From: an uncultured Mollicutes bacterium | GTDB taxonomy: Bacteria > Bacillota_I > Bacilli_A > ML615J-28 > CAG-313 | DNA length: 64,000 bases | Direction: 5' to 3' | Assembly (NCBI GenBank): GCA_900548675.1 | Contig: URLJ01000005.1 | Coordinates: forward strand, 4,412-68,411 | In this document: positions 1 through 64,000 of the stretch, piece after piece | Layout of the letters: each line of letters starts with the position of its first letter | Position numbering within the stretch: position 1 is the stretch's first letter | Program-made: the position numbers and the translations under genes | Notes under the pieces: model-generated | Seen by the model: only the letters and a program-made list of their open reading frames with translations | What the model was told of the DNA's origin: nothing | Databases searched by the model: none

Positions 1-1859
1 GACATATTGCAGTTTATCTCGGCTATATCATTGCATTCAACACCAAAATTCGTGTATATAAATTCAGATATTTTTTTCTTTGTAGGGTTCTGATACACTA
101 AAAAGAAATCATTAAATATCTTTTCTTTTGCATTTTTGTCTATTAATGATCCACCTATGCGTAATTTATTTAGATATTGTAAACAATTATATTCACTAAA
201 TAATAAGGACATTTTTGGCAAACAGTAATCAGTTGGTCCTTGAAGATAAGTACATTTATTTTGCATTCTTTTAATAAAATTTGTTGCTGAAGCATCGATA
301 TTTATTACTTCGTTGAAATTCCATGGTCTTATTGGGTCTGGTTTTCTTTCTAGCCAACTAAATTGATTATTATTGGCATTCGAAAGAGGTCCTACATAAT
401 ATGGAATATGGTATTCAAATATCGATACTATTCTTTCTATTCTTGTTAAACCATTTTCTTTTTCTAATAAAAAAGGATGGTATTTGGCTTGTTTATTCAA
501 AATAATTCGTAATTCATATAAATTAAGTTGCATTGGTATAGTAGTATTTTGGCCACTATTTTGTTTTGGCAAAAAATCGCCATTATCAATTTTTTCAATA
601 ATTCTATTAACACTCTCTTGAGCTTCTACATCCTTTATTTCTGCTAATAGTTTTTTTATATATTCTTCAAATTTTTCCTTAGAACAATGACCAAATCTCT
701 TTATTTCACCATTAGAAGAAACACCACCTACATACTTAGAATAATTTGCTTTTTTTTCATCATTATATTCTTTGAAACATTCCTTGTATTTTGCAAGAGG
801 TAGATATGTTTTTATTACTCGTTTCAATTCTTTCAAATCCTTTTGGTGCTTATCGTATGTATTAACCATAGCATTACTAATTGATTCATTGCATTTCTTA
901 GTTTCATCATTTACACCTAATAAATCTAAAAGGTAATAATAGTCCGTAATTAATTTGATGTTATCAACATAATCAAATATTCTTGATAACTCCCTAATCG
1001 TTTTTTTGTTCTCTGTTATTTTTTCTTGTATCTCTTCGTCATCCAATTTGATTTCAGAAGTTTGATAGTTCTCTTCTTTTACAAACGCAAAGTTTTTTGG
1101 ATTAGTTTTACCATAAATAAGCAACTTAATTAAGAGTTCATTCGCAAGTGTCTTCTTCTCCACACCCATTAGTTCTCTTAACTGGTTTTCACGGTCAGAT
1201 TTTGAGCCCTTAGTTAGCATTATATTTTGTAATGTATTATAAAAATTATGTTTTTCAATATCAATGATTTGAAAATATTCTTCATCGTCTTCATATTGAT
1301 TAGCATATTCTTTCAATTCATCGTTGAAGTTTTCAAATATTTCTCTTACTATTTCTGAGTCAGAAGGATTAAATGTTTCTCCTTCATTCAAAAAATGACC
1401 ACGATATTTAATAATGTGATGAATAGCTAAATATAATTCTCTAATATCAGCTCTTTCTTCTTTTTCAAGTAATGCTTTTCTTAAATGGTAAATTGTTGGA
1501 TATTTTTCAAAGTAATCTTTATCAGTATAATTATCATCAAAAAAGGTATATTTATTTTGTAATCTTTTATCTTCTATTTTATAAAATGAATCATTCAATC
1601 TTTGAAAAAAGTTTTCATCTTGCTTTTCAATTTCATTTTTAAATTCTTCTTGTAACCACTCAATTCTTTGTCTTCTTCTTCTAAGTCTTCTTCTTGAGGA
1701 ACGGTTTGTTCTTCTCTCGGCTGCAGTTTGCGCTTCATCAAACATCCTAACACCCCAAAATCTAAAACCATTCTTCTTTACTATTTCCCCATTTTCATCT
1801 ACTAGAGCCCATCCTATTGAGTTAGTCCCTATATCCAATCCTAAATTCAATTCTTTCAT
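1..1859 (-). CDS. cas9: Cas9 (type II CRISPR endonuclease), N-terminal ~620 aa; C-terminus lies beyond the window start
   Basis: Reverse-strand translation starts MKELNLGLDIGTNSIGWALV (RuvC-I motif), continues ...YPTIYHLRK...IKYRGHFLNEG...IPYYVGPL...RKPDPIRPWNFNEV, collinear with SpCas9-like proteins. Start ATG at 1857-1859. The ORF track omits it because no stop falls inside the window. Confidence 0.9.
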   Translation of the reverse strand, partial: MKELNLGLDIGTNSIGWALVDENGEIVKKNGFRFWGVRMFDEAQTAAERRTNRSSRRRLRRRRQRIEWLQEEFKNEIEKQDENFFQRLNDSFYKIEDKRLQNKYTFFDDNYTDKDYFEKYPTIYHLRKALLEKEERADIRELYLAIHHIIKYRGHFLNEGETFNPSDSEIVREIFENFNDELKEYANQYEDDEEYFQIIDIEKHNFYNTLQNIMLTKGSKSDRENQLRELMGVEKKTLANELLIKLLIYGKTNPKNFAFVKEENYQTSEIKLDDEEIQEKITENKKTIRELSRIFDYVDNIKLITDYYYLLDLLGVNDETKKCNESISNAMVNTYDKHQKDLKELKRVIKTYLPLAKYKECFKEYNDEKKANYSKYVGGVSSNGEIKRFGHCSKEKFEEYIKKLLAEIKDVEAQESVNRIIEKIDNGDFLPKQNSGQNTTIPMQLNLYELRIILNKQAKYHPFLLEKENGLTRIERIVSIFEYHIPYYVGPLSNANNNQFSWLERKPDPIRPWNFNEVINIDASATNFIKRMQNKCTYLQGPTDYCLPKMSLLFSEYNCLQYLNKLRIGGSLIDKNAKEKIFNDFFLVYQNPTKKKISEFIYTNFGVECNDIAEINCNM

Positions 1860-1891
1860 AGATTCCTCCTTTATCTTTTAAAGTCATTTTC

Positions 1892-1920
1892 TTGACATAT
1901 CTTTCTTCATTTGATATACT
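1892..1920 (+). promoter_or_regulatory. Near-consensus sigma-70 promoter (TTGACA, 17 nt, TATACT) reading away from cas9
   Basis: TTGACA at 1892-1897, a 17-nt spacer, TATACT at 1915-1920. Confidence 0.55.
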
Positions 1921-1926
1921 ATTAGT

Positions 1927-2000
1927 GTATTTAGCATACCGAGTGCAAATAAGCATTATGTGCGATACTACATGGAGGCTGGTGTCAGCCTATTTTTTTT
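1927..2000 (+). ncRNA. Candidate tracrRNA / small RNA (~74 nt) divergent from cas9
   Basis: Predicted start is ~7 nt after the -10 box. It ends in a hairpin (AGGCTG-GTGT-CAGCCT, 1976-1991) followed by ATTTTTTTT (1992-2000). The internal segment AGCATACCGAGTGCAAATAAGCA resembles the anti-repeat/nexus part of the S. pyogenes tracrRNA (AGCATAGCAAGTTAAAATAAGGC). Upstream and opposite-strand placement relative to cas9 is the type II-A arrangement. The CRISPR repeat is not in the window, so the anti-repeat pairing is untested. Confidence 0.4.
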
Positions 2001-2509
2001 AGTCTTTTTTTGATTTTTACCTTTCTAGTTAATACACATTCGAGACTAACATGGAACTGTTTTTGTAAAAACTCTTCATCAAAATCAATAAACTCCGAAG
2101 GTATAAGAATTTGTGCAGCAAATTCATTTGCCTGCCAATCGATATTTTCATATGATTTACATTCATCTACTTCAACAAAATCGAAGTCTAATATCATTGC
2201 TTGAATAAAATGAAATAATTCATGACATAATGTAAAAGCTGATCTATATATGCCTTCTTCGTACTCATTAATAACTGATTCTTTTATATATATAAAATTT
2301 TCTTTTGGGTTATATATCGCAATAGTTGATTTATCGAGCATTTCATCATCGTCATTAATTATTTGATAAGATAAATATCCCTTTTCAAATAAATCATCAA
2401 TTACTTCTAAGACAGGAAAATAACTGTCTTTTTTTATTTCATAATACGCTCTAAATGTTTCAGCAATTTTTTCAATATCACGTACGCTTAAAGGATTAGT
2501 TTTTATCAT
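1985..2509 (-). CDS. ImmA/IrrE-family zinc metallopeptidase (HEXXH)
   Basis: HELFH motif (LCHELFHFIQ), ~170 aa, overlaps the upstream XRE gene by 14 nt; this is the classic ImmR-ImmA arrangement. Confidence 0.7.
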   Translation of the reverse strand: MIKTNPLSVRDIEKIAETFRAYYEIKKDSYFPVLEVIDDLFEKGYLSYQIINDDDEMLDKSTIAIYNPKENFIYIKESVINEYEEGIYRSAFTLCHELFHFIQAMILDFDFVEVDECKSYENIDWQANEFAAQILIPSEFIDFDEEFLQKQFHVSLECVLTRKVKIKKRLKKIG

Positions 2510-2855
2510 TTTCTAGCACTTCCCTTAATTTTTCTATTAGGTCTTTATCTGCGTTTTTTATTTTTCTTGCAAATAACAGTGTTATTTCTTTTTGGCTTTC
2601 GTTCATTTTTGAAAGTTCTAATGAAACTTTTTCATTAGTTTCTTGTATTACTTCTAACAATTCGCTTTTTTCATTTTCAGTTAAATTATATATATCTGAA
2701 ATTTTTTCTGCATAATTAAGAGGTATGTTTTTTCGCCCTACTTCCATGGCAGATAAAAAAGCAGCACTGATATCCATTTTTTTTGCCATATCTCTAAGTG
2801 AGTCATTTTCTTTTTTTCTTATTGTTCTAATATACTGTCCAAATTTACTTAACAT
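2496..2855 (-). CDS. XRE-family HTH transcriptional regulator (ImmR-like)
   Basis: N-terminal HTH (YIRTIRKKENDSLRDMAKKMDISAAFLSAME), 119 aa, translationally coupled to the ImmA-like gene. Confidence 0.75.
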   Translation of the reverse strand: MLSKFGQYIRTIRKKENDSLRDMAKKMDISAAFLSAMEVGRKNIPLNYAEKISDIYNLTENEKSELLEVIQETNEKVSLELSKMNESQKEITLLFARKIKNADKDLIEKLREVLENDKN

Positions 2856-3024
2856 TTAAATCACCATTTTAATTTTACACTATATTAAATTTATTGTCAA
2901 CTATTTTGGTTTACACTTCGCTATATTTTGACAAATATCAACATTTATAACCATTCCCATAAATAAAAAAGTTTTGTAATAAGCATTTTATTACAAAACT
3001 TTTATTTAATATATAAACTATTTT

Positions 3025-3774
3025 TTACAATTCTTTCAACAACTTTTCAAAAGCATTTGCATTTAGAATTGTATTTGAGACAAAGTTTCCTTTATAAAAA
3101 TTGGCCCAATTATTAATTACGCAAGGGGCATTTTTAGCTTTTTCTAAAGAATCAATTTTTACAAAATTTAACTTGATGTTATTATTTTCAGCAAATTCTG
3201 TTAATTCTTTTATTTCGTATACTACATATGGACATTCATTTGTGTAATAGATAGTAAAGTCATTGCTATCTATTTTCATAAGTTTCGCGGTAGAAGAAAA
3301 CTTTGGAGTTTCGTTATTATCAAATGATAATGCCAAAAGTTCATAATCACATATACTATCTACTACTTTAAAACCAAAGTGTTCAAAGAATTTCTTTTCA
3401 CCCAAAAATGGTTTTTTCTTTTTCGAGCTTAAAGTACAAATACCACTCATTCCTTTTTTCTTGGCATCTTCTATCGCATATTCTAACAATTCTTTGGCGA
3501 TACCTTGTCCCTTAAATGATCCTGCTACCCATAAACAATATATATATAAATAGTTTGCACCATTTACTGGAACCCACGCTGATGATAAGGGTTCATATTC
3601 GATAAAAGTTTTCCCTCTAGCATTTAGCTTTCTGAAAACATGTCCATTAGATAATTTGTCTTTTAACCATTCTTTTTTTGCTTCCACCCCTGTTTGGTGC
3701 TTTTTATCACCGATAGCACAACAGATATGTTCATTATCGATATTCTCTAATGTTAAATTAATATATTCATTCAT
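3025..3774 (-). CDS. GNAT N-acetyltransferase with YoaP-like C-terminal domain
   Basis: GNAT acetyl-CoA motif (VAGSFKGQGIAKELL). Likely start at MNEYINL (3774), which has a GGAG RBS; the ORF track extends to 3810. Confidence 0.65.
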   Translation of the reverse strand: MNEYINLTLENIDNEHICCAIGDKKHQTGVEAKKEWLKDKLSNGHVFRKLNARGKTFIEYEPLSSAWVPVNGANYLYIYCLWVAGSFKGQGIAKELLEYAIEDAKKKGMSGICTLSSKKKKPFLGEKKFFEHFGFKVVDSICDYELLALSFDNNETPKFSSTAKLMKIDSNDFTIYYTNECPYVVYEIKELTEFAENNNIKLNFVKIDSLEKAKNAPCVINNWANFYKGNFVSNTILNANAFEKLLKEL

Positions 3775-4287
3775 TTTAATAAATCTCCACTTATATTTCT
3801 CAAGATACAAGTTAATTATATCATTTTATGATGCTTTTCGTTAGTTTTATGATTATGTTTTAGAAAAATAGTTATTTTTAATTTATCATATTTTAAATTA
3901 TATTCCTTTTAAAAAAACTTCTTTAGTCATTTTACATAATTAATAAGTTATATAATTGGTATAACCTAACTTTAAATATGTTTATCTTGTGTTAAATCCT
4001 TTAAATTTGATTTCTTAGATTTTCTTATAATCAGAACAATTAATAATTATTTCGTTTATCTACCTTCCTTACTTTCAATTGCTAATTATTTAGTTAATAC
4101 TTTCGTTAATATTACTTTTTAAAAAAAGCGGTGGCAATAGTGTCACCGCGAATAATGATTATAAATTTACTTTTCTCCCTTACCTTTATTATTATTGGTT
4201 TCTGCAAACATGCATTGATTTTCAACAAATTTTTTTATAAATTTTCCTTTGGTTACACTATAGGCTATCATAGGTTACCTCCGATTG

Positions 4288-5115
4288 TTATATTATTTTA
4301 TTGCTTTTTTCTTTATTGCATCTCTTACATAATGTTTGTAAATTTTCATATGTTGATTTTCCACCTTTTGAAATCGGATAAATGTGATCTATTTCAAGAT
4401 ATTCTGGATTATATCTTCTATGACACATTCTACATCTATAACCATCTCTTGCATAAATAGAAAATCTCATTTTGTTAGAAACTTTTGCTCTTTCTACGCA
4501 GCATAAAGAATCCCATATTTCTCTATTATTATAAAACCTACCATTTCTATCATTCAATAAATCTATTGTATGGCAAACTTCATATTCACCAAAGGAACAA
4601 CTTTTCCTAGATATTAATCTTCCACCCATATTAACATAACAAAGTATAACATCCAACTTAAATTTTGTTATCGGCTTCAATTGTCTAGTTTTAACTAACT
4701 CTTTTTCAATGCTTATCAATTTATTTACGTTTAATTTTACAGAGTCAATATCAAATAAACCAAATTGTATATTTTTAATATTGTTTAAATACTCAGTGTA
4801 CATATACTGATTATTATTTGCTTTATTAATAACATCTAAATATAATTGCCTATTATTTGGAAACTGCAAATCGTAAACTAAATAATTATAACAAGATACA
4901 CTATCGTACATTTTTTCATTATCATACGTATGAGTTAATTTGGGATTATTAACTACTTCAAAACGATAATTCTTATTAAGTTTAGTTATTTCTTTAATAG
5001 CTTTGCTGTGTGTTTTAACAAAATTATAATATCGTGTGTGAAATAAATAATATGATACTACGATGACTACATTAACTATGATAATAGTCATTACAAATAA
5101 TAGAAACCAAAGCAT
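4288..5115 (-). CDS. Membrane-anchored HNH endonuclease-domain protein
   Basis: N-terminal TM helix (LLFVMTIIIVNVVIVVSYYLF). C-terminal HNH (CRMCHRR...LEIDHIYPISKGGKSTYENLQTLCKRCNKEK). Confidence 0.7.
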   Translation of the reverse strand: MLWFLLFVMTIIIVNVVIVVSYYLFHTRYYNFVKTHSKAIKEITKLNKNYRFEVVNNPKLTHTYDNEKMYDSVSCYNYLVYDLQFPNNRQLYLDVINKANNNQYMYTEYLNNIKNIQFGLFDIDSVKLNVNKLISIEKELVKTRQLKPITKFKLDVILCYVNMGGRLISRKSCSFGEYEVCHTIDLLNDRNGRFYNNREIWDSLCCVERAKVSNKMRFSIYARDGYRCRMCHRRYNPEYLEIDHIYPISKGGKSTYENLQTLCKRCNKEKSNKII

Positions 5116-5687
5116 CTAATCAACCTCCTTCAAATTTATTATACTTTTTTAAATAATGTCTTAAGAGTATCATCTTTTCTTTTCCGATATTCTTTCAGCA
5201 TTTTTTCAAAAAACTACAATTTTTACCTATTATATACATATTATAACATTATTTTTTCTACAACACAAATAAAATTTTTCAAAATAACATATTTTTATAT
5301 AAAAAAACTATGATTATTTCAAAACACATCATAGTCATAATTAATTTTTTCAAAAAAAGTTACTTAGATTATTTAAAAACATTATTTATTGTTGTATATT
5401 GAATATTCCATACATTTTTCGCTTTTTCATCTATATTCGTGTATAATCTAAACTGAAATATTAAATGAACAGTTTAGATAAAAACACGATTTTTTTATTT
5501 ATGATATACTTTTATTGAAGTTATATCAGCTTCATTTAATATTTTATTATACCATATAGTTTTTTTGATTCAATCCAATCATATTCCAATTTACTCTAAG
5601 AACCTTAGAGTTTTTGTTTTTTATCCATTTTTTTAATTACTAAATTAAAAGAGGACACTTAAGTCCTCCATTAGTTTGATATATTAA

Positions 5688-7007
5688 CTAGTTTAATGTA
5701 TGGTCAAATTTATAGATGTACCCAAATTCATCTACTAATTCAAATGAGTATCGCTCTCCTAAATAAACTTGTTTAGAACTTATCTCAGGACCAACTTTTT
5801 TTATGATGCAGTAGATAGTTTCTTCTTGGACACCTTTGAATTTATTTTTGAATTCTCCCAAAGTAGAAAAATTTGTTTCTTTAACTAATTGGTTGTTAGC
5901 ATCATATTCATATATTATATATTGTTTTGGTGAATACTCATGAACAATATTTAATTGATAATTCATTTTAGTGCTGTAACTAGGATACTTTACATCTTTA
6001 GAGTTTTTTAATTTTTCACTTATTACATACCCACTCACATCTATTTTTGTAGTTTTAGAAAATAATTGTGGTTCTACTGATTGAACCAGTGTAAAACCTT
6101 TTTCTGAGTTATCGATTACAAATATGTTCACTTTTTTATTCAGTAAAACCCTAATTACTAATTCAATATCAATACTTACAACTCCATTATCGTTTTGAAG
6201 AAAATCATAATGATAATCAGCAAAATAATTATGTACGACAAGGGTTTGATTATAGTCACTACCAAGTGCAATTATATAGTATGGGTATTCGTCATCGCTA
6301 GGTTTATCAAATCTATCATTATTGTCCCATGAAGTACCCCAAAGAGGAATACTTGTAGGACTAGTATCATTTAGTGTAATTACAAAACCATATATAACAT
6401 AATCATCTAAATATTCTTCAATAACTATAAGTTTTTCAAAACTATACTCTTTATGTGTCACATTATACATTCCCGAAAGTTTAACATAATATCCTTTTTT
6501 TAAAAAATTGTAGTTAATCTCGTTGCCATATCTATCTAGTTTAAATTTTAATTGATTCCAAACCACTTCATATTGATTCAAACTATCAGACACTATTACC
6601 TTATCGCTTTCTATTTTCACAATTTCTCCACGAGTACTAAAATCTTGAAAAATAGGTTTTTCATTATTTATCCTATTAACTCGCCCAATTATGAATAAAA
6701 TTACAAATGTCAAAATCAAAATTGAAATTGCTCCAACAATTATTGTGATTTTTAAATGTTTTTTATTGTGTTCAACTTCTTGATTATTCTTAAGCGTAAT
6801 GCATTTTATTTCTTCTTCAGTAATCAAATCATTAACCGCCAATCCAAAAGTCGCCGCAATATTATTAAGCATATCAATACTTGGAATACCTCTATTTTGT
6901 TCCCATTTAGCAATTAATGATCTTGAGACAAATAGTTTGTTCGCCATTTCTTCTTGAGTAAGATTATTATCTACTCTAATTTTTTTTATTTTTTCATAAA
7001 ACTTCAT
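5688..7007 (-). CDS. Membrane-bound XRE-family HTH regulator with large extracytoplasmic domain
   Basis: N-terminal HTH (LTQEEMANKLFVSRSLIAKWEQNRGIPS), a single TM (ITIIVGAISILILTFVILFII), then ~330-aa unknown domain. Confidence 0.65.
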   Translation of the reverse strand: MKFYEKIKKIRVDNNLTQEEMANKLFVSRSLIAKWEQNRGIPSIDMLNNIAATFGLAVNDLITEEEIKCITLKNNQEVEHNKKHLKITIIVGAISILILTFVILFIIGRVNRINNEKPIFQDFSTRGEIVKIESDKVIVSDSLNQYEVVWNQLKFKLDRYGNEINYNFLKKGYYVKLSGMYNVTHKEYSFEKLIVIEEYLDDYVIYGFVITLNDTSPTSIPLWGTSWDNNDRFDKPSDDEYPYYIIALGSDYNQTLVVHNYFADYHYDFLQNDNGVVSIDIELVIRVLLNKKVNIFVIDNSEKGFTLVQSVEPQLFSKTTKIDVSGYVISEKLKNSKDVKYPSYSTKMNYQLNIVHEYSPKQYIIYEYDANNQLVKETNFSTLGEFKNKFKGVQEETIYCIIKKVGPEISSKQVYLGERYSFELVDEFGYIYKFDHTLN

Positions 7008-7498
7008 AAGATAGTTTCCTCCTCGTCAGTATCATTATATTGTATAACTTATATATATTCAAGATACTATTTGAAATGATACGATTTATATCATTATATA
7101 GTTATTAGCTACATTTCAATTTTATCAAATTGTTTATATTTTTTTAGTATTTTAAATAAGAAATAATGTATTTTCGCAAACACTTTAATAAAAGTTAGTA
7201 TTTTTTCAAAATTATTTTAAATCATTGCGTTGAAGTATTTCAAATTACATTAAACATTAAAAACAGGAACCAGTTTGATTTACTGAATCCTGTTATTTAT
7301 TAAAAATTCTTATTATTTGGTATGATTCATTCTATAATTTGATTTTGCAAATGATATATAAGTTTTTATTGATATTATTAAACTTTAATACTTTATCTTT
7401 TGAATTTGATACTATACTTTTTCAATGATTAATAAAACGAATTACAACATTTTTTCAAATATGTAATTTTCTAATTAGGAAATAATAAATGAAGTTTT

Positions 7499-8098
7499 TT
7501 AGCTAATTTTAGTAAGAAGCGGTAATAAAGCTATTCCGACATCAACGCTTTTATCAAATATCCATTTACCAATATTTTTTAATTTCAACCATTTTTTCTC
7601 TTTTGTATCTTTTGATTCTAAAATCGTCTGGATGAGTTCAATTTGATTTTTTATTTCTTCTTTTTCTGCATCCGTCATTTGTAAACCATCAATTTTATTA
7701 ATAGCCTCTGAATAAATATTTCCATTATTTATAATATTATTATTCCCATAAATATTATAATTGGTCGTACTAGGGATTCTTGTATTTTCTTCAGTTGAAA
7801 AATTATTTTCACATATATCAGTAATATGCATTTCCAATACTTTAAGGTTTTTTAAAAGTATGGACTTGTCGTGAATTAATGGTTCATCGCAGTTCACATA
7901 TGTATACACATTCCTAGTTTCTGATAGTTTAAATGATGCAACAGACTTACCATTTTTAACATTACTCGATCTTTTGGTATAAAATTCTGCTATAGGCATG
8001 TATTCATCACCTATTTTATTAATAATGTTTTGGTCGCTTTCATTTTCTAGTTGTTTGATTAATTTTTGAACTTTTATTAAATTATCATTATGTAACAT
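7499..8098 (-). CDS. Hypothetical protein with C-terminal hydrophobic tail
   Basis: 199-aa ORF. No recognisable motif. Confidence 0.4.
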   Translation of the reverse strand: MLHNDNLIKVQKLIKQLENESDQNIINKIGDEYMPIAEFYTKRSSNVKNGKSVASFKLSETRNVYTYVNCDEPLIHDKSILLKNLKVLEMHITDICENNFSTEENTRIPSTTNYNIYGNNNIINNGNIYSEAINKIDGLQMTDAEKEEIKNQIELIQTILESKDTKEKKWLKLKNIGKWIFDKSVDVGIALLPLLTKIS

Positions 8099-8361
8099 TT
8101 TCTTCTCCTATTAACTTATATATAATCGTGAGTAATTCATTTCATTTTTCAAAATGTACATAAATATTATATCATAAATTAAATATTTTTAACTGAATTA
8201 ATGATTACAATGTTTTAGTTATTTAACTTTGATAATTACGTAACTATTCTTTCTAACTCTTAAGACTATAATCTATATGTTACTAAATTTAATATGACTA
8301 CAGTAATAATATTATTTCACATTGTTAGCATTTTTAAAATTGTTAAGAATTTTTTAAAAAG

Positions 8362-8396
8362 AAAAAGCTGATACTTTTTATTGTATCAGCCTATCT
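8362..8396 (-). terminator. Rho-independent terminator of the helicase operon
   Basis: GCTGATAC/GTATCAGC 8-bp stem followed by a T-run when read on the minus strand, just downstream of the helicase stop. Confidence 0.55.
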
Positions 8397-8688
8397 ACGT
8401 ATCATGTGTAAGATTAGCTATTATGATGCAATTTGCGTACACCCCTTAAAAAGTGCGTACAGTCTGGCAAAATTTATGTACACTTATTTTGCTTATCTTA
8501 ATCTCTACTTTATGCCAAATAGTTCTTTGAGTAGTGTAACGCTCTATTTATGAATTCTTTCCCATATTCAGATAATAAATCGCATAATTTCAAAAATTAA
8601 GCATTCCTCGATTTTTTTGTCTGTCGTTTAGATCAAGTATATAATAATACTTTTTTTCCTTTTCTAAATTTTTATACTCATTATATTG

Positions 8689-11418
8689 TTATTTAGACCC
8701 CAGTAATTTTTTCCTTTGTTTCAAAATATTTGCATCATTATCATAGTTTTGAATTTTAAAAGAAGAAACAATTTTCTCTTCTGTTTCAGGTGTCCAATAA
8801 ATAGTTAAATTCTTTTTAGCTCTTGTAATTGCAGTATAAAATATATTATGCGTAATATTTTCCTCAACCTCATTTGAAATCAATATTTTTACCGAATCAT
8901 ATTCTAATCCTTGAGCTTTGTGAATAGAAAGTGCATAGGCTATTTGAAATGGGATTGACAAATTGTATCCTGTGTCTTTATCGTAAACATCTTCAGAATA
9001 CTTATTAAATGCAAATCTAACTATAGATTCACCATCTACTATTGATAATAATTTAACGTCACAATTTTCACATAATACTGGATTAAGTACTTTATTTATA
9101 CGAATGGTAAATAAAAAACCATTAGAATTTTCTTCTATTTTTTCAATTACACCTTTAAGATTGTTATAAAAAACATCCTTATATTTTAAAGAATCATGAA
9201 AAATTATAGGGTCACCTTCTTTAAAGATATATTGTTTCCATCTATGTACTTCATTTTTATTTGCATTTTGCAAAACTTTATTTAAATTATTGATTCCATA
9301 TAATCCATCATAATTTAAACATAAAATTATTTCATCTCGATAATTTTTCGCAAAAAGACTTTCATCAAATTTATGTGATATTTCAATCATCGCAAGCTTT
9401 TCTTGAATATTAGGTCCTAGATTTCTAACTTCTTTCCAAAAATCTATTAATGTTTCACTATCCGTCCTATACTGTGATTTTAAATCTACAATACATCTTT
9501 TAGGTAAAAATTTTCTTAAAATCGCAAACCAATTACCAAATGTAATTGACTGAATTTGAAATATATCTCCTAACAGAAGCACTAATTTTGGCTTCGTTTG
9601 ATTAAAAATATTAAATGCTTCTTTTGTGCTAATTGTTGAACATTCATCAATTATCAATAAACCAATATTTGAATTTGAATCATATTCTTTTAGATACTTA
9701 GTTGTGGTCATATATTGGGCAGTATTGTCTTCGAACTTTCTCCTCATATTATCTACAGCCGGATTTGTAGATGCAATACAAACCTTAGTTATATCTTTTA
9801 GTACTTTTAATACATAATTTGCAAAATATGATTTCCCTGTTCCTGCCGCACCATATACTGCAAAAACGCTACTATTTTCAAAAAGTGATTTAAGTGCGCA
9901 TTCTTTATCAATATCAATAAAAACTAATCCTAATTCGGATATTCTTGCTTCGCAGTATTCTTTATAGCAAGAGAAATTAATTGCATCAACATAACTATTA
10001 ATATGATTTAAAACATTAATGGTATCCAATTCATTTTCAGCCAAATAAGTATAATTGCCAAATTGAAGAATTCTTCTATGCAAAAGAGATGATTTTTGAA
10101 ACTGCGAATTATACCGCTCAATTGTATCTTTTAAGTTCCCACTACTGATCCTTTCATTTGGAATATAAATACAAGAAGACTCGTTTGAAATGTTAAACAC
10201 TGTTCTAGCCATTATCTCAGTAGCATGTTCTTTATAATCAAACAATTCTATTAAATCCCCAAATGAAGGATTGTGCCCTAATAGGCCAGATGAAAAAGGT
10301 GATTTTTCAAATGCATAAACCCCTCTTTTTAAATTCATATCACTTAAAGAATCTTCCTCATTATAAGAGATTTGTTTTCTTAAAATATCATTGTTCATAG
10401 AATGCAACAAATACAAAAGTGTTTTATATCCTGTTTTCTTACTTTCGATAATTTGTCTAGATTTATCAAGCGTTTTGGATATAATAGTCCTTTTATTTGT
10501 GAAAACAATATTATAAAATTCTTTATAATCCTCATCATTGAATTTAATAATATCTACAAGGTTTAGTTTGTTAGTTTTTAAATAATCCATCAATCTACAA
10601 TAATCGCTAGATTTACTAGAATATGATGTAGAAGCTCCAACAATAAGACTAAGTTTTTCTATTTCACAAGGCCTAATAGCAATTGTAAATCTGGTAATTA
10701 CAACATAAGAAATCATTTGGTCAAAAAAAGTTATTTGTTTTAGAAGGTAATTTGCTTTAATTGCATAATTATCAGGAATATCTAACAATGAAAATGCAAT
10801 AAATCTATCAAATTTGCTATTATTATCAAGTGCATCGGTAAGTACGTATTCATAAAATAGAACATTATCAATATATATCAATTTTTTCTTTTGAATATAA
10901 TATGTTCCTTTTTCCCCTGAATTTTCAAGCATCTCTTTCTTGCTTAAAATTTTAATTATTTCTTTATAATATTTTTGGAATGAATCATCCAAATCGAAAG
11001 GAAATAATGAAAGATTAGTTAACACCTCAATATGATATTTACTATGCAAAAAATCTTTAACTTCAAAAAGTTTAGAAGCATATTTTAAGCCTAATCGCTC
11101 AGCATATTCACCAACAAATATCTGATGTCCAACCGAAGCATTTAAGTTGTCGTAGAATTTAGATAAGAAATTTAAATTGCTATTTGATTTACAATATTTA
11201 TTTGCCGCATCCATTTCTGAATATCTTGCCTCATATGATTTATTTTCATGCGCTTTAGCGACAAAACATTCAACAGAACTAACAAAATCTCTTATTCCTT
11301 CCAACAATGATTCTGTAAGTTTTATTCTATCTTTTAATGAGTTGAAAGTTTTATTAACGCTATTACTATACTTTTCTATCTCTCTTTTCCAATATTCTAA
11401 ATCTCTATGTTCAATCAT
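8689..11418 (-). CDS. RecD/Pif1-like SF1 helicase (AAA_30 plus UvrD_C_2-type) with ~480-aa uncharacterised N-terminal domain
   Basis: Walker A VYGAAGTGKSYF, Walker B LLIIDECSTIS, C-terminal motif ALSIHKAQGLEYDSV...YTAITRAKKNL. The N-terminal half shows no recognisable motifs. Confidence 0.75.
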   Translation of the reverse strand: MIEHRDLEYWKREIEKYSNSVNKTFNSLKDRIKLTESLLEGIRDFVSSVECFVAKAHENKSYEARYSEMDAANKYCKSNSNLNFLSKFYDNLNASVGHQIFVGEYAERLGLKYASKLFEVKDFLHSKYHIEVLTNLSLFPFDLDDSFQKYYKEIIKILSKKEMLENSGEKGTYYIQKKKLIYIDNVLFYEYVLTDALDNNSKFDRFIAFSLLDIPDNYAIKANYLLKQITFFDQMISYVVITRFTIAIRPCEIEKLSLIVGASTSYSSKSSDYCRLMDYLKTNKLNLVDIIKFNDEDYKEFYNIVFTNKRTIISKTLDKSRQIIESKKTGYKTLLYLLHSMNNDILRKQISYNEEDSLSDMNLKRGVYAFEKSPFSSGLLGHNPSFGDLIELFDYKEHATEIMARTVFNISNESSCIYIPNERISSGNLKDTIERYNSQFQKSSLLHRRILQFGNYTYLAENELDTINVLNHINSYVDAINFSCYKEYCEARISELGLVFIDIDKECALKSLFENSSVFAVYGAAGTGKSYFANYVLKVLKDITKVCIASTNPAVDNMRRKFEDNTAQYMTTTKYLKEYDSNSNIGLLIIDECSTISTKEAFNIFNQTKPKLVLLLGDIFQIQSITFGNWFAILRKFLPKRCIVDLKSQYRTDSETLIDFWKEVRNLGPNIQEKLAMIEISHKFDESLFAKNYRDEIILCLNYDGLYGINNLNKVLQNANKNEVHRWKQYIFKEGDPIIFHDSLKYKDVFYNNLKGVIEKIEENSNGFLFTIRINKVLNPVLCENCDVKLLSIVDGESIVRFAFNKYSEDVYDKDTGYNLSIPFQIAYALSIHKAQGLEYDSVKILISNEVEENITHNIFYTAITRAKKNLTIYWTPETEEKIVSSFKIQNYDNDANILKQRKKLLGSK

Positions 11419-11436
11419 AATTATTACCTTTTATCT

Positions 11437-11820
11437 TTAATTGCATAGTGTGATTTGTCTCTTAACATACTTTGAAATCTTTTTTATGAGAATTGTGACT
11501 CTCTTAAACATCATACTTTCTAAAGTTTTCAGCTTGTTCCAACACTTTTTCATATACTTCGGCATTCCATTCTTATAATCAACCTCAGGCTTAGAAGTAA
11601 CAAGGATTACGCATCTTTGGTTGCCAATAACACGTTTGATTTCGACACTTATATATTGAGAAAAATCTCCATTATTAAAACCATTTAATCTAACTCTATC
11701 TATAGCATTTCCTAATTTTAATTCTTTATATTTACCAACAAACTCTGTTACAGGCACCCATCTACTAACTCCTTCGGTATTAGGTTTTACCAATTTTATA
11801 AACAATTCTACCTTAATCAT
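11437..11820 (-). CDS. Small hypothetical protein, upstream partner of the helicase
   Basis: 127-aa ORF, 18 nt upstream of and co-oriented with the helicase gene. Confidence 0.45.
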   Translation of the reverse strand: MIKVELFIKLVKPNTEGVSRWVPVTEFVGKYKELKLGNAIDRVRLNGFNNGDFSQYISVEIKRVIGNQRCVILVTSKPEVDYKNGMPKYMKKCWNKLKTLESMMFKRVTILIKKISKYVKRQITLCN

Positions 11821-12336
11821 TTTTATTAACCATCCTATAAATAAGTTAAAAACATACGAAAATTATAACACTTTTTTGAGAAAATTACAAGTAGATTGCG
11901 GAATAATGACAGAACTAAAAAAAGTTTTTATAAAAAATATAGTTTGTTCCGTAGGAATATATAAAAAGAAAAAGAGCCTCGTAAAAATGCCGTTTTGCAC
12001 TTCTACAAGGCTCTATAGTTTGTTGGCGGAAAGGATAAAGGTTCCTATCCACAAAGAAAAAAGGCTTGATAACAAATGTATCAAACCTATTGCTTCTTTA
12101 ATGTGAAAGGTAAGTTTTGTTAATACAATGCACCCTCTATAGATGAAGGTGCACCCTCTAACCCTATATTTTTAAGCATATACACAAGTGACGTGTGACT
12201 AGCGTGACAGATGTGACACTTAGGTATGATATGCATATTTTATACAACAAAAGTATTTGAAAAACAAGTTTAATACAACTTGACTTTAAACCTCTTTAGA
12301 GTGATAGATAGACACAGCTTTAAGGAGGTTTTTATT

Positions 12337-12516
12337 ATGCGTCATAAACAAATTGAAGGCGAAATAAAATATAGATTTGCATGTCTTCTTCTAAATCAAA
12401 TGCTTAAAGATAAATTTATAACAAAAGATGAACTTATATTATTTAAGAAAAAGCTCATTAAAAAATATAAACCTATAATTAGTGTGTTGGAGGAAATCGA
12501 TGAAAAAGATAATTAA
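12337..12516 (+). CDS. Small hypothetical protein preceding the recombinase remnant
   Basis: AAGGAGG RBS before ATG (MRHKQIEGEIKY...). About 60 aa. Confidence 0.4.
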   Translation: MRHKQIEGEIKYRFACLLLNQMLKDKFITKDELILFKKKLIKKYKPIISVLEEIDEKDN

Positions 12517-13945
12517 AGAAATTACTCCAATAAAGAAAAAGGTTGAAAATGCACCTACTAAAAAGTGAGTCGCAGCATATGCAAGAGTATCAACTGAACA
12601 AGATGAGCAGCTTCATTCTTTACAGGTTCAAAGAGATTATTATGAAAATTATATTAAATCTAATCCTGACTGGGAACTCGTTAATATTTATTATGATGAA
12701 GGAATTACAGGTACTTCTTTAAAACGTAGAAAATGATTTAATCAAATGATAACAGATGCTCTTGATGGGAAAATAGATGTTATATTAGTTAAGTCAGTAT
12801 CTAGATTCGCTAGAAATACAATTGATGCTCTTCAAACAACAAGAGATTTAAAATTAAAAGGCGTACCTGTATTTTTTGAAAAAGAAAACATTGATAGTAT
12901 GGATCCTAAAGGTGAATTCATGCTTACACTATTCTGTTCTTTCGCTCAGGAAGAATCCAAATCAATATCTGATAACATTAAATAGTCAGTTAGAAATGGA
13001 TATAAACATGGGAAATTCACAATGCATACTGAGCATTTATTAGGTTTTAAGAAAACAGCAGCAGGTAAAATTATAATTGATAAGGAACAGGCAAAACTTG
13101 TTAAAATGATTTATAAACTTTTCTTAGAAGGTTTAAATAATCATCAATTACAAGTATACCTAAAAAACAATAATATCTTAACACCTCTAGGTTCTAAAAA
13201 ATGGACTTATGCAGTCATTAATTCAATTCTTACTAATGAAAAATATTGTGGAGATGCAATACTTCAAAAGAAATTCTCAATTGATGTAGTACTTCATACT
13301 TTAAAAAAGAATGAAGGTGAATTACCTCAATATAGAATATATAATAATCATCCTGCAATTATACCAAAGCCAACATGGGAATATGTTCAAGAATTATATT
13401 CAATTAAATATAATGATAACTCATATCCACTAAGTAATAAAATTGAATGTGGATTATGTCATAAATTTTATCAGCCTAGAAGAAATGATAGAAAAAAGGA
13501 TTATGGCAAAGTTCTTCTATATTGGGTTTGCAATTCAAGATACAAAAGAAAATGTAAGGGAATACTTATTCATGATGAACAAATGATTGAAGCATCTACT
13601 TTAGCATTTGAAAATTTATATAGTTCTTATAAAGATGAAATTATAAATGATATAAGATTAATTGCATCTAAAACAATAACCACTAAAACCAAACAAAAAG
13701 AATTTAGTAACAAGTTATCTTCTATCTATCCCTTAAATAAGGATATTATAGATTACTTTACTAAATTCTTAATTAGAAAAATATATGTTGTTGATGATGA
13801 CTATCTTCTTTATGAATTTATTGACGATACCTTATATCGTTATGAACTAGGTACATGGTCTATAAAAGAAAACAGAAAGATTAATCGTAAACGCAGAGAG
13901 TTTAGAAATAAAGACTATTGGGGAAAGAAACCTGAAGTAGATTAA
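12503..13945 (+). pseudogene. Large serine recombinase (resolvase/invertase N-domain plus recombinase domain), disrupted by at least 3 stops/frameshifts
   Basis: Frames give MKKIIKEITPIKKK...TKK*, VAAYARVSTEQDEQLHSLQVQRDYYENYI...GITGTSLKRRK*, ...IDVILVKSVSRFARNTIDALQTTRDLKLKGVPVFFEKENIDS...*, then the 307-aa ORF 13022-13945 (recombinase/zinc-ribbon-like: CGLCHKFYQP...C). The serine-recombinase catalytic region (AYARVS) is split across frames. Confidence 0.7.
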
Positions 13946-14253
13946 TCCTCAATAATTTCATAAGCAACTCTAGAGCCTTTTACTCTTACTGCATGGAATC
14001 TTCTATTATTTGCTTTCCAATGAGGAAACTTATCAGCTTTTTCTTCATTAGTATCACGATAGCAAATTATAATATTATCTAAAACATCAGCTCCACCTTT
14101 TGATAATGGTCTAATGTGATCTAATGTAGGATGATAATTACTATTAGGATTTCCACAAGCAGATTTTTTCATTAATCTACCAGCATAGTCCTTTACATCT
14201 TCTTTTTTGCCATAATAATGATTCCAGACATCGATTGTATTGTACTTTGACAT
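13942..14253 (-). CDS. Small HNH endonuclease-family protein, partner of the viperin-like gene
   Basis: HNH motif YHPTLDHIRPLSKGGADVLDNIIICYRDTNEEKADKF. Likely start MSKYNT at 14253 with AGGAGG 7 nt upstream; the ORF track extends to 14313. Confidence 0.65.
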   Translation of the reverse strand: MSKYNTIDVWNHYYGKKEDVKDYAGRLMKKSACGNPNSNYHPTLDHIRPLSKGGADVLDNIIICYRDTNEEKADKFPHWKANNRRFHAVRVKGSRVAYEIIED

Positions 14254-14278
14254 TTTGAATACCTCCTTTCTAAAGTGA

Positions 14279-15103
14279 TTAAATGTATCTTTTAATATAA
14301 TTGGCATAATCAATATTTAATAGATTAATTGCTTCTTCTATATCATAATCAAATATTGAAATATTGCTTATATGGGCATTATTTGTTGAAATATTACCTT
14401 GTGAGTCAATAATTATATATGAGTTTTTCATCTCATCAGAACTTTCAAATATATGGTCAAATTTGATTTTTGATAAGAAGGCTTCTGCTTCTTCTTTATT
14501 AACCATATTATTTTTATTTTTTAGGTCATTATCATCACAATGCATCTGAAGAATTTTATATCTATCTGGTTTAATTTCATTTATAAACGAATTAAAATCC
14601 TCATCAATATTTAACTTAGAAAGGCAAGTATTAATTTTTAATTTAATACCTGCTTTTTTAATGCTATTACAGATGTGAATTAATTGTTCTTTAGATAAAG
14701 TATTAGCTTTAAAACATCTTCCAATTAAAACATTTGTATCATAATCTAAAGAATCTACACTAATTCCAATTGTACTTATTTGATTTTTGTATCTTTCAAT
14801 AAATGAATCATCCAAATAATAACCATTAGTAATAATAGATACTTCAATACCTTTTGATGCAATATAATCGATTAATCTATCAATATTTCTAGACATTAAG
14901 GGCTCCCCTCCTGCGAGATTGATTCTGCCCTTAATTTCATTATCGTTAAAATATTTATAAATTTTATCTACTGCAACCTTTAGTTCATCAAATGACAACT
15001 CACAATTTTCTTTTTTAACAAAGCAATGCTTACAATGAAAATTACAGAAATCTGTAAAATGAAGATTTATACAAGAATACATTTCCATCACCTCGGGCTT
15101 CAT
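14279..15103 (-). CDS. Prokaryotic viperin (pVip)-like radical SAM enzyme
   Basis: CNFHCKHC (CxxxCxxC) inside NLHFTDFCNFHCKHCF (compare viperin NYHFTRQCNYKCGFCF). GGEP SAM motif, NVLIGR, KINTCLSKLN, RYKILQMH. The C-terminal MKNSYIIID matches the viperin-specific tail (MKDSYLILD). Confidence 0.7.
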   Translation of the reverse strand: MKPEVMEMYSCINLHFTDFCNFHCKHCFVKKENCELSFDELKVAVDKIYKYFNDNEIKGRINLAGGEPLMSRNIDRLIDYIASKGIEVSIITNGYYLDDSFIERYKNQISTIGISVDSLDYDTNVLIGRCFKANTLSKEQLIHICNSIKKAGIKLKINTCLSKLNIDEDFNSFINEIKPDRYKILQMHCDDNDLKNKNNMVNKEEAEAFLSKIKFDHIFESSDEMKNSYIIIDSQGNISTNNAHISNISIFDYDIEEAINLLNIDYANYIKRYI

Positions 15104-15187
15104 TATATATTAATAAATAAATTAATATCGGGCCTTCAGGCGAAAATAAAAACATCAGCTAAATTAATAACTGATGCTTCAATCACT

Positions 15188-15391
15188 CTATTTCGTTAGA
15201 GTATTATGTAAAATTTGTAAATTAAGGAAATTATCAGCTTTTGGTATATATCCTGAACGCCATTTGTAGATTGTTTTTTCATTAACATCTAGTAGAATTG
15301 ACATTTCATAATAAGAATACTTAACTGTTAAATCTCCTATTAATCCGATTACAATTTTACGAATTTCTTCCTTTGATATTAAATCAAACAT
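15188..15391 (-). CDS. Small HTH DNA-binding protein
   Basis: 67 aa; EKTIYKWRSG HTH-like segment. Sits between the viperin and nucleotidyltransferase modules. Confidence 0.4.
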   Translation of the reverse strand: MFDLISKEEIRKIVIGLIGDLTVKYSYYEMSILLDVNEKTIYKWRSGYIPKADNFLNLQILHNTLTK

Positions 15392-15471
15392 TGTAACAAC
15401 CTCCTCTGGTCAAACCAGGGCGGTCAACAATCAGAAAATTGTTACAGGTATATTATATCATCTTTTTTAAA

Positions 15472-16137
15472 TCATTGGAATCTTATACCAAAATGTTTTA
15501 ATGTTTCAACGACTGATTCATTTAACAATTGATAGGATTTCTTCTTATTTGGTTCAACATCATCTTTATGATCATGACGTTTCTTTTTATATACTTTTCG
15601 AAGATACTCCCACATTTCAGGGCCTTCAATAAGACTTAATCTTTCACGATATTTATTCATTTCTTTTCTTTTAGCCCATTCATAGTCTTCGTTATTAGCA
15701 TTATTAGTATTTTTCTTATTATAAAGAATATAGAAATTACCGTCTTCATCATATGTTGTTATAATGATATCAAAGCCATATCCTTTGTTAATATTTTTTG
15801 TAGTTAAGGCTTGAGTGCTATCCTCACAGAAACTGAATCCTTTAGGTTTAAACTTATCAAATGTAGTTCTAAATATATCTTTAAATTTTTTACAGTCTCT
15901 ATTCCAATTATAATTATTCGGAATAGATTGCATAACAATTTGGAAATCTAAATCAAAGAAATTCTCATTGCATTTTCTAATTACCATATTTCTACTACCA
16001 CTACCAATTGGAGAGTGTGAAAAAGTAATTTTATAATTCTTTTTTATATATTTTTGAACACTATTAATCCAATTAATAAATGTATCTCTTGGAATCTCTA
16101 GTTCCTTTTTCTTTACATAATCACACATAAAAATCAA
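15472..16137 (-). CDS. Pol-beta-superfamily nucleotidyltransferase (minimal nucleotidyltransferase / SMODS-like)
   Basis: HSPIGSGSRNMVIRKCNENFFDLDFQIV (GS...DxD) plus a downstream acidic GFDIIITTYDEDG. Overlaps the upstream HEPN gene by 4 nt. Confidence 0.55.
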   Translation of the reverse strand: MIFMCDYVKKKELEIPRDTFINWINSVQKYIKKNYKITFSHSPIGSGSRNMVIRKCNENFFDLDFQIVMQSIPNNYNWNRDCKKFKDIFRTTFDKFKPKGFSFCEDSTQALTTKNINKGYGFDIIITTYDEDGNFYILYNKKNTNNANNEDYEWAKRKEMNKYRERLSLIEGPEMWEYLRKVYKKKRHDHKDDVEPNKKKSYQLLNESVVETLKHFGIRFQ

Positions 16138-16820
16138 TCCTCCGTATATAGCAAGAACTTATAATAAGCACTTGCTATATTTTCTTTTGTCTTTTGATTA
16201 GGTACTTTAAGATTTTTGATACACCCATCTTTATAATCAGATGGCAGCATTTCAACTAAAGCACCTATTCCTTTTAGTGTTTCTTCAACCGTCGATTCAA
16301 AATTATAATCAAATAATAAAGGTGAGTGATGCATTACACTATTTCTTAGATTTATTGTTAAATCTAATTTGCTAGTATCATAAGTTTGTGAATCATAATC
16401 TTTTATAAAAGACACTAAATCTCCAAAGTTTAAAGCAAACTTTTTATAAAAGTCTGTTATTTCATCCGTTGGATTAGTCTTTCTAATACACTTTGGCAGT
16501 CCTTTAAAATAATGATATTCTGGTTTCTTTAATTCAGCTTCAGGATCGAAATCAAATCTTAGTAAAATATCATTTCTGATATATTCTTCCAAAGTACCTA
16601 AATATTTAAATAGAACATCTTTTATTGCCTTATCGAGGATAACAAATGAATTGACATCAGCAAAAATAACATTAGAATCAACCTTACTCAATGCTTCAAA
16701 TATAATTCTATATTGCTGAACACCTCGAATTTTAGAATACTTCTCAAATGTGCTTTTATCATCATTATTAAGTTTTTCAATAAATTCTTTAAATCCCATA
16801 TTCTTCCTCCGTTTTAGCAA
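16134..16820 (-). CDS. Abi2 (AbiD/AbiF-like) HEPN-domain protein
   Basis: R-x4-H HEPN motif in LRNSVMHHSPLL. ~228 aa, typical of the Abi_2 family. Translationally coupled to the nucleotidyltransferase gene. Confidence 0.5.
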   Translation of the reverse strand: MLKRRKNMGFKEFIEKLNNDDKSTFEKYSKIRGVQQYRIIFEALSKVDSNVIFADVNSFVILDKAIKDVLFKYLGTLEEYIRNDILLRFDFDPEAELKKPEYHYFKGLPKCIRKTNPTDEITDFYKKFALNFGDLVSFIKDYDSQTYDTSKLDLTINLRNSVMHHSPLLFDYNFESTVEETLKGIGALVEMLPSDYKDGCIKNLKVPNQKTKENIASAYYKFLLYTED

Positions 16821-16873
16821 TTAAATATCTCAGGTTATTTAAATACTATAATTTTGCCATTTTTCACACGTTT

Positions 16874-17749
16874 TTAGTCTTCATCAGAAATACTAGAATA
16901 ATCAATTTTTTTAATACTTCCATCTTTATTGAAGTGATAGAACAATTTATCATCGATCTTTAAAACTGCTTTTGTGTCAGATTTTATAATACTTGTTGAA
17001 GAATGAGGTTCAGTTTTGATTGCGCCATAAGAAACACCTTCAATTCTATCGAGTTCTAATTTTGTAATAAAACTTTTAAAAACATCATACTCATTGTTTA
17101 CGTATTTTCTTTTTCCGGTTACAAATGGACCTTTGTAATTAATTAAATCCTCAATTACTTTTCCATAATTATCAAATAATTCATAATAACCCAACACATA
17201 TTCTGGTCTTAAAATATTGCCTCTATCATCATTGGTAAAGCCATCAATACAATCAGCTTTAACATTTCCTTTTAAATATACTCCTTTTATTTTAATATTT
17301 GGTCTTATGGATGACTCTGTGATTGTAATTTTAAATGTTTTATTAGATACATCACATAAATCTAATGGAGCAATATCATAATAAATTAATATCTTTACTG
17401 CTCCACTTTGAAATCCTAAATTTGAAGCAAAACAGGGAATAATTTTCCAATCATTATGTTTTTCTTTAATATCTCTTATAACAGTAACAAATGAGCATGC
17501 TTCTGTTTTTTCAACAGGACCATTATGTGATTTACACTCACACAACAAATGGTAATCAGGATTGTTTGAAGATAAAAGATGAATATCTATTTGATGTTTT
17601 GCTCCTGATATACCTTCTATTTTATCAGTGTGGTCATCTGAAACCTTATCGAATATTATTCCCCTATCCCAGCTTATTTCTTTCAACAGTAAAATACTTT
17701 CAGAAAAATCTTCATATTTTTTTCCTTTTTCTTGATTTTTAGTCGGCAT
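16874..17749 (-). CDS. Mrr-like PD-(D/E)xK restriction-endonuclease-fold protein with unknown C-terminal domain
   Basis: N-terminal region GISGAKHQIDIHLL...LLCECKSH fits the Mrr_cat D...ExK catalytic core. Confidence 0.5.
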   Translation of the reverse strand: MPTKNQEKGKKYEDFSESILLLKEISWDRGIIFDKVSDDHTDKIEGISGAKHQIDIHLLSSNNPDYHLLCECKSHNGPVEKTEACSFVTVIRDIKEKHNDWKIIPCFASNLGFQSGAVKILIYYDIAPLDLCDVSNKTFKITITESSIRPNIKIKGVYLKGNVKADCIDGFTNDDRGNILRPEYVLGYYELFDNYGKVIEDLINYKGPFVTGKRKYVNNEYDVFKSFITKLELDRIEGVSYGAIKTEPHSSTSIIKSDTKAVLKIDDKLFYHFNKDGSIKKIDYSSISDED

Positions 17750-17795
17750 CGAAATCCCCCCAAATTTGAATAATTTGCCTTATTGTCGCTTCATA

Positions 17796-18335
17796 TTATT
17801 TCAAATCCATTGTTATAACAACATCTTCATCACCAAGTAAATCTATTAATTCACTTTTGGATAAATTGATATGTCCTAATTTTGTATAAGACCATGTATT
17901 AGAGTCATAGAATAATACTATTTGATTTGATGAGTATAAAACTATATCTCCTGGAGATGTAGTTAAACTAGCATCACTTGATGCAATACATTTACCAAGT
18001 GAACCTACCTGTTCAAAGTTACCATACATACTCATATTTATAGTTAGTCCATCTTTAGCAAGTTCTTTTAAAGCTTTAACTGAATCATTATCCAGCCAAT
18101 TAACATCTACTATAGTATTACCAATTTTTAGTTCAATTGCCTTATTCGCATATGGGGCTTCTTCTTTTGGTTCAATAGTTGTAGGATTTGAATCAGTTGA
18201 TGAACATGTAGTAAATGAAGGTGTTGTTGGAGTATCAGGCAGTGTTGTAACTTTGTTGTTAGAGCAAGAGGAAGTAATTAAAATTAGAATGATAAAAAGA
18301 AATAGTAATGGTGTTTTTCTAATATTGATTCTCAT
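17796..18335 (-). CDS. Lipoprotein (cyclophilin-like fold family)
   Basis: Signal peptide with lipobox-like LITSSC. Overlaps the upstream ORF by 4 nt. Confidence 0.5.
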   Translation of the reverse strand: MRINIRKTPLLFLFIILILITSSCSNNKVTTLPDTPTTPSFTTCSSTDSNPTTIEPKEEAPYANKAIELKIGNTIVDVNWLDNDSVKALKELAKDGLTINMSMYGNFEQVGSLGKCIASSDASLTTSPGDIVLYSSNQIVLFYDSNTWSYTKLGHINLSKSELIDLLGDEDVVITMDLK

Positions 18336-18799
18336 AATAAATCTTTTTGCTCATCTATCCAACTCAGCCATTTTATAACAGTACTTGCTCTTCTTTTGCA
18401 TACCTCATAATTATCTATTTTATAGAGAATACTTATCATTTGAGATATTTCATCAATTGTTGGATTTGAATTATAATAATAACGCATGAAAAACACTTCG
18501 CCAAAAACAGGCATTGATACAATTAGTTGAGATAGTTTTAAAACCCTTGTATCATTTGAAACACTTTTAAGTTCTTTTGCGACCTCTGTGAACTGTCTTT
18601 TTAATATTAAACCTAAAAATTCACATGCGCTCAAATAATAAGATATTTGTCTATCGGTTCCTAAACTGAGCAACTCTTTAAGGTAGTCGTTGTCTTTTAA
18701 TTTATCCTCATTAACTTCTAATAATTTGATGATCTTTTCAAAATCATTTGCTTGTGGAAATGGAACACTATTTCTTTCTTCCATAAATAAGCACCTCAT
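18332..18799 (-). CDS. Hypothetical protein, translationally coupled to the Dam methyltransferase
   Basis: 155-aa ORF. Overlaps the methyltransferase 3' end by 32 nt. Confidence 0.4.
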   Translation of the reverse strand: MRCLFMEERNSVPFPQANDFEKIIKLLEVNEDKLKDNDYLKELLSLGTDRQISYYLSACEFLGLILKRQFTEVAKELKSVSNDTRVLKLSQLIVSMPVFGEVFFMRYYYNSNPTIDEISQMISILYKIDNYEVCKRRASTVIKWLSWIDEQKDLL

Positions 18800-19616
18800 C
18801 TACTTTTTTTCTCTCTTTCTTACTATTAATGTTTCTATTTGCTTTTATAGTTTTAGTAGAATATACTATTTCATAATTATCAGATTCATTAAATAATTCT
18901 CTAACAAACTTAGTATCATTATTTGATATTAAAACAAAGCAACCCTTTGATATTAATCTATCACACGTTTTTTTCAAGCGGATTAAATCATCATGAGTAA
19001 AGCCTTCTTTAACATAATTAACAAAACCGGAAATTTCATAATCATATGGTGGGTCAAAATATACCCAATCTCCAGTTTTAGCAGTCTTTGTAGTTTCAAC
19101 AAAATCTTCTGATAATATTTTTATCTTATTTGTGTTCAAATAATTAGAGATTTCTATTAAATTGTTTTCATCACATATTAAAGGATTAACATATCTTCCA
19201 ATAGGAGTATTAAAATAACCATTTTTATTTACTCTGTATAAACCATTATAGCAAGTTCTATTTAGATAAATTGTTCTAGCTGCTTTTTCTACATCTGTCA
19301 TTGATCCATATAAGTATGGATCTCTGTCTAAGCTTCTAATATAATAGTAATAATCTTTGCAATGTCTACTTGCATGCTCTTTTAGCTTGGTAATTAAATC
19401 GTTGACATTATCTTTTATAACCATATATGCGTTGATGATTTCCGAATTTAAATCATTTATTATGCAATAATTATGTTTTAATTCAAAAAATACTGAGCCT
19501 CCACCTAAAAACGGTTCAAAATACCTATTATCACCAATTTTATCATTGGTTACAAATTCTTTGATATATGGTATCAACTGTCTTTTACCACCGGCCCATT
19601 TTAAAAATGGTTTCAT
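18768..19616 (-). CDS. Dam-family (D12 class) N6-adenine DNA methyltransferase
   Basis: KWAGGKRQL N-terminal motif and DPPY catalytic motif. Confidence 0.85.
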   Translation of the reverse strand: MKPFLKWAGGKRQLIPYIKEFVTNDKIGDNRYFEPFLGGGSVFFELKHNYCIINDLNSEIINAYMVIKDNVNDLITKLKEHASRHCKDYYYYIRSLDRDPYLYGSMTDVEKAARTIYLNRTCYNGLYRVNKNGYFNTPIGRYVNPLICDENNLIEISNYLNTNKIKILSEDFVETTKTAKTGDWVYFDPPYDYEISGFVNYVKEGFTHDDLIRLKKTCDRLISKGCFVLISNNDTKFVRELFNESDNYEIVYSTKTIKANRNINSKKERKKVDEVLIYGRKK

Positions 19617-19627
19617 ACGCTCACTCC

Positions 19628-22135
19628 TTATTCGAATTCCATTTCATCATTTCCACCAAAAATGAAATTGCCCTTTCTTATAGATTTTTCCATAAGTTCC
19701 TCTTTTTTCTTTAACGCTTTATAGATATCATAATCTTTGGATTTTTTCATTTCATCATCATAATAATTCAAATATATATAATAATTTGTTTTATCTGAAT
19801 CTTTTAGGCCAAGTCTATGAATTCTATCTCTAGATTGAAGGTATTGGTATAAGTTATAATTTAATTCAAGATAATGTGCATCATGGCACGCTTTATGTAA
19901 AGATACAGATTCCGCTAATGTTGCAGGATTTGTTACCAAAATTTGCAATGTACCATAGTTAAACTCATCTATTATTTTTTCTCTTTCAGATTGTTCTGTA
20001 TCTCCATAAATCGTTTTTACATAATATCCTTTATCTTTTAAAACCTTATAGATCACATTGATCGTGTCTACGAAGTTGCACCACACGATTGACTTTCTAT
20101 TGTTTTTTTCCAATATAGACAAAAACTTACATATCTTACTGGTATAATAAATTTCTCCATCTATATCTGTATTTTTTTCATTAAATTCAATACTTTGATT
20201 ACATTTAAATGGAACACAACCTATTTCTACTAATTTAATTGTGCTTTCAAACGAATTCATCTTTTTTGAAATAATTTGATTATATAGTTCTCTTTCATAA
20301 CTGTTTGTTTGAACTTGAATTAAATTATCATGTTCTGGGAGAGGTACGTTCAAATCTTTTTTATCTACTCTCACAAAATATGGATATAAAATATGGTTTA
20401 AATCAGAGTTCTGTAATCCAGTCTTTCTATATCTTGAATCATCAGATTTCAAAGTTGATTCAAACATTTGAAAATATGATTGTGCATAATCATCATGTAA
20501 TAGAGACATCATATTAAATAGATCTATATAGCCGTTTGGCAACGGGGTACCTGTCAACGCCATTCGATATCTAGTTTTATAAGCTATTTCTTTAAGACAT
20601 GCATATTTCAAACTGTCTATTTTTTTTATTCTATGAATCTCATCAAAAACAATCATTGTCTTTGAATCAACCAACTTTAGTAGTTCATTTTTCACTTTTG
20701 TAATAAGCTCATAATTCACTATAATAAGCCTTGATGTAGAGTAGTCGTGTAGCAACACATCGCTTTTTTCACTAATGCTATCGTTATTAATTAAACATAA
20801 TGGTGCATGATTATCGGACTCAAACGAAACCGCATTATATTCATCTTTCCAAGACTTAGCACAATTGACTGGACCAATAACAAGCAATTTATCTACATAA
20901 TTTTGATTTAGACTGCATTCATTAGCCAAATATTCAAATGCCCCAAGAACTGTTGCGGTTTTTCCACTTCCAGGAACAGAAAAGTTAAGTGATTTTTCCA
21001 TCTTTACCAAATGGATTGCTGACTGTATCTGACTATCTTTAAGCGGACGTTTAATTAAAGAATTAATACCAGCTTTCAATGATGCAAAATCAGAAGTTGA
21101 CGTATAATCAGTTTTCTTTATTTCAGTTCCTTTTACGGATAATTCATCATAATTTCTATAATGCAAATCAAAATAATCTTTTGCTTTCTTTGTTAAGTAG
21201 AAAGAAATACTATTGTTGTTACATAGTTTTTCAATTTTAAGCTTAAAATCCATCAATTCAGTTATACGTTTGATGTTTTTAAGTTTAAAGCATTTTTCTT
21301 CTTTACTTAAAAAATTAGAGGTTGAAAACTCACCAATATTTTTATAATTAAGCAAAGGTATCATATCGATGTTTGATGTTAAAATTACTTCTCCAAATTC
21401 ATTAAAATCAAATCTGATATAGTTAGGATTTTTAATGTATTGTTTAATTTCTTCATAATCAATTTTTTCTATCATTTTGGTAATAATAGGGTCTGGTAAA
21501 TCAACAGTTATAACATCATCCTTCTCATTATTCCAAATATTATCAAACAGATTATTGAGCTCATTTATGCTGTTTAATTCTCTTTTGCTTGGATTATCCC
21601 AGTCGATAGTAACTTGAAAAGCCTCATCATTAATTCCTGCCGCTGCTTCTGTGAAATTAGGCGAACCAATGTAAACTAGATTATGTATTCCATCTGATAT
21701 AATTCCAAACTTATCATGAACAATACCCGAAATTTTATATACCAATTTTACATCTAACTTTCCAACCGCAATTAAATAAGAAAATAAGTTAACATCATCT
21801 TGCTCACAAAGCTCGTTAATTCTTTCAACAATAATTGTTTTAGATAGTGCTGTTGTTAAAGAACTTTTTTCAGAATACCCTTTATTAATTTGCTTAATTG
21901 TTTCAGAATCTATATCTTCTGACAAAATAAGTTGCATATACCCGTCATTTTTTATAAATTCAGATATTCCTTTTTTTAGATACTTAAAAATTCCAACCGA
22001 AAAATAAGCTGTAATTCTCTTATATAGATTGGCATTCAACAATGCTTTTGAATAAAAGTCTTCAACATCTTTCTGGTTAAAATAAATAGTATTAAAATTA
22101 ATTTTTGACAAATCTTTATTCATTTTCGTTTTCAA
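19628..22135 (-). CDS. PLD-family (HKD) nuclease fused to an SF2 (SNF2/ResIII-like) helicase
   Basis: HKD motif HDKFGIISDGIHNLVYIGSPNFTEAA. Walker A NFSVPGSGKTAT, DExH MIVFDEIHRIK, a C-terminal helicase domain with QSRDRIHRLG. Confidence 0.8.
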   Translation of the reverse strand: MKTKMNKDLSKINFNTIYFNQKDVEDFYSKALLNANLYKRITAYFSVGIFKYLKKGISEFIKNDGYMQLILSEDIDSETIKQINKGYSEKSSLTTALSKTIIVERINELCEQDDVNLFSYLIAVGKLDVKLVYKISGIVHDKFGIISDGIHNLVYIGSPNFTEAAAGINDEAFQVTIDWDNPSKRELNSINELNNLFDNIWNNEKDDVITVDLPDPIITKMIEKIDYEEIKQYIKNPNYIRFDFNEFGEVILTSNIDMIPLLNYKNIGEFSTSNFLSKEEKCFKLKNIKRITELMDFKLKIEKLCNNNSISFYLTKKAKDYFDLHYRNYDELSVKGTEIKKTDYTSTSDFASLKAGINSLIKRPLKDSQIQSAIHLVKMEKSLNFSVPGSGKTATVLGAFEYLANECSLNQNYVDKLLVIGPVNCAKSWKDEYNAVSFESDNHAPLCLINNDSISEKSDVLLHDYSTSRLIIVNYELITKVKNELLKLVDSKTMIVFDEIHRIKKIDSLKYACLKEIAYKTRYRMALTGTPLPNGYIDLFNMMSLLHDDYAQSYFQMFESTLKSDDSRYRKTGLQNSDLNHILYPYFVRVDKKDLNVPLPEHDNLIQVQTNSYERELYNQIISKKMNSFESTIKLVEIGCVPFKCNQSIEFNEKNTDIDGEIYYTSKICKFLSILEKNNRKSIVWCNFVDTINVIYKVLKDKGYYVKTIYGDTEQSEREKIIDEFNYGTLQILVTNPATLAESVSLHKACHDAHYLELNYNLYQYLQSRDRIHRLGLKDSDKTNYYIYLNYYDDEMKKSKDYDIYKALKKKEELMEKSIRKGNFIFGGNDEMEFE

Positions 22136-23408
22136 TTTGTAACTTAAGCGTTCTTACCTTGTTTTCTATTTCTGTTAATGCATTTTTTATCTCTTCCAAT
22201 TTTTGATTTGCTATAGTGTTTGATGCATTGATCAAAGGTTTAACATTAACATTATCAAGGCTTTTTAATGCATTTTTACATTCTTTAAGAGGAATATCTA
22301 TTTGGTTCTTTGCAACTTGCTTTGAAACAACTTTTTCATAGTTTTCTTTGTCCTCAGTTGCTTCATCTGAATTTCTTAATTCTTTAATCGATTCATTAAA
22401 ATCATCTATATCAGTTGAATCTTCGATGATTGTTTGAATCTTGTCTCCAATTGTTTCTTTATGCTCATCAATTAGTTTTTTAGTTTCAGCTGAATCCTTG
22501 AAAACTTTCTTAATTAAACCATCTCTTAAATTTTGGGTAATTAAAGCAACATCTAAAGTTAATAAATAATCAAAAAATAGATGTTTTCTTTCTTGCTTTT
22601 CTAATTCAGTCAGATTTTTACCATCGTTCATAAAATATGTTACAAGCGGTTCAAGAGGCCAGTAAATTTTCATATCTTCAGCAATTTGATACTCACCACT
22701 TTTTCCTATGTAATCCAAGAATTCATCAACCAATTTACATGTTTTGCATATCTTACTTACATCACCTGCGGTAGTTCCATTACCTAATAGTTCAGCAATT
22801 GATGTATAATCAAAGCTATTTTCTTTTTCTATTAACCAATATATGCTCATATTTTTGTTAATAACATTGTATCCAACCTTCTCATCTGCACCAAATTGTA
22901 CTCTTAATTCATATTCTTTTAGCAACTGCCTTGTAATCTGCTTGCCATCTACTTTAATTATTGCAGCTAAAAAATATGCGAATCTTTCGTCACTTGGAAA
23001 TTCTCTATGTAAACGTCTAATACAAGTAAATCTTCTATTTCCGTCTACAACTGTTCCATCGTCTAGTACAACCCCAGGTTCTATCTGCCCAAACTTTTCA
23101 ATATCTCTTTTTGTAGAAAGATTCCTTTCTTCGTTAGTAGACCATATTAAATTTTCAACTTCATCATTATACTTTTTTGGATCAATGTTCTTTAGGGTTG
23201 CAAGGTTTGTGTGCTCTTCGTTTTCAAATCTTTTAGCCTCCATGAACATTCTTCCATTCGTTGGATTATACACTAGGATATCAACAGGAATTTTATACAC
23301 ATCATATTCTTGGGAACTATTTTTTAAAACTATAGTTTTTTGCTTAGCTGTACGTTTTATTCCCCACTCTTGATAATTATCATTTACATTTAAATTAAGA
23401 ATCTCCAT
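22116..23408 (-). CDS. DUF262 / ParB-like nuclease-NTPase domain protein with coiled-coil C-terminus
   Basis: FGQIEPGVVLDDGTVVDGNRRFTCIRRL matches the DUF262/ParB DGQQR-type motif. The C-terminal region is helical, coiled-coil-like. Confidence 0.65.
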   Translation of the reverse strand: MEILNLNVNDNYQEWGIKRTAKQKTIVLKNSSQEYDVYKIPVDILVYNPTNGRMFMEAKRFENEEHTNLATLKNIDPKKYNDEVENLIWSTNEERNLSTKRDIEKFGQIEPGVVLDDGTVVDGNRRFTCIRRLHREFPSDERFAYFLAAIIKVDGKQITRQLLKEYELRVQFGADEKVGYNVINKNMSIYWLIEKENSFDYTSIAELLGNGTTAGDVSKICKTCKLVDEFLDYIGKSGEYQIAEDMKIYWPLEPLVTYFMNDGKNLTELEKQERKHLFFDYLLTLDVALITQNLRDGLIKKVFKDSAETKKLIDEHKETIGDKIQTIIEDSTDIDDFNESIKELRNSDEATEDKENYEKVVSKQVAKNQIDIPLKECKNALKSLDNVNVKPLINASNTIANQKLEEIKNALTEIENKVRTLKLQIENENE

Positions 23409-25842
23409 TTAAAATCTCCTCCATTTCCTTTTCATAATATTCTTTTGTTAAATATATTTTTTCCGAAGACTTCGGACAATAATAACCCATTTCAGACAAT
23501 TCAGAGTTACTAAATTCTTTCTTTATTTTATATTCATCCATCATTTTTTCTTTTAAATCTATTAATGTTAGTGAACCATATTCATTAAGAATGTCATCCA
23601 ACAATATCTTCATAGATAGTTCTGATTTAGAAAAAATAATTGTTCCCAATGAATTAAGATAATTTACACTTCTAATTGTCATAACCAAGTATGATACTAT
23701 TGCTTTCGTATCAAATGAATATAACAAGTCTTTATATTCACTGTTAGTATCTAATACTTTTTTAAACTCATATGAATCTAAATAATCGTCGATAGTATAT
23801 ATCCCATTATTATCAAGATTATCTTCAATATCTTTTTTTAAATTCTTAACAACACACGTTTGTTCTCTTTTAACTACATTTAAATAATTATTATCAGATA
23901 TTTTTACTACCAGGCATTCATCGACTAGATCAAACATCTTGTAGTAAAAGTATTCTTTGTTAGATATTTTAGAAAGTTCATTTTCGCTTAAAATATAATC
24001 TAGATCTAATAATTCATTTTGAACCGCTTCCAACCTATTGTTAAATAAATTCGAATAAATTGCCGTATTAGTTTTTATATAACCTATCTTTTTTAGGTTG
24101 TTAGAATTTAATAATAGTTCAACTTTTTTCGTGTCTGAGCCATATCTGATTTCTAGCTTGTCTCGCAAATAATTGTATCCAATACATTTATGTTCATTCA
24201 AGTCTTGGCAAAGTCGTTCATAATCTTCTTTTGGTATCTCATCATCTAAAGATATCAGACCGGTCGAATTTTTATATCTATTTATTACATCACAAAAATT
24301 TGCTAAAACAGAGGCTTCTTTTAATCCCGTTACATCACGTATGTGAGAAAGATAATCTTCAACAGTACAAGGTAGTTCCATATCCAAAATCATATTTTCT
24401 ATGAATGCTTCTTTGTCTACTCCTAGCGATACTATAACTGGATTTCTTACAAATTCTATTTTTCTACCATATTTTGGGCCAAATAATCTTTTCATCAATG
24501 CAAAAAGTTCAAATTCATCATTGATAAAATTTTTATTACATAATTCCTTGTTATTATCATAAAAAAATGAAACCGACCCATAGCCATAAAAATTATCTAG
24601 ATACTTATCCATAGCTTCTATGAAATCAAACGACAAAGAATCTTCTTTATAAATCAAGAATTTTCTTCCTGTAACAGAAATAAATAATCTTTGGTGTTCG
24701 ATTTTTCTAGTTTTAATTTTAATATCATCAATGTTCTTTCCTATGCAAAGCTCTTCACTATAAATATTTAATTTTGATAAAAACTTGTTATAATCATCCG
24801 CAATATCATCAACACAAAAACTATGAAGAGAATTACTAATTACATATTTTTTAAATAGCGTAATAAAATCAAAACTTACTAATTCATTTCCAATAATTAT
24901 AAGTTTGTGTTTTCTTAATACTTTTTTGCCAAGATCACTATCAAATAAGTTTAGATCATTAATATAGTCAATTGAATTCTTTAATGGTTTTATTTCGTAT
25001 TTTAAGAAGATATATTCTATTAAGACATAATCAGTTAACCCTACAAGGGCGAATTCTTCTTTTTCAAAATCATAAATGCTCAAGAATTTATAATATTTAA
25101 TTTCATTATAAAAAATAGGATACGAGCTTATTCTTTTCTTTATTATTTGCCTAACTCTTTCTCTAGTTATAGACATTTCTTGAGCTATAGATTCCAGCGT
25201 TGCTCCTCGGCATTTTTTTAATACCAATTCATCCCTCGGATCGCTTGATTTTAATAAATAATCACCGATCTGCTCTTTTCTAATTTTATAGCCATCAAAC
25301 GTATTACTTATCTTATTTTCAGCAATTAATTCATCTATTATTGAATCAAATTCATATACACTCACTAAAGGATATTTATTAAGTATTTTTTCTTTTAGTA
25401 CGTTATTCAAAATAGGTTCATTTTGCTTGATTTGATTTAATATTTCAGTTTTAGGACTAATCTTTATTACAGAAGATAATTCATTAATTGCAAATAATAT
25501 TTTATCGTATGATCCCTTTTGTAATTTTATCTTCTCAGAAAATTCTTCAAATTTAGAAGATAGTAAATCGCAAGTATCATAATTTTCTTTTATTTTTTCA
25601 ATTATAAATATATTGATGTCAAAGAATAGCAAACAATATATAGAATAGTAATTTGATTGCATCAAGTATAGATCATTGATTATATTCTCTGCTGTTGGTG
25701 TTTTTCCTAAAACATTGTATATATCATCTTTTTCGATAATTTTATCTTCTATTACTGACAAAATTCTCAATAAAGTCCTACTTGAGTGTCCTTTCTCAAT
25801 CAAGTTAAGTAACTTTATGTTTCGTAGTTTTATTTCATCCAT
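23395..25842 (-). CDS. Large hypothetical protein (815 aa) with internal sigma-70 region-4-like HTH
   Basis: GATLESIAQEMSITRERVRQIIKKR resembles the sigma-70 region 4 HTH. The rest is unrecognisable. Overlaps the DUF262 gene by 14 nt. Confidence 0.5.
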   Translation of the reverse strand: MDEIKLRNIKLLNLIEKGHSSRTLLRILSVIEDKIIEKDDIYNVLGKTPTAENIINDLYLMQSNYYSIYCLLFFDINIFIIEKIKENYDTCDLLSSKFEEFSEKIKLQKGSYDKILFAINELSSVIKISPKTEILNQIKQNEPILNNVLKEKILNKYPLVSVYEFDSIIDELIAENKISNTFDGYKIRKEQIGDYLLKSSDPRDELVLKKCRGATLESIAQEMSITRERVRQIIKKRISSYPIFYNEIKYYKFLSIYDFEKEEFALVGLTDYVLIEYIFLKYEIKPLKNSIDYINDLNLFDSDLGKKVLRKHKLIIIGNELVSFDFITLFKKYVISNSLHSFCVDDIADDYNKFLSKLNIYSEELCIGKNIDDIKIKTRKIEHQRLFISVTGRKFLIYKEDSLSFDFIEAMDKYLDNFYGYGSVSFFYDNNKELCNKNFINDEFELFALMKRLFGPKYGRKIEFVRNPVIVSLGVDKEAFIENMILDMELPCTVEDYLSHIRDVTGLKEASVLANFCDVINRYKNSTGLISLDDEIPKEDYERLCQDLNEHKCIGYNYLRDKLEIRYGSDTKKVELLLNSNNLKKIGYIKTNTAIYSNLFNNRLEAVQNELLDLDYILSENELSKISNKEYFYYKMFDLVDECLVVKISDNNYLNVVKREQTCVVKNLKKDIEDNLDNNGIYTIDDYLDSYEFKKVLDTNSEYKDLLYSFDTKAIVSYLVMTIRSVNYLNSLGTIIFSKSELSMKILLDDILNEYGSLTLIDLKEKMMDEYKIKKEFSNSELSEMGYYCPKSSEKIYLTKEYYEKEMEEILNGDS

Positions 25843-25845
25843 AAG

Positions 25846-26046
25846 TTACTCCACCTCAATATTAATGTTCTCTTTTTCAAAATAATATTTTAATAATCTC
25901 TTTATTTTCATTGTAGGTTCATGAGAACCAGCTTCCCACCTATTAACAGTTGCAAAACTAACATTAAAAAGAGCAGCAAATTCTGCTTGAGTTAAACACA
26001 TTCTTAATCTTAATTTCTTAATTGCTTCACTATATTTCATAGTCAA
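25846..26046 (-). CDS. Small XRE-family HTH regulator at the head of the operon
   Basis: LTQAEFAALFNVSFATVNRWEAGSHEP. Stop is 4 nt from the 815-aa gene start. A TATAAT -10 box and GAGGG RBS lie upstream. Confidence 0.75.
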   Translation of the reverse strand: MTMKYSEAIKKLRLRMCLTQAEFAALFNVSFATVNRWEAGSHEPTMKIKRLLKYYFEKENINIEVE

Positions 26047-26443
26047 CCCTCACAAACGGAAAAATATATAATAATTATAACACTTTTATATAAAAATTGC
26101 TAGTAAGCAGCTGATAATTCAATATAATTTTTCATTTTTTCTCAAATTAATAAAATATAAATCGCTCTGCAAACCGATGAGGCACAAATTATAACCATCA
26201 AATTTTTATATTAATTGTCTCTAAGCAAATAAGTACGCCTTGTCATTGATGCCTTTAACCACATTGAGAAGCGTCTTTCATTGATGTAATTTTAATCAAT
26301 TTATTGGAACTTTTCTTTTCAAATATGTGCTAGCGAGACTTGAACCCTATACCTATAAATGTATCTATTGATGTTGCTTATGCTCCTATAGGTAAAGTTA
26401 CATCAATATTTTCATAAATATTAATTGAAAATACCTATTTTCA

Positions 26444-26550
26444 AAATGCAACCCCCTCTAAATTTTGCTCTTTGAAAATGCAACCCCTTCTTTTTTGGCA
26501 TAAAAAAATGCAACCCCTAGCGTTTTGAACCTTTAGAATTGCAACCCCAT
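26444..26550. repeat. Four direct repeats of AA(A/T)TGCAACCCC at 30-32 bp spacing (iteron-like)
   Basis: Copies begin near 26446, 26478, 26508 and 26538. Confidence 0.7.
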
Positions 26551-26702
26551 AAATTAATGATTTGATTTATGCTATTAAAAATGATGTTAAAAATAAGGCA
26601 AATTTCTTATTGGTGGGACTTGTACTCTGGTGATTTTATCTTTTTTTACCCTAAAAACAAAAAAATTGTGACAGATTTCTCGTATCACAATTCTAGTTCT
26701 TT

Positions 26703-26779
26703 TATGGGGCGAATGAAGGGATTCGAACCCTCGAGTGACGGAGCCACAATCCGCTGTGTTAACCACTTCACCACATTCG
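26703..26779 (-). tRNA. tRNA-His (GTG)
   Basis: Cloverleaf with anticodon loop TTGTGGC, TTCGAAT T-loop, 8-bp acceptor stem including G-1:C73, encoded CCA. Confidence 0.85.
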
Positions 26780-26780
26780 C

Positions 26781-26856
26781 CATGGCAGGGGATGCAAGAG
26801 TCGAACTCGCATTGACGGTTTTGGAGACCGGTGTACTACCATTGTACGAATCCCCT
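26781..26856 (-). tRNA. tRNA-Trp (CCA)
   Basis: AGGGGAT acceptor, anticodon loop CTCCAAA, TTCGACT T-loop, encoded CCA. The CCA anticodon argues against UGA=Trp recoding. Confidence 0.85.
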
Positions 26857-26946
26857 ATAGATTGCTTTTATATTATATCAAAAATTAACTTTTATTGCAA
26901 GTGTTTTGGTTAAAAAAGAAAAGGCACGTAAATTTACGTGTCTTTT

Positions 26947-28593
26947 TTATTGTTTATTTTGAAGTTTCTTTAATTTTAAACGACGATATCTAGCTTTATC
27001 TGATGCCTTTTTATAGATTGTTATAGCGACAAAAATTCCAATAATTGCGATGATTACCGATATCCAAATCCAGTTAATTTCATTTCCTTTTACACTTAAC
27101 CACATTTTAATAACATCTTCTGTAGCATCTCCAAAGTCTTCCATGATGCCACATCTGTTTACTTCTTCTTCAGTGGGATACTGAGCTGTAAACTGGTTAC
27201 CGATGTAGGTTTTGTTAATGTAAAACTCGGCTTTATCAGTTGAGGTATCTTCACAGAAGAAGTAACTTAAATCCACTACTTCCATAAAGTCGCACCACTT
27301 TAATCCGGTATTTTCCGTATCGATATATATATATTCACCATTTATAGTAATTTCAGCATCATCTAAACTTTCTATTGCGTCTTTTTTAACACTTGTATCT
27401 TGGCCATCAAAAATTATATAGTCATTATCATCTAGTGTTTCAATTTCAAAACTATTAATGCCATACCATTCATCAATTATCGTTTTGATATCTTCGCCTC
27501 CGATTGCGGAAGTATAACCAATCTTGTTCATATTTCTAGCAGCAATACTTGGAATACACAAGAAATTAAGAAAAGCTTCTGATAATTCAACATTAGCTCC
27601 TTTAGGCATAACCCAACCATCGAACCAAATGTTGCTTCCTTCTAGTGGTATTTGATAACTTAGACCAATTCCTTCTTCTTCGGCTAACTGCATCGAGTAA
27701 ACTGCATCACCACTCCAAGCAAGGTTCATATATATTTGGCCAGTAACTATATCACTTTTAGCACTATCTACTTCAAAGCCACGAACATTCTTTTTTAGGG
27801 TTTCTAAACGTTTTTCAACTTTAGATATCGTTTTTTTATCATGGCGATTAACAATTTCATTTAGTTCTTTTTGATAGGCTAATTTTGAAATCTCCCCTGT
27901 TTCGTATTTATCTCGCAAAGTTTTTAATTCATCTTGATATTCATTAACAACTCCGATGAAATAAGTATCGCGAACTGAATCTTTTGTAGAAACATTACCT
28001 TTTAGTTTGCTATCCCACATTACATTCCATGAAGTGAGATCTAATCCTTCAATTTGGGATATTTTCTCTTCATTATAAACGATACCTAATGTTCCCCACA
28101 TATAACCGATTGAGTATTTGTCCCAACCTCTTTCTTTAAAAAGTTTTTTAAAGAAAGGTGAGCCATATTTAGCATAGTTAGATAACGTTCCATCTTCTTT
28201 GATATTACCTTCATCATCAAAAGCATTAGTTGAAAATTTTTCAAGCATATCTTCTCTTATCATTTTTTGAATCATATAGTCAGAAGGACAAAGAAGATCA
28301 TATTTAGCACTACCACTTTTTACTTTATTGTACATTGTTTCAGGTGTATCAAAAGTAGAATATTCTATTTTTACTTTTTTACCAGTTTCTTTAAAATAGT
28401 ATGCTTCAAAGTCCTCAATAACTGAGGAAGTTCTTTCGGTATCATCATCGCTTATACCATCATCAATATAATCACCCCAGTTATAAACTCTAAGTACTAA
28501 GGTTTTATCTTTACCACATGATGCTAAACCGAAAGATGCAAAGAAAATAAGACTAACTAAAAGGGTTATTTTTATAAATTTTATTCTTTTCAT
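26947..28593 (-). CDS. potD: Spermidine/putrescine ABC transporter substrate-binding lipoprotein (PotD-like), C-terminally extended with a TM anchor
   Basis: Lipoprotein signal (LASCGKD). VYNWGDYI PotD-like motif. C-terminal TM WIWISVIIAIIGIFVAITIY. Confidence 0.75.
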   Translation of the reverse strand: MKRIKFIKITLLVSLIFFASFGLASCGKDKTLVLRVYNWGDYIDDGISDDDTERTSSVIEDFEAYYFKETGKKVKIEYSTFDTPETMYNKVKSGSAKYDLLCPSDYMIQKMIREDMLEKFSTNAFDDEGNIKEDGTLSNYAKYGSPFFKKLFKERGWDKYSIGYMWGTLGIVYNEEKISQIEGLDLTSWNVMWDSKLKGNVSTKDSVRDTYFIGVVNEYQDELKTLRDKYETGEISKLAYQKELNEIVNRHDKKTISKVEKRLETLKKNVRGFEVDSAKSDIVTGQIYMNLAWSGDAVYSMQLAEEEGIGLSYQIPLEGSNIWFDGWVMPKGANVELSEAFLNFLCIPSIAARNMNKIGYTSAIGGEDIKTIIDEWYGINSFEIETLDDNDYIIFDGQDTSVKKDAIESLDDAEITINGEYIYIDTENTGLKWCDFMEVVDLSYFFCEDTSTDKAEFYINKTYIGNQFTAQYPTEEEVNRCGIMEDFGDATEDVIKMWLSVKGNEINWIWISVIIAIIGIFVAITIYKKASDKARYRRLKLKKLQNKQ

Positions 28594-29399
28594 TTGGCAC
28601 CTCTACTAACAATACTACGATTTCTTTTAGCTACCATATTAGTTCTAATATTGTATATTATCAATAAACCAAGGGTTATAACAAAAATAATGGTTGTTAA
28701 AGCTCTTAATTCGATCGGAGCTCCACTTCGCATTAGGCGGTCATAAACAAAAGTACTAATAGTATCAAAACTAGAAGGTTTAGTGAAAGCTGTTATAATA
28801 AAATCATCGAGTGATAGTGTCACAGATAGTAAGAAACCTGAAAATATTCCTGGCATTATTTCTGGTAGAATTACTTTTCTTAATGCGAAACCTGGTTTAG
28901 CTCCAAGATCAAGAGCGGCTTCATAAATGTTAGGATCCATTTGTTTTAGTTTAGGCGTAACACTTAAAACTACAAACGGAACGGTTAACACAACGTGGCC
29001 AACGAGGAGAGTAAAGAAACTTGTTTCCATATTTACTACTGAAAATAGTATTAATAAAGATAAAGCTATTACAATTTCAGGATTCATAACCGGTATTTGA
29101 CCTACCATTTCATAAACTGTTCGCATTTTACGATTAGAATAGAAAATACCTATAGCTCCAAGCGTACCAAGAACAGTAGAGATAACGGCGCTAACACCGG
29201 CTATTAAAAAGGTATTTTTAGTAGCAGTCATGAGTTCTTTATGTTTGAATAATCTAAAGTACAAATCAAATGTAAAATTCCCCCATAAGCCTTGAACTTT
29301 ACTATCCGTAAAACTAAAGACAATTAGATAAATGATAGGGGCATATGCTAGTAAAAGTACTAAATATACATATGTTTTTGATAGAATTTTCTTTACCAT
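28590..29399 (-). CDS. potC: Spermidine/putrescine ABC transporter permease
   Basis: Six-TM ABC permease with the EAA-loop region (EAALDLGAKP). Confidence 0.8.
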   Translation of the reverse strand: MVKKILSKTYVYLVLLLAYAPIIYLIVFSFTDSKVQGLWGNFTFDLYFRLFKHKELMTATKNTFLIAGVSAVISTVLGTLGAIGIFYSNRKMRTVYEMVGQIPVMNPEIVIALSLLILFSVVNMETSFFTLLVGHVVLTVPFVVLSVTPKLKQMDPNIYEAALDLGAKPGFALRKVILPEIMPGIFSGFLLSVTLSLDDFIITAFTKPSSFDTISTFVYDRLMRSGAPIELRALTTIIFVITLGLLIIYNIRTNMVAKRNRSIVSRGAK

Positions 29400-30214
29400 A
29401 AGCCACCTCTAACATTTTCAGTTTTATCTTTCTTACGCGTTAAGAACATGCTAATACCCATAATAATTAACATAATAAGAGCCATAAAGCTACCCATATT
29501 TTGGCTTAAAGTTGTAAGTACTAAATTAATAGAACTTCCGATTACTGATACTTTAGCATTACCTAAAATGTCTGTTATCGCATACGACGACATTGTTGGA
29601 ACAAAGACCATCGAAATAGCTGATAAAATACCTGGATATGACATAGGAATAATTACTCTAAAAAATGTTTGATATGGTTTAGCTCCAAGATCATTAGCAG
29701 CTTCTATCACACTTTTATCCATTTTAATCATCGTTGTATATAATGGTAAAATAACAAATGGTAAGAAGTTATAAACCATACCAATCATTGTTGATACAAG
29801 TGAGTAATTAGATAAATGTAAAATATGTAATAAATCTCTTGTAGCATATGTTCTTAAAATAAAATTAATCCACATCGGCATTATGAATAAAATAACCATA
29901 AAGAAATTAAATTTGTATTCTTTTTTAGCAAGGATATATGCAAGAGGATATCCAATAAGAAGGCAAATAGCAGTATTTGCAATACCAATTATAGCACTTG
30001 TTACAAGCGAGTTAATATAATCAGCATTAGTGAAGAATTCTACAGCATTTTTAAATGTAAAATGACCATTTCCATCACTAAAAGCATAAATTATAATTAA
30101 GACTAAAGGTACAGCAACAAAGACCGCAATAAAGGCTAAATAAGGGATTGCGAGAAGTTTTCGTGAAAAATGAACTTCTTGTGTTCTAACTTTTTTCTCA
30201 TTATTCTTTAGCAT
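29393..30214 (-). CDS. potB: Spermidine/putrescine ABC transporter permease
   Basis: ABC permease; EAANDLGAKP EAA loop. Confidence 0.8.
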   Translation of the reverse strand: MLKNNEKKVRTQEVHFSRKLLAIPYLAFIAVFVAVPLVLIIIYAFSDGNGHFTFKNAVEFFTNADYINSLVTSAIIGIANTAICLLIGYPLAYILAKKEYKFNFFMVILFIMPMWINFILRTYATRDLLHILHLSNYSLVSTMIGMVYNFLPFVILPLYTTMIKMDKSVIEAANDLGAKPYQTFFRVIIPMSYPGILSAISMVFVPTMSSYAITDILGNAKVSVIGSSINLVLTTLSQNMGSFMALIMLIIMGISMFLTRKKDKTENVRGGLW

Positions 30215-31706
30215 ATTTCTTTACCTCATCTTTTAAGGTAAGTTTAATTTTAGCTGGATCTACTTTAACACTTACACGGTCAAATTCATTCCAAGTATAT
30301 TCTGTATCTACGACGAAATCTTCATCATTGGCGGTTCTAATGATTACTTGATAGTGGTCACCTTTATATATTATTGAAACAATTTCCCCTGCTACTATGC
30401 CATCTTCTTCGTTATCGATGATTTCAATATCATGAAGACCTATTTCAGCTTTAACATCAGCATCAGTTAAATCATATTTAGTGCCGGCAGCATCCACTAG
30501 ATAACCTTCTTCATCAAGATGAGAACCTGGCAATAATTGCGTTACATCACATTCAAAAGCACCATCATCTATTACTACGCGATTTTGTTTATCAATATAT
30601 GCTTCATATATATTACTAGTAAATAATTTTTTCATAATATGAATGTTTTCAGGAGTTATGGAAATGGAAGCCATACAATCAATTTCATGGTTTTTTGTAT
30701 CTTGAATAATAACTTCATTTTTACCGACCATCATAATGTATTCATAGTGTACCCCTTTGAATACTTTACTGATCAGTTTTCCGTCAACCATTCCTGTTCC
30801 AGGCGCACTAATTTTTACATCTTCAGGACGAAGAACAACATCCACTTTTTCATTTATTGGAAATTCATCAACACAATCAAAAACTTTATTTAGAAAACGA
30901 ATCTTTTTGTCCCCAACAATTGTTCCTTCATATATATTACTTTCACCAATAAAGTCTGCGACAAAAGCATTTTTGGGTTCGTTATATATATCTTCAGGTC
31001 TACCGATCTGTTGAATGCAACCATCTTTCATGACAACAATTGTATCACTCATCGTAAGTGCTTCTTCTTGGTCATGGGTAACATATATAAAAGTTATTCC
31101 TAACTTTTTATGCATTTCTTTTAATTCCATTTGCATGTCTTGACGCATTTTTAAATCAAGTGCGCCTAGAGGCTCATCAAGTAATAAGATTTCTGGTTCA
31201 TTAACGATTGCACGAGCGATTGCGATACGTTGTTGTTGCCCACCACTTAATGTTGAAATGTTACGATATTCAAATTCTTCTAGATCGACAATTTTTAAAG
31301 CTTTTGTTACTTTTTCATCAATTTCATCACGAGTAAGTTTTCTTGTTTTAGTAACAATATTACCATTTTTATCTTTTACTTCTTCCGTAATTTTCTTAAG
31401 TTTTAAGCCGAAAGCGACATTATTATAAACATCAAGATGAGGAAACAAAGCATAGCGTTGAAAAACAGTATTAACAGGTCTTTCATATGGAGGAAGATGA
31501 GTTATATCTTTTCCATTTAGTAAAATTTTTCCTTCAGTTGGGAGTTCAAACCCTGCGATCATTCTAAGTGTTGTAGTTTTACCACATCCAGATGGACCTA
31601 GGAAAGTTATAAATTCCCCTTTATTAACATATAGATTAAAGTTTTCAACGGCATATACATCATCATATTTTTTAGATACATTGATAAGTTCAATTATTTT
31701 TTCCAT
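30201..31706 (-). CDS. potA: Spermidine/putrescine ABC transporter ATP-binding protein with ~130-aa C-terminal extension
   Basis: Walker A GPSGCGKTT, signature LSGGQQQRIAIARA, Walker B LLLDEPLGALD. 501 aa. Confidence 0.85.
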   Translation of the reverse strand: MEKIIELINVSKKYDDVYAVENFNLYVNKGEFITFLGPSGCGKTTTLRMIAGFELPTEGKILLNGKDITHLPPYERPVNTVFQRYALFPHLDVYNNVAFGLKLKKITEEVKDKNGNIVTKTRKLTRDEIDEKVTKALKIVDLEEFEYRNISTLSGGQQQRIAIARAIVNEPEILLLDEPLGALDLKMRQDMQMELKEMHKKLGITFIYVTHDQEEALTMSDTIVVMKDGCIQQIGRPEDIYNEPKNAFVADFIGESNIYEGTIVGDKKIRFLNKVFDCVDEFPINEKVDVVLRPEDVKISAPGTGMVDGKLISKVFKGVHYEYIMMVGKNEVIIQDTKNHEIDCMASISITPENIHIMKKLFTSNIYEAYIDKQNRVVIDDGAFECDVTQLLPGSHLDEEGYLVDAAGTKYDLTDADVKAEIGLHDIEIIDNEEDGIVAGEIVSIIYKGDHYQVIIRTANDEDFVVDTEYTWNEFDRVSVKVDPAKIKLTLKDEVKKYAKE

Positions 31707-31716
31707 TTGTTACTCC

Positions 31717-32250
31717 TTAAAAATTTGGTGGACTACTTACCCAAATAATTTTGGCAGGTTTGTCCTTCATATTTTTTAAATAGTGATTTTTATTAGTTAC
31801 AAAATAGAATGCTTCACCCTTTTTGCATACTTCTTTTCTATTTCCGTACACTACCACTATTTCCCCTTCTAACACATACCCAAATTCTTCGCCTTCATGT
31901 GGCATATCAATATCCGATGTTGACTTTGCATTAATCGTGTAAAGTATCGGTTCCATTTCATTTTTCTGACTATTAGGAACGAGCCATGTCATCGTTGAAT
32001 CAGAAGATGTTTTGACAAAGAAATCTTCTTTTTTAAAAACGATTGCTTCATCTTCTTCTTCCGAAAAGAATTCTTTTAAATTAGTACCTAGCGCTGACAA
32101 AATATCCGTCAGAGTACTTATTGAAGGACTTGTCAAATCATTTTCAATTTGAGATATATATCCTTTAGTTAAATCGCAACGATTAGCAAGCTCTTCTTGG
32201 GTTAAACCATATAGAGTCCTCAATTGTTTTATATTGCTGCCAATACTCAT
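31717..32250 (-). CDS. XRE HTH plus cupin-domain transcriptional regulator (PuuR-like)
   Basis: N-terminal HTH (LTQEELANRCDLTKGYISQIEND) and a C-terminal cupin (GEEFGYVLEGEIVVVYG). Confidence 0.7.
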   Translation of the reverse strand: MSIGSNIKQLRTLYGLTQEELANRCDLTKGYISQIENDLTSPSISTLTDILSALGTNLKEFFSEEEDEAIVFKKEDFFVKTSSDSTMTWLVPNSQKNEMEPILYTINAKSTSDIDMPHEGEEFGYVLEGEIVVVYGNRKEVCKKGEAFYFVTNKNHYLKNMKDKPAKIIWVSSPPNF

Positions 32251-32388
32251 ATGTCCTCCTCTACTAAACTTTTTGTTTAGTATTATTAAACATATATATT
32301 ATATATTATTTCTCCATTTTGTCAAGTGATATACGCTAAATAAAAGGAATTTGCTTTTAATCTGCAAATTCCTTTTTCACTTTATTTT

Positions 32389-32733
32389 TTACACATCTTT
32401 GCTTTCAAAAGTTTTACACATCGTAGTAGCGGCATTTTTGGCTTGATCGCCATCTGCGGTCTTTTTTATTTCAATTCTATCAGCTCTACATCTTGAATCA
32501 CATTCAAATACGCAGTTTACAGCATCACAATATACTGATGTTTCAGGTTTAAATGTTTCTTCAAATTTTGCAAATTCATAGTTGTAACTCCCTCTACCTT
32601 TAGGGACGAAACTTAAGCAAGCAGTATCTTTTTTGCATCTTGCTTCTGGCCCTTCAACATCAATTGCACCTCTTGCGCATAGATGATCTGCATTATAACT
32701 GCATTCTGAAACTTCACATTTTAATTTTGGCAT
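32389..32733 (-). CDS. DUF1540 cysteine-rich protein
   Basis: Repeated Cys-containing modules (CEVSECSYN...HLC; CDAVNCVFECDSRC). Confidence 0.55.
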   Translation of the reverse strand: MPKLKCEVSECSYNADHLCARGAIDVEGPEARCKKDTACLSFVPKGRGSYNYEFAKFEETFKPETSVYCDAVNCVFECDSRCRADRIEIKKTADGDQAKNAATTMCKTFESKDV

Positions 32734-32821
32734 TGTTTTTCCTCCTTTTTGTTATTACTATTTTTTGATAAATGTTTGAAAATATACAATTTTTTTTATT
32801 TTTATTTATTTATCATATCGT

Positions 32822-32850
32822 TTGACAAAACAGGTGAAATAACGTATAAT
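32822..32850 (+). promoter_or_regulatory. Consensus sigma-70 promoter for the tRNA-Ser/tRNA-Glu operon
   Basis: TTGACA, 17 nt, TATAAT directly upstream of tRNA-Ser. Confidence 0.7.
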
Positions 32851-32860
32851 ACTATAGCCT

Positions 32861-32951
32861 GGAGCAATACTCAAGAGGCTGAAGAGGCGCCCCTGCTAAG
32901 GGCGTAGGTCGGGAAACTGGCGCAAGGGTTCAAATCCCTTTTGCTCCGCCA
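32861..32951 (+). tRNA. tRNA-Ser (GCT)
   Basis: GGAGCAA acceptor, anticodon loop CTGCTAA, long variable arm, TTCAAAT T-loop, encoded CCA. Confidence 0.85.
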
Positions 32952-32955
32952 TCTT

Positions 32956-33032
32956 GGTCCATTGGAGAAGTGGCTTAACTCACATGCCTTTCACGCATGC
33001 ATTCATGGGTTCGAATCCCGTATGGATCACCA
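32956..33032 (+). tRNA. tRNA-Glu (TTC)
   Basis: CATGC/GCATG anticodon stem with loop CTTTCAC, GGGTTCGAATCCC T-arm, encoded CCA. Confidence 0.8.
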
Positions 33033-33048
33033 TTAATTGAAATTTATT

Positions 33049-33078
33049 AGTCTTCTTTAAAGAAGGCTAATTTTTTGT
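33049..33078 (+). terminator. Rho-independent terminator of the tRNA operon
   Basis: TAGTCTTCTTT/AAAGAAGGCTA hairpin followed by ATTTTTTG. Confidence 0.6.
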
Positions 33079-33269
33079 TTTACAAATTTGGAAACTTTAG
33101 TTTCTATGGGATTCGAACCTATAAGAGATAAAGAAGGAAATTAATTTGAATTTGGTATATAATACTTTCAGTTTAGTTTGATTTTACTCATCTGTTGATT
33201 TGTAGTTTTATATAAATTTATAAAGTATAATTATATTGTAAGCTTACAATTATAATATTAAAAATTATC

Positions 33270-33500
33270 GTTTAGCTGAAGGTATGACTCAAGAAAATTG
33301 GCTGAATATACAAGAGTTAGTTCGCGTGATATTTCAAGATGGGAAATAATACTTACCATGATATTTCATTACTTCTAGTACTTGCAGATACCTTTGAAGT
33401 TACTGTGGATGCATTGCTTGATGCAAATGTTTATAAAAAAGAACATGATTTAAAAGTATACTTATTGAAAATCAAAAATATAAATACACTGGTGATAAAG
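33270..33500 (+). pseudogene. Possible decayed XRE-type HTH gene fragment
   Basis: Different frames give YRLAEGMTQENWLNIQELVRVIFQDGK and LLLVLADTFEVTVDALLDANVYKK, an HTH then a helix-3/ELL-like motif, interrupted by stops. Confidence 0.25.
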
Positions 33501-33898
33501 AATATAGTCTTTTTATAAAATAAGCGACATATTTTTATTGAATACACCCCTCAAAAAAAGAAAACATTTTTGTAAATATTATTTATCAGAAAAATCAAAA
33601 GTATGATATAATATTATTGAACCATGGGAAGGCTTGGGTAATGCCTGAATCCAAATATTCCATTTATGGGAAAAGTAGGTTTATACAGCCTACTTTTTTT
33701 ATTTGTTTCATATTTTTGGTACAGTTTTTAAAAAAGAGTGAAACTATAAATGTTAAAATAAAACATTTCGTAGTAATGACACATTAGTTGAAATCTATCA
33801 GTCTTCTAATAAAGAAAACTAATTTTTAATATATGGAGTATATAAAAAGGTAATAGATCCTAAGATGTTTTCGTATCTATTACCTTTTTTTATTTTAT

Positions 33899-35320
33899 TT
33901 AATTATTTTCAATTATTCTTATCGTGTTAGTAACACCATGTTTTTGACCAAAGCCACTCGTAATAATGATGTTAGCATTTTTATTGATGCCTAGACTTTC
34001 AGCAACTTCTTTAGCTATCTCATCACACATACTGATGTCATCAATATAATTAACAATAACTGGATATACTCCCCAGTAATAACTAAGTTTTCGGCAAGTT
34101 TCAGGAGTATTCGTACAAGCAACAATCGGTGCATTAGGACGATATTTACAGATTCTTTTAGCTGTACCACCTGTTTCTGTAAAAGCCATAATCGCTTCTA
34201 CTTTATCAAGGGTTAAACAACATTGGGCAACGCAAGCACCTATAGCATCATTTTTAGAATGTTGATTATATTTTTGATTATCGTTTAAAAGTTTTTCATA
34301 ATCAATTGTCGCTTCTACAGCTCTCGCAATTTTATCCATATATTTGACACTTTCAACAGGGTATTTACCGATCGCCGATTCACCACTAAGCATTATCGCA
34401 TCGCTACCATCTAAAATGGCGTTAGCAACATCGCTAGTTTCAGCTCTTGTTGGACGTGGTGATGATATCATAGATTCCATCATATGAGTAGCTGTAATAA
34501 CTGGCTTTCCAAAATGATTAGCCATTTTTATCATTTGTTTTTGGTATAATGGCACCAACTCTTGAGCTATTTCCACTCCCAAATCTCCTCTTGCTACCAT
34601 TATTCCATCGGCTGTTTTAATAATTCCTTCAAGATTATTTAAAGCTTCTTGACATTCAATTTTAGCTATTATTTCCATATTAGGACGGCCAAACTCTTTT
34701 AATAGTTTTCTTACTTCAAGAATGTCTTCTTCTCTACGAACAAATGACAATGCGATTAAATCAAAACCTTGTTCACAGCCAAATTTGATGTCGTTATAAT
34801 CTTTTTCTGAAACGAAAGGCATGGAAAGTTTTACACCAGGAACATTGATGCCTTTTTTGTTTTTAATGACACCACTTGTATTAACACGGCAATTGAATTC
34901 TTCATCAGTTTTACTAATGACGCTTAAAGACATCTTACCATCATCAATAAGTACTTCATCACCTACGGAAATATCACTAAAAAGTTCTTTACAATTGACG
35001 TAAAAACGTTCGTTGTTTCCAAGGATTTCTTCACTTACTATTTTAACAATGTCTCCTTCGTTAAAGTAAACTTCATCATTTACAAAATTACCTGTTCTAA
35101 TTTCAGGGCCTTTTGTATCAAGCATTATGCCGACATATTTATTTGTTTTAGCACTAGCAGTTCTAATTCTCGCAATTCGTTTAACGGATTCACTGATATC
35201 ACCATGTGAGAAATTTAATCTAGCAACGTTCATTCCCGCCTCAAACATTTTAATTAACATTTTCTCCGATTCAATTGCAGGTCCTACTGTGCAAATTATT
35301 TTTGTTTTACGTATATTCAT
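33899..35320 (-). CDS. pyk: Pyruvate kinase
   Basis: MNIRKTKIICTVGPA...NFSHGD...; full-length 473 aa. Confidence 0.9.
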   Translation of the reverse strand: MNIRKTKIICTVGPAIESEKMLIKMFEAGMNVARLNFSHGDISESVKRIARIRTASAKTNKYVGIMLDTKGPEIRTGNFVNDEVYFNEGDIVKIVSEEILGNNERFYVNCKELFSDISVGDEVLIDDGKMSLSVISKTDEEFNCRVNTSGVIKNKKGINVPGVKLSMPFVSEKDYNDIKFGCEQGFDLIALSFVRREEDILEVRKLLKEFGRPNMEIIAKIECQEALNNLEGIIKTADGIMVARGDLGVEIAQELVPLYQKQMIKMANHFGKPVITATHMMESMISSPRPTRAETSDVANAILDGSDAIMLSGESAIGKYPVESVKYMDKIARAVEATIDYEKLLNDNQKYNQHSKNDAIGACVAQCCLTLDKVEAIMAFTETGGTAKRICKYRPNAPIVACTNTPETCRKLSYYWGVYPVIVNYIDDISMCDEIAKEVAESLGINKNANIIITSGFGQKHGVTNTIRIIENN

Positions 35321-35332
35321 TTACTTTTTCTC

Positions 35333-35860
35333 CTATTTTAAATTGTTAGGTGATAATTCATAACAAACTGCTGTCTGCCAATTTCCGAGTTGATCGATAA
35401 AAGCATTCTCATTTATTGCGGTTTTGATGAATCCTATTTTTTCATAAACATGTTTAGCACGTTCATTGTTAATATTTGTATCTAGCACTATTTTTTTGAT
35501 CTTCTTTTTATCAAAAAGATATCCAGCCAGTAACTTTATACTAATTGTACCATATCCTTTATTTTGATAATTCACATCACAAATCTTAATGCCTATTTCA
35601 GCAGTACCATCATCTTTAATATTATAGTTCATTTCTCCCACAGGTATCCCACTTATTTCAATAATTAATAATACATTTTGAGGATTTTCTACGGCATTTT
35701 GATCAATTATTCTTTTTGTCAATTCAGGAATGTTTGTTTTAATCCCATTAGGGAATCCTGCATGAGCCATTATTTTACCATTAGCCCACCAATTTGCAAG
35801 CAACATAGCATCACTAGGACGCGCTCTTCTTATTACCACATTATCTCTTGACAAAAACAT
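35333..35860 (-). CDS. GNAT family N-acetyltransferase (RimJ/RimL-like)
   Basis: GNAT fold motifs. Probable start MFLSRDNVVIRR; the ORF track extends to 35968. Confidence 0.65.
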   Translation of the reverse strand: MFLSRDNVVIRRARPSDAMLLANWWANGKIMAHAGFPNGIKTNIPELTKRIIDQNAVENPQNVLLIIEISGIPVGEMNYNIKDDGTAEIGIKICDVNYQNKGYGTISIKLLAGYLFDKKKIKKIVLDTNINNERAKHVYEKIGFIKTAINENAFIDQLGNWQTAVCYELSPNNLK

Positions 35861-36220
35861 AATTATATATAACCTCTCTTTTTCAAAAGTATTATAGCAT
35901 TTTTTATTACTTTGTCTAATAATATGCCATTTTTTGTTATTGTGAAAGTAATGTTTTTGAATTAACACACTAATTATTCAGTCATAGTAAATTTATTTAG
36001 ATAAAGATATCGCTAGATACAGCTATAAACTTTATTATAACATCTATCATCTGCTTATTTTTACTGAGTCTAACTATAGTTTTTCTTATTTTCTATACTA
36101 ATTACTTTTTGCATCGCAAGTTAAATTTTTTTTCAATAATTATGATGAGTATGATCTAAAGTGCAAGCGTAAAATTAAAAAAGATGAAGGTTCCTTTCTT
36201 CATCTTAAGATTAATCAATT

Positions 36221-36745
36221 TTATTTAATTTTATTCATTGCGATAAGGATATGATCTAATACTTTTTTATTTTCAAAATATTGCTTAACTTCTTCTAAAT
36301 CAACATAATATTTACCACTATTAATTCCCTGCAGCAATACTTCAGCAACTAATATTTTTTTGTAGTGTTGATTATTCAAACTTTCCTCAAGATTTAAATT
36401 CATTTTATTATTTATGCCCTCAACCATACCTATATAAAACAAACTGTTTTCGCCAAAATAATTTTTAACATCTTCAATTGCTTTAAATCCACTTTCAACA
36501 TCCTTAATAGTCATGAGTTTTCTATTGTTCATAATATACGTTCCACCATGTAATAATAAATCAACGTTGGTTCCTAGAATCTCACAAAGTTCTAATAATA
36601 TTGAATAATCAGGTAATGTTTCACCAGATTCCCACTTGCTTACAGCTTGAAAAGTAATACCAAGTTTATCTGCTAATTGCTTTTGAGTTAGTTCTTTATC
36701 TTTTCTTAATTTTTGAATATATTTTCCAATTTTGATTTGATCCAT
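36221..36745 (-). CDS. XRE-family HTH transcriptional regulator with C-terminal domain
   Basis: LTQKQLADKLGITFQAVSKWESGETLP. Confidence 0.7.
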   Translation of the reverse strand: MDQIKIGKYIQKLRKDKELTQKQLADKLGITFQAVSKWESGETLPDYSILLELCEILGTNVDLLLHGGTYIMNNRKLMTIKDVESGFKAIEDVKNYFGENSLFYIGMVEGINNKMNLNLEESLNNQHYKKILVAEVLLQGINSGKYYVDLEEVKQYFENKKVLDHILIAMNKIK

Positions 36746-37396
36746 TATTTCTAATCCAACCTTTCACTATTTTTTATCTGATAATATATATATTATATCA
36801 GCATATTTTAAAAACTCTATTTTATGTGTAACAGACATAATTATGTATCCATCATTACTTGATATTTTTTAGTATCTCTTTTAATTGTTTCTTTTGACAT
36901 AAATATAACCTCTCTTCATGTTTATAGTTATATTATATAATACAAATATATACTAAACAATAACTAGAAAGTTGATTTAAATCAACTAAAAATAGAATAC
37001 ACATAAAAAAAGATGTACTACAAATTTAATAGCTTCATAAAATTTTATAATGATTAATTTTTATCAAAATCTATTTAATAATTAAGTATCAATTAATTCT
37101 TACTTTTCCATATTTTAAATTTCTAAAATAGTGATGTTTGTATTTATTTTTCTATCATTGTTCATTATCCATATTTAGTTTTGACATCTAATTATAACAT
37201 AATTTAAAAATAAAAGGAGCTATTAATAAAAATTAATAGTTCCTTTACTATGCATAATAAAATGCCGTACTCGCAATTATGCGATCTAGTAAAAACGATC
37301 TCTCGCTATACTACCTTCAATTGTTAACAACATTATACAACAACAATTAATAAATGTCAAGTAGAATGATGTCATTATTATTATATGTATATCAAA

Positions 37397-38854
37397 TTAT
37401 TTTATTACATATTTTTTTCTTTGATTTACATATACTTCAATATAACCATCAGTCGAAATTTTTATGGCCATTGCATTTGAAGATAATTTTTTGGCTGCAG
37501 CTCCTCGTCCTCCTCCTGTAGAACCACTATCATTTTGAATTATAGCTCCAAAAGAACATACAATACCTTCTTTATTAACAATGCATGCACCATCTAAACT
37601 CACTAACTCACTTCTCAATTTCCTGTTAATTTTAGTGAATTCATAATTTTCATTTAACATCTTTTTTATTATTGCTCGCTTCAATAGTTTTTTATTTATA
37701 TCTGAAACTAATTCATCTTGACTTAATTTTCTTTCATCAGCCATTTTTTCATTTTTTTCAATTAAATAATTTTCTAACGATTTGAGTTCTTCAGTTGATG
37801 ATATATAGTCACATATGTCTAAAATTCCGCCATTAGTGGTAGATAGTATTTTATTTTCATCAGGAATAATCGCAATTATTCCACCAGTATGACTAAAGGA
37901 AACGTCCAATGCAGTAGAATAAACCTCGTTCACCAAATTTTGATCTACATTATTTGATGCAATAAACTCTTTTATTGAATTATTAAAGGCTTTTATATTA
38001 AAATTCAACCAGTGTGAATTTCTTTTTACAAACAAAATCTGTTTATCTTTGGCCAAAATGATATCTCCATTATTTAGTAAAAAAATGCCTATTTTATCTG
38101 GGCTATCAACTGTTTTCGATATTATATTAGAAAAACGGAAAGGTAAATTATTAATTAATTTATATCCTTCTACATAATTAGTACATTTTTCATCTATAAT
38201 TGTTCTATAATTTAGTAATTTACAATTGACACTTAATTCAAAAACAGATGTAATTGGATCAGTAATAACTGCGCTAAATTCATCATTTAAAAAAGTTAAA
38301 AAACTACCATATTGAGAAAAGTCATTATCATTTTCTTCATTTTTTAAATCAATAACTATTCCATATGAAACGTTTTTACCTTCATAAGTTTTTGATGACC
38401 ATGATTCCAATATCGCAAATAAATTTTCTATTTTTTCTAATTTTCTTTCATCACCAACCACCCAATTACATATTCCTGACTGAATTGCATATTCGTAATT
38501 TAATTTTTCATTTAAATTAGAAATATATTCATGTTGTTTTTTTCCACTCTTATTATATATTGATATCTTAAAATATTTATTGAGAATACATTTAAGCAAT
38601 CTAATATCATCATCCGATAGTATATTGCTCAGTTGCACTTTAAAAAACATTTTCTTTTTAACACCAAATACAAGTTCTTTCTCAGAATTATCAAACGATA
38701 AAATTTCGAATTTTTCATCTTCTAAAAACCAATCTATAAACATTTCTTCCATCTTTGTATCAACTGTTTCTCCAATTAATTTCAAAACATATTTATATAC
38801 GAATTTTTTATATAAAATAATAAAATTTTTTTCTTCTTTTACTCTCTTCTCCAT
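37397..38854 (-). CDS. Hypothetical protein with C-terminal DisA_N/DAC (diadenylate cyclase)-like domain carrying a degenerate RHR motif
   Basis: C-terminus DGACIVNKEGIVCSFGAIIQ...GGGRGAAAKKLS...AIKISTDGYIEVY parallels DAC DGA...GTRHRAA...VSEETGxISV. The first ~400 aa are unassigned. Confidence 0.45.
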   Translation of the reverse strand: MEKRVKEEKNFIILYKKFVYKYVLKLIGETVDTKMEEMFIDWFLEDEKFEILSFDNSEKELVFGVKKKMFFKVQLSNILSDDDIRLLKCILNKYFKISIYNKSGKKQHEYISNLNEKLNYEYAIQSGICNWVVGDERKLEKIENLFAILESWSSKTYEGKNVSYGIVIDLKNEENDNDFSQYGSFLTFLNDEFSAVITDPITSVFELSVNCKLLNYRTIIDEKCTNYVEGYKLINNLPFRFSNIISKTVDSPDKIGIFLLNNGDIILAKDKQILFVKRNSHWLNFNIKAFNNSIKEFIASNNVDQNLVNEVYSTALDVSFSHTGGIIAIIPDENKILSTTNGGILDICDYISSTEELKSLENYLIEKNEKMADERKLSQDELVSDINKKLLKRAIIKKMLNENYEFTKINRKLRSELVSLDGACIVNKEGIVCSFGAIIQNDSGSTGGGRGAAAKKLSSNAMAIKISTDGYIEVYVNQRKKYVIK

Positions 38855-39204
38855 ATTTACTCCTTAAAACATTTATATATCCATTTAATACATCTTATAA
38901 TAGCAACTTCATTAATAATTTTTCCTTATCTTTTTCTCTTCATAATAATTATAGTTAACTATTATTTCTACATATTCTAAATAATTATTACTATGAAATC
39001 TCAAATTTTTATTTAATTTATCTTCTGGAGAATACTTGAATCAAAAAAGTATTTTTTTTAAGATCATTTTTATCAAAGTATATAATCCATATAACAAGAA
39101 TTATTCCTACTATAGCTAAACCAATAGCTAATCCATATACCTCTTCATGCGTATGTCACTATGATCAACATACATAATTGGATTAAACAATAGAAATTTA
39201 TTTT

Positions 39205-39345
39205 TTTATATATCACACTTATATTATACCGTATAATATTCTATAAACAAATATAATTTTTATTTATTTTATAAAAAAAGGTAAGTCTACTCATAAAGTA
39301 AACTTACCTAGTTTTGCTTGTGAAAGTAAGTTGCTATTCACTTGT
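39205..39345. repeat. ~125-bp direct repeat, copy 1, containing a minus-strand terminator hairpin
   Basis: Near-identical to 40475-40612. Contains AGGTAAGT...ACTTACCT hairpin plus a T-run on the minus strand, immediately 3' of the immunity gene. Confidence 0.75.
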
Positions 39346-39372
39346 TATTTTTTATTAATTGTAAGTTTTCAG

Positions 39373-39654
39373 TTACATTATTTCTCCACTAGCTACTTCT
39401 TTAGCACCTTCAAATAATTTAAATTTAACGCCTGATTTTAATAAATGATGCGGTGCATTTTCCATCAAAAATCCGATTTCAGAAATAGTTTCATAATCTG
39501 AAATGAATTGCTTATTAGTCAAACACAAACTCCAATTTATCATTTTATTATCATCATTTATTTTTATCATAGGATAAAATGGAAATTCTATGGTAGGTAT
39601 TTTTTTCTTACCACCATCTTCAGGTTTAAACCAAACAATCAATGCCTTCGCCAT
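39373..39654 (-). CDS. Putative immunity protein for the orphan RHS toxin tip
   Basis: 93-aa ORF immediately downstream of the orphan C-terminal toxin module. Standard polymorphic-toxin cassette position. Confidence 0.5.
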   Translation of the reverse strand: MAKALIVWFKPEDGGKKKIPTIEFPFYPMIKINDDNKMINWSLCLTNKQFISDYETISEIGFLMENAPHHLLKSGVKFKLFEGAKEVASGEIM

Positions 39655-39673
39655 TACTATACCTCCTTGCCTT

Positions 39674-40460
39674 CTAGAATACAGTACAAATTCTGGAAAT
39701 CAATTGATTAACAGCATCAATATCCATAAAATATGCTCTACCAATATCATCTAAAGATGACCAATAATATGCCGTGCCTCGACTTAGAGCGTTTTTAAAT
39801 CCTGAACGAGAAATTCTAGAACCTATAATTCTATACGTATCATCTGCCATACCCATTTTAGAGACAAATGCTCTCGCACTAGATTTAGATGACCAAAAAT
39901 ATTTTCCTTCAGAAAATCCATTTGACGCAAATTTACCTGTACGTGCAATATCATCATATTCATTCAATCCAACAACACGAAATCCACGTGTGTATTCTAT
40001 AGCACCTATTCCTGCGCTTACAAGAGAAAATATTCCTCCCCACATCGCGCCATCAGCAGCGCCATCTGCAAATCCAGACCAGAATCCTTCTCCATTATAA
40101 GCATTTATACTGCCTACAATTAAGGCACTGGATGCAATGCTAACTCCCATACCAATAAATACCGGAGCAAGAGAACCCCCAGATATAATAGTCAATGCTA
40201 CTGCTCCCGCAAAGGCAACTCCTCCAATAACCCATTTAGACCAGTTAGGTAATGAGAAATGTCCTGTTGGGTCGTAGTCATTAATTGGATCATTCCCGCA
40301 ATACGCATATAAGTTCAACCCATTAATAGAACTTGGATCTAGATAATCTACATCATCAGGTTGGATGAATCTGCAAATCTCTGGATTATAATATCTACTA
40401 TTTAAATAGTAGAAGTTTGTTTCTTCATCTTTATAGTATCCCTTGTATACAAATGTACTA
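39674..40460 (-). CDS. Orphan RHS C-terminal toxin cassette (no own start; retains RHS core homology)
   Basis: Frame reads YKGYYKDEETNFYYLNSRYYNPEICRFIQPDDVDYLDPSSINGLNLYAYCGNDPINDYDPTGH, then a distinct ~190-aa C-terminal domain. The upstream 90 bp is near-identical to 41757-41845 within the full-length RHS gene. The ORF-track start at 40318 falls at the M of MNLYAYCGND. Confidence 0.65.
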
Positions 40461-40474
40461 TGACTTCTATGTAT

Positions 40475-40612
40475 TACACTTATATTATACCATATAATAT
40501 TCTATAAACAAATATAATTTTTATTTCATTTTATAAAAAAAGGTAAGTCTACTCATAGAGTAAACCTACCTTGTTTTGCTTGTGAAAGTAATTTGCTATT
40601 TGTTTATATTTT
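40475..40612. repeat. ~125-bp direct repeat, copy 2
   Basis: Near-identical to 39205-39345 with the same terminator hairpin. Follows the 152-aa immunity gene. Confidence 0.75.
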
Positions 40613-41062
40613 ATCAACTACTTCTGCAATTTTGCAGTTTTTCAAATAATTAAATTTATATGTTTCGCCCACCATAATTTTATCATTAATAATTAATTCA
40701 ACTTCTTCGCTTGTATCTAATATCAATACAATTGGTTTATCATTAATTTGAACTCCTGATTCGGGTTCTCTATTTCTTTTAAATTTCAATACTTTTCCTA
40801 TGATAGAAACATAATCCTTATTTTTTAATGATTTGAAATCTTTTAATAGAATCACAATTACTTTTGTTGAAAAGAAAATTAAGACAATAAATAATCCAAT
40901 AACAAAAATTAGAAAGATTATACCTAATGTTTTTCCAACACTTTCGATAAAGCTGTTGTAATTAATGGCCATAATTACACTAGCAACAATACCACATATT
41001 AACACGAAAATATGGCATATCATTGTAAACCAATATAATTGACGAATAGATGTTTTTTTCAT
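40604..41062 (-). CDS. Membrane immunity protein cognate to the full-length RHS toxin
   Basis: 152 aa with 2-3 TM helices. 21 nt downstream of the RHS toxin stop. Confidence 0.5.
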   Translation of the reverse strand: MKKTSIRQLYWFTMICHIFVLICGIVASVIMAINYNSFIESVGKTLGIIFLIFVIGLFIVLIFFSTKVIVILLKDFKSLKNKDYVSIIGKVLKFKRNREPESGVQINDKPIVLILDTSEEVELIINDKIMVGETYKFNYLKNCKIAEVVDKI

Positions 41063-41083
41063 TGAATCACCCTCTTAAATAAA

Positions 41084-44000
41084 TTATGCAAAATAGCCTT
41101 GCTTATAAAGATCCCACATACTTCTAAATCCACCTCTATAGAATGCTTTCCAAGGAGATGGAGCAAAGGTAGTTATCCCTCTTGTAACAACATCATAAGC
41201 ATATTTTTCAACATTAAAGGTTTCAGTTCTGTTTGTACCAATCTTAATAACTTGATTAATTGCTGGTCTTAAAGCAACGTCATAAGCAGTTTTAACGATA
41301 CCTTTCATACCTAGTCCTTTAATCAAACCACCAGATATAAATGCTACAGCATAATCTTCCCACGTTCCAAATGAAGTACCTGTTAATGCATATGCAAATA
41401 AATCCGAAATAAATTTGTTAGTAACAGAAGACATTGCACTTGTTAATACTGCTCCTCCAGCGCCAATGATTCCACCAACGCCAGCACCAAGAACAGCACC
41501 AGTTACTGTTCCTCCTACATATTCATACCATTTGACACTTCCATTAAAGATTTGTCCATCATCTTGATAATCGGTATAAGCAACAGTTCCAAAACCAATT
41601 CCTGCTCCAACAATTGCACCAATAATTAATCCAATTAAAATAGCGCTATGTCCACTTGGATCGGCATAGTTGATTGGATTATTATAACAATAACAATATA
41701 AATTCAATCCATTAATAGTACCTGGATCTAGATACTCTACATCATCAGGTTGGATGAATCTACAAATTTCTGGATTATAATATCTACTATTTAAATAGTA
41801 GAAGTTTGTTTCTTCATCTTTATAGTATCCCTTGTATACAAATGGGTTGTGTTTCGATACTATCTTTTGTTCTATTATGTTAGTAGTTGCGTTTCCCCAC
41901 GCATCATACTCATATTTTACCACATAGTTTCCTTGTTTGTCAATTATTCCTATTATATTTCCTGTTATATCTCTTTTATAGAAGTAATTCCCCTCACTCG
42001 TTGTTACTCCTATCAACATGTTATCTATATCATATGTGAAATCTAATGTAATTGTTTCGTTAGTTATTTCTTTCTTCATCGATATGATGTTTGTTCCTTC
42101 TAACTTATATGTTGTTTCTTCATGTGGGGTTATTTTTTTCCATCTTATTCCCTGACTGTTATATTTGTATTCTATCTCATCTGTATTAATGTTTGTTAGT
42201 CTATTTCCTTGCCACGTTAAGCTTTTACTAATTCCTTTTATTTTCATTCTTACTGGATAGAATTCATTATTTGTTTGATATTCATATGTATCTACTATCT
42301 GATTTGCTGTTAAGTTCTTTAGCTGTTTTAGTTTGTTTTTTATAACGTTATCATATATATATTCTTCTTTGGTTATTAGTCCATTGTTTTGATATAGTTC
42401 TTTATATTTTATGTTACCATTAGGATAATATGTATATTTCTTAGTCGTCGTATCATCTAGGCTTTCTTCTATCAATCTATTAAGTTTATCATATGTGTAA
42501 GTATTTGTTTTTTCTCCACTACTAGTTCTAAAAGTTTTACTCGTTATATTTCCTAATGCATCATATGTATATGATATTGTTTCAGGGTTTGTTTCTGATA
42601 CAGTTTTATAGTATTCTTCACTCGTTATTCTGGTTTTAATATAATTATATTTAGTTTTACTTTCATTATCATCTATGATTATTTTTTTATTTCTTATACG
42701 GCCGATTGTATCCATATCGTTTCTTACTACTATCGTTTTTCCTTTTTCAAATATCGCGGATATTTCTTTGTTTTCTGCTAGTTTGGTTTTATATGCTAAC
42801 ATTTCTATGCAGCCGTTTAATGCTTCTATTCCTGTTGAGGTTTTTCCCAAATATATTGTACTATTTTCTAACGATATTTTTCTTGTTATATCACATACAA
42901 CGTTGTTGATGTTATCTAAATATACTTGTAGTTCATTTGTTTCATATCGTATGAATAGATGATGCCAATTTTCATCATTTATTACTATGTTGCTGGTGCT
43001 GGTATATCCTCCACTAACATTTCCTACTAGTTGGTTGCCGCCACTACCTCCTATTACTACATTATCCTCTTCATCTAAATAGTTTTTATCTTCTTGTACT
43101 TTTAAGGTGTTACCTACAAATTTTATCTTTAAAATTCTATTTTCTTCTGATATCATTTCTAGTAATGTTCTATTTCCTGTGTATCCTTGATCTATCCTAA
43201 ATCTTACCGCTACTGCTCCACTTTTTGTTGTTGGCAGTTTATATGCTAAGGCACTTGCTTTGTTCCCTGCTAAACTTAATGTTTTACTGTAACTTCCAAA
43301 TACATGTTTCTTCGATGCTTCATCATACATAAAGAGTCTCGCTTTGTCTAAAGCGTAGGATTTATCAACCGGCGCTGTCTTACATGGCATTATTCCTTCA
43401 GCTGATTTTAATGTGCCATTTAATGTTATTACATCATACCCCGCATACGTCTTGGCATCATAATATATTGTGGCATTTGATTTTTCTGGTACTTCTTTTG
43501 ATAAATATCTCATTCCTTCTTCATATATTCCTTTGAAATCATCCGCTTGATAATTGTATGTTCCAAAAGACATAAAACAAATTCTTAATGGCATTTCTAA
43601 ATCTGTATTTGGTGCGGATGAAGGTACTGATGAAGTAAGCGATGTGGTTGTCGATTCTTGATGCGCTACCAATAAGTAGTCCATTAAATCGACACTTTCA
43701 TCGATATTTACTTCTTCACTCATCTCACCATTTAATATGATACACGCTTTATATGTTACTATCTCTCGCGTCTTTCCTTCTATTGTTACTTCTGTAACAA
43801 TTTTTTTCATCTTTATTCCTACTAGATTCCATTCATTTAATTTTACCGTTCCCCTACTCGTTACTTTTACTGTCCCTTCTTCTGTTTCATAAATCACTTT
43901 ACCCGCATTTGTTATCCATATACTAGATAGTGTTTCTACGCCATTTTCTTTCTTTTGGGCGAACGATAAAAGTTTCTCTTTGTGATATTGTACGGTTGGC

Positions 44001-47000
44001 TTTACAAACATATAGAATGTTTTGTTGTTCTTAAATTCTTTTTTCCAACTCTCTTTTCCTTTATTCTTGTTAAATGTATTTACTTCGTATGATATAAAAT
44101 CATAATTATCCATCATGCTGAAGACTTCCATCCCTGTAGTAGCGTCATGTTGTCTTGAACAAGTGTCAAGATCAGGTGTCGCCCCAAAGAATCCTTGCGC
44201 ACCATTGCTACTTACCACTATTTCATCACCATATAGTTTGGCTATGCGGCTGAAATAGCCTTCACGCGAATATTCATTTAATTCATAATCATAGGCGTAA
44301 TCTACCGCACTTACTGCTTCATCATTTTTGTATATCGCCTTTTCAATATTCCCCATTCCATCATATGAGTATTGTATCTCATCACCTTCACTCGTAACCA
44401 TCTTGATGAGTTTTCCTTCCATGTCATAGGTGTAGTACGTTGTTATATTCGTTCTTTTATCTTTTAATTCATATATATTCCCATTTTCATCATACCCATA
44501 TTCCGCTAGTATCTGGTTGTTTAGTTTCGCTTTTATTACTTGTCCTATTTCATTATATTCAAATTCATAGCTTCCCCCGTTTTCTCCTACTATTCTTTTT
44601 AACATTAACCCTTTTCTATAACCATCTACTAAACTATCATATTGGTATTGTTCTAAATGTTTATTACCATTTTTTACTCCTGTTACTCTACCAAAGGTAT
44701 CGTATGCCATGTTATATATATCATCGCTATTTGCTTGCAGGGTGGTTATATATCCGGCTTGGTTATATGCAAGCGTGTTGCTGCTTTCTTCACTGTTTAC
44801 GGTGGCTCCTACTTTGATTAATTCTGATTTTTTGTTATATGTATAATTTGTTTCTAAATCATTTGAATTTATTATCGCGGCTAATCGGTTCAAATTATCT
44901 TTTTTTATTACCATTTGATTCCCAAATCCATCGGTAATAGTTTCTTCTTTAGATTCCGCATCGTAACACTTACGGTTTAATATTTGCTCGTTTGCTTTAG
45001 TCGTTATTTTCGATGTCGTTACTCTATCATCACTATCATATCCAAATTCTATCATGTTGCCGTTTAAATCTTTAATTTTAATTAGATTCCCTCTCGTGTT
45101 ATATGTGTACTTATAATACGTTCCGTCCATCAAATATATCTCTTTTATTTTGTTATCACTATCATAAAAAATTGTCGTCGCTGTGCCATCTTCTCTTTTT
45201 ATGCTCGTTATGTTCCCTCTTTTATCATAACTGTAATATTCGCTGAAGGTATCTTTATATAATTGTATACTATCAACTAATACTTGAACATCTCCTTCGT
45301 AATATATCCCTACCTTTATTTTCGTATAGTTGTCTTCGGCTGTTATTGATCTTGTTAATACTTGCCAGTTTTCTTGATATTTTTCAAAACTAAATTCGTA
45401 GGTCTTAGTTCCTTTATTTTCATATACAAAACTAACAAACGCTCCCAGTAACATATTGCTGGTAAAACAACTCTGCACAAAACAACTGAATATAAATTGG
45501 TCTTTCGCTGTGCCTTCAATCGGGATTTCTTGTGAAATCGTTCGATAACCACTATGCGGTACATCTGCTGATGATCCTAAACCTGTCCGCGGCGCTATTT
45601 TTAAAACATTTCTGCCAAGCATACTTGGATGACCACTTTCTTCATCAACCTGTACTCTCGTTACTTCGGCATTATCAAATCCACTATCTGTAACCCAGTG
45701 TGTTGGTAAACTGTCAAACTGCGTTTGTTCCATATATCCATTCTTCACTAGATTGCTTCTCGTAATGTATGCTGAATCTGTTAGTTGTAAGTCATCAATG
45801 TAAAATACTGTACTTATTTGATTAGCCGTTATCGTTACTTTTACCCATTCGGCTACTTCAGTATATGCTACTTCGATATCGTTGATTTCAAATTTATACC
45901 ACCCTTCATTGTTTCTATTTAAGGTTGCGGTCTTTTCTTCTGCTACATAACTCGTTTTTCTTTTTATCGATACTTTTATCTTTATCTTCTCTATTTCTTC
46001 TAGCGTTAATTGTGGGTGCTTGATAAAACCTGTTAAAGTATACGTTCCTTTTCTTAAGTTATGGATCGTTTGTGATAGATTTACTTCCTCTGTTCTATCT
46101 GAGGTTATCTTTAAACATTTCTTTCCTATTATTCCCCCTGTTACTATCTCTATCTTTGATTTATTATAGTTTGCTTCTTTTTGCCAAACAGATGTTGTAG
46201 TTATTTCTTCCTCATTTTCAAAACTATGATTCTCTAGTAAATTCCGGGCGTTATTTTGAACTTTGGATACACCGATTAGTTTTCCTCCCCCTCTTTCTCC
46301 TACTTCATCATAATTGTACGCTATAGATCTTCCCTCATCATCCATTATCATTATTACTTTTCCATAATTATCAAAATAATAGTATAGTGTCTTCCCCATT
46401 CGGTCAGTAACTTCAGTATTTTTGGTATTATATTTATAATTTACACGATATTTGTTTTCCGTATCATCTATATTATATAAACCAACCGTCACAACTTTAT
46501 CGCCATTTCTACTTATATTTAAATGTTGACCCGTTAAGGTATCTTCTATTTTTATTAGCTCGTTATTATTATTATTAAAATATAATTTCACTTCACTTAA
46601 CTTTTCTATAGGTGTATCTGTATTTGATCCTGTTGCTGGCGACTGATTATATATCGTTATTATGATAACGTTGTCGCCTTCTTCCGTCCTAAATGTTACA
46701 CACTTTTCTGAACAAGGTAATGTTACCTTTTCGAGATATCCTTCACCCGTATAGTTAAACAACATCTCTTCTTTTTTCGTATTATCTATTTTTTCTAATT
46801 TCGCACCATCCCAGGAATATATCAATGTATCTTTCTTTGAACTTTCTATTAATTCTATTCGCGCGTTATTGTTATCAAAGTTTAGCTGCATATGCGTATC
46901 ATATTTATCGTATACATGCATCGTGCTATTCGTTCCATTATTAATTACATATAAATATGAGTAATCAAAATACGATATATATACGTCCTCCCTTACATTA

Positions 47001-47896
47001 TAATGCTTGATACCTAGATCTTGTAAAACGTATTTCTTAGTACTCTCTTCACATTCAATCTTTTTATAATAATTCCTAAACCCACTCGCATCTTCTAATA
47101 TATAATAGTCGTCGGCACCCTCTACCTTATAGTGAAAATTAGGTACTAGCTTTTTCTTTAAATGCACGATATTATCGGTTTTTTCAGAGTTTTGATAAAC
47201 TGAAAAAGTTATCGGCATTTTTCTATCAAAACTATTTAATAGATTTATCGCGTATACCGCTTTCCCTGTCGCTAAATTGACTCTTAATTTACCATTTCTT
47301 CCTATTTCATATTCATCGTATTTATATACCCCATTTAAACCTGATATATCTGTTAATGTTGCGACACACACTTCCCCACTTTCTTTTAAATAGTTTGGTG
47401 AATATACTTTAAAATCATCACAACTTATTCTTAACCTAAAAATTATCCCTATCATAATTGTTGGATTTTCTTCATTTTCCCTTTTTAAGGCATTCGTTAT
47501 ATCAAGCTTTCTACATTCTCTTCCTGGCGTAACGGTTAGTGATGATCCCTTTTTTTCTAACACTATTCTATCAAGAACCTCTTTTTCTTCTGTCGTCTCT
47601 TTCGCTAACCTTATTACTGAACTATCACTTATATCCGTACTATTGTACTTTACTACTTTTACTCCTATGTTAAAATAAGCATTGCGGTAATATAGGTTCA
47701 TGTATAGTTGATTCACTATTTGATTCTTCTCTAACCCGTTTAATCTTATTTTCACAAACAGTATATCACCGTCTTTTATCCTATCAAAATACTCGCTATT
47801 TAGTATGGTAACTGCTACTTTTTTTCTCTCCCTTACTAATTTTGATTCTATTTCTATATTTGGCTTATTTGTCTTATTACTAAATATTCTTATCAT
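41084..47896 (-). CDS. RHS/YD-repeat polymorphic toxin (2270 aa) with glycine-zipper/unknown C-terminal toxin domain
   Basis: Multiple YD repeats (YTYDALGNITSKT, YTYDKLNRLIEESL, YEYDAWGNATTNI). RHS core end-motif ...YCYCYNNPINYADPSGH, then a variable C-terminal domain. No obvious N-terminal signal peptide. Confidence 0.85.
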   Translation of the reverse strand: MIRIFSNKTNKPNIEIESKLVRERKKVAVTILNSEYFDRIKDGDILFVKIRLNGLEKNQIVNQLYMNLYYRNAYFNIGVKVVKYNSTDISDSSVIRLAKETTEEKEVLDRIVLEKKGSSLTVTPGRECRKLDITNALKRENEENPTIMIGIIFRLRISCDDFKVYSPNYLKESGEVCVATLTDISGLNGVYKYDEYEIGRNGKLRVNLATGKAVYAINLLNSFDRKMPITFSVYQNSEKTDNIVHLKKKLVPNFHYKVEGADDYYILEDASGFRNYYKKIECEESTKKYVLQDLGIKHYNVREDVYISYFDYSYLYVINNGTNSTMHVYDKYDTHMQLNFDNNNARIELIESSKKDTLIYSWDGAKLEKIDNTKKEEMLFNYTGEGYLEKVTLPCSEKCVTFRTEEGDNVIIITIYNQSPATGSNTDTPIEKLSEVKLYFNNNNNELIKIEDTLTGQHLNISRNGDKVVTVGLYNIDDTENKYRVNYKYNTKNTEVTDRMGKTLYYYFDNYGKVIMIMDDEGRSIAYNYDEVGERGGGKLIGVSKVQNNARNLLENHSFENEEEITTTSVWQKEANYNKSKIEIVTGGIIGKKCLKITSDRTEEVNLSQTIHNLRKGTYTLTGFIKHPQLTLEEIEKIKIKVSIKRKTSYVAEEKTATLNRNNEGWYKFEINDIEVAYTEVAEWVKVTITANQISTVFYIDDLQLTDSAYITRSNLVKNGYMEQTQFDSLPTHWVTDSGFDNAEVTRVQVDEESGHPSMLGRNVLKIAPRTGLGSSADVPHSGYRTISQEIPIEGTAKDQFIFSCFVQSCFTSNMLLGAFVSFVYENKGTKTYEFSFEKYQENWQVLTRSITAEDNYTKIKVGIYYEGDVQVLVDSIQLYKDTFSEYYSYDKRGNITSIKREDGTATTIFYDSDNKIKEIYLMDGTYYKYTYNTRGNLIKIKDLNGNMIEFGYDSDDRVTTSKITTKANEQILNRKCYDAESKEETITDGFGNQMVIKKDNLNRLAAIINSNDLETNYTYNKKSELIKVGATVNSEESSNTLAYNQAGYITTLQANSDDIYNMAYDTFGRVTGVKNGNKHLEQYQYDSLVDGYRKGLMLKRIVGENGGSYEFEYNEIGQVIKAKLNNQILAEYGYDENGNIYELKDKRTNITTYYTYDMEGKLIKMVTSEGDEIQYSYDGMGNIEKAIYKNDEAVSAVDYAYDYELNEYSREGYFSRIAKLYGDEIVVSSNGAQGFFGATPDLDTCSRQHDATTGMEVFSMMDNYDFISYEVNTFNKNKGKESWKKEFKNNKTFYMFVKPTVQYHKEKLLSFAQKKENGVETLSSIWITNAGKVIYETEEGTVKVTSRGTVKLNEWNLVGIKMKKIVTEVTIEGKTREIVTYKACIILNGEMSEEVNIDESVDLMDYLLVAHQESTTTSLTSSVPSSAPNTDLEMPLRICFMSFGTYNYQADDFKGIYEEGMRYLSKEVPEKSNATIYYDAKTYAGYDVITLNGTLKSAEGIMPCKTAPVDKSYALDKARLFMYDEASKKHVFGSYSKTLSLAGNKASALAYKLPTTKSGAVAVRFRIDQGYTGNRTLLEMISEENRILKIKFVGNTLKVQEDKNYLDEEDNVVIGGSGGNQLVGNVSGGYTSTSNIVINDENWHHLFIRYETNELQVYLDNINNVVCDITRKISLENSTIYLGKTSTGIEALNGCIEMLAYKTKLAENKEISAIFEKGKTIVVRNDMDTIGRIRNKKIIIDDNESKTKYNYIKTRITSEEYYKTVSETNPETISYTYDALGNITSKTFRTSSGEKTNTYTYDKLNRLIEESLDDTTTKKYTYYPNGNIKYKELYQNNGLITKEEYIYDNVIKNKLKQLKNLTANQIVDTYEYQTNNEFYPVRMKIKGISKSLTWQGNRLTNINTDEIEYKYNSQGIRWKKITPHEETTYKLEGTNIISMKKEITNETITLDFTYDIDNMLIGVTTSEGNYFYKRDITGNIIGIIDKQGNYVVKYEYDAWGNATTNIIEQKIVSKHNPFVYKGYYKDEETNFYYLNSRYYNPEICRFIQPDDVEYLDPGTINGLNLYCYCYNNPINYADPSGHSAILIGLIIGAIVGAGIGFGTVAYTDYQDDGQIFNGSVKWYEYVGGTVTGAVLGAGVGGIIGAGGAVLTSAMSSVTNKFISDLFAYALTGTSFGTWEDYAVAFISGGLIKGLGMKGIVKTAYDVALRPAINQVIKIGTNRTETFNVEKYAYDVVTRGITTFAPSPWKAFYRGGFRSMWDLYKQGYFA

Positions 47897-47921
47897 TTTT
47901 CTTTTCTTCCTTTCTTTTTCC

Positions 47922-48782
47922 TTAAATTAATGTAGTTATGTTTTCCATTTCTCTCAAATCAAGATTCTCCATCGCGTGGGTGAAATCTAACAAATCTACT
48001 GTTTGATTAAGTTTTTCACTTAAATACTCTTTTAAAATTTCGGCATACTGATTTTTTTTATAATTCGTGACATTCTCATTAAATATTATCAGCAAATCTA
48101 CATCACTCGTTAGTGATGTTTTTTCTTTTGCGTATGAGCCATATAAATAAAGTTTTTTTACACCATATTTGTTCTTTATAACTGAAACATTTTCTTCAAT
48201 CGTTTTTATTATTTTTTCTTTATTTAGTGTTGGTGATGCTTTAAATGGTTTATTCGTCGCTTCCATTTCCATATATATATACATTAGTTTATCTATATTT
48301 TTTTCTTTAATTGCTTTAAAATAAGGTTTATACACATATTCATATGGTATCACTACATTTCTCTTCTTCTTAAGCATCACTAAATTTGCGATCATAAAAG
48401 CAAATTCTATTTTTCTTGTTCTTACATTTTTTAATACCTCTAAATGCATAAGGGCTGCTAGATAGTGTGAAGATTCATCATAATTTCGGTAATAGGTTTC
48501 TAAGATATTTTTAATTTTTGCCTCCCTTAACATTTTCCCTGTTAATAAGTAATATGCGCGTTTTATGATGGTTGTACTAAGTATTTGGTTTTTATTATTT
48601 ATGATATATAAATAGGCTTCAGCGAAACTTTTGACTTCAAGTTCTGCTTTGGTTTCTGCTTTATAATTATCTAATATAATGAGTTTTGCACGCTCATGAG
48701 GTAAATCAATTTTTTTCATTTTAGATACATATTCAACCAATCGATAAAAAAATTTTATTTCCATTTCATTATTTACTATCAT
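47922..48782 (-). CDS. Nucleotidyltransferase (MNT)-domain protein with ~200-aa N-terminal helical domain
   Basis: C-terminal LYLYGSYAKEKTSLTSDVDLLIIF (GS...DxD). Probable start MIVNNEM at 48782, 3 nt after the holin stop; the ORF track extends to 48878. Confidence 0.6.
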   Translation of the reverse strand: MIVNNEMEIKFFYRLVEYVSKMKKIDLPHERAKLIILDNYKAETKAELEVKSFAEAYLYIINNKNQILSTTIIKRAYYLLTGKMLREAKIKNILETYYRNYDESSHYLAALMHLEVLKNVRTRKIEFAFMIANLVMLKKKRNVVIPYEYVYKPYFKAIKEKNIDKLMYIYMEMEATNKPFKASPTLNKEKIIKTIEENVSVIKNKYGVKKLYLYGSYAKEKTSLTSDVDLLIIFNENVTNYKKNQYAEILKEYLSEKLNQTVDLLDFTHAMENLDLREMENITTLI

Positions 48783-48787
48783 TATTT

Positions 48788-49072
48788 TTATTCTCCTTTC
48801 TTTTTTATTTGTTTTACTATTTGATTTGAACCAGTAGAACAAGACCCACTCATTATTCCTATTTCTAAGGCTATCCACATATTTTCAACATCAAATATCA
48901 TTTTAGGGTCTGTTATATATATCACTACTCCCATTACTCCTCCACATAGTGCTACTAGTATGGGAATTATTTTATACCATTCTTTTTTATTTTTAAATAT
49001 TACTTTGTATATCTCTCCTATGATATAACAACACCCTGCAATAATTGGTACACTCAGATAATTCATTTTCAT
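48788..49072 (-). CDS. Holin-like small membrane protein
   Basis: 94 aa, 2-3 TM helices, charged C-terminus (KQIKKKGE). Follows the XhlA-like gene as in PBSX xhlA-xhlB. Confidence 0.6.
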   Translation of the reverse strand: MKMNYLSVPIIAGCCYIIGEIYKVIFKNKKEWYKIIPILVALCGGVMGVVIYITDPKMIFDVENMWIALEIGIMSGSCSTGSNQIVKQIKKKGE

Positions 49073-49089
49073 CTCTCCTTTCTTATTTC

Positions 49090-49389
49090 CTAAGTGTCAT
49101 CTTTTTTGTAGAATTCATCAACTCTTTTCGTCACATTTGAAACTGACTCTTCCACTTTCGCGAGCCTTTCGGCGATGTTCCGATCTCGCTCTTCGACTTT
49201 CCCTAAGTTTTTTTCTACCCTATCAACACAAGCTTTGATATATCCGATGTCTGAAAACATTACCCCTTCTGTCTTCCCATCACTTTTTTGGCTTTCATTG
49301 TTGCTCCTTTTAAACGCTAAATATGCAAACACTATGCTTGATATTGACGCGATAAAACTACCTAGGGTTATTACCATTTCGATATTCAT
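49090..49389 (-). CDS. XhlA-like membrane protein (TM plus coiled coil)
   Basis: Start MNIEMVITLGSF with AGGGGG RBS. One TM then a coiled coil (VDRVEKNLGKVEERDRNIAERLAKVEESVSNVTKRVDEF). The ORF track extends to 49464. Confidence 0.55.
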   Translation of the reverse strand: MNIEMVITLGSFIASISSIVFAYLAFKRSNNESQKSDGKTEGVMFSDIGYIKACVDRVEKNLGKVEERDRNIAERLAKVEESVSNVTKRVDEFYKKDDT

Positions 49390-49583
49390 TTTTATCACCC
49401 CCTTAACTAAAAAAATAATATAATTTGTAAAAATATGGTTTTTTTGGTAGAATATAAGTACCAATGCTTATAGTTTTACACCAATTAACCACGCTAAAAT
49501 TATATCTTGGAAATTAAAAAAGACCGGTCCAAATCGGTCCAGATTTCGGTCCTTTTCGGATCAGGGGGAGTTAGGAGAGTAAT

Positions 49584-50558
49584 ATGAATTTAAAAAATTA
49601 TGTTGACATGATTATCAAATTAAAAGTTGAACCTAGAAAAAGTGACTTTTTATGTTCAATAGTAGAGGCTTTTATCAGAGACCCTTTCACTACTGAAATC
49701 GTTGAAAACCCTTTGTTAAAGTATGAAAACAACAATACTTTAAGAGCTATCTGTAATGGTAATAAATCACTTAGTAAAACTTGTGCTAGTGAATTATCCA
49801 ACCTTTATGATAAAGATAAAATGATGAATTTCTTTTATAATCGGACAAATGATTTTGAAGATTTTAAACAAACTATTCTTAAGTTTGGGTTTGAAATTGA
49901 ACGTAATGAAGAAAATGATGAAGATATACCTGCTACCTTAGCCGATTTACTCGCTAAAATATTTATTGATATATCTAATGGCTTTAAAGAAACTTATCCA
50001 CCACTTAAAAAAGTTAATATTCATAGTTTAGATAAAGATGCTTTCAAAGATCTTTATATAAGTGAAGAATTTCTTCATATCAATGGACAAGCTATCGCCT
50101 TACCTGAGCATTTTATGGATGTAACTTCTAAAAATACTGATGACCTTTTATATGTAACAGAACTTTTCAAAGTATATAGTGAGTTAAGCGGTAAAGATAT
50201 TAAAAGCGTTGCTGATCTTAAACTTTATCCTAAATTTATTGAACATTTCATTGAACAAAAAAGGTGTTACTATAAAGCAGAAGCAGCGTGCACGCTAGCT
50301 AAAATCCTATTTTCTGATGGTGATAAACATTTTGATATCTTAAAAGATGAAATCTTTAGCTCTGTATATGAAACATTTTTTGACCTTTCCTTAAAGGGAG
50401 GTTATCAAAGATTAAAAAACGTTTTAGAAATGGTTGTTAAAGCCAATCTAAATAATTCATTGTTGTTAAAAATTTCTGGTTTTATTACGGCTAAAGAAAA
50501 AAAAGGAATATGTCACATCTTAATTAATGAACGGCGCCTTAAGTCGTGGACTAAATAG
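49584..50558 (+). CDS. Hypothetical protein (324 aa)
   Basis: Long plus-strand ORF with GGAG RBS. No recognisable motif. Confidence 0.5.
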   Translation: MNLKNYVDMIIKLKVEPRKSDFLCSIVEAFIRDPFTTEIVENPLLKYENNNTLRAICNGNKSLSKTCASELSNLYDKDKMMNFFYNRTNDFEDFKQTILKFGFEIERNEENDEDIPATLADLLAKIFIDISNGFKETYPPLKKVNIHSLDKDAFKDLYISEEFLHINGQAIALPEHFMDVTSKNTDDLLYVTELFKVYSELSGKDIKSVADLKLYPKFIEHFIEQKRCYYKAEAACTLAKILFSDGDKHFDILKDEIFSSVYETFFDLSLKGGYQRLKNVLEMVVKANLNNSLLLKISGFITAKEKKGICHILINERRLKSWTK

Positions 50559-50725
50559 ATTATATTATCTACTTCAAAATATACGCAAAAAAAATATGTG
50601 GAGTTTATATTTCCACATATATGATACAAATGATAAAATTAAAAAGTATGGCTAGATTTTAAAGATTAAGCTATTAATAAATATAAATAAAAACTACTAC
50701 CATTAAATAATGGTAGTAGTTTTTA

Positions 50726-51217
50726 CTATTTGTTAACAAGACTATCTAATAGAGTGTTAATGTCTGATGGCGTTTTTTTAGTTGAACTAGTATTAACCGC
50801 ATTATTTTCAATTAATAAAAGCATTGGAACATCATTGTCAAAATCACCATCTAATTCTTTACTGATAATGTCTTTTAAACTATTACGATATTTTAAAATA
50901 TAAATTTTTTTAGCTTCTTTATCTTTTTTTGTATAATTGGCATACTCTAAAACTGATTTTTTAATTATATTGCTTTTGTAACTATCTTCTTGGTATATTA
51001 AAACATAGTAACTATTCGATGAGTTTTTAGGCTTTTCTTTAAGAAAAGAAGTCGCTGTTGTTTCTTTTAAATCTTTGATTTCTTTATAATCAAATGGTTT
51101 AGCAATTAGAATAATTGATGTTGTCAAAATAGCTACGAAAATAACTATTAGTGTGATAACATAAAATAACGACATCTTATTAATTTTTTTATTATTTTTA
51201 TTAACAATATTACTCAT
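50726..51217 (-). CDS. Membrane-anchored hypothetical protein
   Basis: N-terminal TM (LFYVITLIVIFVAILTTSIILIA), 163 aa. Confidence 0.45.
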   Translation of the reverse strand: MSNIVNKNNKKINKMSLFYVITLIVIFVAILTTSIILIAKPFDYKEIKDLKETTATSFLKEKPKNSSNSYYVLIYQEDSYKSNIIKKSVLEYANYTKKDKEAKKIYILKYRNSLKDIISKELDGDFDNDVPMLLLIENNAVNTSSTKKTPSDINTLLDSLVNK

Positions 51218-51234
51218 ATATTTCTTTCCTTTTA

Positions 51235-51702
51235 CTATTTAATTTCTTTTTTTATGGCTGTTGCTCCGTCAAAAACTTCTACTATTTTACCTTTTTTTAT
51301 CTTTATTAACACCGGTGAAGTTACTATTTTAACTTGATTGTAATCGGTTGCGTTAAGAGGTATCGTATTTTTACAATTATCTGTTGTAAAACATTTCCCT
51401 TTAATACCTTGATTTCGTTCTTCACTTGTATTAACTGTGTATACTCTAAATTTACCTGTATTATAATAATTAACAACTAAATCTTCAAGTGAAGCACAAA
51501 CTTCACAACCATTACGGTGGATATATATATAATATACCCTCTCTTCCATACTTAACATTTGTTTATATCCAATATGTTCCATCGTACTATAATCTGTAGC
51601 TTTTACTTGATCCTTATGATCATAACTACAGCTTGTACTAAGTACTAATAAAAAAATAATAGTTAAAGTAAGGAGAAAAGATTTAATACTTTTTTCACTC
51701 AT
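51235..51702 (-). CDS. Thioredoxin-fold lipoprotein (CxxC)
   Basis: Lipoprotein signal (LVLSTSCS). CEVC motif in the YIYIHRNGCEVCASLEDL context. Confidence 0.55.
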   Translation of the reverse strand: MSEKSIKSFLLTLTIIFLLVLSTSCSYDHKDQVKATDYSTMEHIGYKQMLSMEERVYYIYIHRNGCEVCASLEDLVVNYYNTGKFRVYTVNTSEERNQGIKGKCFTTDNCKNTIPLNATDYNQVKIVTSPVLIKIKKGKIVEVFDGATAIKKEIK

Positions 51703-51768
51703 AACATCACCTACTTTAACTATTATAACACATTTTTATAATTTATTCAACTAATTGATTATGTTTTG

Positions 51769-52764
51769 TTATTTTTCTTTAGCGGTTAGTAAAGAATCAC
51801 CAATTTTAATCATTTCTAAACTAGATAAAACATTTGAAGCAATCGTATATTCTAATCCTTGTTGGTAGAAGAAAACATTATTATCGTTAACAACTATGAC
51901 GCCATCTCCCATTACGATTATATCTCCTTCGATATATGTGGTCGCTACTTCATCACCTTTTGTCACAAATTCTTCAACGATTGTAAATGAAGTTGTTGGA
52001 CCATAATTCATTATTGCTGAAGTCGCACTAACATTCTCTTCTTTTAGGCTAACCCCTTCTGGAAAGTATGTTGGATAAGTTATCGAGCGTTCAAAATGTT
52101 CTTCAGCATCAACATATGTGAGGGCTACAGACTCAAGTACAGTTTTAGCATTAAAAATATCACTATTAAATTCAATATCCGTTTTTACATCGGTTACAAC
52201 AAACCGTGTTATTAGTTTTTTGTTTTCATCGTAAACTTGCACTTCATCAGGATATCCTGTTTCTTTATTAAAAACAATTATTTGTGTACTTGGTAAAGCA
52301 TTTTCGTGCATTTGGGCCTTTAATTCTACTGCTTGCTTGCCATCTACTTCCTTTTTTATTCTTGCTTCATCCTTAACAATATCATTAGCGAGTGATTGGA
52401 AAATATATGGATATGATGAAGCATTAGGCCATTCACTTTTAATTTGAAAAGTTTTATTCAAACTAGGAATTAAAACACTTACTCCTTCGCTATTTTTAAT
52501 AATTATTTGTTTATCATTCATATTGACATTATCAATTTCCACACGATAATTGTTTGGTTTTTGATAATATGAAGTAATTAAACATTCTTTTGTTCCACTT
52601 GGGAAAATGGTATATAATTTACCAGTAATTTTGTAACTATTAAGTTTGGCAACTTTTTCAGGAAATGACTCAACTGTTTTAGTCTTTTTACCACATCCTG
52701 TTAAAGAAAAACACGATACCACCGCTATTAAAATTACAACTAAACTTATTATTCTTTTTTTCAT
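51769..52764 (-). CDS. Lipoprotein (LolA-like/DUF4367-type fold suspected)
   Basis: Signal peptide MKKRIISLVVILIAVVSCFSLTGCGKK; the ORF track extends to 52782. Confidence 0.5.
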   Translation of the reverse strand: MKKRIISLVVILIAVVSCFSLTGCGKKTKTVESFPEKVAKLNSYKITGKLYTIFPSGTKECLITSYYQKPNNYRVEIDNVNMNDKQIIIKNSEGVSVLIPSLNKTFQIKSEWPNASSYPYIFQSLANDIVKDEARIKKEVDGKQAVELKAQMHENALPSTQIIVFNKETGYPDEVQVYDENKKLITRFVVTDVKTDIEFNSDIFNAKTVLESVALTYVDAEEHFERSITYPTYFPEGVSLKEENVSATSAIMNYGPTTSFTIVEEFVTKGDEVATTYIEGDIIVMGDGVIVVNDNNVFFYQQGLEYTIASNVLSSLEMIKIGDSLLTAKEK

Positions 52765-52860
52765 TTTATTAACCTCCATCAATTAATGATATGATAAATT
52801 ATAATTCTTATGAATAAAACATTTAATATCGAAAAAAATAAATAATATAAGGAGGAATTT

Positions 52861-53115
52861 ATGAAAACATTAAAATTAACAGCTTTAATTATTATGATTA
52901 TTGGTGCTCTAAACTGGGGACTTATTGGTATGTTCAATTTTAATTTAGTTGCTTTTCTATTTGATGGTTTAAGTGTTGTAGTATCACGAATCGTTTATTC
53001 CCTTGTAGGAATTGCGGGAATTACAGCTCTTGTATGTTTGTTTGTACCAGATACTGATGTTGAACGTGATTATAGTGAGCATGATTATAAATTAAATAAA
53101 TTTGAACATGAATAA
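52861..53115 (+). CDS. DUF378 small membrane protein
   Basis: ALNWGLIGMF... motif typical of DUF378; 84 aa. Confidence 0.6.
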   Translation: MKTLKLTALIIMIIGALNWGLIGMFNFNLVAFLFDGLSVVVSRIVYSLVGIAGITALVCLFVPDTDVERDYSEHDYKLNKFEHE

Positions 53116-53149
53116 TTGAAATAAACGTAATACAATATTTGTATTACGT

Positions 53150-54094
53150 TTATTCTTTTTCTTTTTGAGAAATTATCATCTCATAGTATTTCATAATTTC
53201 ACTCATACAGTGACTAATCCCCGATTTGGACATATTTTTGCCAAGTATTTTATGGGAAAATTCACCTAACTCTGCCAAACTAGAATCTGGATATTCTTTT
53301 CTTAAACGTATTGCATCTTGAAGTCTTCCTGTCAGTTTAGAAGTTAAATTATGATCTTCTAAATATTTTATAGCTTCTAACTGTTTTTGACAATATTTCA
53401 GTGATTTACTACCATTGGCGATATCACAATTCATCGTTCTGTTAACGTTATTGGCTAAGTCACGATAGATACGGGAATCTTCGAAATAAAGAACACCAAC
53501 ACTCGCACCGATATACGCTAAGAATTTGGATATTTCTTCACTTTTTTTAATATATAAGAGCGTTTGATTTTTTCTAGTTGTCAGTTTCGACTCTATGTTA
53601 TTTTCGTTTAAGATTTTGGATACTAAAGATGCTATTTCGATTTTTCTAAATAATATTTCTAAATGATAACTACTTTTTTTAGGATCATTAACTGAACCTT
53701 TAGCGATAAATATACCTCTTACAAACGCAGATTTACAACATTCTCTTTCCAAAAGTTCATCATCTTCAACAACTGTGTCAAATGGCATAAGATGAAAATC
53801 ATTAATAATCTCCTCGGCTTTCTCATCTATTTCCATATAATAAACACGATAATTATTTAATCCTTTTTTAGCTAAATAAGATATTTCCGGACTTATATCA
53901 TAACCTTTTTTAAATTCTGGTAAAAGAAACCTTAAAAGACTAGGGAGATATGTTTTAATTACTACTTTTAGCTTGCGATTTGTAATTACTACCTCACTAC
54001 TACCTTGAAGAATTCCCGCCATCATAGCTTTTTTACAACAGGAAAACATATCAAGCCCCATAAGTTCTTTTTTTACATCACCCGCAAAAGACAT
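53150..54094 (-). CDS. whiA: DNA-binding protein WhiA
   Basis: SFAGDVKKELMGL N-terminus, LAGLIDADG-like internal region, C-terminal HTH; 314 aa. Confidence 0.8.
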   Translation of the reverse strand: MSFAGDVKKELMGLDMFSCCKKAMMAGILQGSSEVVITNRKLKVVIKTYLPSLLRFLLPEFKKGYDISPEISYLAKKGLNNYRVYYMEIDEKAEEIINDFHLMPFDTVVEDDELLERECCKSAFVRGIFIAKGSVNDPKKSSYHLEILFRKIEIASLVSKILNENNIESKLTTRKNQTLLYIKKSEEISKFLAYIGASVGVLYFEDSRIYRDLANNVNRTMNCDIANGSKSLKYCQKQLEAIKYLEDHNLTSKLTGRLQDAIRLRKEYPDSSLAELGEFSHKILGKNMSKSGISHCMSEIMKYYEMIISQKEKE

Positions 54095-54102
54095 TTTTGC
54101 CT

Positions 54103-55011
54103 CTACTTCTTAACAGCTTTGATGATTTCAACCGCTGCTTTAGTACCCATTCCAACCGCAACGCTTATTTGCTTAATAGCATCTTTTACAACATCTCCTG
54201 ATGCGAAAAGATTAGGTACAACTGTTAAAACCATATCAGTCGTTTTAATATAATTGGCATCATCTAATAGTTTATTATCATACTTTTTATTTAAATCATA
54301 AAGCATATTAGTAGCTGGAGATTTACCAATACTTATAAAGGCTCCATCAACTAATATTTCTCCTTCTTCTAAAATAATTTTTTCTAAATGTGTTTTTCCC
54401 TCAAAAGAGCGAGGTACTCCATTATGCATAATTATTTTAGGGCTAATTGAAGTAAGATTTTTTAATACTTGTTTTTCTGATATATCCATTAAATGAACTT
54501 CACTAGCGATATCAGTTAAGACCTGTAATTCTGTTTTAACTGATAAATCTTTGGCTATTAAGGCTACTTTTTGATCTTTATAAAGAGGTCCATCACAAAG
54601 AATGCAATAACTTATTCCTCTTTCATAAAATTTATCTTCATTAGGAATGCCTAGTTTTTTTTCAGCAATGCCCGTCGCAATCAGGATTGTTTTGGTCTTG
54701 AAGATTTCTGTTTTATCATACGATGATGCTTCAACCATAAACCCTTCATTATCTTGTATTATTTTAGTAACTGCATCACTATGGTATGGAATATTAGTAT
54801 CTGCGAGTTGATCGTTCATTTCAGTCGCAAGTTCCACTCCACTAATTGATCTGATGCCAGGATAGTTATTTATTTGATCAATGCTTATTATTTTGCCACC
54901 AGGGGCCGATTTTTCAAGCACTGCTGCATTTATTTTAGTTCTTGATAAAGTTATAGCAGCTGATATTCCTGCAGGTCCTGCGCCAATTATTAGGCAATCA
55001 TATTTTTCCAT
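54103..55011 (-). CDS. Thioredoxin reductase-like FAD-dependent oxidoreductase
   Basis: DCLIIGAGPAGISAA FAD motif, CILCDG redox-Cys region, ALIAKDLSV NAD(P)-site-like; 302 aa. Confidence 0.75.
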   Translation of the reverse strand: MEKYDCLIIGAGPAGISAAITLSRTKINAAVLEKSAPGGKIISIDQINNYPGIRSISGVELATEMNDQLADTNIPYHSDAVTKIIQDNEGFMVEASSYDKTEIFKTKTILIATGIAEKKLGIPNEDKFYERGISYCILCDGPLYKDQKVALIAKDLSVKTELQVLTDIASEVHLMDISEKQVLKNLTSISPKIIMHNGVPRSFEGKTHLEKIILEEGEILVDGAFISIGKSPATNMLYDLNKKYDNKLLDDANYIKTTDMVLTVVPNLFASGDVVKDAIKQISVAVGMGTKAAVEIIKAVKK

Positions 55012-55027
55012 TTTTTATTTAACCCCC

Positions 55028-55678
55028 TTATTTTAAGCATTCTAATATCTCGATGGGTTTATCAACGATATAATCAGCGTTTATTTTTTCAAATTCTTTT
55101 CTAGTTGTTTTACACCAGGTAACACCGATTGTTTTAAAAGTAGGGAAAACTTTTTTAACATTTTCACCACATAAAATATCAAAAGCCGTATCACCTACCA
55201 AATATCCTTCAGTAATATTCTCACTTTGGATAAATGTAATAAGTCCCGTAGCATCTGGTTTAGGTTTTGGTAATTGCTCAACACCTAAGATTTTATCAAA
55301 GTCATTTTCTAAATCATTAACTTCTAAACCTTTTTGAATAGCAGAAGTCACTTTATTAGATACGATCCCTAATTTATAACCTTTTACTTTTAATGCGGTG
55401 AGTAGTTCTTTAATACCTTTAAAGCTTCTTACATATTTTTCTTGCATATCACTACTTAATGCCCGGTAATAATTAACAAGTTTTTTTACCTCTTCTTCAT
55501 TTTTAGCATATCTTGCGAATGACTCATCAAGCAGTGGTCCAAAAAAACTATGAATTTCTTCAATCGTATAATGATAATTAGGTAATAAATCATCAAAAGT
55601 TTTTTTAGTTGCCATTTCAATCATTTTAAACGTATCCAAAATGGTTCCATCACAATCAAAGAAAACCCATTTATTCAT
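55028..55678 (-). CDS. HAD-superfamily hydrolase (PpaX/phosphatase-like)
   Basis: VFFDCDGTILDT motif I; GIVSNK motif. Confidence 0.7.
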   Translation of the reverse strand: MNKWVFFDCDGTILDTFKMIEMATKKTFDDLLPNYHYTIEEIHSFFGPLLDESFARYAKNEEEVKKLVNYYRALSSDMQEKYVRSFKGIKELLTALKVKGYKLGIVSNKVTSAIQKGLEVNDLENDFDKILGVEQLPKPKPDATGLITFIQSENITEGYLVGDTAFDILCGENVKKVFPTFKTIGVTWCKTTRKEFEKINADYIVDKPIEILECLK

Positions 55679-56873
55679 TTTTTTCCTCATTTATGTTTTC
55701 ACATTTAGATGCTTTTAATGCTTCCTTTTTAGCTTTTTTTAGAGCTTCTTCTTCAAACACTTTCTGAACTTTTGGTGGTATTACATCACCTTTCCAAATT
55801 ATACCACCTTCATAAAGGAATTCTCTTGAACTTACTAAATGGTATTTAAATACTCTACGCAAAATTATAAATGCTAAACCTAAGGCGAAATATATAACCG
55901 ATTGAATTTGTGCTATTTTAAAATTAACTCCAAAGATGGTTACTGGTAAAGCATCCGTTCTTAGAATTTCAATCAAAAAACGTAATACTCCGTACCACAT
56001 ACCATAGAAGCCAATCGCATCACCGACATAAAGCTTTTTAGAATGTTTTCTAATTAAAATGAAACCTACTGCACCAATTAAGTTAGGAACAGATTCAAAG
56101 AAAAATGTGGGATAGTAATAGCCACTTATTGCTTCGTTTGCCATATACATATTATCGATTATAAAACTTGGAACAAGCATATGTCTGAGAATTTCTCGTT
56201 GGTGAAAGAGTTCAGCATCCGTTAGAGCTTTTGTGTAACCGCCAACCAAAGGTCCATACGCTTCATGATTACAGAAATTTCCCCATCTACCTAATGCTTG
56301 AGCAAGCATAAAAACCGGTAGAACGATTTCAATTAATTCTAAAAATTTAATTTTTTTAATATAGCAATATATTATTATAAAAATGATTACCGCAAGAAGA
56401 GACCCGTGTATCGCAAGACCTCCAGTGGTTAAATCAAACAATTCTTTTAAACCATTTAAAACGCCTTGTTGCCAGTAAGCTTTAGAAAAAATAGAATCCA
56501 TGGTTTCAGGTGGAAAACTCATATAATATATTCTTCCTCCTAAAACACCAACTATTATTCCCCAGGTTACTCCCGTTGTAGTCGTATCCGAATCAAATTT
56601 CACTTTTCTTAGGAAAAAATAATATCCTAATAATGAACACACAAGTGCTCCACCAATTACAAATACCGCATACCATCTAATATTAAGTTTATCCGTTATT
56701 TTGATAAATATGGGATCGATTTGCTTAGGTACTGTATGAACTACATCGCTCGGTGCTTTATAAGTTAGACTCACAATTACATATATTAATAATAATAAAC
56801 CTATAAAACTTAGTACTACTATAGCTGTTATTTTTCGACTTCTCTTATCAGTTTCATCTAACATTTGATTCAT
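55671..56873 (-). CDS. lgt: Prolipoprotein diacylglyceryl transferase, N- and C-terminally extended
   Basis: GRWGNFCNHEAYG signature; ...GGRIYYM...HGSLLA. Confidence 0.8.
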   Translation of the reverse strand: MNQMLDETDKRSRKITAIVVLSFIGLLLLIYVIVSLTYKAPSDVVHTVPKQIDPIFIKITDKLNIRWYAVFVIGGALVCSLLGYYFFLRKVKFDSDTTTTGVTWGIIVGVLGGRIYYMSFPPETMDSIFSKAYWQQGVLNGLKELFDLTTGGLAIHGSLLAVIIFIIIYCYIKKIKFLELIEIVLPVFMLAQALGRWGNFCNHEAYGPLVGGYTKALTDAELFHQREILRHMLVPSFIIDNMYMANEAISGYYYPTFFFESVPNLIGAVGFILIRKHSKKLYVGDAIGFYGMWYGVLRFLIEILRTDALPVTIFGVNFKIAQIQSVIYFALGLAFIILRRVFKYHLVSSREFLYEGGIIWKGDVIPPKVQKVFEEEALKKAKKEALKASKCENINEEKNE

Positions 56874-56881
56874 AATTCCTC

Positions 56882-57454
56882 CTATTGGGTACGATTTTTA
56901 AAGATATTAAAATTTAAGTGAAGATAATTTATTAAGAAACGTTTCAAAATTGTTATAACAATAATCACTGGTATTAAAACAAATAAACTCCTACATTCGA
57001 CACCTGGCATAAAATAACAATATGCAACACTTCCGATAATCAATAATACTGAGATTGTTTGACCAAAAGTCATTAAGGCATAAAGAGGAAAGAAATAATA
57101 AATTATTTCACATGTCACAACCTCTATTAGCGTAAAACCAGCAAGATATATTAAAACTTTATAAAATGAATCAAAGGTAATAAAGGAAGTATATCCTAAA
57201 GCGGCTACAATAAGCCCCAAATTAAGGACTAAATAGATTAAGCAATTGATGATAGGATTTTTAACAAAGCGACTTACTAAATGTAATTTTGTACGTTTTT
57301 TACCATTTTCATCAATACTATTAATGAGATTTTGTAAATCCTCAAAATCTTTAATTTCTATTTTAGTTATTTCATTTTCAGCTTTTTCAATCTTTATTTT
57401 TTTAGGTGTTTCACGATCTTTTTGTTCTTTGTTAGGATCTTTTTCATTTAACAT
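56882..57454 (-). CDS. Hypothetical membrane protein
   Basis: Four predicted TM helices after a charged N-terminus. Confidence 0.45.
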   Translation of the reverse strand: MLNEKDPNKEQKDRETPKKIKIEKAENEITKIEIKDFEDLQNLINSIDENGKKRTKLHLVSRFVKNPIINCLIYLVLNLGLIVAALGYTSFITFDSFYKVLIYLAGFTLIEVVTCEIIYYFFPLYALMTFGQTISVLLIIGSVAYCYFMPGVECRSLFVLIPVIIVITILKRFLINYLHLNFNIFKNRTQ

Positions 57455-57485
57455 TTATATATCCTCCCATACACTTTTTATTAAA

Positions 57486-58088
57486 TTAAAATATATTTTT
57501 ATTTTGTGAAAGTTTCTCCGTTAATGGTATTGATAAGAAAACGATTCCTATCACAACACCAATCATATTACATATAATATCAATTATATCAAATACTCCA
57601 AGACGTAAAATATATTGTAAAGCCTCAAGCACAATAATTGTAACAATAGCTAATAGGATCTTTTTTATTAATCCTATTTTATTGAAACTAGAAAGAATAG
57701 CTCCAAGTGGTATAAAAAGTAAGATATTGCCTATTAAATTAATGAAGACTATTCTATTAGTAAAGATAAGATTTTTCCACTTGATAATATAATCGATATC
57801 ACTGATAATCTTTTCATTCAAACGCGATCTATTAAATAGAACTATTATAAGTAATAATGCATATACCGGCATTAATAAATAAATTATCTTTTGATACCCT
57901 AAAAACAAAAGAAATGTCATATATATTACCACACCAGTTAAAAAGAGCCAAATGATATATATCACTACTTTCTTTTTTAAAAAGAGGAGGGTATTTTGCC
58001 AATCTCTTGTTAAAAGCATAAGTATCAAGATAATTAAGATAATTGAAGTTGTTATTTTAATTATTTTCTTTACCATATTATACCACAC
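57486..58088 (-). CDS. VanZ-family membrane protein
   Basis: C-terminal EALQYILRLGVFDIIDIICNMIGVVIG matches the VanZ conserved pattern. Confidence 0.6.
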   Translation of the reverse strand: MWYNMVKKIIKITTSIILIILILMLLTRDWQNTLLFLKKKVVIYIIWLFLTGVVIYMTFLLFLGYQKIIYLLMPVYALLLIIVLFNRSRLNEKIISDIDYIIKWKNLIFTNRIVFINLIGNILLFIPLGAILSSFNKIGLIKKILLAIVTIIVLEALQYILRLGVFDIIDIICNMIGVVIGIVFLSIPLTEKLSQNKNIF

Positions 58089-58138
58089 TTATTTGAAAAA
58101 GTCTTCTATAAGTATAGTATTCTAATTGTTTAAAATAA

Positions 58139-61006
58139 TTATTCCAATATTTTCTTGAGAAACATCCCCGTATATGATTTTTCTACTTTAGCTATTTCTT
58201 CAGGTGTACCACTCGCAATGACTGTTCCACCTTTTTCTCCACCTTCAGGGCCTAAATCAGTTATATAATCTGCACTCTTTATAACATCTAGATTATGTTC
58301 AATGATTATGACCATCGCACCATCATCGGCAATTTTATTTATCATTTTAATTAGACGGTTAACATCATCTGAATGAAGTCCTGTCGTCGGTTCATCAAAA
58401 ATAAAAACAGAATTTTCACTAACTTTTTTATACATTTCGCTCGCAAGTTTTACTCTTTGAGCTTCTCCACCTGATAAGGTTGTCGCACTTTGACCAAGTT
58501 TGATATAACCTAATCCTACATCATTTAAGGTTTTAAGTTTATTATATATATTGGGAATGTTTTCAAAGAAGTTTGTTGCTTCTTCAATCGTCATATCAAG
58601 CACATCCGCAATCGTTTTATCATGGTACTTCACTTCTAAAGTTTCATGGTTATAACGCTTGCCGTGGCACGCTTCACAAGGAACGTAAACATCTGGTAAG
58701 AAATGCATCGCTATACGAATTACCCCATCACCTTGACATGTTTCACATCGTCCACCTTTCACATTGAAAGAGAAACGACCTTTTGAATATCCTCGCATTT
58801 TGGCTTCTTTTGTTTCCGCAAACAAATCACGAATGTGATCAAACACTCCTGTGTATGTTGCAGGATTAGAGCGTGGGGTTCTTCCAATTGGGCTTTGATC
58901 GATAATGACAATTTTATCAATTTTTTTGTCAAGCACCATTTCTTCATATTTTCCAACATTTATTTTACTTTTGTATAATTTCTTTTGTAGGGCATTAGCG
59001 AGTGTATCGTTAACTAAAGTACTTTTGCCGCTTCCACTCACACCTGTGACAAGATTAATAGCTCCAAAATAAAAGGTAGCATCAATGTTTTTTAAATTAT
59101 TTTCAGAAGCACCTTTTACAGTTATTTTACCTTTATTTAAGGTTCTACGCGCTTGCGGTACCGCAATTTTTTTACGCCCTGAAAGGTAATCTGCCGTAAT
59201 ACTGCCCTTCATATTCACAAAGATATCTGGTTTAGCAGCAGCCACTAAGGTTCCACCATGAACCCCTGCACCAGGACCAATATCAACGATATAATCTGCT
59301 TCCTTCATGATTTCTTCATCATGTTCGACAACTATCAAAGTATTACCTAAATCACGCATTTCTTTTAAGGCCTCGATTAATTTGTGGTTATCTCTTTCAT
59401 GAAGACCGATCGATGGTTCATCAAGAACATACAAAACGCCTGTTAAGTGCGAACCTATTTGCGTCGCAAGTCTTATTCTTTGTGCTTCTCCGCCTGATAG
59501 TGTTCCAGCAGAACGTGCTAGGGTTAAGTATTCTAAACCAACATTTTTTAAGAATTGTAATCTTTCTTTAATTTCTTTTAAAATGAGCGAAGCTATTTTT
59601 ATTTCTTTTGAAGTTAATTTTAAGTTGTTGATAAAATCGAGCGCTTCTTCAATCGACATTGTTGTAAATTCATATATATTTTTGCCGCCAACTCTAACGC
59701 TAAGAACTTTTTCATTAAGACGGTGCCCATCGCAACTAGGACAAATAGCTTCTTTCATATATGAGCCATAGTATTCTCGTTGTATTGAAGATGAAGTTTC
59801 TTCATAACGACGTTTAATTAGATTAGCTAATCCTTCAATCGGTTTATTCTTTTTCATTGATATTCCACCAACCGAGTGAATTTCATAACTAATCGGTTCT
59901 TTTGAACCATTCAAAATTACATCTTTTTGAAGTGGTGTCAAGTTTTTATAAGGTACAAATAAATCGATATGATAATAATCGAAAAGTTTTTTGTACATTT
60001 GCCATTCAATGTTTTCGGTAAAAACAATATTTTTAAGATATCTAATTGCTCCATCAGCAATTGATAAATTTTCATCAGTAATAAGCAATTCTTCATTAAC
60101 GGAAGAAATGACTCCTAGTCCCTTACATTCTGGACAAGCACCTAGAGGAGAATTAAAACTAAATGATGCTGGTTCAAGTTTACCAACGGTAAAACCACAA
60201 TAAGGGCAAGCATAATGTTCACTAAAAAGAAGACGCTCACCATCTATTTCGGCGAATATTCGTCCTTCCGCAAGATTAGCAGCTTGTTCTAGAGCTTCAT
60301 AGATTCTTGAACGATTTTCTTCTTCAATTTTTACCCGATCAATAATAACATCAATATTATGTTTTTTGTTTTTATCGAGCGTTATTTCTTCATCTAACTC
60401 ATATACTTCCCCATCAATGATAGCTCTTGTATAACCATCTTTTCGAAGTAACTCGAGCGTTTTTTCAAACGTTCCTTTTCTTTCTTCAGCGATAGGAGCT
60501 AAAATTGTAAGTTTGGATGATTCTTTATAAGTATAAATTCTTTCAAGCATTTGTTCATACGTTTGAGCTTCAATTTCTATATGATGATTGGGACAAATAG
60601 GTTTTCCTATTCGCGCATATAAAAGTCTTAAATAATCATAAATTTCTGTAACAGTTCCTACTGTAGAGCGCGGATTTCTACTTGTGGTTTTTTGGTCGAT
60701 AGAAATCGCAGGAGATAATCCTTCGATCGCATCGACATCGGGTTTATCTAAGTTATCTAAGAATTGTCTTGCATAAGCTGATAAACTTTCTACATACCGC
60801 CGTTGACCTTCGGCATAAATCGTATCAAAAGCAAGACTAGTTTTACCGCTACCACTTACTCCCGACATTACAATTAATTTTCCTCGTGGAATAACTAAAT
60901 TAAGATTCTTCAGATTGTTTTCACGTGCTCCTTTAATAATGATATAATCATTTCCTGTTACTTCCGCATTAAAACCTTCAAGGTTGTTATTCTTATCAAG
61001 ATCCAT
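58139..61006 (-). CDS. uvrA: Excinuclease ABC subunit A
   Basis: Two ABC modules (GVSGSGKSSL/TLV), zinc-finger Cys clusters (CPYCG...CPEC; CETCQGDG...CEAC). 955 aa. Confidence 0.95.
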   Translation of the reverse strand: MDLDKNNNLEGFNAEVTGNDYIIIKGARENNLKNLNLVIPRGKLIVMSGVSGSGKTSLAFDTIYAEGQRRYVESLSAYARQFLDNLDKPDVDAIEGLSPAISIDQKTTSRNPRSTVGTVTEIYDYLRLLYARIGKPICPNHHIEIEAQTYEQMLERIYTYKESSKLTILAPIAEERKGTFEKTLELLRKDGYTRAIIDGEVYELDEEITLDKNKKHNIDVIIDRVKIEEENRSRIYEALEQAANLAEGRIFAEIDGERLLFSEHYACPYCGFTVGKLEPASFSFNSPLGACPECKGLGVISSVNEELLITDENLSIADGAIRYLKNIVFTENIEWQMYKKLFDYYHIDLFVPYKNLTPLQKDVILNGSKEPISYEIHSVGGISMKKNKPIEGLANLIKRRYEETSSSIQREYYGSYMKEAICPSCDGHRLNEKVLSVRVGGKNIYEFTTMSIEEALDFINNLKLTSKEIKIASLILKEIKERLQFLKNVGLEYLTLARSAGTLSGGEAQRIRLATQIGSHLTGVLYVLDEPSIGLHERDNHKLIEALKEMRDLGNTLIVVEHDEEIMKEADYIVDIGPGAGVHGGTLVAAAKPDIFVNMKGSITADYLSGRKKIAVPQARRTLNKGKITVKGASENNLKNIDATFYFGAINLVTGVSGSGKSTLVNDTLANALQKKLYKSKINVGKYEEMVLDKKIDKIVIIDQSPIGRTPRSNPATYTGVFDHIRDLFAETKEAKMRGYSKGRFSFNVKGGRCETCQGDGVIRIAMHFLPDVYVPCEACHGKRYNHETLEVKYHDKTIADVLDMTIEEATNFFENIPNIYNKLKTLNDVGLGYIKLGQSATTLSGGEAQRVKLASEMYKKVSENSVFIFDEPTTGLHSDDVNRLIKMINKIADDGAMVIIIEHNLDVIKSADYITDLGPEGGEKGGTVIASGTPEEIAKVEKSYTGMFLKKILE

Positions 61007-61121
61007 GATTTTTTCTCCTTTTGTCTATTTTATTATTATAACATATATCACTATTTTTATTTATTTTTATGCTGTATTAGTTTTTATCTTTATATAAGAA
61101 AAACCTAAAGGACGTTATCCT

Positions 61122-62360
61122 CTAGGCAGTAGTTTTTTTATTTATTTTAATATCAACAAACTTAGGCATCCCTTCTGTATATGGTATTTTCACTTCACCT
61201 TTTATTAAAGGAGTAATATAATCTATGAACTCACTAGAAACCATATTAGAAGATATAATCCATTCTTTTGGAAACATCTTTACTTTAGAGGCTAATTCAC
61301 TTGTCTTTACTGTTTCATATTTAATGTGATAATTATTCATTCGTTTCATAATAATTGTTTTACCGGTTTCTTGTCTTAATGCGGCTAAAACGGCTTTTTT
61401 ACCACACATATAGGCTTCATTTAAATCTGTTTTTGAAACAAGATGCATAGCAGCACGTTGAGGTAAATTTAACTCGATACTTCTAACCGGATATTTTAAT
61501 CTTTTATTTATTATTTCAGAAAGAACCATTCCCACGCCCCCTAGTTGTAAGTGGCCAAAATCATCATCATTGTTGTAATTACGTTTTAATAAGAAGTATT
61601 CACCATCTAAATCTTTTATACCTTCCGAAACAGCTATATATACCTTTTGTTTTTCTTTATAGATTTTATCAACATCCCTTAAAAATTGTTCTAAATCAAA
61701 AGGTACCTCAGGTAGATATATTAAGTCAGGTCCCATTCCGACTACCTTGCCAAGCGATGTCGCGGCGGTGAGCCATCCTGCATCACGCCCCATAACTTCT
61801 AGAATGGTTACGCGACCAACATCATACGATGTTATATCTTGATATATCTCGGTGGTAGTAGTCGCGATGTATTTAGCTGCCGAAGCGTAACCAGGGGTGT
61901 GATCGGTCATGATTAAATCATTATCAATTGTTTTAGGAACTCCTATTACAAAACACTTATAACAAACAGCTTGAAAGAAGTCATTAAGCTTGCTGCAGGT
62001 ATCCATCGAATCGTTACCACCGATAATAAATAAATAATGTATATCATATTTAATAAAAACTTCTAGTACTTTTCTGTAGTCTCCGTCATTTTTTCCATTA
62101 TACTTTTCAAAATGATATCTAGCAGTACCGAGCGCAGCTCCAGGCGTTAATTTTAAAAGATTTAGCTCTTTTTCATTTATTTTACTAAAATCAATTAGTT
62201 GTTCATTTAGAATCCCTTTTACTCCATACATGGCGCCATAAATGGTTGTAATCGAAGGTTCTTTTAAAGCTTTTTCAATTACACCACATAAACTAGCATT
62301 AATGACGGCCGTCGGTCCTCCTGATTGAAAAACAAGTGCTGCCCCCGTAAGTTTTTTCAT
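61122..62360 (-). CDS. pfp: 6-phosphofructokinase, PPi-dependent-like (Pfp family)
   Basis: GGPTAVINAS, IGGNDS, MGRDAGWL motifs; the ORF track extends to 62381. Confidence 0.75.
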   Translation of the reverse strand: MKKLTGAALVFQSGGPTAVINASLCGVIEKALKEPSITTIYGAMYGVKGILNEQLIDFSKINEKELNLLKLTPGAALGTARYHFEKYNGKNDGDYRKVLEVFIKYDIHYLFIIGGNDSMDTCSKLNDFFQAVCYKCFVIGVPKTIDNDLIMTDHTPGYASAAKYIATTTTEIYQDITSYDVGRVTILEVMGRDAGWLTAATSLGKVVGMGPDLIYLPEVPFDLEQFLRDVDKIYKEKQKVYIAVSEGIKDLDGEYFLLKRNYNNDDDFGHLQLGGVGMVLSEIINKRLKYPVRSIELNLPQRAAMHLVSKTDLNEAYMCGKKAVLAALRQETGKTIIMKRMNNYHIKYETVKTSELASKVKMFPKEWIISSNMVSSEFIDYITPLIKGEVKIPYTEGMPKFVDIKINKKTTA

Positions 62361-62459
62361 AAAGTGAATCCTTTCTATCATTTATCTTAAGTTTATTATA
62401 CTATAACTCTTGAAATGTTTCTTCACTTACTATTTTGAAAATGTTTTCTGTTATGATGT

Positions 62460-63143
62460 TCAACCGACTTTAGTCGCTTTGAAAAAATTTTTCCCGATAG
62501 AAAAGAGAATTTTTTTATCTTTAGCGTATTCTAAAGCCTTTTTAGAAATAGGAGCATTATCCTTTATTAATGATAACAATTTTTCATATGTTACTTTTTT
62601 CAAAGATTTTTTATTTTCATCATATATATATTCTTCATCTTTAAATAAATGGCATTTTACTTTATATCCTTTTTTTAAGAATTCTCCGGCAGTAAAAAGA
62701 GCGGTATAGTCGCTTCCCCCTCTACCAAGGGTCGTAAACGTAAATTCCTTTGAGATACCTTGAAAACCTGGAATAATTAAAACATCTACGTTTTTCAAAA
62801 TTTTTTCTAATTTATGAAAATCCATATATACTATATCAGCATCGCCATAAACTCCATTTGTAACAATGGGAATTTCGTAAGCATTTAAAAAAGCGGTCTT
62901 AATTCCCATGTTTCTTAAATAAGAAGTTAGCATAATTCCGGATTCTAATTCTCCTAAAACTGCTAATGCATCTTTTAAATCAGGATAATCTATTTTTTTT
63001 AAATAGTCATCTGTTTTATTTTTGAAAGCAGAAACGACGATAACATGTTTCATATTTATATTGTTTAAGACAAAATCACTTATGTAGTCAAAACTAGCTT
63101 CATTAGATAAGATGCTCCCACCAAATTTTGATATATAAATCAA
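62460..63143 (-). CDS. Amino-acid-kinase family protein (aspartokinase-like catalytic domain without ACT domains)
   Basis: KFGGSIL N-terminus and TLGRGGSDYTA motif; 227 aa. Confidence 0.6.
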   Translation of the reverse strand: MIYISKFGGSILSNEASFDYISDFVLNNINMKHVIVVSAFKNKTDDYLKKIDYPDLKDALAVLGELESGIMLTSYLRNMGIKTAFLNAYEIPIVTNGVYGDADIVYMDFHKLEKILKNVDVLIIPGFQGISKEFTFTTLGRGGSDYTALFTAGEFLKKGYKVKCHLFKDEEYIYDENKKSLKKVTYEKLLSLIKDNAPISKKALEYAKDKKILFSIGKNFFKATKVG

Positions 63144-63268
63144 TTAAATCACCTATTAATATATATATGCATATGAAATATGAAATGAAATTATAAAACC
63201 CCAAGTTATATAAAAAGGCCTCTAAAGTAGATTACTTTAGAGGCCTTAGCTCAAATCATAAAGGTTAT

Positions 63269-64000
<732 letters not shown>

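Follow-up and report, generated by a model that had tools for sequence, protein, structure and literature searches.

The segment 1927–2000 of the forward strand very probably encodes the tracrRNA of a type II-A CRISPR-Cas9 system and is located back to back with cas9 near the left end of the window (the 64-kb stretch of DNA analysed here). Five observations support the assignment: the position of the gene, its promoter, its terminator, its complementarity to the CRISPR repeat, and its conservation in related loci with compensatory base changes. The tracrRNA, the type of helper RNA on which all Cas9 systems depend, is genuine but ordinary, and its position, module order and size match those of known systems.

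The CRISPR-Cas9 locus

The window contains only the 5' part of cas9 (codons 1–619 of 1389; positions 1–1859, minus strand), which continues past the left window edge, and the rest of the operon and the array were taken from an identical contig. The first-pass annotation had recognised cas9 at the window edge, and the translation bears this out: positions 3–1859 of the minus strand read without a stop codon as 619 amino acids beginning with MKELNLGLDIGTNSIGWA, include the RuvC-I motif DIGTNSIGWA, the bridge helix and the REC lobe, and match the Pfam families Cas9_REC (1e-87) and Cas9-BH (bridge helix). A ribosome-binding site, GGAGG, can be read directly at 1865–1869 on the minus strand, 5 nt upstream of the ATG. 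When the fragment was used to search proteins, the top match was 52% identical, and a scan of genome contigs returned relatives at only 34–38% identity.

The annotation had also placed the missing cas genes and the array to the left of the window, where they were indeed found. The left flank was reached through an exact search with the adjacent 174-aa open reading frame, which led to a metagenome contig (L007) that is 100% identical to window positions 1–12000. In this contig the full cas9 occupies positions 10651–14820 as one 1389-codon frame in which RuvC, HNH and RuvC-III motifs are all found. It is followed by cas1, cas2 and csn2 (PF09711; 15989–16630) in a cas9-cas1-cas2-csn2 operon, with the array (16669–17100) downstream of csn2; cas1, cas2, csn2 and the array thus lie 4.2–4.6 kb left of the window. 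The locus is type II-A, and the earlier label "type II-A-like" was right because csn2 is present. Within the 64-kb window itself, neither a tandem-repeat search nor a search for the predicted repeat with three mismatches allowed detected an array. The window bears chromosomal housekeeping genes, and a megablast comparison of its positions 1–6000 with phage and plasmid collections gave no match.

The array in L007 consists of seven copies of the 36-nt repeat GTTTGCTAGGTATGCTAAATATAATTGCTACTATAG separated by 30-nt spacers. Its leader adjoins csn2 and ends in GGATTTGAG. A hairpin formed by the leader and first repeat has been described as a type II-A trait (Liao et al. 2022, summarised in PMC12080349), and the leader plus first repeat fold accordingly in this locus (z = −5.1), as they do in the related loci L004 (−5.0) and L024 (−6.7). 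Promoters internal to the repeats, in the style of type II-C systems, would be marked by a conserved extended −10 box at the 3' end of each repeat. The repeat end here, TGCTACTAT, offers TGn followed by a 4/6 match to the −10 box, and the 3' 14 nt of the repeat are unconserved in L033, L024 and L004. The 49-spacer array of strain L009 gave no megablast match in the phage collection, so that no PAM can be derived.

Promoter, predicted transcript and terminator

The start of cas9 (1859) and the stop codon of the next gene (1985–1987) are separated by a gap of 125 bp, as the first-pass annotation had stated, and the tracrRNA gene is divergent from cas9 in this gap. Its promoter (1892–1920, plus strand) combines the −35 box TTGACA (1892–1897), a 17-nt spacer and an extended −10 element, TGaTATACT (1912–1920), with the hexamer TATACT at 1915–1920 preceded by TG. 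The earlier description of a near-perfect sigma-70 promoter on the strand opposite to cas9 is apt, as 11 of the 12 consensus positions match, and only 12 sites with at least 11/12 matches occur in 128 kb (both strands of the window). Transcription from this promoter would begin at G1927 and end in the U tract at about 1998–2000, giving a predicted primary transcript of 72–74 nt (1927–2000), close to the ~74 nt proposed before; the transcript and its exact 5' end are deduced from the geometry of promoter and terminator.

The intrinsic terminator (1976–2000, plus strand) is a 3' hairpin, AGGCUG-GUGU-CAGCCU (1976–1991), followed by A and U8. The hairpin was described correctly in the earlier annotation; the tail is T8 (1993–2000) rather than the T9 that was claimed. 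Terminator-like sites are enriched in this kilobase, with 2 observed against 0.2 expected from shuffled sequences. A promoter and a Rho-independent terminator belonging to the RNA itself are considered supportive of a tracrRNA (Chylinski et al. 2013, PMC3737331), and both are present here, as consensus matches, on either side of the anti-repeat.

These signals, together with the repeat complementarity described below, could in principle have arisen by chance in AT-rich intergenic DNA, with the hairpin merely ending the adjacent ImmA-like gene. The hairpin does overlap the last codons and the stop (1985–1987) of that convergent gene, promoter-like sites matching at 9/12 positions are no commoner here than in shuffled sequence, and the related locus L027 keeps the hairpin though the body of the tracrRNA is gone. 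Against this, the strand with the T tract is that of the tracrRNA and not that of the ImmA-like gene, and the tracrRNA is conserved beside cas9 in L004 and L024, both of which are without the ImmA-like gene. The pairing and covariation data given in the following sections also contradict an accidental origin, which we regard as scarcely credible.

Comparison with Rfam covariance models, a check suggested in the first-pass annotation, lent no help: no model matched the tracrRNA region at the gathering score or at E ≤ 10, the hits being tRNAs and noise only. Because tracrRNAs are diverse in sequence (PMC3737331), this result reflects on the reach of the covariance model more than on the identification.

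Pairing with the CRISPR repeat

The predicted complementarity between the repeat and positions 1927–1955 could be examined directly with the array of L007. The repeat pairs with 1927–1950 through 6 + 14 bp, so the outcome named beforehand as refuting the earlier annotation, a repeat with less than 20 nt of complementarity to 1927–1960, did not arise. An upper stem is formed by GUAUUUAGCAUACC (1927–1940, plus strand), which pairs over 14 bp with repeat nt 22–9 and includes a terminal G-U pair. It is followed by an internal loop (bulge), GAGU (1941–1944), which faces repeat nt 7–8 (UA) and is invariant as GAGT in all homologues, and by a lower stem, GCAAAU (1945–1950), which pairs with repeat nt 6–1 (GUUUGC). 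The expectation that the first ~28 nt of the RNA mirror the 3' half of the repeat was therefore correct as to complementarity and wrong as to length and location, since the anti-repeat spans 24 nt and its partner is the 5' 22 nt of the repeat. These paired 22 nt form the 3' handle of the crRNA. Nothing in the tracrRNA pairs with the remaining 14 nt of the repeat. The position at which RNase III cuts in Streptococcus pyogenes cannot be transferred directly to this system, because the duplex stops at repeat nt 22.

The duplex of repeat nt 1–22 with 1927–1950 has a predicted energy (duplexfold) of −25.8 kcal/mol, compared with −10.5 ± 3.1 kcal/mol for shuffled sequences. Among the ~64,000 positions scanned, on both strands of the 64 kb, no other is predicted to pair as well with the repeat handle, a rank that argues against chance; in this AT-rich DNA the lead over the strongest background site is modest (−26.9 versus −22.4 kcal/mol for the runner-up). 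When the array is excluded, the anti-repeat is the sole strong pairing site in the 20.5-kb locus, and no second anti-repeat was found elsewhere in it. The RNA thus has what is expected of a tracrRNA, namely an intergenic position beside cas9 and an anti-repeat that pairs with the repeat of the cognate array.

Downstream of the anti-repeat, positions 1951–1966 comprise AAG, a small nexus-like hairpin with the loop UUAUG (pairs G1953–C1963, C1954–G1962 and A1955–U1961) and then GAUA. In the predicted fold of the free RNA the anti-repeat is engaged with the nexus region, and the 3-bp hairpin after AAG is not the structure of lowest energy for the window's RNA on its own. A hairpin of the same form is present at the same position in L023, L024 and L004. 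L004 has G-C as the third pair where the other three loci have A-U, which amounts to one compensatory pair in only four sequences.

Taken together, these features suggest the following sequence of events, in which transcription, RNase III processing and loading onto Cas9 are inferred. The near-consensus sigma-70 promoter, back to back with the start of cas9, would produce an RNA of ~73 nt. The anti-repeat in its first 24 nt would anneal to nt 1–22 of each 36-nt repeat of the pre-crRNA, giving 6 bp in the lower stem and 14 bp in the upper stem on either side of the UA/GAGU internal loop. The remainder (AAG, the 3-bp nexus-like hairpin, a linker and the terminator hairpin) would serve as the handle held by Cas9. 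By analogy with S. pyogenes and F. rodentium, Cas9 would bind the repeat:anti-repeat duplex, RNase III would cut it, and the resulting crRNA:tracrRNA pair would guide DNA cleavage.

Conservation in homologous loci

Homologues of the tracrRNA were found in four related loci, in each case upstream of cas9. The Cas9 encoded in L033 is 66% identical to that of the window, and those in L023, L024 and L004 are 46–52% identical. In the three relatives with arrays (L033, L024 and L004) each anti-repeat fits the repeat of its own locus; L023 has the homologous RNA and no array. Repeat nt 1–22 are identical in L033, whereas the unpaired last 14 nt have diverged. Across four loci, 4 of the 14 upper-stem pairs change on both sides, and such compensatory pairs are difficult to reconcile with chance complementarity. 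Counted over all loci, 96% of cells are paired, compared with 30–54% in slid controls. All six lower-stem pairs are invariant in these loci; in the more distant L025, C6-G is replaced by A-U.

The flanking signals are conserved as well. TTGACA and the 17-nt spacing are unchanged in L023, L024, L004 and L033, with promoter matches of 11–12/12. In the window, L004 and L024, transcription is predicted to start at the very base with which the pairing begins. A hairpin with a U tract, different in sequence, occupies the same place in L024, L004 and L033, and in the terminator of L027 the pair G1978/C1989 is replaced by C/G, a compensatory change. The conserved 15-mer CGAGTGCAAATAAGC was also used to scan viral contigs; its 13 matches were all attributable to chance and had no tracrRNA context.

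One could ask whether the gene is a decaying and unused relic of an inactive CRISPR locus. Loss does occur in the lineage, as indicated by L004, L024 and L025 (Cas9 40–46% identical over the window fragment), each of which has one in-frame nonsense codon in cas9, and by L027, in which no more than the 3' 38 nt of this type of tracrRNA survive. Recoding of UGA as the cause of the split cas9 genes in these relatives was considered and rejected because the in-frame stops are TAA, TAG and TAG. In the locus studied here, however, cas9 reads as one uninterrupted frame of 1389 codons and has its catalytic motifs, the anti-repeat fits the repeat at every paired position, and strains L006, L008 and L009 have exactly the same tracrRNA sequence, so that four strain variants are alike. 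The strains have arrays of different length (7, at least 16 and 49 repeats), as expected from ongoing spacer acquisition. We therefore consider a relic very improbable and retain the assignment to a tracrRNA gene in an intact type II-A system.

Comparison with known type II-A systems

A position upstream of cas9 and on the opposite strand is characteristic of tracrRNA genes in most type II-A loci (Chylinski et al. 2013, PMC3737331). The tracrRNA of S. pyogenes SF370 lies in the same place (Deltcheva et al. 2011), and the first-pass annotation was justified in pointing out this parallel. SpCas9 is a clear homologue of the window's Cas9 (E = 1e-128), and the two RNAs share their module order: upper stem, bulge, lower stem, AAG, nexus (a candidate hairpin in the window's RNA), 3' hairpin(s) and U tract. 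The sequence likeness reported earlier also held up, with 17 of 23 positions matching (hand count) between AGCATAGCAAGTTAAAATAAGGC of the window and AGCATACCGAGTGCAAATAAGCA of the S. pyogenes tracrRNA, the latter being part of the standard SpCas9 guide scaffold. The nexus-like region at 1951–1966 parallels the S. pyogenes stretch AAGGCUAGUCCGUUAUCA, whose structure is established. The S. pyogenes tracrRNA has two primary forms (171 and 89 nt) made from two promoters, and two hairpins after the nexus. Here, in contrast, there is room for only one promoter and one 73-nt form, and there is a single 3' hairpin. The long "natural single-guide" form of S. pyogenes was rejected for this locus because only 67 nt separate the ATG of cas9 from the tracrRNA start.

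The closest characterised relative, and the closest with a solved structure, is FrCas9 of Faecalibaculum rodentium (PDB 9jwk; E = 3e-165, residues 5–1229 aligned), with an identity that we estimate from part of the alignment at ~35–40%. The F. rodentium locus has the order cas9-cas1-cas2-csn2-array and a divergent, compact 71-nt tracrRNA upstream of cas9 that begins with an anti-repeat of 22 nt and has been validated by sequencing of small RNAs; its expression, its processing together with pre-crRNA by RNase III and the need for it in Cas9 interference have been shown (Cui et al. 2022, PMC8931148). Both systems have a 36-nt repeat starting with GTTTG, and both have an upper stem, a (U)GAG(U) loop, a 6–7-nt lower stem with GUUUGN, and hairpins. 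They differ in that the repeat begins with GTTTGAGTG... in F. rodentium and with GTTTGCTAGG... here, that the upper stem has 11 bp there and 14 bp here, and that the section following the anti-repeat is longer in F. rodentium; outside the GAGU/CAAAU core the sequences cannot be aligned. The F. rodentium RNA is validated experimentally, whereas the RNA described here is predicted from sequence.

The locus leaves the general knowledge of tracrRNAs unchanged. It completes the parts list for the type II-A system of an uncultured low-GC member of the Bacilli, supplying a 1389-aa Cas9, a 36-nt repeat and a compact natural tracrRNA of ~66 nt without the U tail. A single-guide RNA could be designed directly by joining repeat nt 1–22, a GAAA loop and window positions 1927–1992.

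The HTH and ImmA-like genes upstream of cas9

Upstream of cas9, on the same strand, lie a gene for an ImmA/IrrE-type metallopeptidase of 174 aa (1985–2509, minus strand; Pfam Peptidase_M78 3e-7, PADLOC capP 4e-10 and RmrA 1e-11) and, overlapping it by 14 nt, a gene for an Xre-type HTH protein of 119 aa (2496–2855, minus strand; Pfam HTH_3 1e-8, PADLOC capH 3e-6). A strong promoter, TTGACA-17-TAAAAT (2872–2900, minus strand; 11/12), is located upstream of the HTH gene and is conserved in L033 (12/12) and L027. No conserved palindromic operator common to L007, L027 and L033 was found near this promoter.

This arrangement raises the possibility that the tracrRNA doubles as a cis-antisense partner of cas9 mRNA, a role that would add to its function as tracrRNA and not replace it. 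In such a scenario cas9 would have no promoter of its own and would be transcribed from 2900–2872 (minus strand), antisense through the tracrRNA gene. Its 5' UTR would then include a perfect complement to the tracrRNA and could titrate that RNA or make an RNase III site that couples the levels of the two RNAs. The layout is suggestive: only 32 nt separate the ATG of cas9 from the −35 box of the tracrRNA promoter, the minus strand has no promoter-like site between 1700 and 2700 and no terminator-like site between the HTH promoter and cas9, the hairpin at 1976–1991 has no U tract on that strand, and L033 has the same layout. On the other hand, L024 and L004 are without the HTH and ImmA pair, and their candidate promoters on the cas9 strand are weak (9/12) and overlap the 5' region of the tracrRNA, so cas9 in the window could likewise have a weak promoter of its own. 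The scan for promoters was, moreover, a crude search by consensus. On balance we consider the additional antisense role unlikely, and the primary reading of 1927–2000 as a tracrRNA gene does not depend on it.

The gene pair resembles CapH/CapP in being a two-gene module of adjacent HTH and PF06114 (ImmA/IrrE) peptidase genes that adjoins an immune operon. Where CapH/CapP pairs have been described, the immune operon under their control is on the other strand and one promoter region serves both (Lau et al. 2022, doi 10.1101/2022.04.27.489752), whereas in the window, as in L033 and L027, the genes are on the cas9 strand. Reported CapH/CapP partners are CBASS, BREX, Pycsar, DISARM and Bub, and not CRISPR-Cas, and a limited literature search found no CRISPR association of CapH/CapP-like pairs. 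Judging by its scores, the pair could equally well be RmrA, a toxin-antitoxin or a mobile-element ImmR/ImmA pair. It is tempting to speculate that in this lineage cas9 expression is wired to a CapH/CapP-like repressor-protease switch. The HTH promoter would then drive cas9-cas1-cas2-csn2, with transcription running antisense across the tracrRNA gene, and DNA damage or phage infection could act as inducers. We regard this suggestion, drawn from gene arrangement, as rather doubtful. If the pair were a true regulator of cas9 transcription, it would represent a new regulatory input into CRISPR-Cas9, and it is the only lead at this locus with wider potential. The HTH and ImmA pair occupies the same position beside two unrelated cas9 cassettes, one of the SpCas9-like type (1389–1404 aa) and one of a 1074-aa type. 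As a separate observation, homologous HTH and ImmA pairs sit in defence islands.

A divergent RNA gene beside cas9

The segment at window 1927–2000 (plus strand) is, with high confidence, a genuine tracrRNA gene, a reading based on its position, its promoter and terminator, its complementarity to the cognate repeat, and its conservation with compensatory changes. The cas9 part in the window (3–1859, minus strand) is a single open frame of 619 codons with a translation starting MKELNLGLDIGTNSIGWA and with matches to the Pfam Cas9 REC lobe (E = 1e-87) and the bridge helix. The frame runs out at the left edge, so that the window begins inside cas9, as the first-pass annotation had it, and contains only the 5' 45% of the gene. 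The right neighbour is an ImmA/IrrE-type peptidase gene (174 aa, minus strand), whose stop codon at 1985–1987 sets the gap to cas9 at 125 bp.

The near-consensus promoter and terminator described earlier on the strand opposite cas9 were both recovered. A consensus scan places the −35 box TTGACA at 1892–1897 (plus strand) and, after a 17-nt spacer, an extended −10 element TG-n-TATACT at 1912–1920 (plus strand), matching the consensus at 11 of 12 positions; just 12 promoter sites of equal quality occur in 128 kb (both window strands). The terminator hairpin AGGCTG-GTGT-CAGCCT, found by sequence scan at 1976–1991 (plus strand), is followed by an A and eight T; the T tract is thus present, one residue shorter than the nine first claimed. 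The predicted start is G1927, seven bases past the −10 box, which would give an RNA of 72–74 nt.

The CRISPR locus to the left of the window

A search within the 64-kb window found no CRISPR array. Comparison of the Cas9 fragment with reference genomes gave only loci of 34–38% identity, and its best match in a large protein collection is 52% identical. The flank was reached through exact matches to the 174-aa peptidase next to the RNA gene, which gave four contigs. One of them, the metagenome contig L007 (ENA ERZ1304599, 111.5 kb), matches window 1–12000 at 100% identity in reverse complement and can therefore serve as a proxy for the sequence left of the window (L007 position = 12510 − window position).

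L007 carries a complete type II-A locus with a full-length cas9 (1389 aa), cas1, cas2 and csn2 (Pfam Cas_Csn2), which bears out both the type II-A label and the earlier placement of the missing cas genes and array to the left. The array begins 38 nt past csn2, about 4.2–4.6 kb past the left edge of the window, and consists of seven 36-nt repeats, GTTTGCTAGGTATGCTAAATATAATTGCTACTATAG, with 30-nt spacers; the last repeat is degenerate. The sister strains L006 and L009 have at least 16 and 49 repeats, respectively.

The system looks functional, judging from an intact cas9 with its motifs (RuvC-I Asp, HNH DxDH and RuvC-III HHAHDAY all present), the strain-variable array length and a leader hairpin. 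The leader ends GGATTTGAG, which we take to resemble the S. pyogenes leader-anchoring sequence. It holds an inverted copy of the first ~16 nt of the repeat, covarying with it across three loci; leader and first repeat together make a strong hairpin in L007 (16610–16704, ~4.1–4.2 kb left of the window; fold z = −5.1) and in the related loci L004 (15965–16060; z = −5.0) and L024 (15990–16090; z = −6.7). These leaders match a published type II-A leader/first-repeat hairpin, which is described as suppressing the extraneous crRNA (Liao et al. 2022, as summarised in PMC12080349).

Several peculiarities of the arrays were observed. An internal duplication at L007 16705–17030 shows as an exact match between spacers 2 and 4 and a near match between spacers 3 and 5. 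The final repeat base is G in all L007 copies and T in all L009 copies (L009 12533–15900), and in the related locus L033 (16745–16830) a partial repeat abuts the first repeat without a spacer. The 3' end of the repeat, TGCTACTAT (nt 26–34; L007 16669–17100), resembles an extended −10 box, as in type II-C repeat-internal promoters; this is probably due to chance, since L033, L024 and L004 do not share the 3' 14 nt.

Pairing of the repeat with the RNA

Complementarity between the neighbouring repeat and this region had been proposed as a check on the tracrRNA reading, and nt 1–22 of the L007 repeat do pair with window 1927–1950. The upper stem joins repeat nt 9–22 (GGUAUGCUAAAUAU) to 1927–1940 (GUAUUUAGCAUACC), the lower stem joins repeat nt 1–6 (GUUUGC) to 1945–1950 (GCAAAU), and in the internal loop between them UA of the repeat lies opposite GAGU of the RNA. 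The anti-repeat is thus located at the 5' end as predicted, at a length of 24 nt rather than about 28; its partner is repeat nt 1–22 (the crRNA 3' handle) and not the 3' half, as had been supposed. The duplex energy is −25.8 kcal/mol compared to −10.5 ± 3.1 for shuffled RNA. When repeat nt 1–24 were scanned against all positions on either strand of the 64-kb window, 1923–1927 (plus strand) ranked first (−26.9 to −25.8 kcal/mol; best unrelated site −22.4). A scan of the array-masked 20.5-kb L007 locus gave the same site again and no second comparable one. Both scans indicate a single anti-repeat in the locus, exactly at the predicted transcript start.

Four related loci also have this small gene next to cas9 and divergent from it: L033 (Cas9 66% identical), L023 (52%; the contig ends within the gene), L024 (46%) and L004 (46% for the window fragment, 49% in the full-length alignment). 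TTGACA, the 17-nt spacer, the GAGT loop, GCAAAT and the AAGC that follows are invariant in all four. The three relatives with arrays have repeats of their own (L033, GTTTGCTAGGTATGCTAAATATGC...; L024, GTTTGCTAGGTATGTTATTC...; L004, GTTTGCTAGTTATGTTATTTATGG...), and their anti-repeats are altered in step. We joined repeat nt 1–22 to the tracrRNA in an alignment of the four loci with arrays (window-type, L033, L024 and L004). Standard pairs fill 96.3% of its pair cells, and both sides have changed in 4 of the 14 upper-stem pairs; with the partner slid by 1–3 columns, pairing falls to 30–54% and double changes are almost absent. The sole unpaired cells belong to L024 and lie upstream of its predicted start, hence outside the RNA; the first paired base and the predicted start are one and the same in the window, L004 and L024. 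Between the window and L033, the repeat is unchanged at nt 1–22 and differs in the last 14 nt, as expected if pairing constrains the first 22 nt only.

Downstream of the lower stem stand AAG and then a short hairpin, which reads GCA-UUAUG-UGC (window), GCA-UUA-UGC (L023), GCA-UUU-UGC (L024) or GCG-UUU-CGC (L004), so that the third pair switches from A-U to G-C. The window sequence has a predicted fold of lower energy than this 3-bp hairpin. The S. pyogenes scaffold has a nexus structure, AAGGCUAGUCCGUUAUCA, and the small hairpin occupies the same position; the scaffold string is confirmed in the literature. The parallel drawn earlier with the S. pyogenes tracrRNA stands. A linker and the terminator hairpin come next, the latter keeping its form while varying in sequence among loci, with a compensatory change of G1978/C1989 to C/G in L027, a locus with another cas9 cassette. 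Fold prediction for the free RNA has the anti-repeat folding back onto the nexus region (z = −2.2), which we treated as irrelevant to the paired state.

Comparison with known systems and predicted function

The tracrRNA is ordinary for a type II-A locus and of a kind already known. Among solved structures, F. rodentium Cas9 (9jwk, E = 3e-165) comes closest to this Cas9, with SpCas9 behind it (E = 1e-128). FrCas9 belongs to a type II-A locus, with a 71-nt tracrRNA (without poly-T) upstream of cas9 and on the strand opposite the cas genes, confirmed by small-RNA sequencing, and with crRNAs carrying 20 nt of repeat (Cui et al. 2022, PMC8931148). Its tracrRNA, AATTAACAAGA-TGAG-TTCAAAT-CAGG... (repeat GTTTGAGTGTCTTGTTAATT...; PMC8931148), follows the same plan as the window RNA: a 5'-most upper-stem strand, a GAG-type loop, the lower stem, and hairpins. 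The upstream divergent position characterizes most type II-A loci (Chylinski et al. 2013, PMC3737331). In the comparison with covariance models suggested in the first-pass annotation, the region matches no Rfam model; this is consistent with the sequence diversity of tracrRNAs (PMC3737331).

By analogy with S. pyogenes and F. rodentium, the 73-nt RNA would pair with every repeat of the pre-crRNA, the duplex and 3' hairpins would be bound by Cas9, RNase III would cleave the repeat:anti-repeat duplex, and the mature RNA pair would guide cleavage. The S. pyogenes paradigm is that of Deltcheva (2011) and Chylinski et al. 2013 (PMC3737331).

An HTH–peptidase pair upstream of cas9

Directly upstream of cas9 and on the same strand lie an Xre-type HTH gene (2496–2855, minus strand; PADLOC capH, 3e-6) and the ImmA/IrrE peptidase gene (1985–2509, minus strand; PADLOC capP, 4e-10), a pair that also matches PADLOC RmrA. 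Its near-consensus promoter (11/12; 2900–2872, minus strand) is conserved. A 16-nt perfect inverted repeat with a 5-nt loop (2967–3003), which on the minus strand precedes a run of T, lies upstream of this promoter and separates it from a GNAT/YoaP acetyltransferase gene (3025–3810, minus strand); this AT-rich hairpin, missed by the terminator scan through its G+C criterion, is a candidate intrinsic terminator of that gene. The sequence scan detected no minus-strand promoter or terminator between the pair and cas9. Together, the promoter, the terminator-like hairpin before it and the lack of detected signals up to cas9 point to possible co-transcription of the pair with cas9.

Homologues of this pair (window 1985–2900, minus strand) are found at the corresponding place beside two unrelated cas9 cassettes. 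In L033 (pair at 9610–10680) the peptidase is 68% identical and adjoins the 66%-identical cas9. In L027 (5600–6832) it is 73% identical, and the neighbour of the pair is a cas9 of another type (1074 aa), with its own tracrRNA encoded in the interval before cas1. Of a window-type tracrRNA gene, this locus keeps just ~38 nt from the 3' end (linker and terminator; L027 6490–6560, aligned to window 1962–2000), adjoining the ImmA-like stop codon, which indicates that the exchange of cas cassettes broke inside the tracrRNA gene. A 51%-identical peptidase occurs within another defence-like operon in contigs L030–L032 (L030 5655–6519).

CapH/CapP pairs in the literature are transcribed divergently from the operon under their control (Lau et al. 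2022, doi 10.1101/2022.04.27.489752), whereas the window pair shares the strand of cas9. Their reported partners are CBASS, BREX, Pycsar, DISARM and Bub; the literature searched yielded no link of such pairs to CRISPR-Cas. Three readings are open: the pair may regulate cas9, it may be a toxin–antitoxin or mobile-element module, or it may merely mark a recombination hot spot. Any wider potential would lie only in the possible link of the pair to cas9 expression.

Genomic setting

Genes for UvrA, pyruvate kinase, PPi-phosphofructokinase, PotABCD and a 2270-aa RHS protein mark the window as chromosomal. Its G+C content is 25–32%, and the named relatives closest to it are uncultured Bacilli, Anaeroplasma and 'Staphylococcus sp. 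CAG:324'. The CRISPR locus sits within a variable defence island (window 4288–11418 and 19628–25842; upstream regions of L006 and L033; L007 17559–20342). On the window side this includes an HNH nuclease, a 439-aa HTH protein, a RecD2-like helicase and a homologue of a PLD-like anti-phage protein; a PLD-DEAD-DUF3427 helicase lies past the array, and sister strains carry BrxL, NERD and SLFN-like helicase genes. Strains 99% identical differ in gene content more than 3.9 kb from cas9.

In three relatives, one nonsense codon interrupts cas9 in frame, and the reading frame resumes beyond it (L004, codon 1061, TAA; L024, codon 392, TAG; the more distant L025, codon 829, TAG). In addition, the protein search returned many N-terminal-only Cas9 products from long contigs. 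These observations suggest frequent cas9 inactivation in the clade. UGA recoding was rejected as the cause of the stops, the codons being TAA, TAG and TAG. Unrelated to the tracrRNA, the 2270-aa RHS/YD-repeat protein (41084–47896, minus strand) has an RHS-associated core domain and is probably a polymorphic toxin.

Follow-up and report, generated by a model that had tools for sequence, protein, structure and literature searches.

What kind of locus separates cas9 from a tRNA-His/tRNA-Trp pair in an uncultured Mollicutes bacterium of the gut, and how was it assembled? For the window analysed here, a stretch of 64,000 nucleotides, the original prediction proposed a composite island reaching from cas9 to the tRNA pair, in which nearly every gene is associated with defence or mobility and which arose by at least two successive insertions that have since been immobilised. 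The comparison with related strains that had been suggested for finding its boundaries gave an accessory region with sharp edges: variation is confined to 3889-26704 (22.8 kb) among strains which are otherwise ca. 99% identical, with edges at 3888 on the left and at 26703 on the tRNA-His side. The content of this same locus differs by strain and includes BREX, NERD and type II/III R-M. Probably the locus is a defence hot spot behind tRNA-His whose content varies by strain and which grew by accretion, not one island from cas9.

All ten contexts retrieved share the left flank (1-3888) at 98.8-100% identity; since the cas9-proximal 3.9 kb is kept in all sampled strains, cas9 is not where the island begins, and variation sets in at about 3888. 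The flank contains, on the minus strand, the 5' part of cas9 (1-1856; 618 codons by frame reading, running off the window; Cas9_REC E 1e-87 and bridge helix), which in its full length encodes 1389 amino acids and is accompanied by cas1, cas2 and csn2 in contigs L011-L016. Directly upstream of cas9 lie the genes for an M78/ImmA-like peptidase (1985-2509, minus strand, Pfam Peptidase_M78) and an HTH protein (2496-2855, minus strand, Pfam HTH_3), a pair with PADLOC matches to RmrA, capP and capH that is present in 10 of 10 contexts. The last gene of the conserved flank, also kept in all contexts, encodes a GNAT-YoaP acetyltransferase (3025-3810, minus strand, Pfam YoaP and Acetyltransf_1). The Pfam and PADLOC domains thus bear out the predicted cas9, ImmR/ImmA-type pair and GNAT-YoaP. 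Alignment of contigs L011-L020 to the window by blastn stops at 3888, and HNH-type alleles, as in the window, and NERD-type alleles separate at 3888|3889 in all cas9-side contigs. A junction motif of the family type described below was looked for at this left limit and is absent.

On the right, tRNA-His(gtg) (26705-26780, minus strand) and tRNA-Trp(cca) (26783-26856, minus strand) were called by ARAGORN and by Rfam (61.8 and 58 bits for the pair), in agreement with the prediction. Ten contigs are identical across potD, tRNA-Trp and tRNA-His; those with other content all part from the window at 26703, beyond which at least four unrelated sequences are found. This breakpoint lies two bases past the CCA end of tRNA-His, and the insertion point, as read from the sequence, is immediately 3' of that CCA. 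The GC content of 0.268 in 3889-26703 is lower than that of the right flank (0.319). The proposed search for att-like direct repeats had another outcome: no repeat of the tRNA-His 3' end occurs anywhere in the window, and junction signatures of a different kind are present instead, at 12101|12102 and 26704|26705.

The first of these coincides with an inner boundary which had been predicted near 12.1 kb. Here a terminator-like hairpin with no tRNA before it (12056-12101, minus strand; fold energy -15.5 kcal/mol, z -3.0; also found by a terminator scan) meets what we call the right end of E1 (12102-12231, minus strand). An unbiased scan of the whole window found three strong [A/C]CA|TWAR-hairpin-T5 sites, one at 12102 and the others after tRNA-His and tRNA-Glu. 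We infer that the hairpin at 12056-12101 is the tRNA operon's own terminator, formerly the flank of tRNA-His on the B' side. The right end of E1 holds the motif TGTATTAACA-N13-ACA| (12102-12131), together with a pair of TAGAGGGTGCA iterons (12129-12159) and, at 12194-12217, three exact GTCACR repeats. Three contigs served to define the motif pattern post hoc; its single match in the window (0.06 expected; window-wide chance of one match ca. 6%) lies 400 nt from the recombinase start, and the same motif stands ahead of the hairpin element in contigs L117, L123 and L139.

At the tRNA side, the left-end module of E1 (ca. 260 nt, 26443-26704, minus strand) comprises an A-tract, hairpin and T-tract (26658-26704; hairpin -15.7 kcal/mol, z -4.4), a T-arm-like motif, an A/T-rich stretch and four GGGGTTGCA iterons (GGGGTTGCAWTTT, ca. 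31 nt apart, 26443-26547). A 35-nt hairpin stretch is common to 29 metagenome contigs, in 24 of which it abuts a CCA end. The hosts called by ARAGORN are tmRNA in three contigs, tRNA-Ser(cga), tRNA-Ser(tga), tRNA-Gly(ccc), tRNA-Gly(gcc) and tRNA-His, and the adjoining CCA ends include several tmRNA genes and an apparent tRNA-Leu. Most contigs of the L117-L145 set that are long enough match the module at 77-94% identity. Just beyond it, a tRNA-3'-end-like fragment GGGTTCAAGTCTCGCTAGCACA with T-arm and acceptor-like parts (26326-26347, minus strand) gave no tRNA call by ARAGORN or Rfam; contig L007 has a related motif, as does the conserved end module. The two junctions suggest that E1 is an integrative element set between the tRNA-His CCA and the tRNA operon's own terminator. 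The locus is composite, and E1 (12102-26704, 14.6 kb) is fairly likely its newest layer at tRNA-His. An empty site joining tRNA-His-CCA to 12101 was not found among the retrieved contigs, nor was a circular E1 junction, and apart from the configuration in the window no contig has a hairpin-type element with both of its ends.

Close to its right end, E1 carries a SHOCT-domain ORF (12280-12516, plus strand; Pfam SHOCT_2, E 4.5e-11) upstream of a large serine recombinase gene (12500-13945, plus strand; 481 codons in one frame, no frameshift; Resolvase, Recombinase and Zn_ribbon_recom domains). Its description as a pseudogene was correct: it has three in-frame stops (TGA 12566, TGA 12734 and TAG 12983), which are sense codons for R, R and W in L156, a 97.7%-identical relative. 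L003 encodes an intact recombinase, 45% identical to the pseudogene over 385 amino acids, at 290 nt from its tRNA-His junction, and in L123 a distance of 130 nt separates the end of a recombinase gene from a family junction; in all, three family-type junctions have a serine recombinase gene at 130-400 nt, which points to the serine recombinase as the integrase. The composite region and the inactivated recombinase also agree with the predicted succession of at least two insertions, since immobilised. Iterons at both E1 arms, as well as the cargo of L127 (13 kb) and L112 (6 kb beyond the shared block), from which a recombinase gene is absent, count against a role of the E1 recombinase. An arrangement with iterons in each arm is more typical of tyrosine-integrase attP sites, and large serine recombinases are not known to require iterated accessory sites.

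The segment on the other side of the inner junction (3889-12101) is older than E1 and mosaic. It encodes, all on the minus strand, a membrane-anchored HNH nuclease of 275 amino acids (4288-5115; Pfam HNH E 7e-15), which other strains replace with a NERD gene, an HTH and transmembrane protein of 439 amino acids (5688-7007; Pfam HTH_19), an SF1 (RecD-like) helicase of 909 amino acids (8689-11418) that is RecD2-like and matches the PADLOC candidate system PDC-S53 along its entire length (E 8.5e-274), and a remnant of IceA, an NlaIII-type restriction enzyme (11437-11820; 127 amino acids against a profile of 218 positions; Pfam ICEA E 2.7e-18, partial). The predicted membrane HNH and RecD-like helicase are thereby established. 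The gene of the 439-aa protein is the only one of this segment that also occurs in a NERD-type strain (L014 against window 5545-7300, 97.3%).

Such mosaicism could point to turnover by homologous recombination through the conserved cas9/GNAT and tRNA/potD flanks after DNA uptake, with the edges marking limits of homology and no site-specific integration involved. Both flanks are 99% conserved and the interior is swapped wholesale, and no intact recombinase is present within 3889-26704. However, window 17820-26704 (8.9 kb) is found at 99.07% identity directly after tRNA-Gly(tcc) in L112/L113, where identity begins right after the CCA, and the end module with the start of the cassette described below (1.9 kb, 96.8%) follows a tmRNA-type 3' end in L129. 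The occurrence of the same block after tRNA-Gly and tmRNA without flank homology, the base-exact CCA junction in many contexts and the displaced terminator-like site at 12102 are left unexplained by recombination between the flanks, which we consider unlikely as the source of the variation. The distal edge of the L112/L113 block, at 17820, is not sharp and fades within a lipoprotein gene, which indicates that homologous exchange also shapes these elements; homologous recombination probably does operate, as a secondary process rather than as the source of E1.

It is still less probable that the module of ca. 260 nt is a non-autonomous repeat or a shared tRNA-operon terminator region, spread or conserved by itself, with the defence genes as ordinary hot-spot content and the recombinase as an unrelated passenger. 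In at least a dozen contigs the conserved segment (ca. 260-290 nt) does halt at the last iteron, its usual end, and different cargo follows (elsewhere type III R-M, a double Dam MTase with HNH and SNF2, or an ABC-3C system); in L117 conservation covers no more than 225 nt, beyond which the opposite-strand ORFs resemble ordinary host genes by sequence. Most copies of the module have no recombinase gene nearby, and the tRNA-Glu of the window shows a like CCA|TTAA-hairpin-T-run layout with a T-arm-like fragment without being the element. On the other hand, the 8.9 kb of nearly identical cargo moves with the module to a different tRNA, and at least 1.9 kb to the tmRNA-type end; the 35-nt stretch keeps 100% identity behind strongly diverged tmRNA genes; related iterons, GGGT(T)GCA, are present at both E1 ends; and E1 assembles as one unit, since a 14,558-nt Logan contig from one metagenome assembly corresponds to 12132-26689, and contig breaks lie 30 nt from both E1 junctions.

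Islands that tyrosine integrases place in tDNA normally leave a duplicated tRNA 3' segment, and none flanks E1. An integrase supplied in trans to the tDNA ends, e.g. the tyrosine integrase of a helper or phage, with the serine recombinase derived from a nested element, would fit the iterated sites on both inferred attP arms as arm-type sites, the scarcity of nearby recombinase genes and the standing of tRNA/tmRNA genes as classic tyrosine integrase targets (PMC4383910), but is quite improbable given the serine recombinase genes beside three family-type junctions and the lack of any tyrosine integrase among the domain hits for the retrieved tRNA-His-side, cas9-side and E1 context genes and the L127 and L141 proteins scanned.

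The remaining cargo of E1 is the predicted uninterrupted array of ca. 13.9-26.0 kb: every ORF from 13942 to 26040 is on the minus strand. An HNH nuclease gene (13942-14313; HNH E 8e-6) overlaps that of the prokaryotic viperin pVip (14279-15103; PADLOC pVip E 5.8e-68; NCBIfam viperin_w_prok 228.6 bits, above its cut-off of 180). Next are a putative nucleotidyltransferase (15472-16137; weak PADLOC Cyclase (CD-NTase) match, E 9e-6) and an Abi2/HEPN-like protein (16134-16820; Abi_2 25.6 bits, equal to the Pfam cut-off), candidate assignments which are both weak. A 291-aa protein (16874-17749) has no Pfam, PADLOC or PDB match, and none of its 36 homologues has a Pfam domain; the motif D55...E71-x-K73, invariant in the homologue alignment, suggests a possible PD-(D/E)xK nuclease of unassigned family. 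It had been labelled Mrr-like, a label which does not hold: hhalign against a genuine Mrr_cat protein gave a probability of 0.4%. The gene of the following cyclophilin-like lipoprotein (17796-18335; Pfam Cyclophil_like2) matches a Mycoplasmopsis arginini record at 87.5% DNA identity.

The array ends with an unnamed but conserved R-M-like cassette of six genes (18332-26040), recognised from domains, structure models and fold hits. It encodes an HTH protein of 64 amino acids (25846-26040), a tandem winged-helix protein of 815 (23395-25842), a ParB-like protein of 430 (22116-23408), an HKD(PLD)+SNF2 helicase of 835 (19628-22135; PbeA HMM E 1.7e-56 over the N-terminal HKD domain), a D12 (Dam-type) m6A MTase of 282 (18768-19616) and a DUF7226 protein of 155 (18332-18799). 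The five-gene core recurs at 38-86% identity in unrelated contexts in L101-L105 and L161-L165; of these two sets, L161-L165 alone has a call for the small HTH gene. A DUF262 assignment of the 430-aa protein was rejected, as Pfam gives no DUF262 match and the structure model fits ParB, KorB and PadC. The predicted gene content is thus largely as described, with pVip and HNH, the D12 MTase and PLD(HKD)+SNF2 confirmed by domain and PADLOC matches, apart from the DUF262 label in the methyltransferase/PLD-helicase operon and the Mrr-like label. To call nearly every gene defence- or mobility-associated was generous, because neither role is evident for GNAT-YoaP, the cyclophilin-like lipoprotein, a 199-aa protein or the 439-aa HTH-membrane protein.

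Among known systems, the tandem tmRNA-gene islands of Dehalococcoides, driven by a CcrB-like large serine recombinase (DsiB), are similar in being accreted directly downstream of the tmRNA gene, with a serine recombinase gene at one edge and variable cargo, and some of them lack or lose the integration module and become fixed (PMC3146451). E1 differs by its junction directly after the CCA with no tRNA-end repeat, by the many tRNA/tmRNA genes which E1-type elements target, by the conserved hairpin-plus-iteron end module and by its defence cargo. SCCmec/ccr resembles E1 as proposed here, by recombinase family, in large serine recombinase integration at the 3' end of a housekeeping gene, tandem accretion and variable cargo, whereas its target is rlmH (orfX) and it has a ccrA/ccrB pair. 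Classical tDNA islands (tyrosine integrases; Islander) share the tRNA/tmRNA 3'-end landing site, strain variability, lower G+C and tandem arrays, but here neither a tyrosine integrase nor a displaced identical tRNA 3' fragment is present, and the tRNA is not split and restored, the insert beginning past the mature 3' end. As in defence islands beside conserved anchors, CRISPR-Cas, R-M, viperin, Abi-like and candidate systems cluster and differ by strain at one locus; unlike in the usual hot spots, one layer here has limits known to the base and an end sequence that is traceable across genomes. The 835-aa protein, with its N-terminal HKD fused to SNF2 and an N6-adenine MTase encoded adjacently, resembles PbeA of CxC-ABC/DndE systems and Type-2 BREX-related effectors (PMC10853773, PMC12839542). 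The cassette differs from these in having no CxC ABC ATPase, DndE, DUF499/BrxC-like ATPase or DUF3780 and in its partners, the ParB-like, 815-aa tandem winged-helix, Dam-type (D12) MTase and DUF7226 proteins.

If E1 is an integrative element as we propose, its own large serine recombinase would have carried out the insertion, possibly reading the generic T-loop-to-CCA end as one target half, which would explain the many tRNA/tmRNA targets. E1 would have supplied its own terminator for the tRNA operon, and 3889-12101 would be former tRNA-downstream DNA, afterwards reshuffled gene by gene; later decay of the recombinase would have left E1 fixed. The resulting stack is predicted to give the organism layered anti-phage immunity, comprising pVip, the Abi-like pair, the PDC-S53 helicase and an HKD-SNF2 restriction cassette that would be protected by methylation.

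The locus is a strain-variable defence hot spot at tRNA-His, and it is more structured than the original prediction described. On the tRNA side, an exact look-up of the potD-like protein returned ten contigs from pig and human gut metagenomes, all identical to the window through potD, tRNA-Trp and tRNA-His (the tRNA pair lies at 26705-26856, minus strand). In seven of these contigs the match breaks off at window position 26703, two bases past the encoded CCA, and one of three unrelated sequences follows; the other three agree with the window over all of their sequence beyond potD, two of them ending inside tRNA-His. The alternative sequences after tRNA-His start with an Xre-type HTH gene, with the gene of an intact 522-aa large serine recombinase, or with an HTH gene followed by an ORF, in which a C5-methyltransferase-like FAGxGG motif was read from its sequence. 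On the cas9 side, a look-up with the M78 protein gave ten contexts, and window 1-3888 is common to all ten at 98.8-100% identity. Past 3888 they split between the window's HNH allele and a NERD allele, the latter being followed by IS21 and BREX, by phage-like nucleotide-metabolism genes or by other content. Since 1-3888 is conserved and divergence lies at 26703, the variable region is 3889-26704 (22.8 kb) and not 1-26900, as had been proposed for an island starting at cas9. Its G+C content is 0.268 as compared to 0.319 in the right flank, with low values (0.24-0.34) across the window. The same cas9-side contigs carry cas1, cas2 and csn2 left of the window edge; the defence neighbourhood therefore reaches further left than the window. 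In contigs L012 and L016 a PLD-DEAD-DUF3427 helicase, a NUDIX protein and a GIY-YIG/ResIII helicase are found there, past CRISPR-Cas.

The genes of 1-26900 are on the minus strand except where stated. The conserved left part encodes the first 618 residues of Cas9 (1-1856; DIGTNSIGWA RuvC-I motif, Cas9_REC at E 1e-87, bridge helix), an M78/ImmA-like peptidase (1985-2509), an Xre-type HTH protein (2496-2855) and GNAT-YoaP (3025-3810). The HTH and M78 peptidase pair (1985-2855) is located directly upstream of cas9, gives PADLOC capH/capP- and RmrA-like matches and is kept in every strain retrieved (L011-L020); it may provide damage- or phage-responsive control of cas9 or of the adjoining GNAT gene. 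The segment 3889-12101 harbors genes for a membrane-anchored HNH protein (4288-5115), a 439-aa HTH-transmembrane protein (5688-7007), a matchless 199-aa protein (7499-8098), a 909-aa SF1 helicase (8689-11418) and a 127-aa IceA fragment (11437-11820). The helicase corresponds to the single-gene PADLOC model PDC-S53, a candidate system, over its full length (E 8.5e-274; residues 11-904 against profile positions 5-895 of 900). Beyond 12102 follow a SHOCT ORF (12280-12516, plus strand), a large serine recombinase pseudogene (12500-13945, plus strand), HNH (13942-14313), pVip (14279-15103), a weakly supported NTase-like protein (15472-16137), Abi2 (16134-16820, with a score exactly at the Pfam cut-off), a 291-aa protein (16874-17749), a cyclophilin-like lipoprotein (17796-18335) and a six-gene cassette (18332-26040). 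The array from 13.9 to 26.0 kb is indeed on the minus strand throughout, as was stated originally. The pVip assignment agrees with a viperin_w_prok score of 228.6 bits (NCBIfam cut-off 180), a PADLOC pVip match at E 5.8e-68 and the radical-SAM CxxxCxxC motif, present as CNFHCKHC; in contigs the protein is called as 267 aa, gene callers apparently having chosen another start codon.

The tRNA-proximal block is mobile. Contigs L112 and L113, found via P0023, a near-identical variant of the cassette's 430-aa protein, contain 17820-26704 of the window (99.07% identical) in other genomic surroundings, immediately 3' of the tRNA-Gly(tcc) gene of an Asp-Arg-Pro-Gly array. Identity begins exactly past the CCA in both genomes (...CCA|TAAAAGAACTAGAATTGTGATACGAGAAATCTGTCACAATTTTTTTG) and is lost gradually at the distal end, inside the final 100 nt of the lipoprotein gene. 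A search of the metagenome collection for exact matches to 35 nt of the hairpin at the tRNA-proximal end, a query that biases the sample to close relatives of that end, identified 29 contigs, and in 24 of these the hairpin follows a ...CCA end. Upstream of it ARAGORN found tmRNA (three contigs), tRNA-Ser(cga), tRNA-Ser(tga), tRNA-Gly(ccc), tRNA-Gly(gcc) and tRNA-His, the tRNA-His cases being from two related species with a common Trp-His / Ser-Glu tRNA layout; several more upstream ends are truncated and tmRNA-like in appearance. The conserved end module of ca. 260-290 nt consists of an A-tract/hairpin/T-tract, a T-arm-like motif, an A/T-rich stretch and four or five iterons (GGGGGTTGCA) with a spacing of 31-32 nt. 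Most end-module alignments stop at the last iteron, beyond which the cargo differs, for example a type III R-M system in L141 and a double Dam MTase, HNH, SNF2 and an ABC-3C system in L127. Contig L129 has the window's end module and cassette start at a tmRNA-type 3' end (96.8% over the 1.9 kb available). The three other tRNA-His variants share this layout in diverged form, each having a hairpin and iterons of its own. A tRNA-3'-end-like fragment, GGGTTCAAGTCTCGCTAGCACA, occurs at 26326-26347 and received no ARAGORN or Rfam call; related motifs are located ca. 75 nt past tRNA-His in L007 and inside the conserved end module. An Rfam search of 25800-27000 gave nothing beyond tRNA-His and tRNA-Trp.

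In five of the 29 hairpin contigs the upstream DNA is not a tRNA gene and ends with iterons followed by (T)GTATTAAAA, 12-16 nucleotides and ACA|; in one of them, L123, a serine recombinase gene ends ca. 130 nt before this junction. A right-end pattern built from these contigs matches the window once, on the minus strand at 12098-12127 (0.06 expected by chance). The junction sequence is ...TAGAGGGTGCA-N10-TAGAGGGTGCATTGTATTAACAAAACTTACCTTTCACA|TTAAAGAAGCAATAGGTTTGATACATTTGTTATCAAGCCTTTTTTC, and several observations speak for this junction. To the right of the bar (12101|12102) lies a terminator-type hairpin that opens with CA|TWAR, as do the hairpins next to tRNA genes. An unbiased scan of the 64 kb for [A/C]CA|TWAR...T5 sites, ordered by hairpin energy, ranked 26705 (tRNA-His, -12.3), 33032 (tRNA-Glu, -11.5) and 12102 (-10.6) on top, the next best site being at -2.9. 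The iterons at the 12102 end (GGGTGCA) are similar to those at the tRNA end (GGGTTGCA). At both junctions the sequence is [C/A]CA|T, with no long repeat. We read 12102-26704 (14.6 kb) as one element, E1, and take the hairpin at 12056-12101 to be the original terminator of the tRNA operon; E1 would thus have inserted between the CCA of tRNA-His and this terminator.

A 14,558-nt contig from one metagenome corresponds to window 12132-26689, and contigs from either side end 30-31 nt from both junctions, which fits graph branch points at k = 31. Metagenomes that contain the island include SRR5580390-392, ERZ1304599 and ERZ943914. A boundary at 12131/12132, where contigs break, was rejected: the 30-nt offset equals the assembler's k-1, and other elements have an uninterrupted iteron-GTATTAA-ACA unit at their right ends. 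The iterons of E1 have the same orientation at both ends, with four copies of GGGGTTGCAWTTT (26443-26547) and two of TAGAGGGTGCA (12129-12159); other family elements carry iteron sequences of their own. Probes of 26 and 17 nt from the tRNA-His 3' end, with up to three mismatches, match the tRNA-His gene alone, and a repeat search revealed no direct repeat of this end. A scan of viral_contigs found neither the hairpin, the predicted empty site (...CATTCGCCCCA|TTAAAGAAGCAATAGGTTTG) nor the predicted circular junction (...ACTTACCTTTCACA|TAAAAGAACTAGAATTG), and neither empty site nor circular junction is present among the contexts retrieved. Scanning genome contigs with the potD-like protein gave relatives of at most 41% identity among the matches listed, with no species-level empty site there, and the contigs recovered contain no second complete element of this end type.

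Further along the window, the 44 nt past tRNA-Glu (33033-33076) are repeated at 33784-33828 (37/44 identical), preceded by CCA and ACA, respectively. The ca. 750 nt in between comprise an apparent Xre-HTH gene fragment, read from the sequence, and a T-arm-like motif, so that 33033-33828 resembles a very small, degraded insertion of the same broad type. A second low-G+C patch (0.27) at 35400-40400, with a tetranucleotide distance as high as that of the island, encodes an HTH protein, an acetyltransferase and an uncharacterised 485-aa protein; this patch could be a further piece of accessory DNA.

The older segment 3889-12101 is a mosaic in which only the gene of the 439-aa protein is shared with a NERD-type strain, and no family signature was found at its left limit, 3888. 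It is treated as older, reshuffled hot-spot content and not as a second delimited element. A 60-nt intergenic segment at 8404-8463, upstream of the PDC-S53 helicase gene, has 86.7% matches in L121 and L126, ca. 2.1 kb downstream of hairpin-type ends. Megablast searches with the whole variable region gave no match among phages and, among plasmids, the lipoprotein gene as the sole match. This gene (17811-18111) shows 87.5% DNA identity to the Mycoplasmopsis arginini record NZ_LR215045, which hints at gene flow with Mollicutes.

The recombinase pseudogene, 400 nt from 12101|12102, has Resolvase, Recombinase and Zn-ribbon domains and retains the YARVS catalytic motif. Its frame is 45% identical over 385 residues to the intact recombinase of L003, and relatives in viral_contigs, at 47% identity, added no information. 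It is inactivated by three in-frame stops, with zero frameshifts. A recoded genetic code is an unlikely source of these stops: both TGA and TAG occur, and contig L156, 97.7% identical across the inner junction, has R, R and W at the three positions. The L156 gene in turn has a frameshift of its own near codon 285. Conservation of the junction in L156 means that the arrangement of E1 and its old flank predates the divergence of the two lineages, and the different lesions mean that the recombinase is decaying independently in both. One source's gene calls for L149 and L150 read through two TGA codons to give a 161-aa ORF from identical DNA; this is probably due to genes of that sample having been called with genetic code 4, not to a true difference.

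Serine recombinase genes lie 130-400 nt from three family-type junctions (E1, L123 and L003); L127 (13 kb) and L112 are recombinase-free in the sequence at hand. Tandem islands at the tmRNA gene of Dehalococcoides are driven by a serine recombinase (PMC3146451). In view of this precedent and of the junction proximity in three cases, we propose that the serine recombinase of E1 was its integrase. No tyrosine integrase was detected in Pfam scans of all ORFs in 1-26900, and the Phage_integrase family is absent from the recorded domain matches of genes in related contexts. The closest known kinds of element are tDNA islands and the Dehalococcoides ssrA islands; E1 differs from both in where its junction lies, in lacking a tRNA-end repeat and in the breadth of its targets. 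Tyrosine-integrase tDNA islands carry their own integrase and a far-end repeat of the tRNA 3' end, both of which the E1 region lacks. Elements of large serine recombinases have the three-domain recombinase at their edge, as does E1, but here it is inactivated. Insertion of the Dehalococcoides elements takes place within the tmRNA T-loop and is accompanied by a 20-bp direct repeat of ssrA, whereas the junction described here is past the CCA and without repeat. The suggestion that insertions have since been immobilised is supported for the newest layer: we take E1, delimited to the base, to be an integrative element that can no longer move and whose end module is shared widely.

The cassette comprises, in order of transcription, genes for a 64-aa HTH protein (25846-26040), an 815-aa protein (23395-25842), the 430-aa protein (22116-23408), an HKD(PLD)-SNF2 protein (19628-22135), a D12 MTase (18768-19616) and DUF7226 (18332-18799). 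The order 815 / 430 / HKD-SNF2 / D12 MTase / DUF7226 also occurs in L101, L102-105, L161 and L162-165, at 38-86% identity and in unrelated contexts; in window-type contigs and L161-L165, the small HTH gene lies ahead of this set. The next gene varies by lineage (Mrr_cat, Macro, AAA ATPase, AIPR or lipoprotein in L101-L105, L112 and L161-L165), and accessory or effector genes may be exchangeable at this position. The 815-aa protein forms part of a small family (22 matches, none annotated); its structure model (pLDDT 88) is a chain of ca. ten winged-helix/HTH units with weak, tandem-winged-helix fold matches, and residues 205-238 match a sigma-70 region 4 HTH.

The 430-aa protein was originally labelled DUF262. 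A DUF262/GmrSD-type identity was rejected: Pfam DUF262 is not matched even at E 10, and the fold is ParB-like. The best profile match is ddrB-ParB (E 0.05), the structure model (pLDDT 90) matches ParB, KorB, pNOB8-ParB and PadC, including the ParB N-domain 6t1f at E 4.6e-4, and DGNRR is invariant in the alignment. Judged by this model, the protein is of the ParB/Srx fold with a long helical tail; the superfamily stands, the family assignment does not. The Mrr label of the 291-aa protein fared no better, with an hhalign probability of 0.4% against the Mrr_cat protein of L101. It has no Pfam, PADLOC or NCBIfam match and no PDB sequence match, and none of its 36 homologues contains a Pfam domain. 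A PD-(D/E)xK nuclease is suggested only by the motif D55...E71-x-K73, which is invariant among these homologues.

Catalytic motifs are whole in the window's cassette (HxK...D...GSxN, GSGKT/DEIH and DPPY). The HKD domain is PbeA-like (E 1.7e-56), but PbeABCD/CxC-ABC-DndE systems include a CxC-type ABC ATPase and a DndE partner, whereas here only the PbeA-like protein is found, with ParB-like, tandem winged-helix, MTase and DUF7226 neighbours. Type-2 BREX-related systems are defined by a DUF499/BrxC-like ATPase, a PglX-type MTase, DUF3780 and an HKD-SNF2 helicase (PMC12839542); the cassette lacks DUF499 and DUF3780 and its MTase is of the D12 class. The DISARM core consists of DrmA and DrmB (DUF1998), of which DUF1998 is absent; DrmD and DrmA are matched only weakly, in helicase-C (E 4e-10 to 2e-6). 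Judged from these sequences, the cassette most likely works in an R-M-like manner: methylation by the Dam-type enzyme would label the cell's own DNA, loading on DNA or sensing of it would fall to the ParB-like and multi-winged-helix proteins, and unlabelled DNA would be the substrate cut by the HKD-SNF2 motor-nuclease.

A point against the recombinase as integrase of E1 is that serine integrases seldom have iterated sites on both arms. The P-side motif of E1-type ends, GTATTAACA-N13-ACA, is similar to the T-loop-to-end geometry of tRNAs, GTTCGAATC-N12-CCA, a likeness that would account for a broad target range. Large serine recombinases would then recognise the generic T-loop-to-CCA end common to all tRNAs and tmRNA, insertion would fall exactly past the mature 3' end of whichever tRNA or tmRNA gene is available, and each element would bring its own terminator and stack in tandem. 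To our knowledge, such promiscuous, structure-guided target choice has not been described for serine integrases. We put forward tentatively, as a proposal somewhat less probable than its negation, that the end module marks integrative defence-cargo elements with recombinases that read T-loop-to-CCA ends and that the cassette is, separately, perhaps an unnamed, widespread R-M-like system.

One accretion event in a defence hot spot has been delimited to the base, which is rarely possible. The methylase/HKD-SNF2/ParB-like cassette is conserved and a candidate defence system, because its ParB-like gene (L162-165 version) is listed in 370 index blocks of the contig collection, although neither PADLOC v2 nor annotation at the Pfam level includes the cassette. 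The 3' ends of tRNA and tmRNA genes are a feature of every bacterial genome. If the proposed mechanism is true, the recombinases would be integrases that naturally target these ends and leave the gene undisrupted, which would bear on recombinase-based genome engineering and on how defence islands are assembled beside tRNAs.

Follow-up and report, generated by a model that had tools for sequence, protein, structure and literature searches.

A kinase-less prokaryotic viperin with a conserved upstream helix-turn-helix gene and a recurrent, optional HNH neighbour in a low-GC defence island

Few immune enzymes are common to bacteria, archaea and animals; viperins are one such family, and to our knowledge what has been learned so far about their helper genes concerns nucleotide kinases. 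A locus in which a viperin-like gene is followed by a small HNH gene raises the question of which of its neighbours, if any, is a partner of the enzyme. The window analysed here is a stretch of 64,000 nucleotides from an uncultured Mollicutes bacterium. An earlier note on this DNA had described three open reading frames, encoding a small helix-turn-helix (HTH) protein, a radical-SAM protein and an HNH protein, and all three are present where it placed them, on the minus strand. The features discussed below are as follows.

1985–2855, minus strand: HTH_3 (119 aa) and Peptidase_M78 (174 aa) genes, an ImmR/ImmA-like pair (Pfam; synteny with positions 6502–7384 of locus L001)
12482–13945, plus strand: large serine recombinase pseudogene (Pfam Recombinase and Zn_ribbon_recom), convergent with the HNH gene and abutting its stop codon
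13942–14253, minus strand: stand-alone HNH nuclease-like protein (Cas9/McrA-type HNN), 103 aa; ribosome-binding site AGGAGG at 14267–14262
14279–15082, minus strand: prokaryotic viperin (pVip), radical-SAM, 267 aa from ATG 15082; ribosome-binding site GAGGTGA at 15094–15088
15102–15107, minus strand: −10-like TATAAT, putative pVip-HNH promoter, 19 nt downstream of the 17-nt motif
15127–15143, minus strand: conserved motif of 17 nt, TCGCCTGAAGGCCCGAT (consensus TCRCYTRAAGNNCCGAT), a putative element of an operator or promoter
15149–15180, minus strand: intrinsic-terminator-like hairpin with T-run, 3′ of the HTH gene; the sole terminator-like site in 13700–17100
15188–15391, minus strand: HTH67, 67-aa XRE-like HTH protein (reading frame and alignment pattern), putative transcriptional regulator of pVip
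15472–16128, minus strand: compact CD-NTase-like nucleotidyltransferase, 218 aa from a conserved MCDY start (the reading frame extends to 16137)
16134–16799, minus strand: HEPN/Abi_2-like protein, 221 aa from MGFKEF (the reading frame begins at a TTG, 16820)

Identity and setting of the viperin

At its full extent, the radical-SAM reading frame runs from 15103 to 14279 on the minus strand and encodes 274 aa. Because a ribosome-binding sequence (GAGGTGA) precedes ATG 15082 and the homologues are 264 to 268 aa long, the true start is likely this ATG, the eighth codon (M8) of the frame, which would give a protein of 267 rather than 274 aa. The motifs of the frame (NLHFTDFCNFHCKHCF, GGEP, NVLIGR, KINTCLSKLN and MKNSYIIID) can be aligned with their counterparts in mouse viperin (5vsl) and in a viperin-like enzyme (7n7h). 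The CxxxCxxC motif is present as CNFHCKHC together with GGEP, and the three cysteines and the G-G-E are invariant in the pVip alignment.

The earlier note had read this protein as a viperin rather than a generic radical-SAM enzyme and had proposed a comparison with profile models of the pVip family, and the reading held. First, the protein scores 228.6 bits against NCBIfam NF038283 (viperin_w_prok; cut-off 180), and its best PADLOC match, at 227 bits, is PDLC02903, the model of pVips not associated with kinases. Second, solved viperins match it over its full length (E 1e-24 to 5e-20), with 7n7h, 5vsl and 6q2p at 1e-24 to 5e-24 over residues 11–272, and these matches cover the C-terminal NSYxIxD region. 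Third, while the general Pfam Radical_SAM model (PF04055) gives 74.5 bits, the MoaA model TIGR02666 gives 77.6 bits, below its cut-off of 284, and MoaA matches weakly (E 6e-10) and only over residues 12–178, the N-terminal radical-SAM core. Family scores so far over curated thresholds rule out a chance match. Judged by its sequence, this protein of 267 aa is a true prokaryotic viperin of the kinase-less kind. As a [4Fe-4S]/SAM enzyme of this family, it would turn an NTP into a 3′-deoxy-3′,4′-didehydro-NTP (ddhNTP), a product that would terminate phage RNA synthesis.

The premise that pVips usually occur with nucleotide kinases, which underlay the earlier note, proved wrong, as Shomar et al. 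(bioRxiv 10.1101/2023.09.13.557418) reported a kinase within three genes in only 12% of bacterial viperins. At this locus, searches with Pfam, NCBIfam and PADLOC models detected no nucleotide kinase, either as a fusion with the pVip or among its annotated flanking genes. The neighbours are the HNH gene, the 67-aa HTH gene, the CD-NTase-like and HEPN-like genes, a gene for a 291-aa protein without a family match and the recombinase pseudogene. The absence of a kinase beside the pVip is therefore normal, kinase-less pVips being the majority class. Compared to the kinase-less ("solo") pVips of the class of Bernheim et al. 2021 (PDLC02903, NF038283), the protein has the same CxxxCxxC core, GGEP motif and viperin C-terminal extension, and it likewise passes the curated thresholds and lies in a defence island with no kinase near. 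What the clade of the window adds to that class is HTH67, the terminator, the conserved 17-nt motif and a 103-aa HNH gene that is predicted to be often, but not always, co-transcribed. Compared to vertebrate viperin RSAD2 with CMPK2 and to pVip-kinase operons and fusions, the enzyme family and the idea of a linked helper are the same, but the linked genes here encode a putative regulator and a nuclease-like protein and nothing that would supply substrate.

The pVip sits in the chromosome, within a defence island, and the bacterium has a low GC content (about 27%). The related genome records are all uncultured metagenome-assembled genomes (MAGs), labelled Acholeplasmatales, Bacilli or Cloacimonadota. 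With this locus the pVips gain a clade from uncultured gut and rumen bacteria of low GC content. The adjoining recombinase gene carries in-frame nonsense codons at 12566, 12734 and 12983 relative to an intact 487-aa copy in locus L015. A reading of TGA as tryptophan (genetic code 4) was considered for the window and rejected, since TGA ends 5 of its 34 long reading frames.

The upstream HTH gene and its cis elements

The earlier note had mentioned a small HTH gene upstream of the viperin, and the gene is indeed there; the weight given to it was too low, as HTH67 turned out to be the most consistent partner of the pVip in our sample. HTH67 matches Pfam HTH_23 weakly (16.9 bits, under the cut-off), and its alignment displays a conserved XRE-like helix-turn-helix pattern. 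It lies directly upstream of the pVip in six of the eight non-redundant pVip contexts, and the identities of the two proteins fall together from locus to locus (HTH67/pVip, 83/79, 73/72, 60/63 and 47/57%). Across these eight contexts, no other gene accompanies the pVip as consistently as HTH67 does.

A hairpin with differing stem sequences is found at the same position as the terminator of the window in L015, L051, L020, L023, L024 and L027. The 17-nt motif occurs in exactly one copy, always between both genes, in all 19 fetched loci with HTH67 and pVip (19/19), and in none of the fetched pVip loci that lack HTH67; it is nearly invariant even among loci whose pVips are only 57% identical. It may possibly also act as an anti-Shine-Dalgarno sequence. 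A TATAAT or TAAAAT hexamer follows 18–19 nt past the CCGAT of the motif in seven of seven aligned loci, which suggests a promoter for pVip and HNH, scans with promoter consensus sequences being at chance level in such AT-rich DNA. An Rfam search of the locus returned only chance-level matches.

HTH67 would thus end at a conserved terminator, with the 17-nt motif and the −10-like box coming next, and from this order we infer that pVip and HNH most likely form one separately regulated two-gene transcript, which HTH67 would regulate. A dedicated putative HTH regulator with a conserved cis element makes this clade a tractable case for the control of bacterial viperin expression. We also considered whether HTH67 shares descent from a common HTH-HNH unit with the small HTH genes that precede HNH at other loci; profile comparison (probability 50%) gave generic HTH similarity only, and the idea was dropped.

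The HNH gene as viperin partner or border gene

The earlier note had placed a gene for an HNH protein of about 100 aa, with its own ribosome-binding site, 25 nt behind the viperin stop. This was accurate: the 103-aa frame starts at ATG 14253, 25 nt past the pVip stop, and is preceded by AGGAGG. All homologues begin with MSK. The protein passes the cut-offs of Pfam HNH (26.4 bits against 21.4) and HNH_4 (26.0 bits against 22) and belongs to a family of 553 clusters, more than 120 of them at 70–85% identity. Throughout the family H46, N60 and N69 do not vary, D45 is present in at least 90% of members, and all four are kept in the window copy. H65, which at least 90% of members also have, is a tyrosine in the window copy only, L014–16 having histidine; the AlphaFold model of the protein (pLDDT 55) is too poor to use, including for placing this residue. 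A PDB profile search found only the generic HNH domains of Cas9, IscB and McrA (E 0.002 or worse). The dN/dS ratios of 0.04–0.2, at saturated dS, indicate purifying selection, and between the window and L051 the dS values of HNH (1.03) and pVip (1.27) are similar. By this substitution pattern, the HNH gene is probably functional.

How often the two genes go together was assessed in a small sample, 8 contexts of pVip and about 12 of HNH. The HNH gene stands behind the pVip in four of the eight pVip contexts and is absent from the other four; it is present behind pVips of 100, 94–98, 79, 78 and 59% identity and absent behind those of 72, 63, 57 and 53%. Where the genes adjoin, the gap is 16–25 nt, compared to 76–113 nt in other HNH contexts. 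Among HNH contexts sampled regardless of pVip, about one-third (two of six look-ups plus one context from a genome scan) have a pVip upstream, and about two-thirds have other genes. This adjacency is far above the chance expectation for two rare genes. Furthermore, HNH sequences cluster partly by their upstream gene, and in the crown clade HTH67, pVip and HNH move as a block while the adjoining HEPN/NTase pair is swapped (L020 versus L051). The tight gap, the non-random adjacency, the partial clustering and the joint inheritance fit a functional pVip-HNH unit equally well. In an obligate system the partner would be both consistent and specific; with half of the pVip contexts lacking HNH and most HNH contexts occupied by other genes, the pairing is real but facultative, and HNH is a recurrent, optional neighbour. 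Full-text literature searches found no description of a pVip-HNH association.

These observations give possible, though in our judgement unlikely, standing to the idea that pVip and HNH together make up a true defence system of two genes. In it, ddhNTPs would poison phage transcription, and HNH would be a second effector without which protection is incomplete; it might, for instance, degrade phage DNA that is stalled or unprotected. The recurrence of the pair in four pVip lineages (59–100% identity) at close spacing, with no terminator found between the genes, the purifying selection on HNH with a dS similar to that of pVip, the inheritance of the block amid neighbour swaps and the grouping of crown-clade pVip-linked HNHs all speak for it. 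Several findings weigh against it. The gene is missing behind several pVips, as listed above, and the pVip-linked HNH of L039 branches outside the other pVip-linked HNHs. The window copy carries the H65Y change, and in the L016 copy a nonsense codon takes the place of W79. No sensor or nucleotide-binding domain can be recognised in the protein. Moreover, the pVips characterised by experiment reportedly act as single genes.

The HNH family stands behind pVips and also behind quite different genes. In L007, L013 and L017 the gene ahead of it encodes an AAA_15/AAA_21 ATPase; these ATPases are 594–602 aa long (the contig of L017 begins inside the gene, leaving 481 aa) and match AriA, PtuA and AbiLi models. 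It follows a DUF4238 gene and an HTH gene in L008 and L045, a DUF4238 homologue in L035, and the genes for a 450-aa protein and an HTH protein in L001. In L018 it has an ABC-F gene on one side and a MatE gene on the other, and in Mycoplasmopsis cynos it follows a gene for a nicotinamide mononucleotide transporter. A genome scan with the single HNH protein gave five loci. The ATPase-HNH order of L007, L013 and L017 resembles Septu (PtuA ATPase and PtuB HNH), but the window HNH has no adjoining ATPase and matches no PtuB model in PADLOC, only Cas9-type HNH models weakly, and does not qualify as Septu. At 103 aa it is also half the size of PtuB.

Two comparisons bear directly on what is conserved when the cargo changes. 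L007 and L008 encode an identical HNH protein, their DNA is 97.5% identical from 16 nt before the ATG rightwards, and their left-hand integrases are 95% identical, while the cargo between integrase and HNH differs. Likewise, the window and L001 have HNH and the downstream ImmR/ImmA-like pair in common but different upstream cargo; the pair lies about 190 nt past HNH in L001 and about 11 kb away in the window (blastn, tblastn). HNH is thus the constant gene bordering swapped defence cargo in two element backbones. DNA homology to other loci takes in the HNH reading frame with only about 17 nt upstream of it; between loci, it begins about 16–19 nt ahead of the ATG and ends at the stop codon. A conserved immunity gene downstream of HNH was sought and dismissed: the small reading frames there are acidic but mutually non-homologous, and none lies in the window.

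The family borders many cargoes and is conserved where the cargo swaps, so the pVip-HNH adjacency probably reflects mainly linkage at a cargo hotspot. The reading that we consider probable is of a kinase-less pVip in a defence island with upstream HTH67 as its dedicated partner, HNH as a promiscuous border add-on and the HEPN/NTase pair as a separate module. HNH, though probably co-transcribed with pVip, would be an add-on at the 3′ border of many defence cargoes and not an obligate viperin partner. Since the family also stands behind unrelated defence genes, a dedicated pVip partnership stays putative, and so does any cooperation between the two proteins, for instance with the nuclease as a further line of defence. 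The earlier note had called an HNH partner in place of a kinase an unusual pairing. What stands is that the pairing is recurrent, tightly spaced and under purifying selection in several pVip lineages; the lack of a kinase is usual, and HNH is missing from close relatives. It had also counted a widespread, independent HNH gene without pVip co-occurrence as evidence against the pairing; the gene is widespread and independent, yet it does co-occur with pVips.

The precise edges of homology suggest a further alternative, which we hold to be quite improbable: HNH may be a selfish or semi-selfish homing-type endonuclease that nicks or cuts near its own locus, with recombination carrying along the adjoining defence cargo, here the pVip cassette. 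The confinement of inter-locus homology to the gene and its immediate upstream nucleotides, the difference in HNH presence between otherwise homologous loci, the cargo swaps directly beside it and its small, stand-alone form with no partner domain would all be expected of such an element. Phages offer a precedent, in that nuclease genes reportedly lie at boundaries of genetic exchange (bioRxiv 10.1101/2023.03.23.533998). On the other hand, the family had no match in 50,697 phage genomes, and scans of IMG/VR yielded one true member (and no pVip of the clade of the window); a single distant match in a plasmid collection was a Mycoplasmopsis chromosome filed as a plasmid. The very strong conservation better fits a gene that benefits its host, neither a target site nor an intron or intein context was found, and distant family members occupy stable housekeeping contexts.

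The reading of HNH as a border gene has parallels. The P2/P4 defence hotspots (Rousset et al. 2022, PMC9122126) likewise have a constant gene bordering interchangeable, unrelated defence systems, and the exchange boundaries just mentioned are a further parallel. Compared to P2/P4 or lytic phages, the elements here are islands in the chromosome or carry integrases, they belong to uncultured gut and rumen bacteria of low GC content, and the border gene is itself nuclease-like. A broader idea, speculative and rather doubtful, is that the family is a swappable accessory nuclease, co-transcribed as a second effector for pVip, AAA_15 ATPases and DUF4238 proteins, and that HTH67-pVip-HNH is an undescribed regulated viperin variant combining chain termination with DNA cleavage. 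If pVip needs HNH, the locus would represent a new viperin partnership; if not, it clearly illustrates how a conserved gene borders a hotspot of defence cargo, and it cautions that adjacency in defence islands does not equal function.

The adjoining CD-NTase-like and HEPN-like pair

The clade also brings, besides its optional HNH neighbour, an often adjoining compact CD-NTase-like/HEPN pair. The nucleotidyltransferase has no Pfam or NCBIfam match, and G45-S46, D62-L63-D64 and D123 are invariant in its alignment. In its AlphaFold model (pLDDT 89), the best 50 Foldseek PDB matches are all CD-NTases or cGAS, led by DwCdnB (E 4e-8, TMq 0.65). The HEPN reading frame overlaps the start of the NTase frame (TTG 16137) by 4 nt; its product matches Pfam Abi_2 at exactly the cut-off (25.6 bits) and has an invariant R159-N160-x-V-M-H164-H165, which fits the Rx4H motif.

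The proximity of this pair might suggest that all five genes (HEPN/Abi_2-like, CD-NTase-like, HTH67, pVip and HNH) form one integrated system linked by a nucleotide signal or a modified nucleotide, a reading that appears very improbable. The pair does adjoin HTH67-pVip in five of the eight pVip contexts, once in a very divergent form and in reversed order; the whole 4.7-kb block is common to three MAGs at 92–96% DNA identity, and the NTase has the fold of a CD-NTase and keeps its catalytic triad intact. Yet the pair occurs without pVip in L057–63, pVip occurs without the pair in L027, L032 and L039, and HNH is also found without any of the other four. A terminator separates HTH67 from pVip, and neither nuclease has a known signal-sensing domain. 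The HEPN/Abi_2-like and CD-NTase-like genes are a separate two-gene module, frequently beside pVip and separable from it; full-text literature searches found no description of this association.

The pair itself resembles type I CBASS and HEPN-MNT toxin-antitoxin systems in its CD-NTase-like fold and triad and its overlapping HEPN (Rx4H) gene. Compared to type I CBASS, the NTase is only about 218 aa long and matches a PADLOC cyclase model (PDLC00787) weakly, at 23 bits, and its HEPN/Abi_2-like partner has no known cyclic-nucleotide sensor domain, so that the combination of cyclase model and effector that marks CBASS is not seen here. Compared to HEPN-MNT systems, the NTase is closer to CD-NTases than to minimal MNT antitoxins.

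Assignment of the Viperin Gene

Three genes reported in the earlier note were all present as minus-strand open reading frames (ORFs): a small XRE-like helix-turn-helix gene (HTH67), a radical-SAM gene and the gene of a stand-alone HNH nuclease-like protein.

15391..15188, minus strand, HTH67 ORF of 67 aa (ORF listing)
15103..14279, minus strand, radical-SAM ORF of 274 aa (ORF listing)

For the radical-SAM protein, the most likely start is ATG 15082 (M8 of the 274-aa ORF), because GAGGTGA stands before this ATG and the homologues are 264-268 aa long. The HNH ORF begins at TTG 14313 in the mechanical listing; its start is the conserved ATG at 14253, 25 nt past the radical-SAM stop and 8 nt past AGGAGG, and its homologues all open with MSK and are about 103 aa in length.

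The radical-SAM protein had been proposed to be a prokaryotic viperin (pVip), and this was borne out by a score of 228.6 bits against NCBIfam NF038283 (viperin_w_prok; cut-off 180) and of 227 bits against the PADLOC model for viperins not associated with kinases. Its nine best PDB-sequence matches were viperins or viperin-like enzymes (E 1e-24 to 5e-20), in alignments from residue 11 to about 262-272 that take in the GGEP, NxLIGR, KIN and C-terminal NSYxIxD regions. Grouping with MoaA had been named beforehand as the outcome that would speak against a viperin; it was not found, because the protein passes the viperin model and matches viperins in the PDB along its whole length, while its matches to MoaA are restricted to the N-terminal radical-SAM core (PDB sequences, E 6e-10) and below threshold (77.6 bits, cut-off 284). 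The viperin assignment is solid. Judging from its family, the enzyme would convert NTPs to ddhNTPs, which would terminate RNA chains.

Contrary to the earlier premise, pVips are not usually accompanied by nucleotide kinases, as Shomar et al. found a kinase within three genes of only 12% of bacterial viperins (bioRxiv 10.1101/2023.09.13.557418). The literature consulted divides pVips by whether a kinase accompanies them and also names an archaeal type that goes with a TPR-domain protein. The present locus joins the kinase-less class, the additions being a putative regulator with a cis-element and an optional HNH neighbour.

The Putative Upstream Regulator Gene and the Proposed Control Region

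Eight non-redundant pVip contexts were assembled from homologue look-ups blind to neighbours and from loci reached via the HNH (L numbers denote comparison loci in other genomes).

Contexts of related pVips. Percentages are the identity of each pVip to the window pVip.
Window, L014-L016: 94-100%; upstream HEPN-like, NTase-like, 67-aa HTH; HNH downstream
L020: 79%; upstream NTase-like, HEPN-like (divergent, order swapped), 67-aa HTH; HNH downstream
L051: 78%; upstream HEPN-like, NTase-like, 67-aa HTH; HNH downstream
L023: 72%; upstream HEPN-like, NTase-like, 67-aa HTH; no HNH
L024: 63%; upstream HEPN-like, NTase-like, 65-aa HTH; no HNH
L039: 59%; upstream HTH_3 protein (253 aa), 121-aa protein; HNH downstream (16-nt gap)
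L027: 57%; upstream SLFN-type helicase, MazG-like protein, 67-aa HTH; no HNH
L032: 53%; upstream RNase III-like protein (762 aa); no HNH

HTH67 is the most constant partner of pVip, because its gene lies upstream in six of the eight contexts, and its identity declines in parallel with that of pVip. In L027, a DpnD-PcfM/MazG-like (NTP pyrophosphatase-like) gene at 5013-5516, directly 5' of HTH67 and pVip, represents another nucleotide-metabolism neighbour of a pVip.

Two elements lie between HTH67 and pVip.

15180..15149, minus strand, terminator-like hairpin immediately 3' of the HTH67 gene
15143..15127, minus strand, near-invariant 17-nt motif TCRCYTRAAGNNCCGAT, after the hairpin

The hairpin is the single such site within 13700-17100, and it is kept with its T-run at the equivalent place in six other loci with differing stem sequences. 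The motif is followed by 18-19 nt, TATAAT or TAAAAT, GAGGTGA and the pVip start codon. It occurs exactly once in each of 19 fetched loci that contain HTH67 and pVip, and was not found in the fetched pVip loci without an HTH67 gene. No Rfam family matched the region 15127-15180. Hairpin, motif and -10-like box together suggest a separately controlled promoter for pVip, and possibly for the HNH, with an operator that is probably bound by the HTH67 protein; TCGCCTGAAGGCCCGAT is the putative target sequence in the motif region. In addition, the pVip Shine-Dalgarno AGGUGA has a complement, UCGCCU, in the 5' part of the motif, and on that ground the two could also pair. No terminator was found between pVip and HNH when 13700-17100 was examined, and co-transcription of the two genes is therefore likely.

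The HNH Gene as an Optional Neighbour

At 90% identity, the HNH family falls into 553 clusters; over 120 of these show 70-85% identity to the window HNH and are nearly all 103 aa long. The invariant residues H46, N60 and N69 and the nearly invariant D45 form a Cas9/McrA-type arrangement, and curated models gave weak matches to the HNH of Cas9, IscB and McrA. The HNH was found in none of 50,697 phage genomes, was nearly absent from plasmids and had one member in IMG/VR. Its dN/dS is 0.04-0.2, with synonymous change saturated, and in the comparison of the window with L051 the HNH and pVip have similar dS values (1.03 and 1.27, respectively); the HNH is thus functional and has travelled with pVip in the crown clade. 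The window copy carries Y at the nearly invariant H65 (codon 65, 14059-14061), where L015 has H, and the nearly identical copy in L016 a stop at W79 (TGG to TGA, L016 7235-7237). Both copies look damaged, which may reflect decay of the individual copies or errors in MAG sequencing.

Searching 1.84 billion representatives with an HNH profile gave 646 matches, just 13 of them at E <=1e-30. Many remoter relatives are 290-440 aa long, with the HNH module N-terminal and then about 200 residues without a family match. In P0334, P0351, P0367, P0369 and P0376 these residues had no Pfam or PADLOC match, the module is sometimes tandem-duplicated with one copy degenerate, and the domain make-up gave no functional clue.

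The HNH also occurs without pVip.

HNH contexts without pVip. Percentages are identity to the window HNH.
L007, L013, L017: upstream AAA_15/AAA_21 ATPase, 594-602 aa (L017, 481 aa as sampled, the contig beginning inside the gene), with AriA/PtuA/AbiLi model matches; 77-79%
L008, L045: upstream DUF4238 protein and small HTH gene; 77-78%
L035: upstream DUF4238 homologue (397 aa); 68%
L001: upstream 450-aa protein (family unassigned) and HTH_3 gene; 79%
L018: flanked by ABC-F and MatE genes; 62%
L064 (Mycoplasmopsis cynos): upstream nicotinamide mononucleotide transporter gene; 51%

L007 and L008 encode identical HNH proteins, while the cargo between their integrases and the HNH is completely different. 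Their DNA is 97.5% identical from 16 nt before the HNH ATG onward (HNH, 55-aa ORF, SAM synthetase, ArdA, DUF4314 and C5 methylase), and two tyrosine integrases on the other flank are 95% identical. The window and L001 have in common the HNH and a downstream HTH_3 and Peptidase_M78 pair; in the window, an insertion of 11 kb stands between the HNH and this pair. Upstream of the HNH, the two loci carry unrelated cargo. At the DNA level, the homology of the window with other loci takes in the HNH ORF but only about 17 nt of the sequence before it. Given the swapped cargo and this confined homology, the HNH thus behaves as a conserved border gene of a cargo hotspot. A homing-type nuclease that mobilises the cargo would be quite improbable; it is suggested by analogy with phage nuclease genes at exchange boundaries (bioRxiv 10.1101/2023.03.23.533998).

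Several observations point to a functional link between pVip and HNH. First, about one-third of the blind-sampled HNH contexts have pVip upstream. Second, the two genes are 16-25 nt apart, compared to 76-113 nt in other HNH contexts. Third, between L020 and L051, HTH67, pVip and HNH move as a block while the neighbouring HEPN/NTase pair is swapped. Fourth, HNH sequences cluster partly by context. Against an obligate link, however, stand the lack of the HNH in half of the pVip contexts (4/8), its promiscuity across unrelated neighbours, the L039 HNH branching outside the other pVip-linked HNHs, and the lack of a sensor domain in the HNH. The adjacency claimed in the earlier note does recur, but its framing as an HNH in place of a kinase was overstated. 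A true two-effector system of pVip and HNH appears unlikely; we consider it reasonably probable that the HNH serves as a border gene and as an add-on under selection, probably transcribed with pVip, and not as the defining viperin partner. A full-text literature search returned no description of pVip with an HNH or with a HEPN/NTase pair.

The ATPases preceding the HNH (L007 4116-5924, L013 4170-5954, L017 35-1480), directly before it, give these loci a likeness to Septu. About 65 residues at their C-termini are similar to the small HTH_3 proteins found before the HNH elsewhere (E 4e-5). Small acidic ORFs of 55-64 aa lie 10-91 nt 3' of the HNH in several contexts (L007 6323-6490, L013 6370-6564, L017 1893-2072, L051 6404-6577), with no homology between contexts save the L013/L017 pair; the window has none.

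The HEPN/NTase Pair and the Surrounding Island

Upstream of HTH67 lies a further gene pair.

15472-16820, minus strand, CD-NTase-like and HEPN/Abi_2-like pair (fold matches, HEPN motif)

The NTase-like ORF has 221 aa (218 aa from a conserved MCDY start) with invariant GS, DLD and D residues. The 50 best PDB fold matches of its predicted model (pLDDT 89) were all CD-NTases or cGAS, the best being DwCdnB (E 4e-8, TMq 0.65); it had no Pfam or NCBIfam match, and its score against a PADLOC cyclase model was just 23 bits. The upstream HEPN-like ORF (228 aa) overlaps it by 4 nt and shows a borderline Abi_2 match and an invariant RNxVMHH (Rx4H) HEPN motif. Curated defence models gave a good match for neither protein. 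As the pair also occurs without pVip, beside a helicase and a Fic gene in L057-L063, it was treated as a separate two-gene module often beside pVip, possibly a minimal module of CBASS-like or HEPN-NTase type. Compared to the window (15472-16137), the NTase-like allele is 97% identical in L016 and 68% identical in L014 (708-1361) and L015 (5117-5770), in cassettes otherwise 92-98% identical, which points to allele replacement of a single gene.

The 4.7-kb block of HEPN-like, NTase-like, HTH67, pVip, HNH and recombinase genes shows 92-96% DNA identity in L014, L015 and L016, MAGs labelled Cloacimonadota, Bacilli and Acholeplasmatales, respectively, owing either to horizontal transfer in recent times or to faulty binning. 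Its recombinase gene is a pseudogene in the window and intact in L015 (487 aa).

12482-13945, plus strand, large serine recombinase pseudogene, inactivated without a frameshift by three in-frame nonsense codons (12566 TGA, 12734 TGA, 12983 TAG)

Its stop codon overlaps that of the HNH on the opposite strand.

The window is bacterial chromosome, with GC of about 27% and TGA as a stop codon; past ~26 kb it carries UvrA, phosphofructokinase, pyruvate kinase and ABC transporter genes. The first ~26 kb form a defence island containing, among others, PDC-S53, an IceA-like gene, an ImmR/ImmA-like pair, and a Dam methylase with DUF7226 and an SNF2/PLD helicase. Within it, 2856-13941 (~11 kb) separates the HNH from the ImmR/ImmA-like pair; the corresponding gap in L001 is ~190 nt. 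This stretch encodes a GNAT-YoaP protein, a 275-aa HNH protein, a 439-aa HTH_19 protein, an IceA-like fragment, the recombinase pseudogene and the 909-aa PDC-S53 candidate defence protein (909 bits). A run at 18332-25842 (minus strand), with DUF7226, a Dam-type N6-adenine methylase, an 835-aa SNF2/PLD helicase, a 430-aa protein without a Pfam match and an 815-aa protein with a sigma-70 region-4-like HTH, is probably a further multi-gene defence or restriction-like system.
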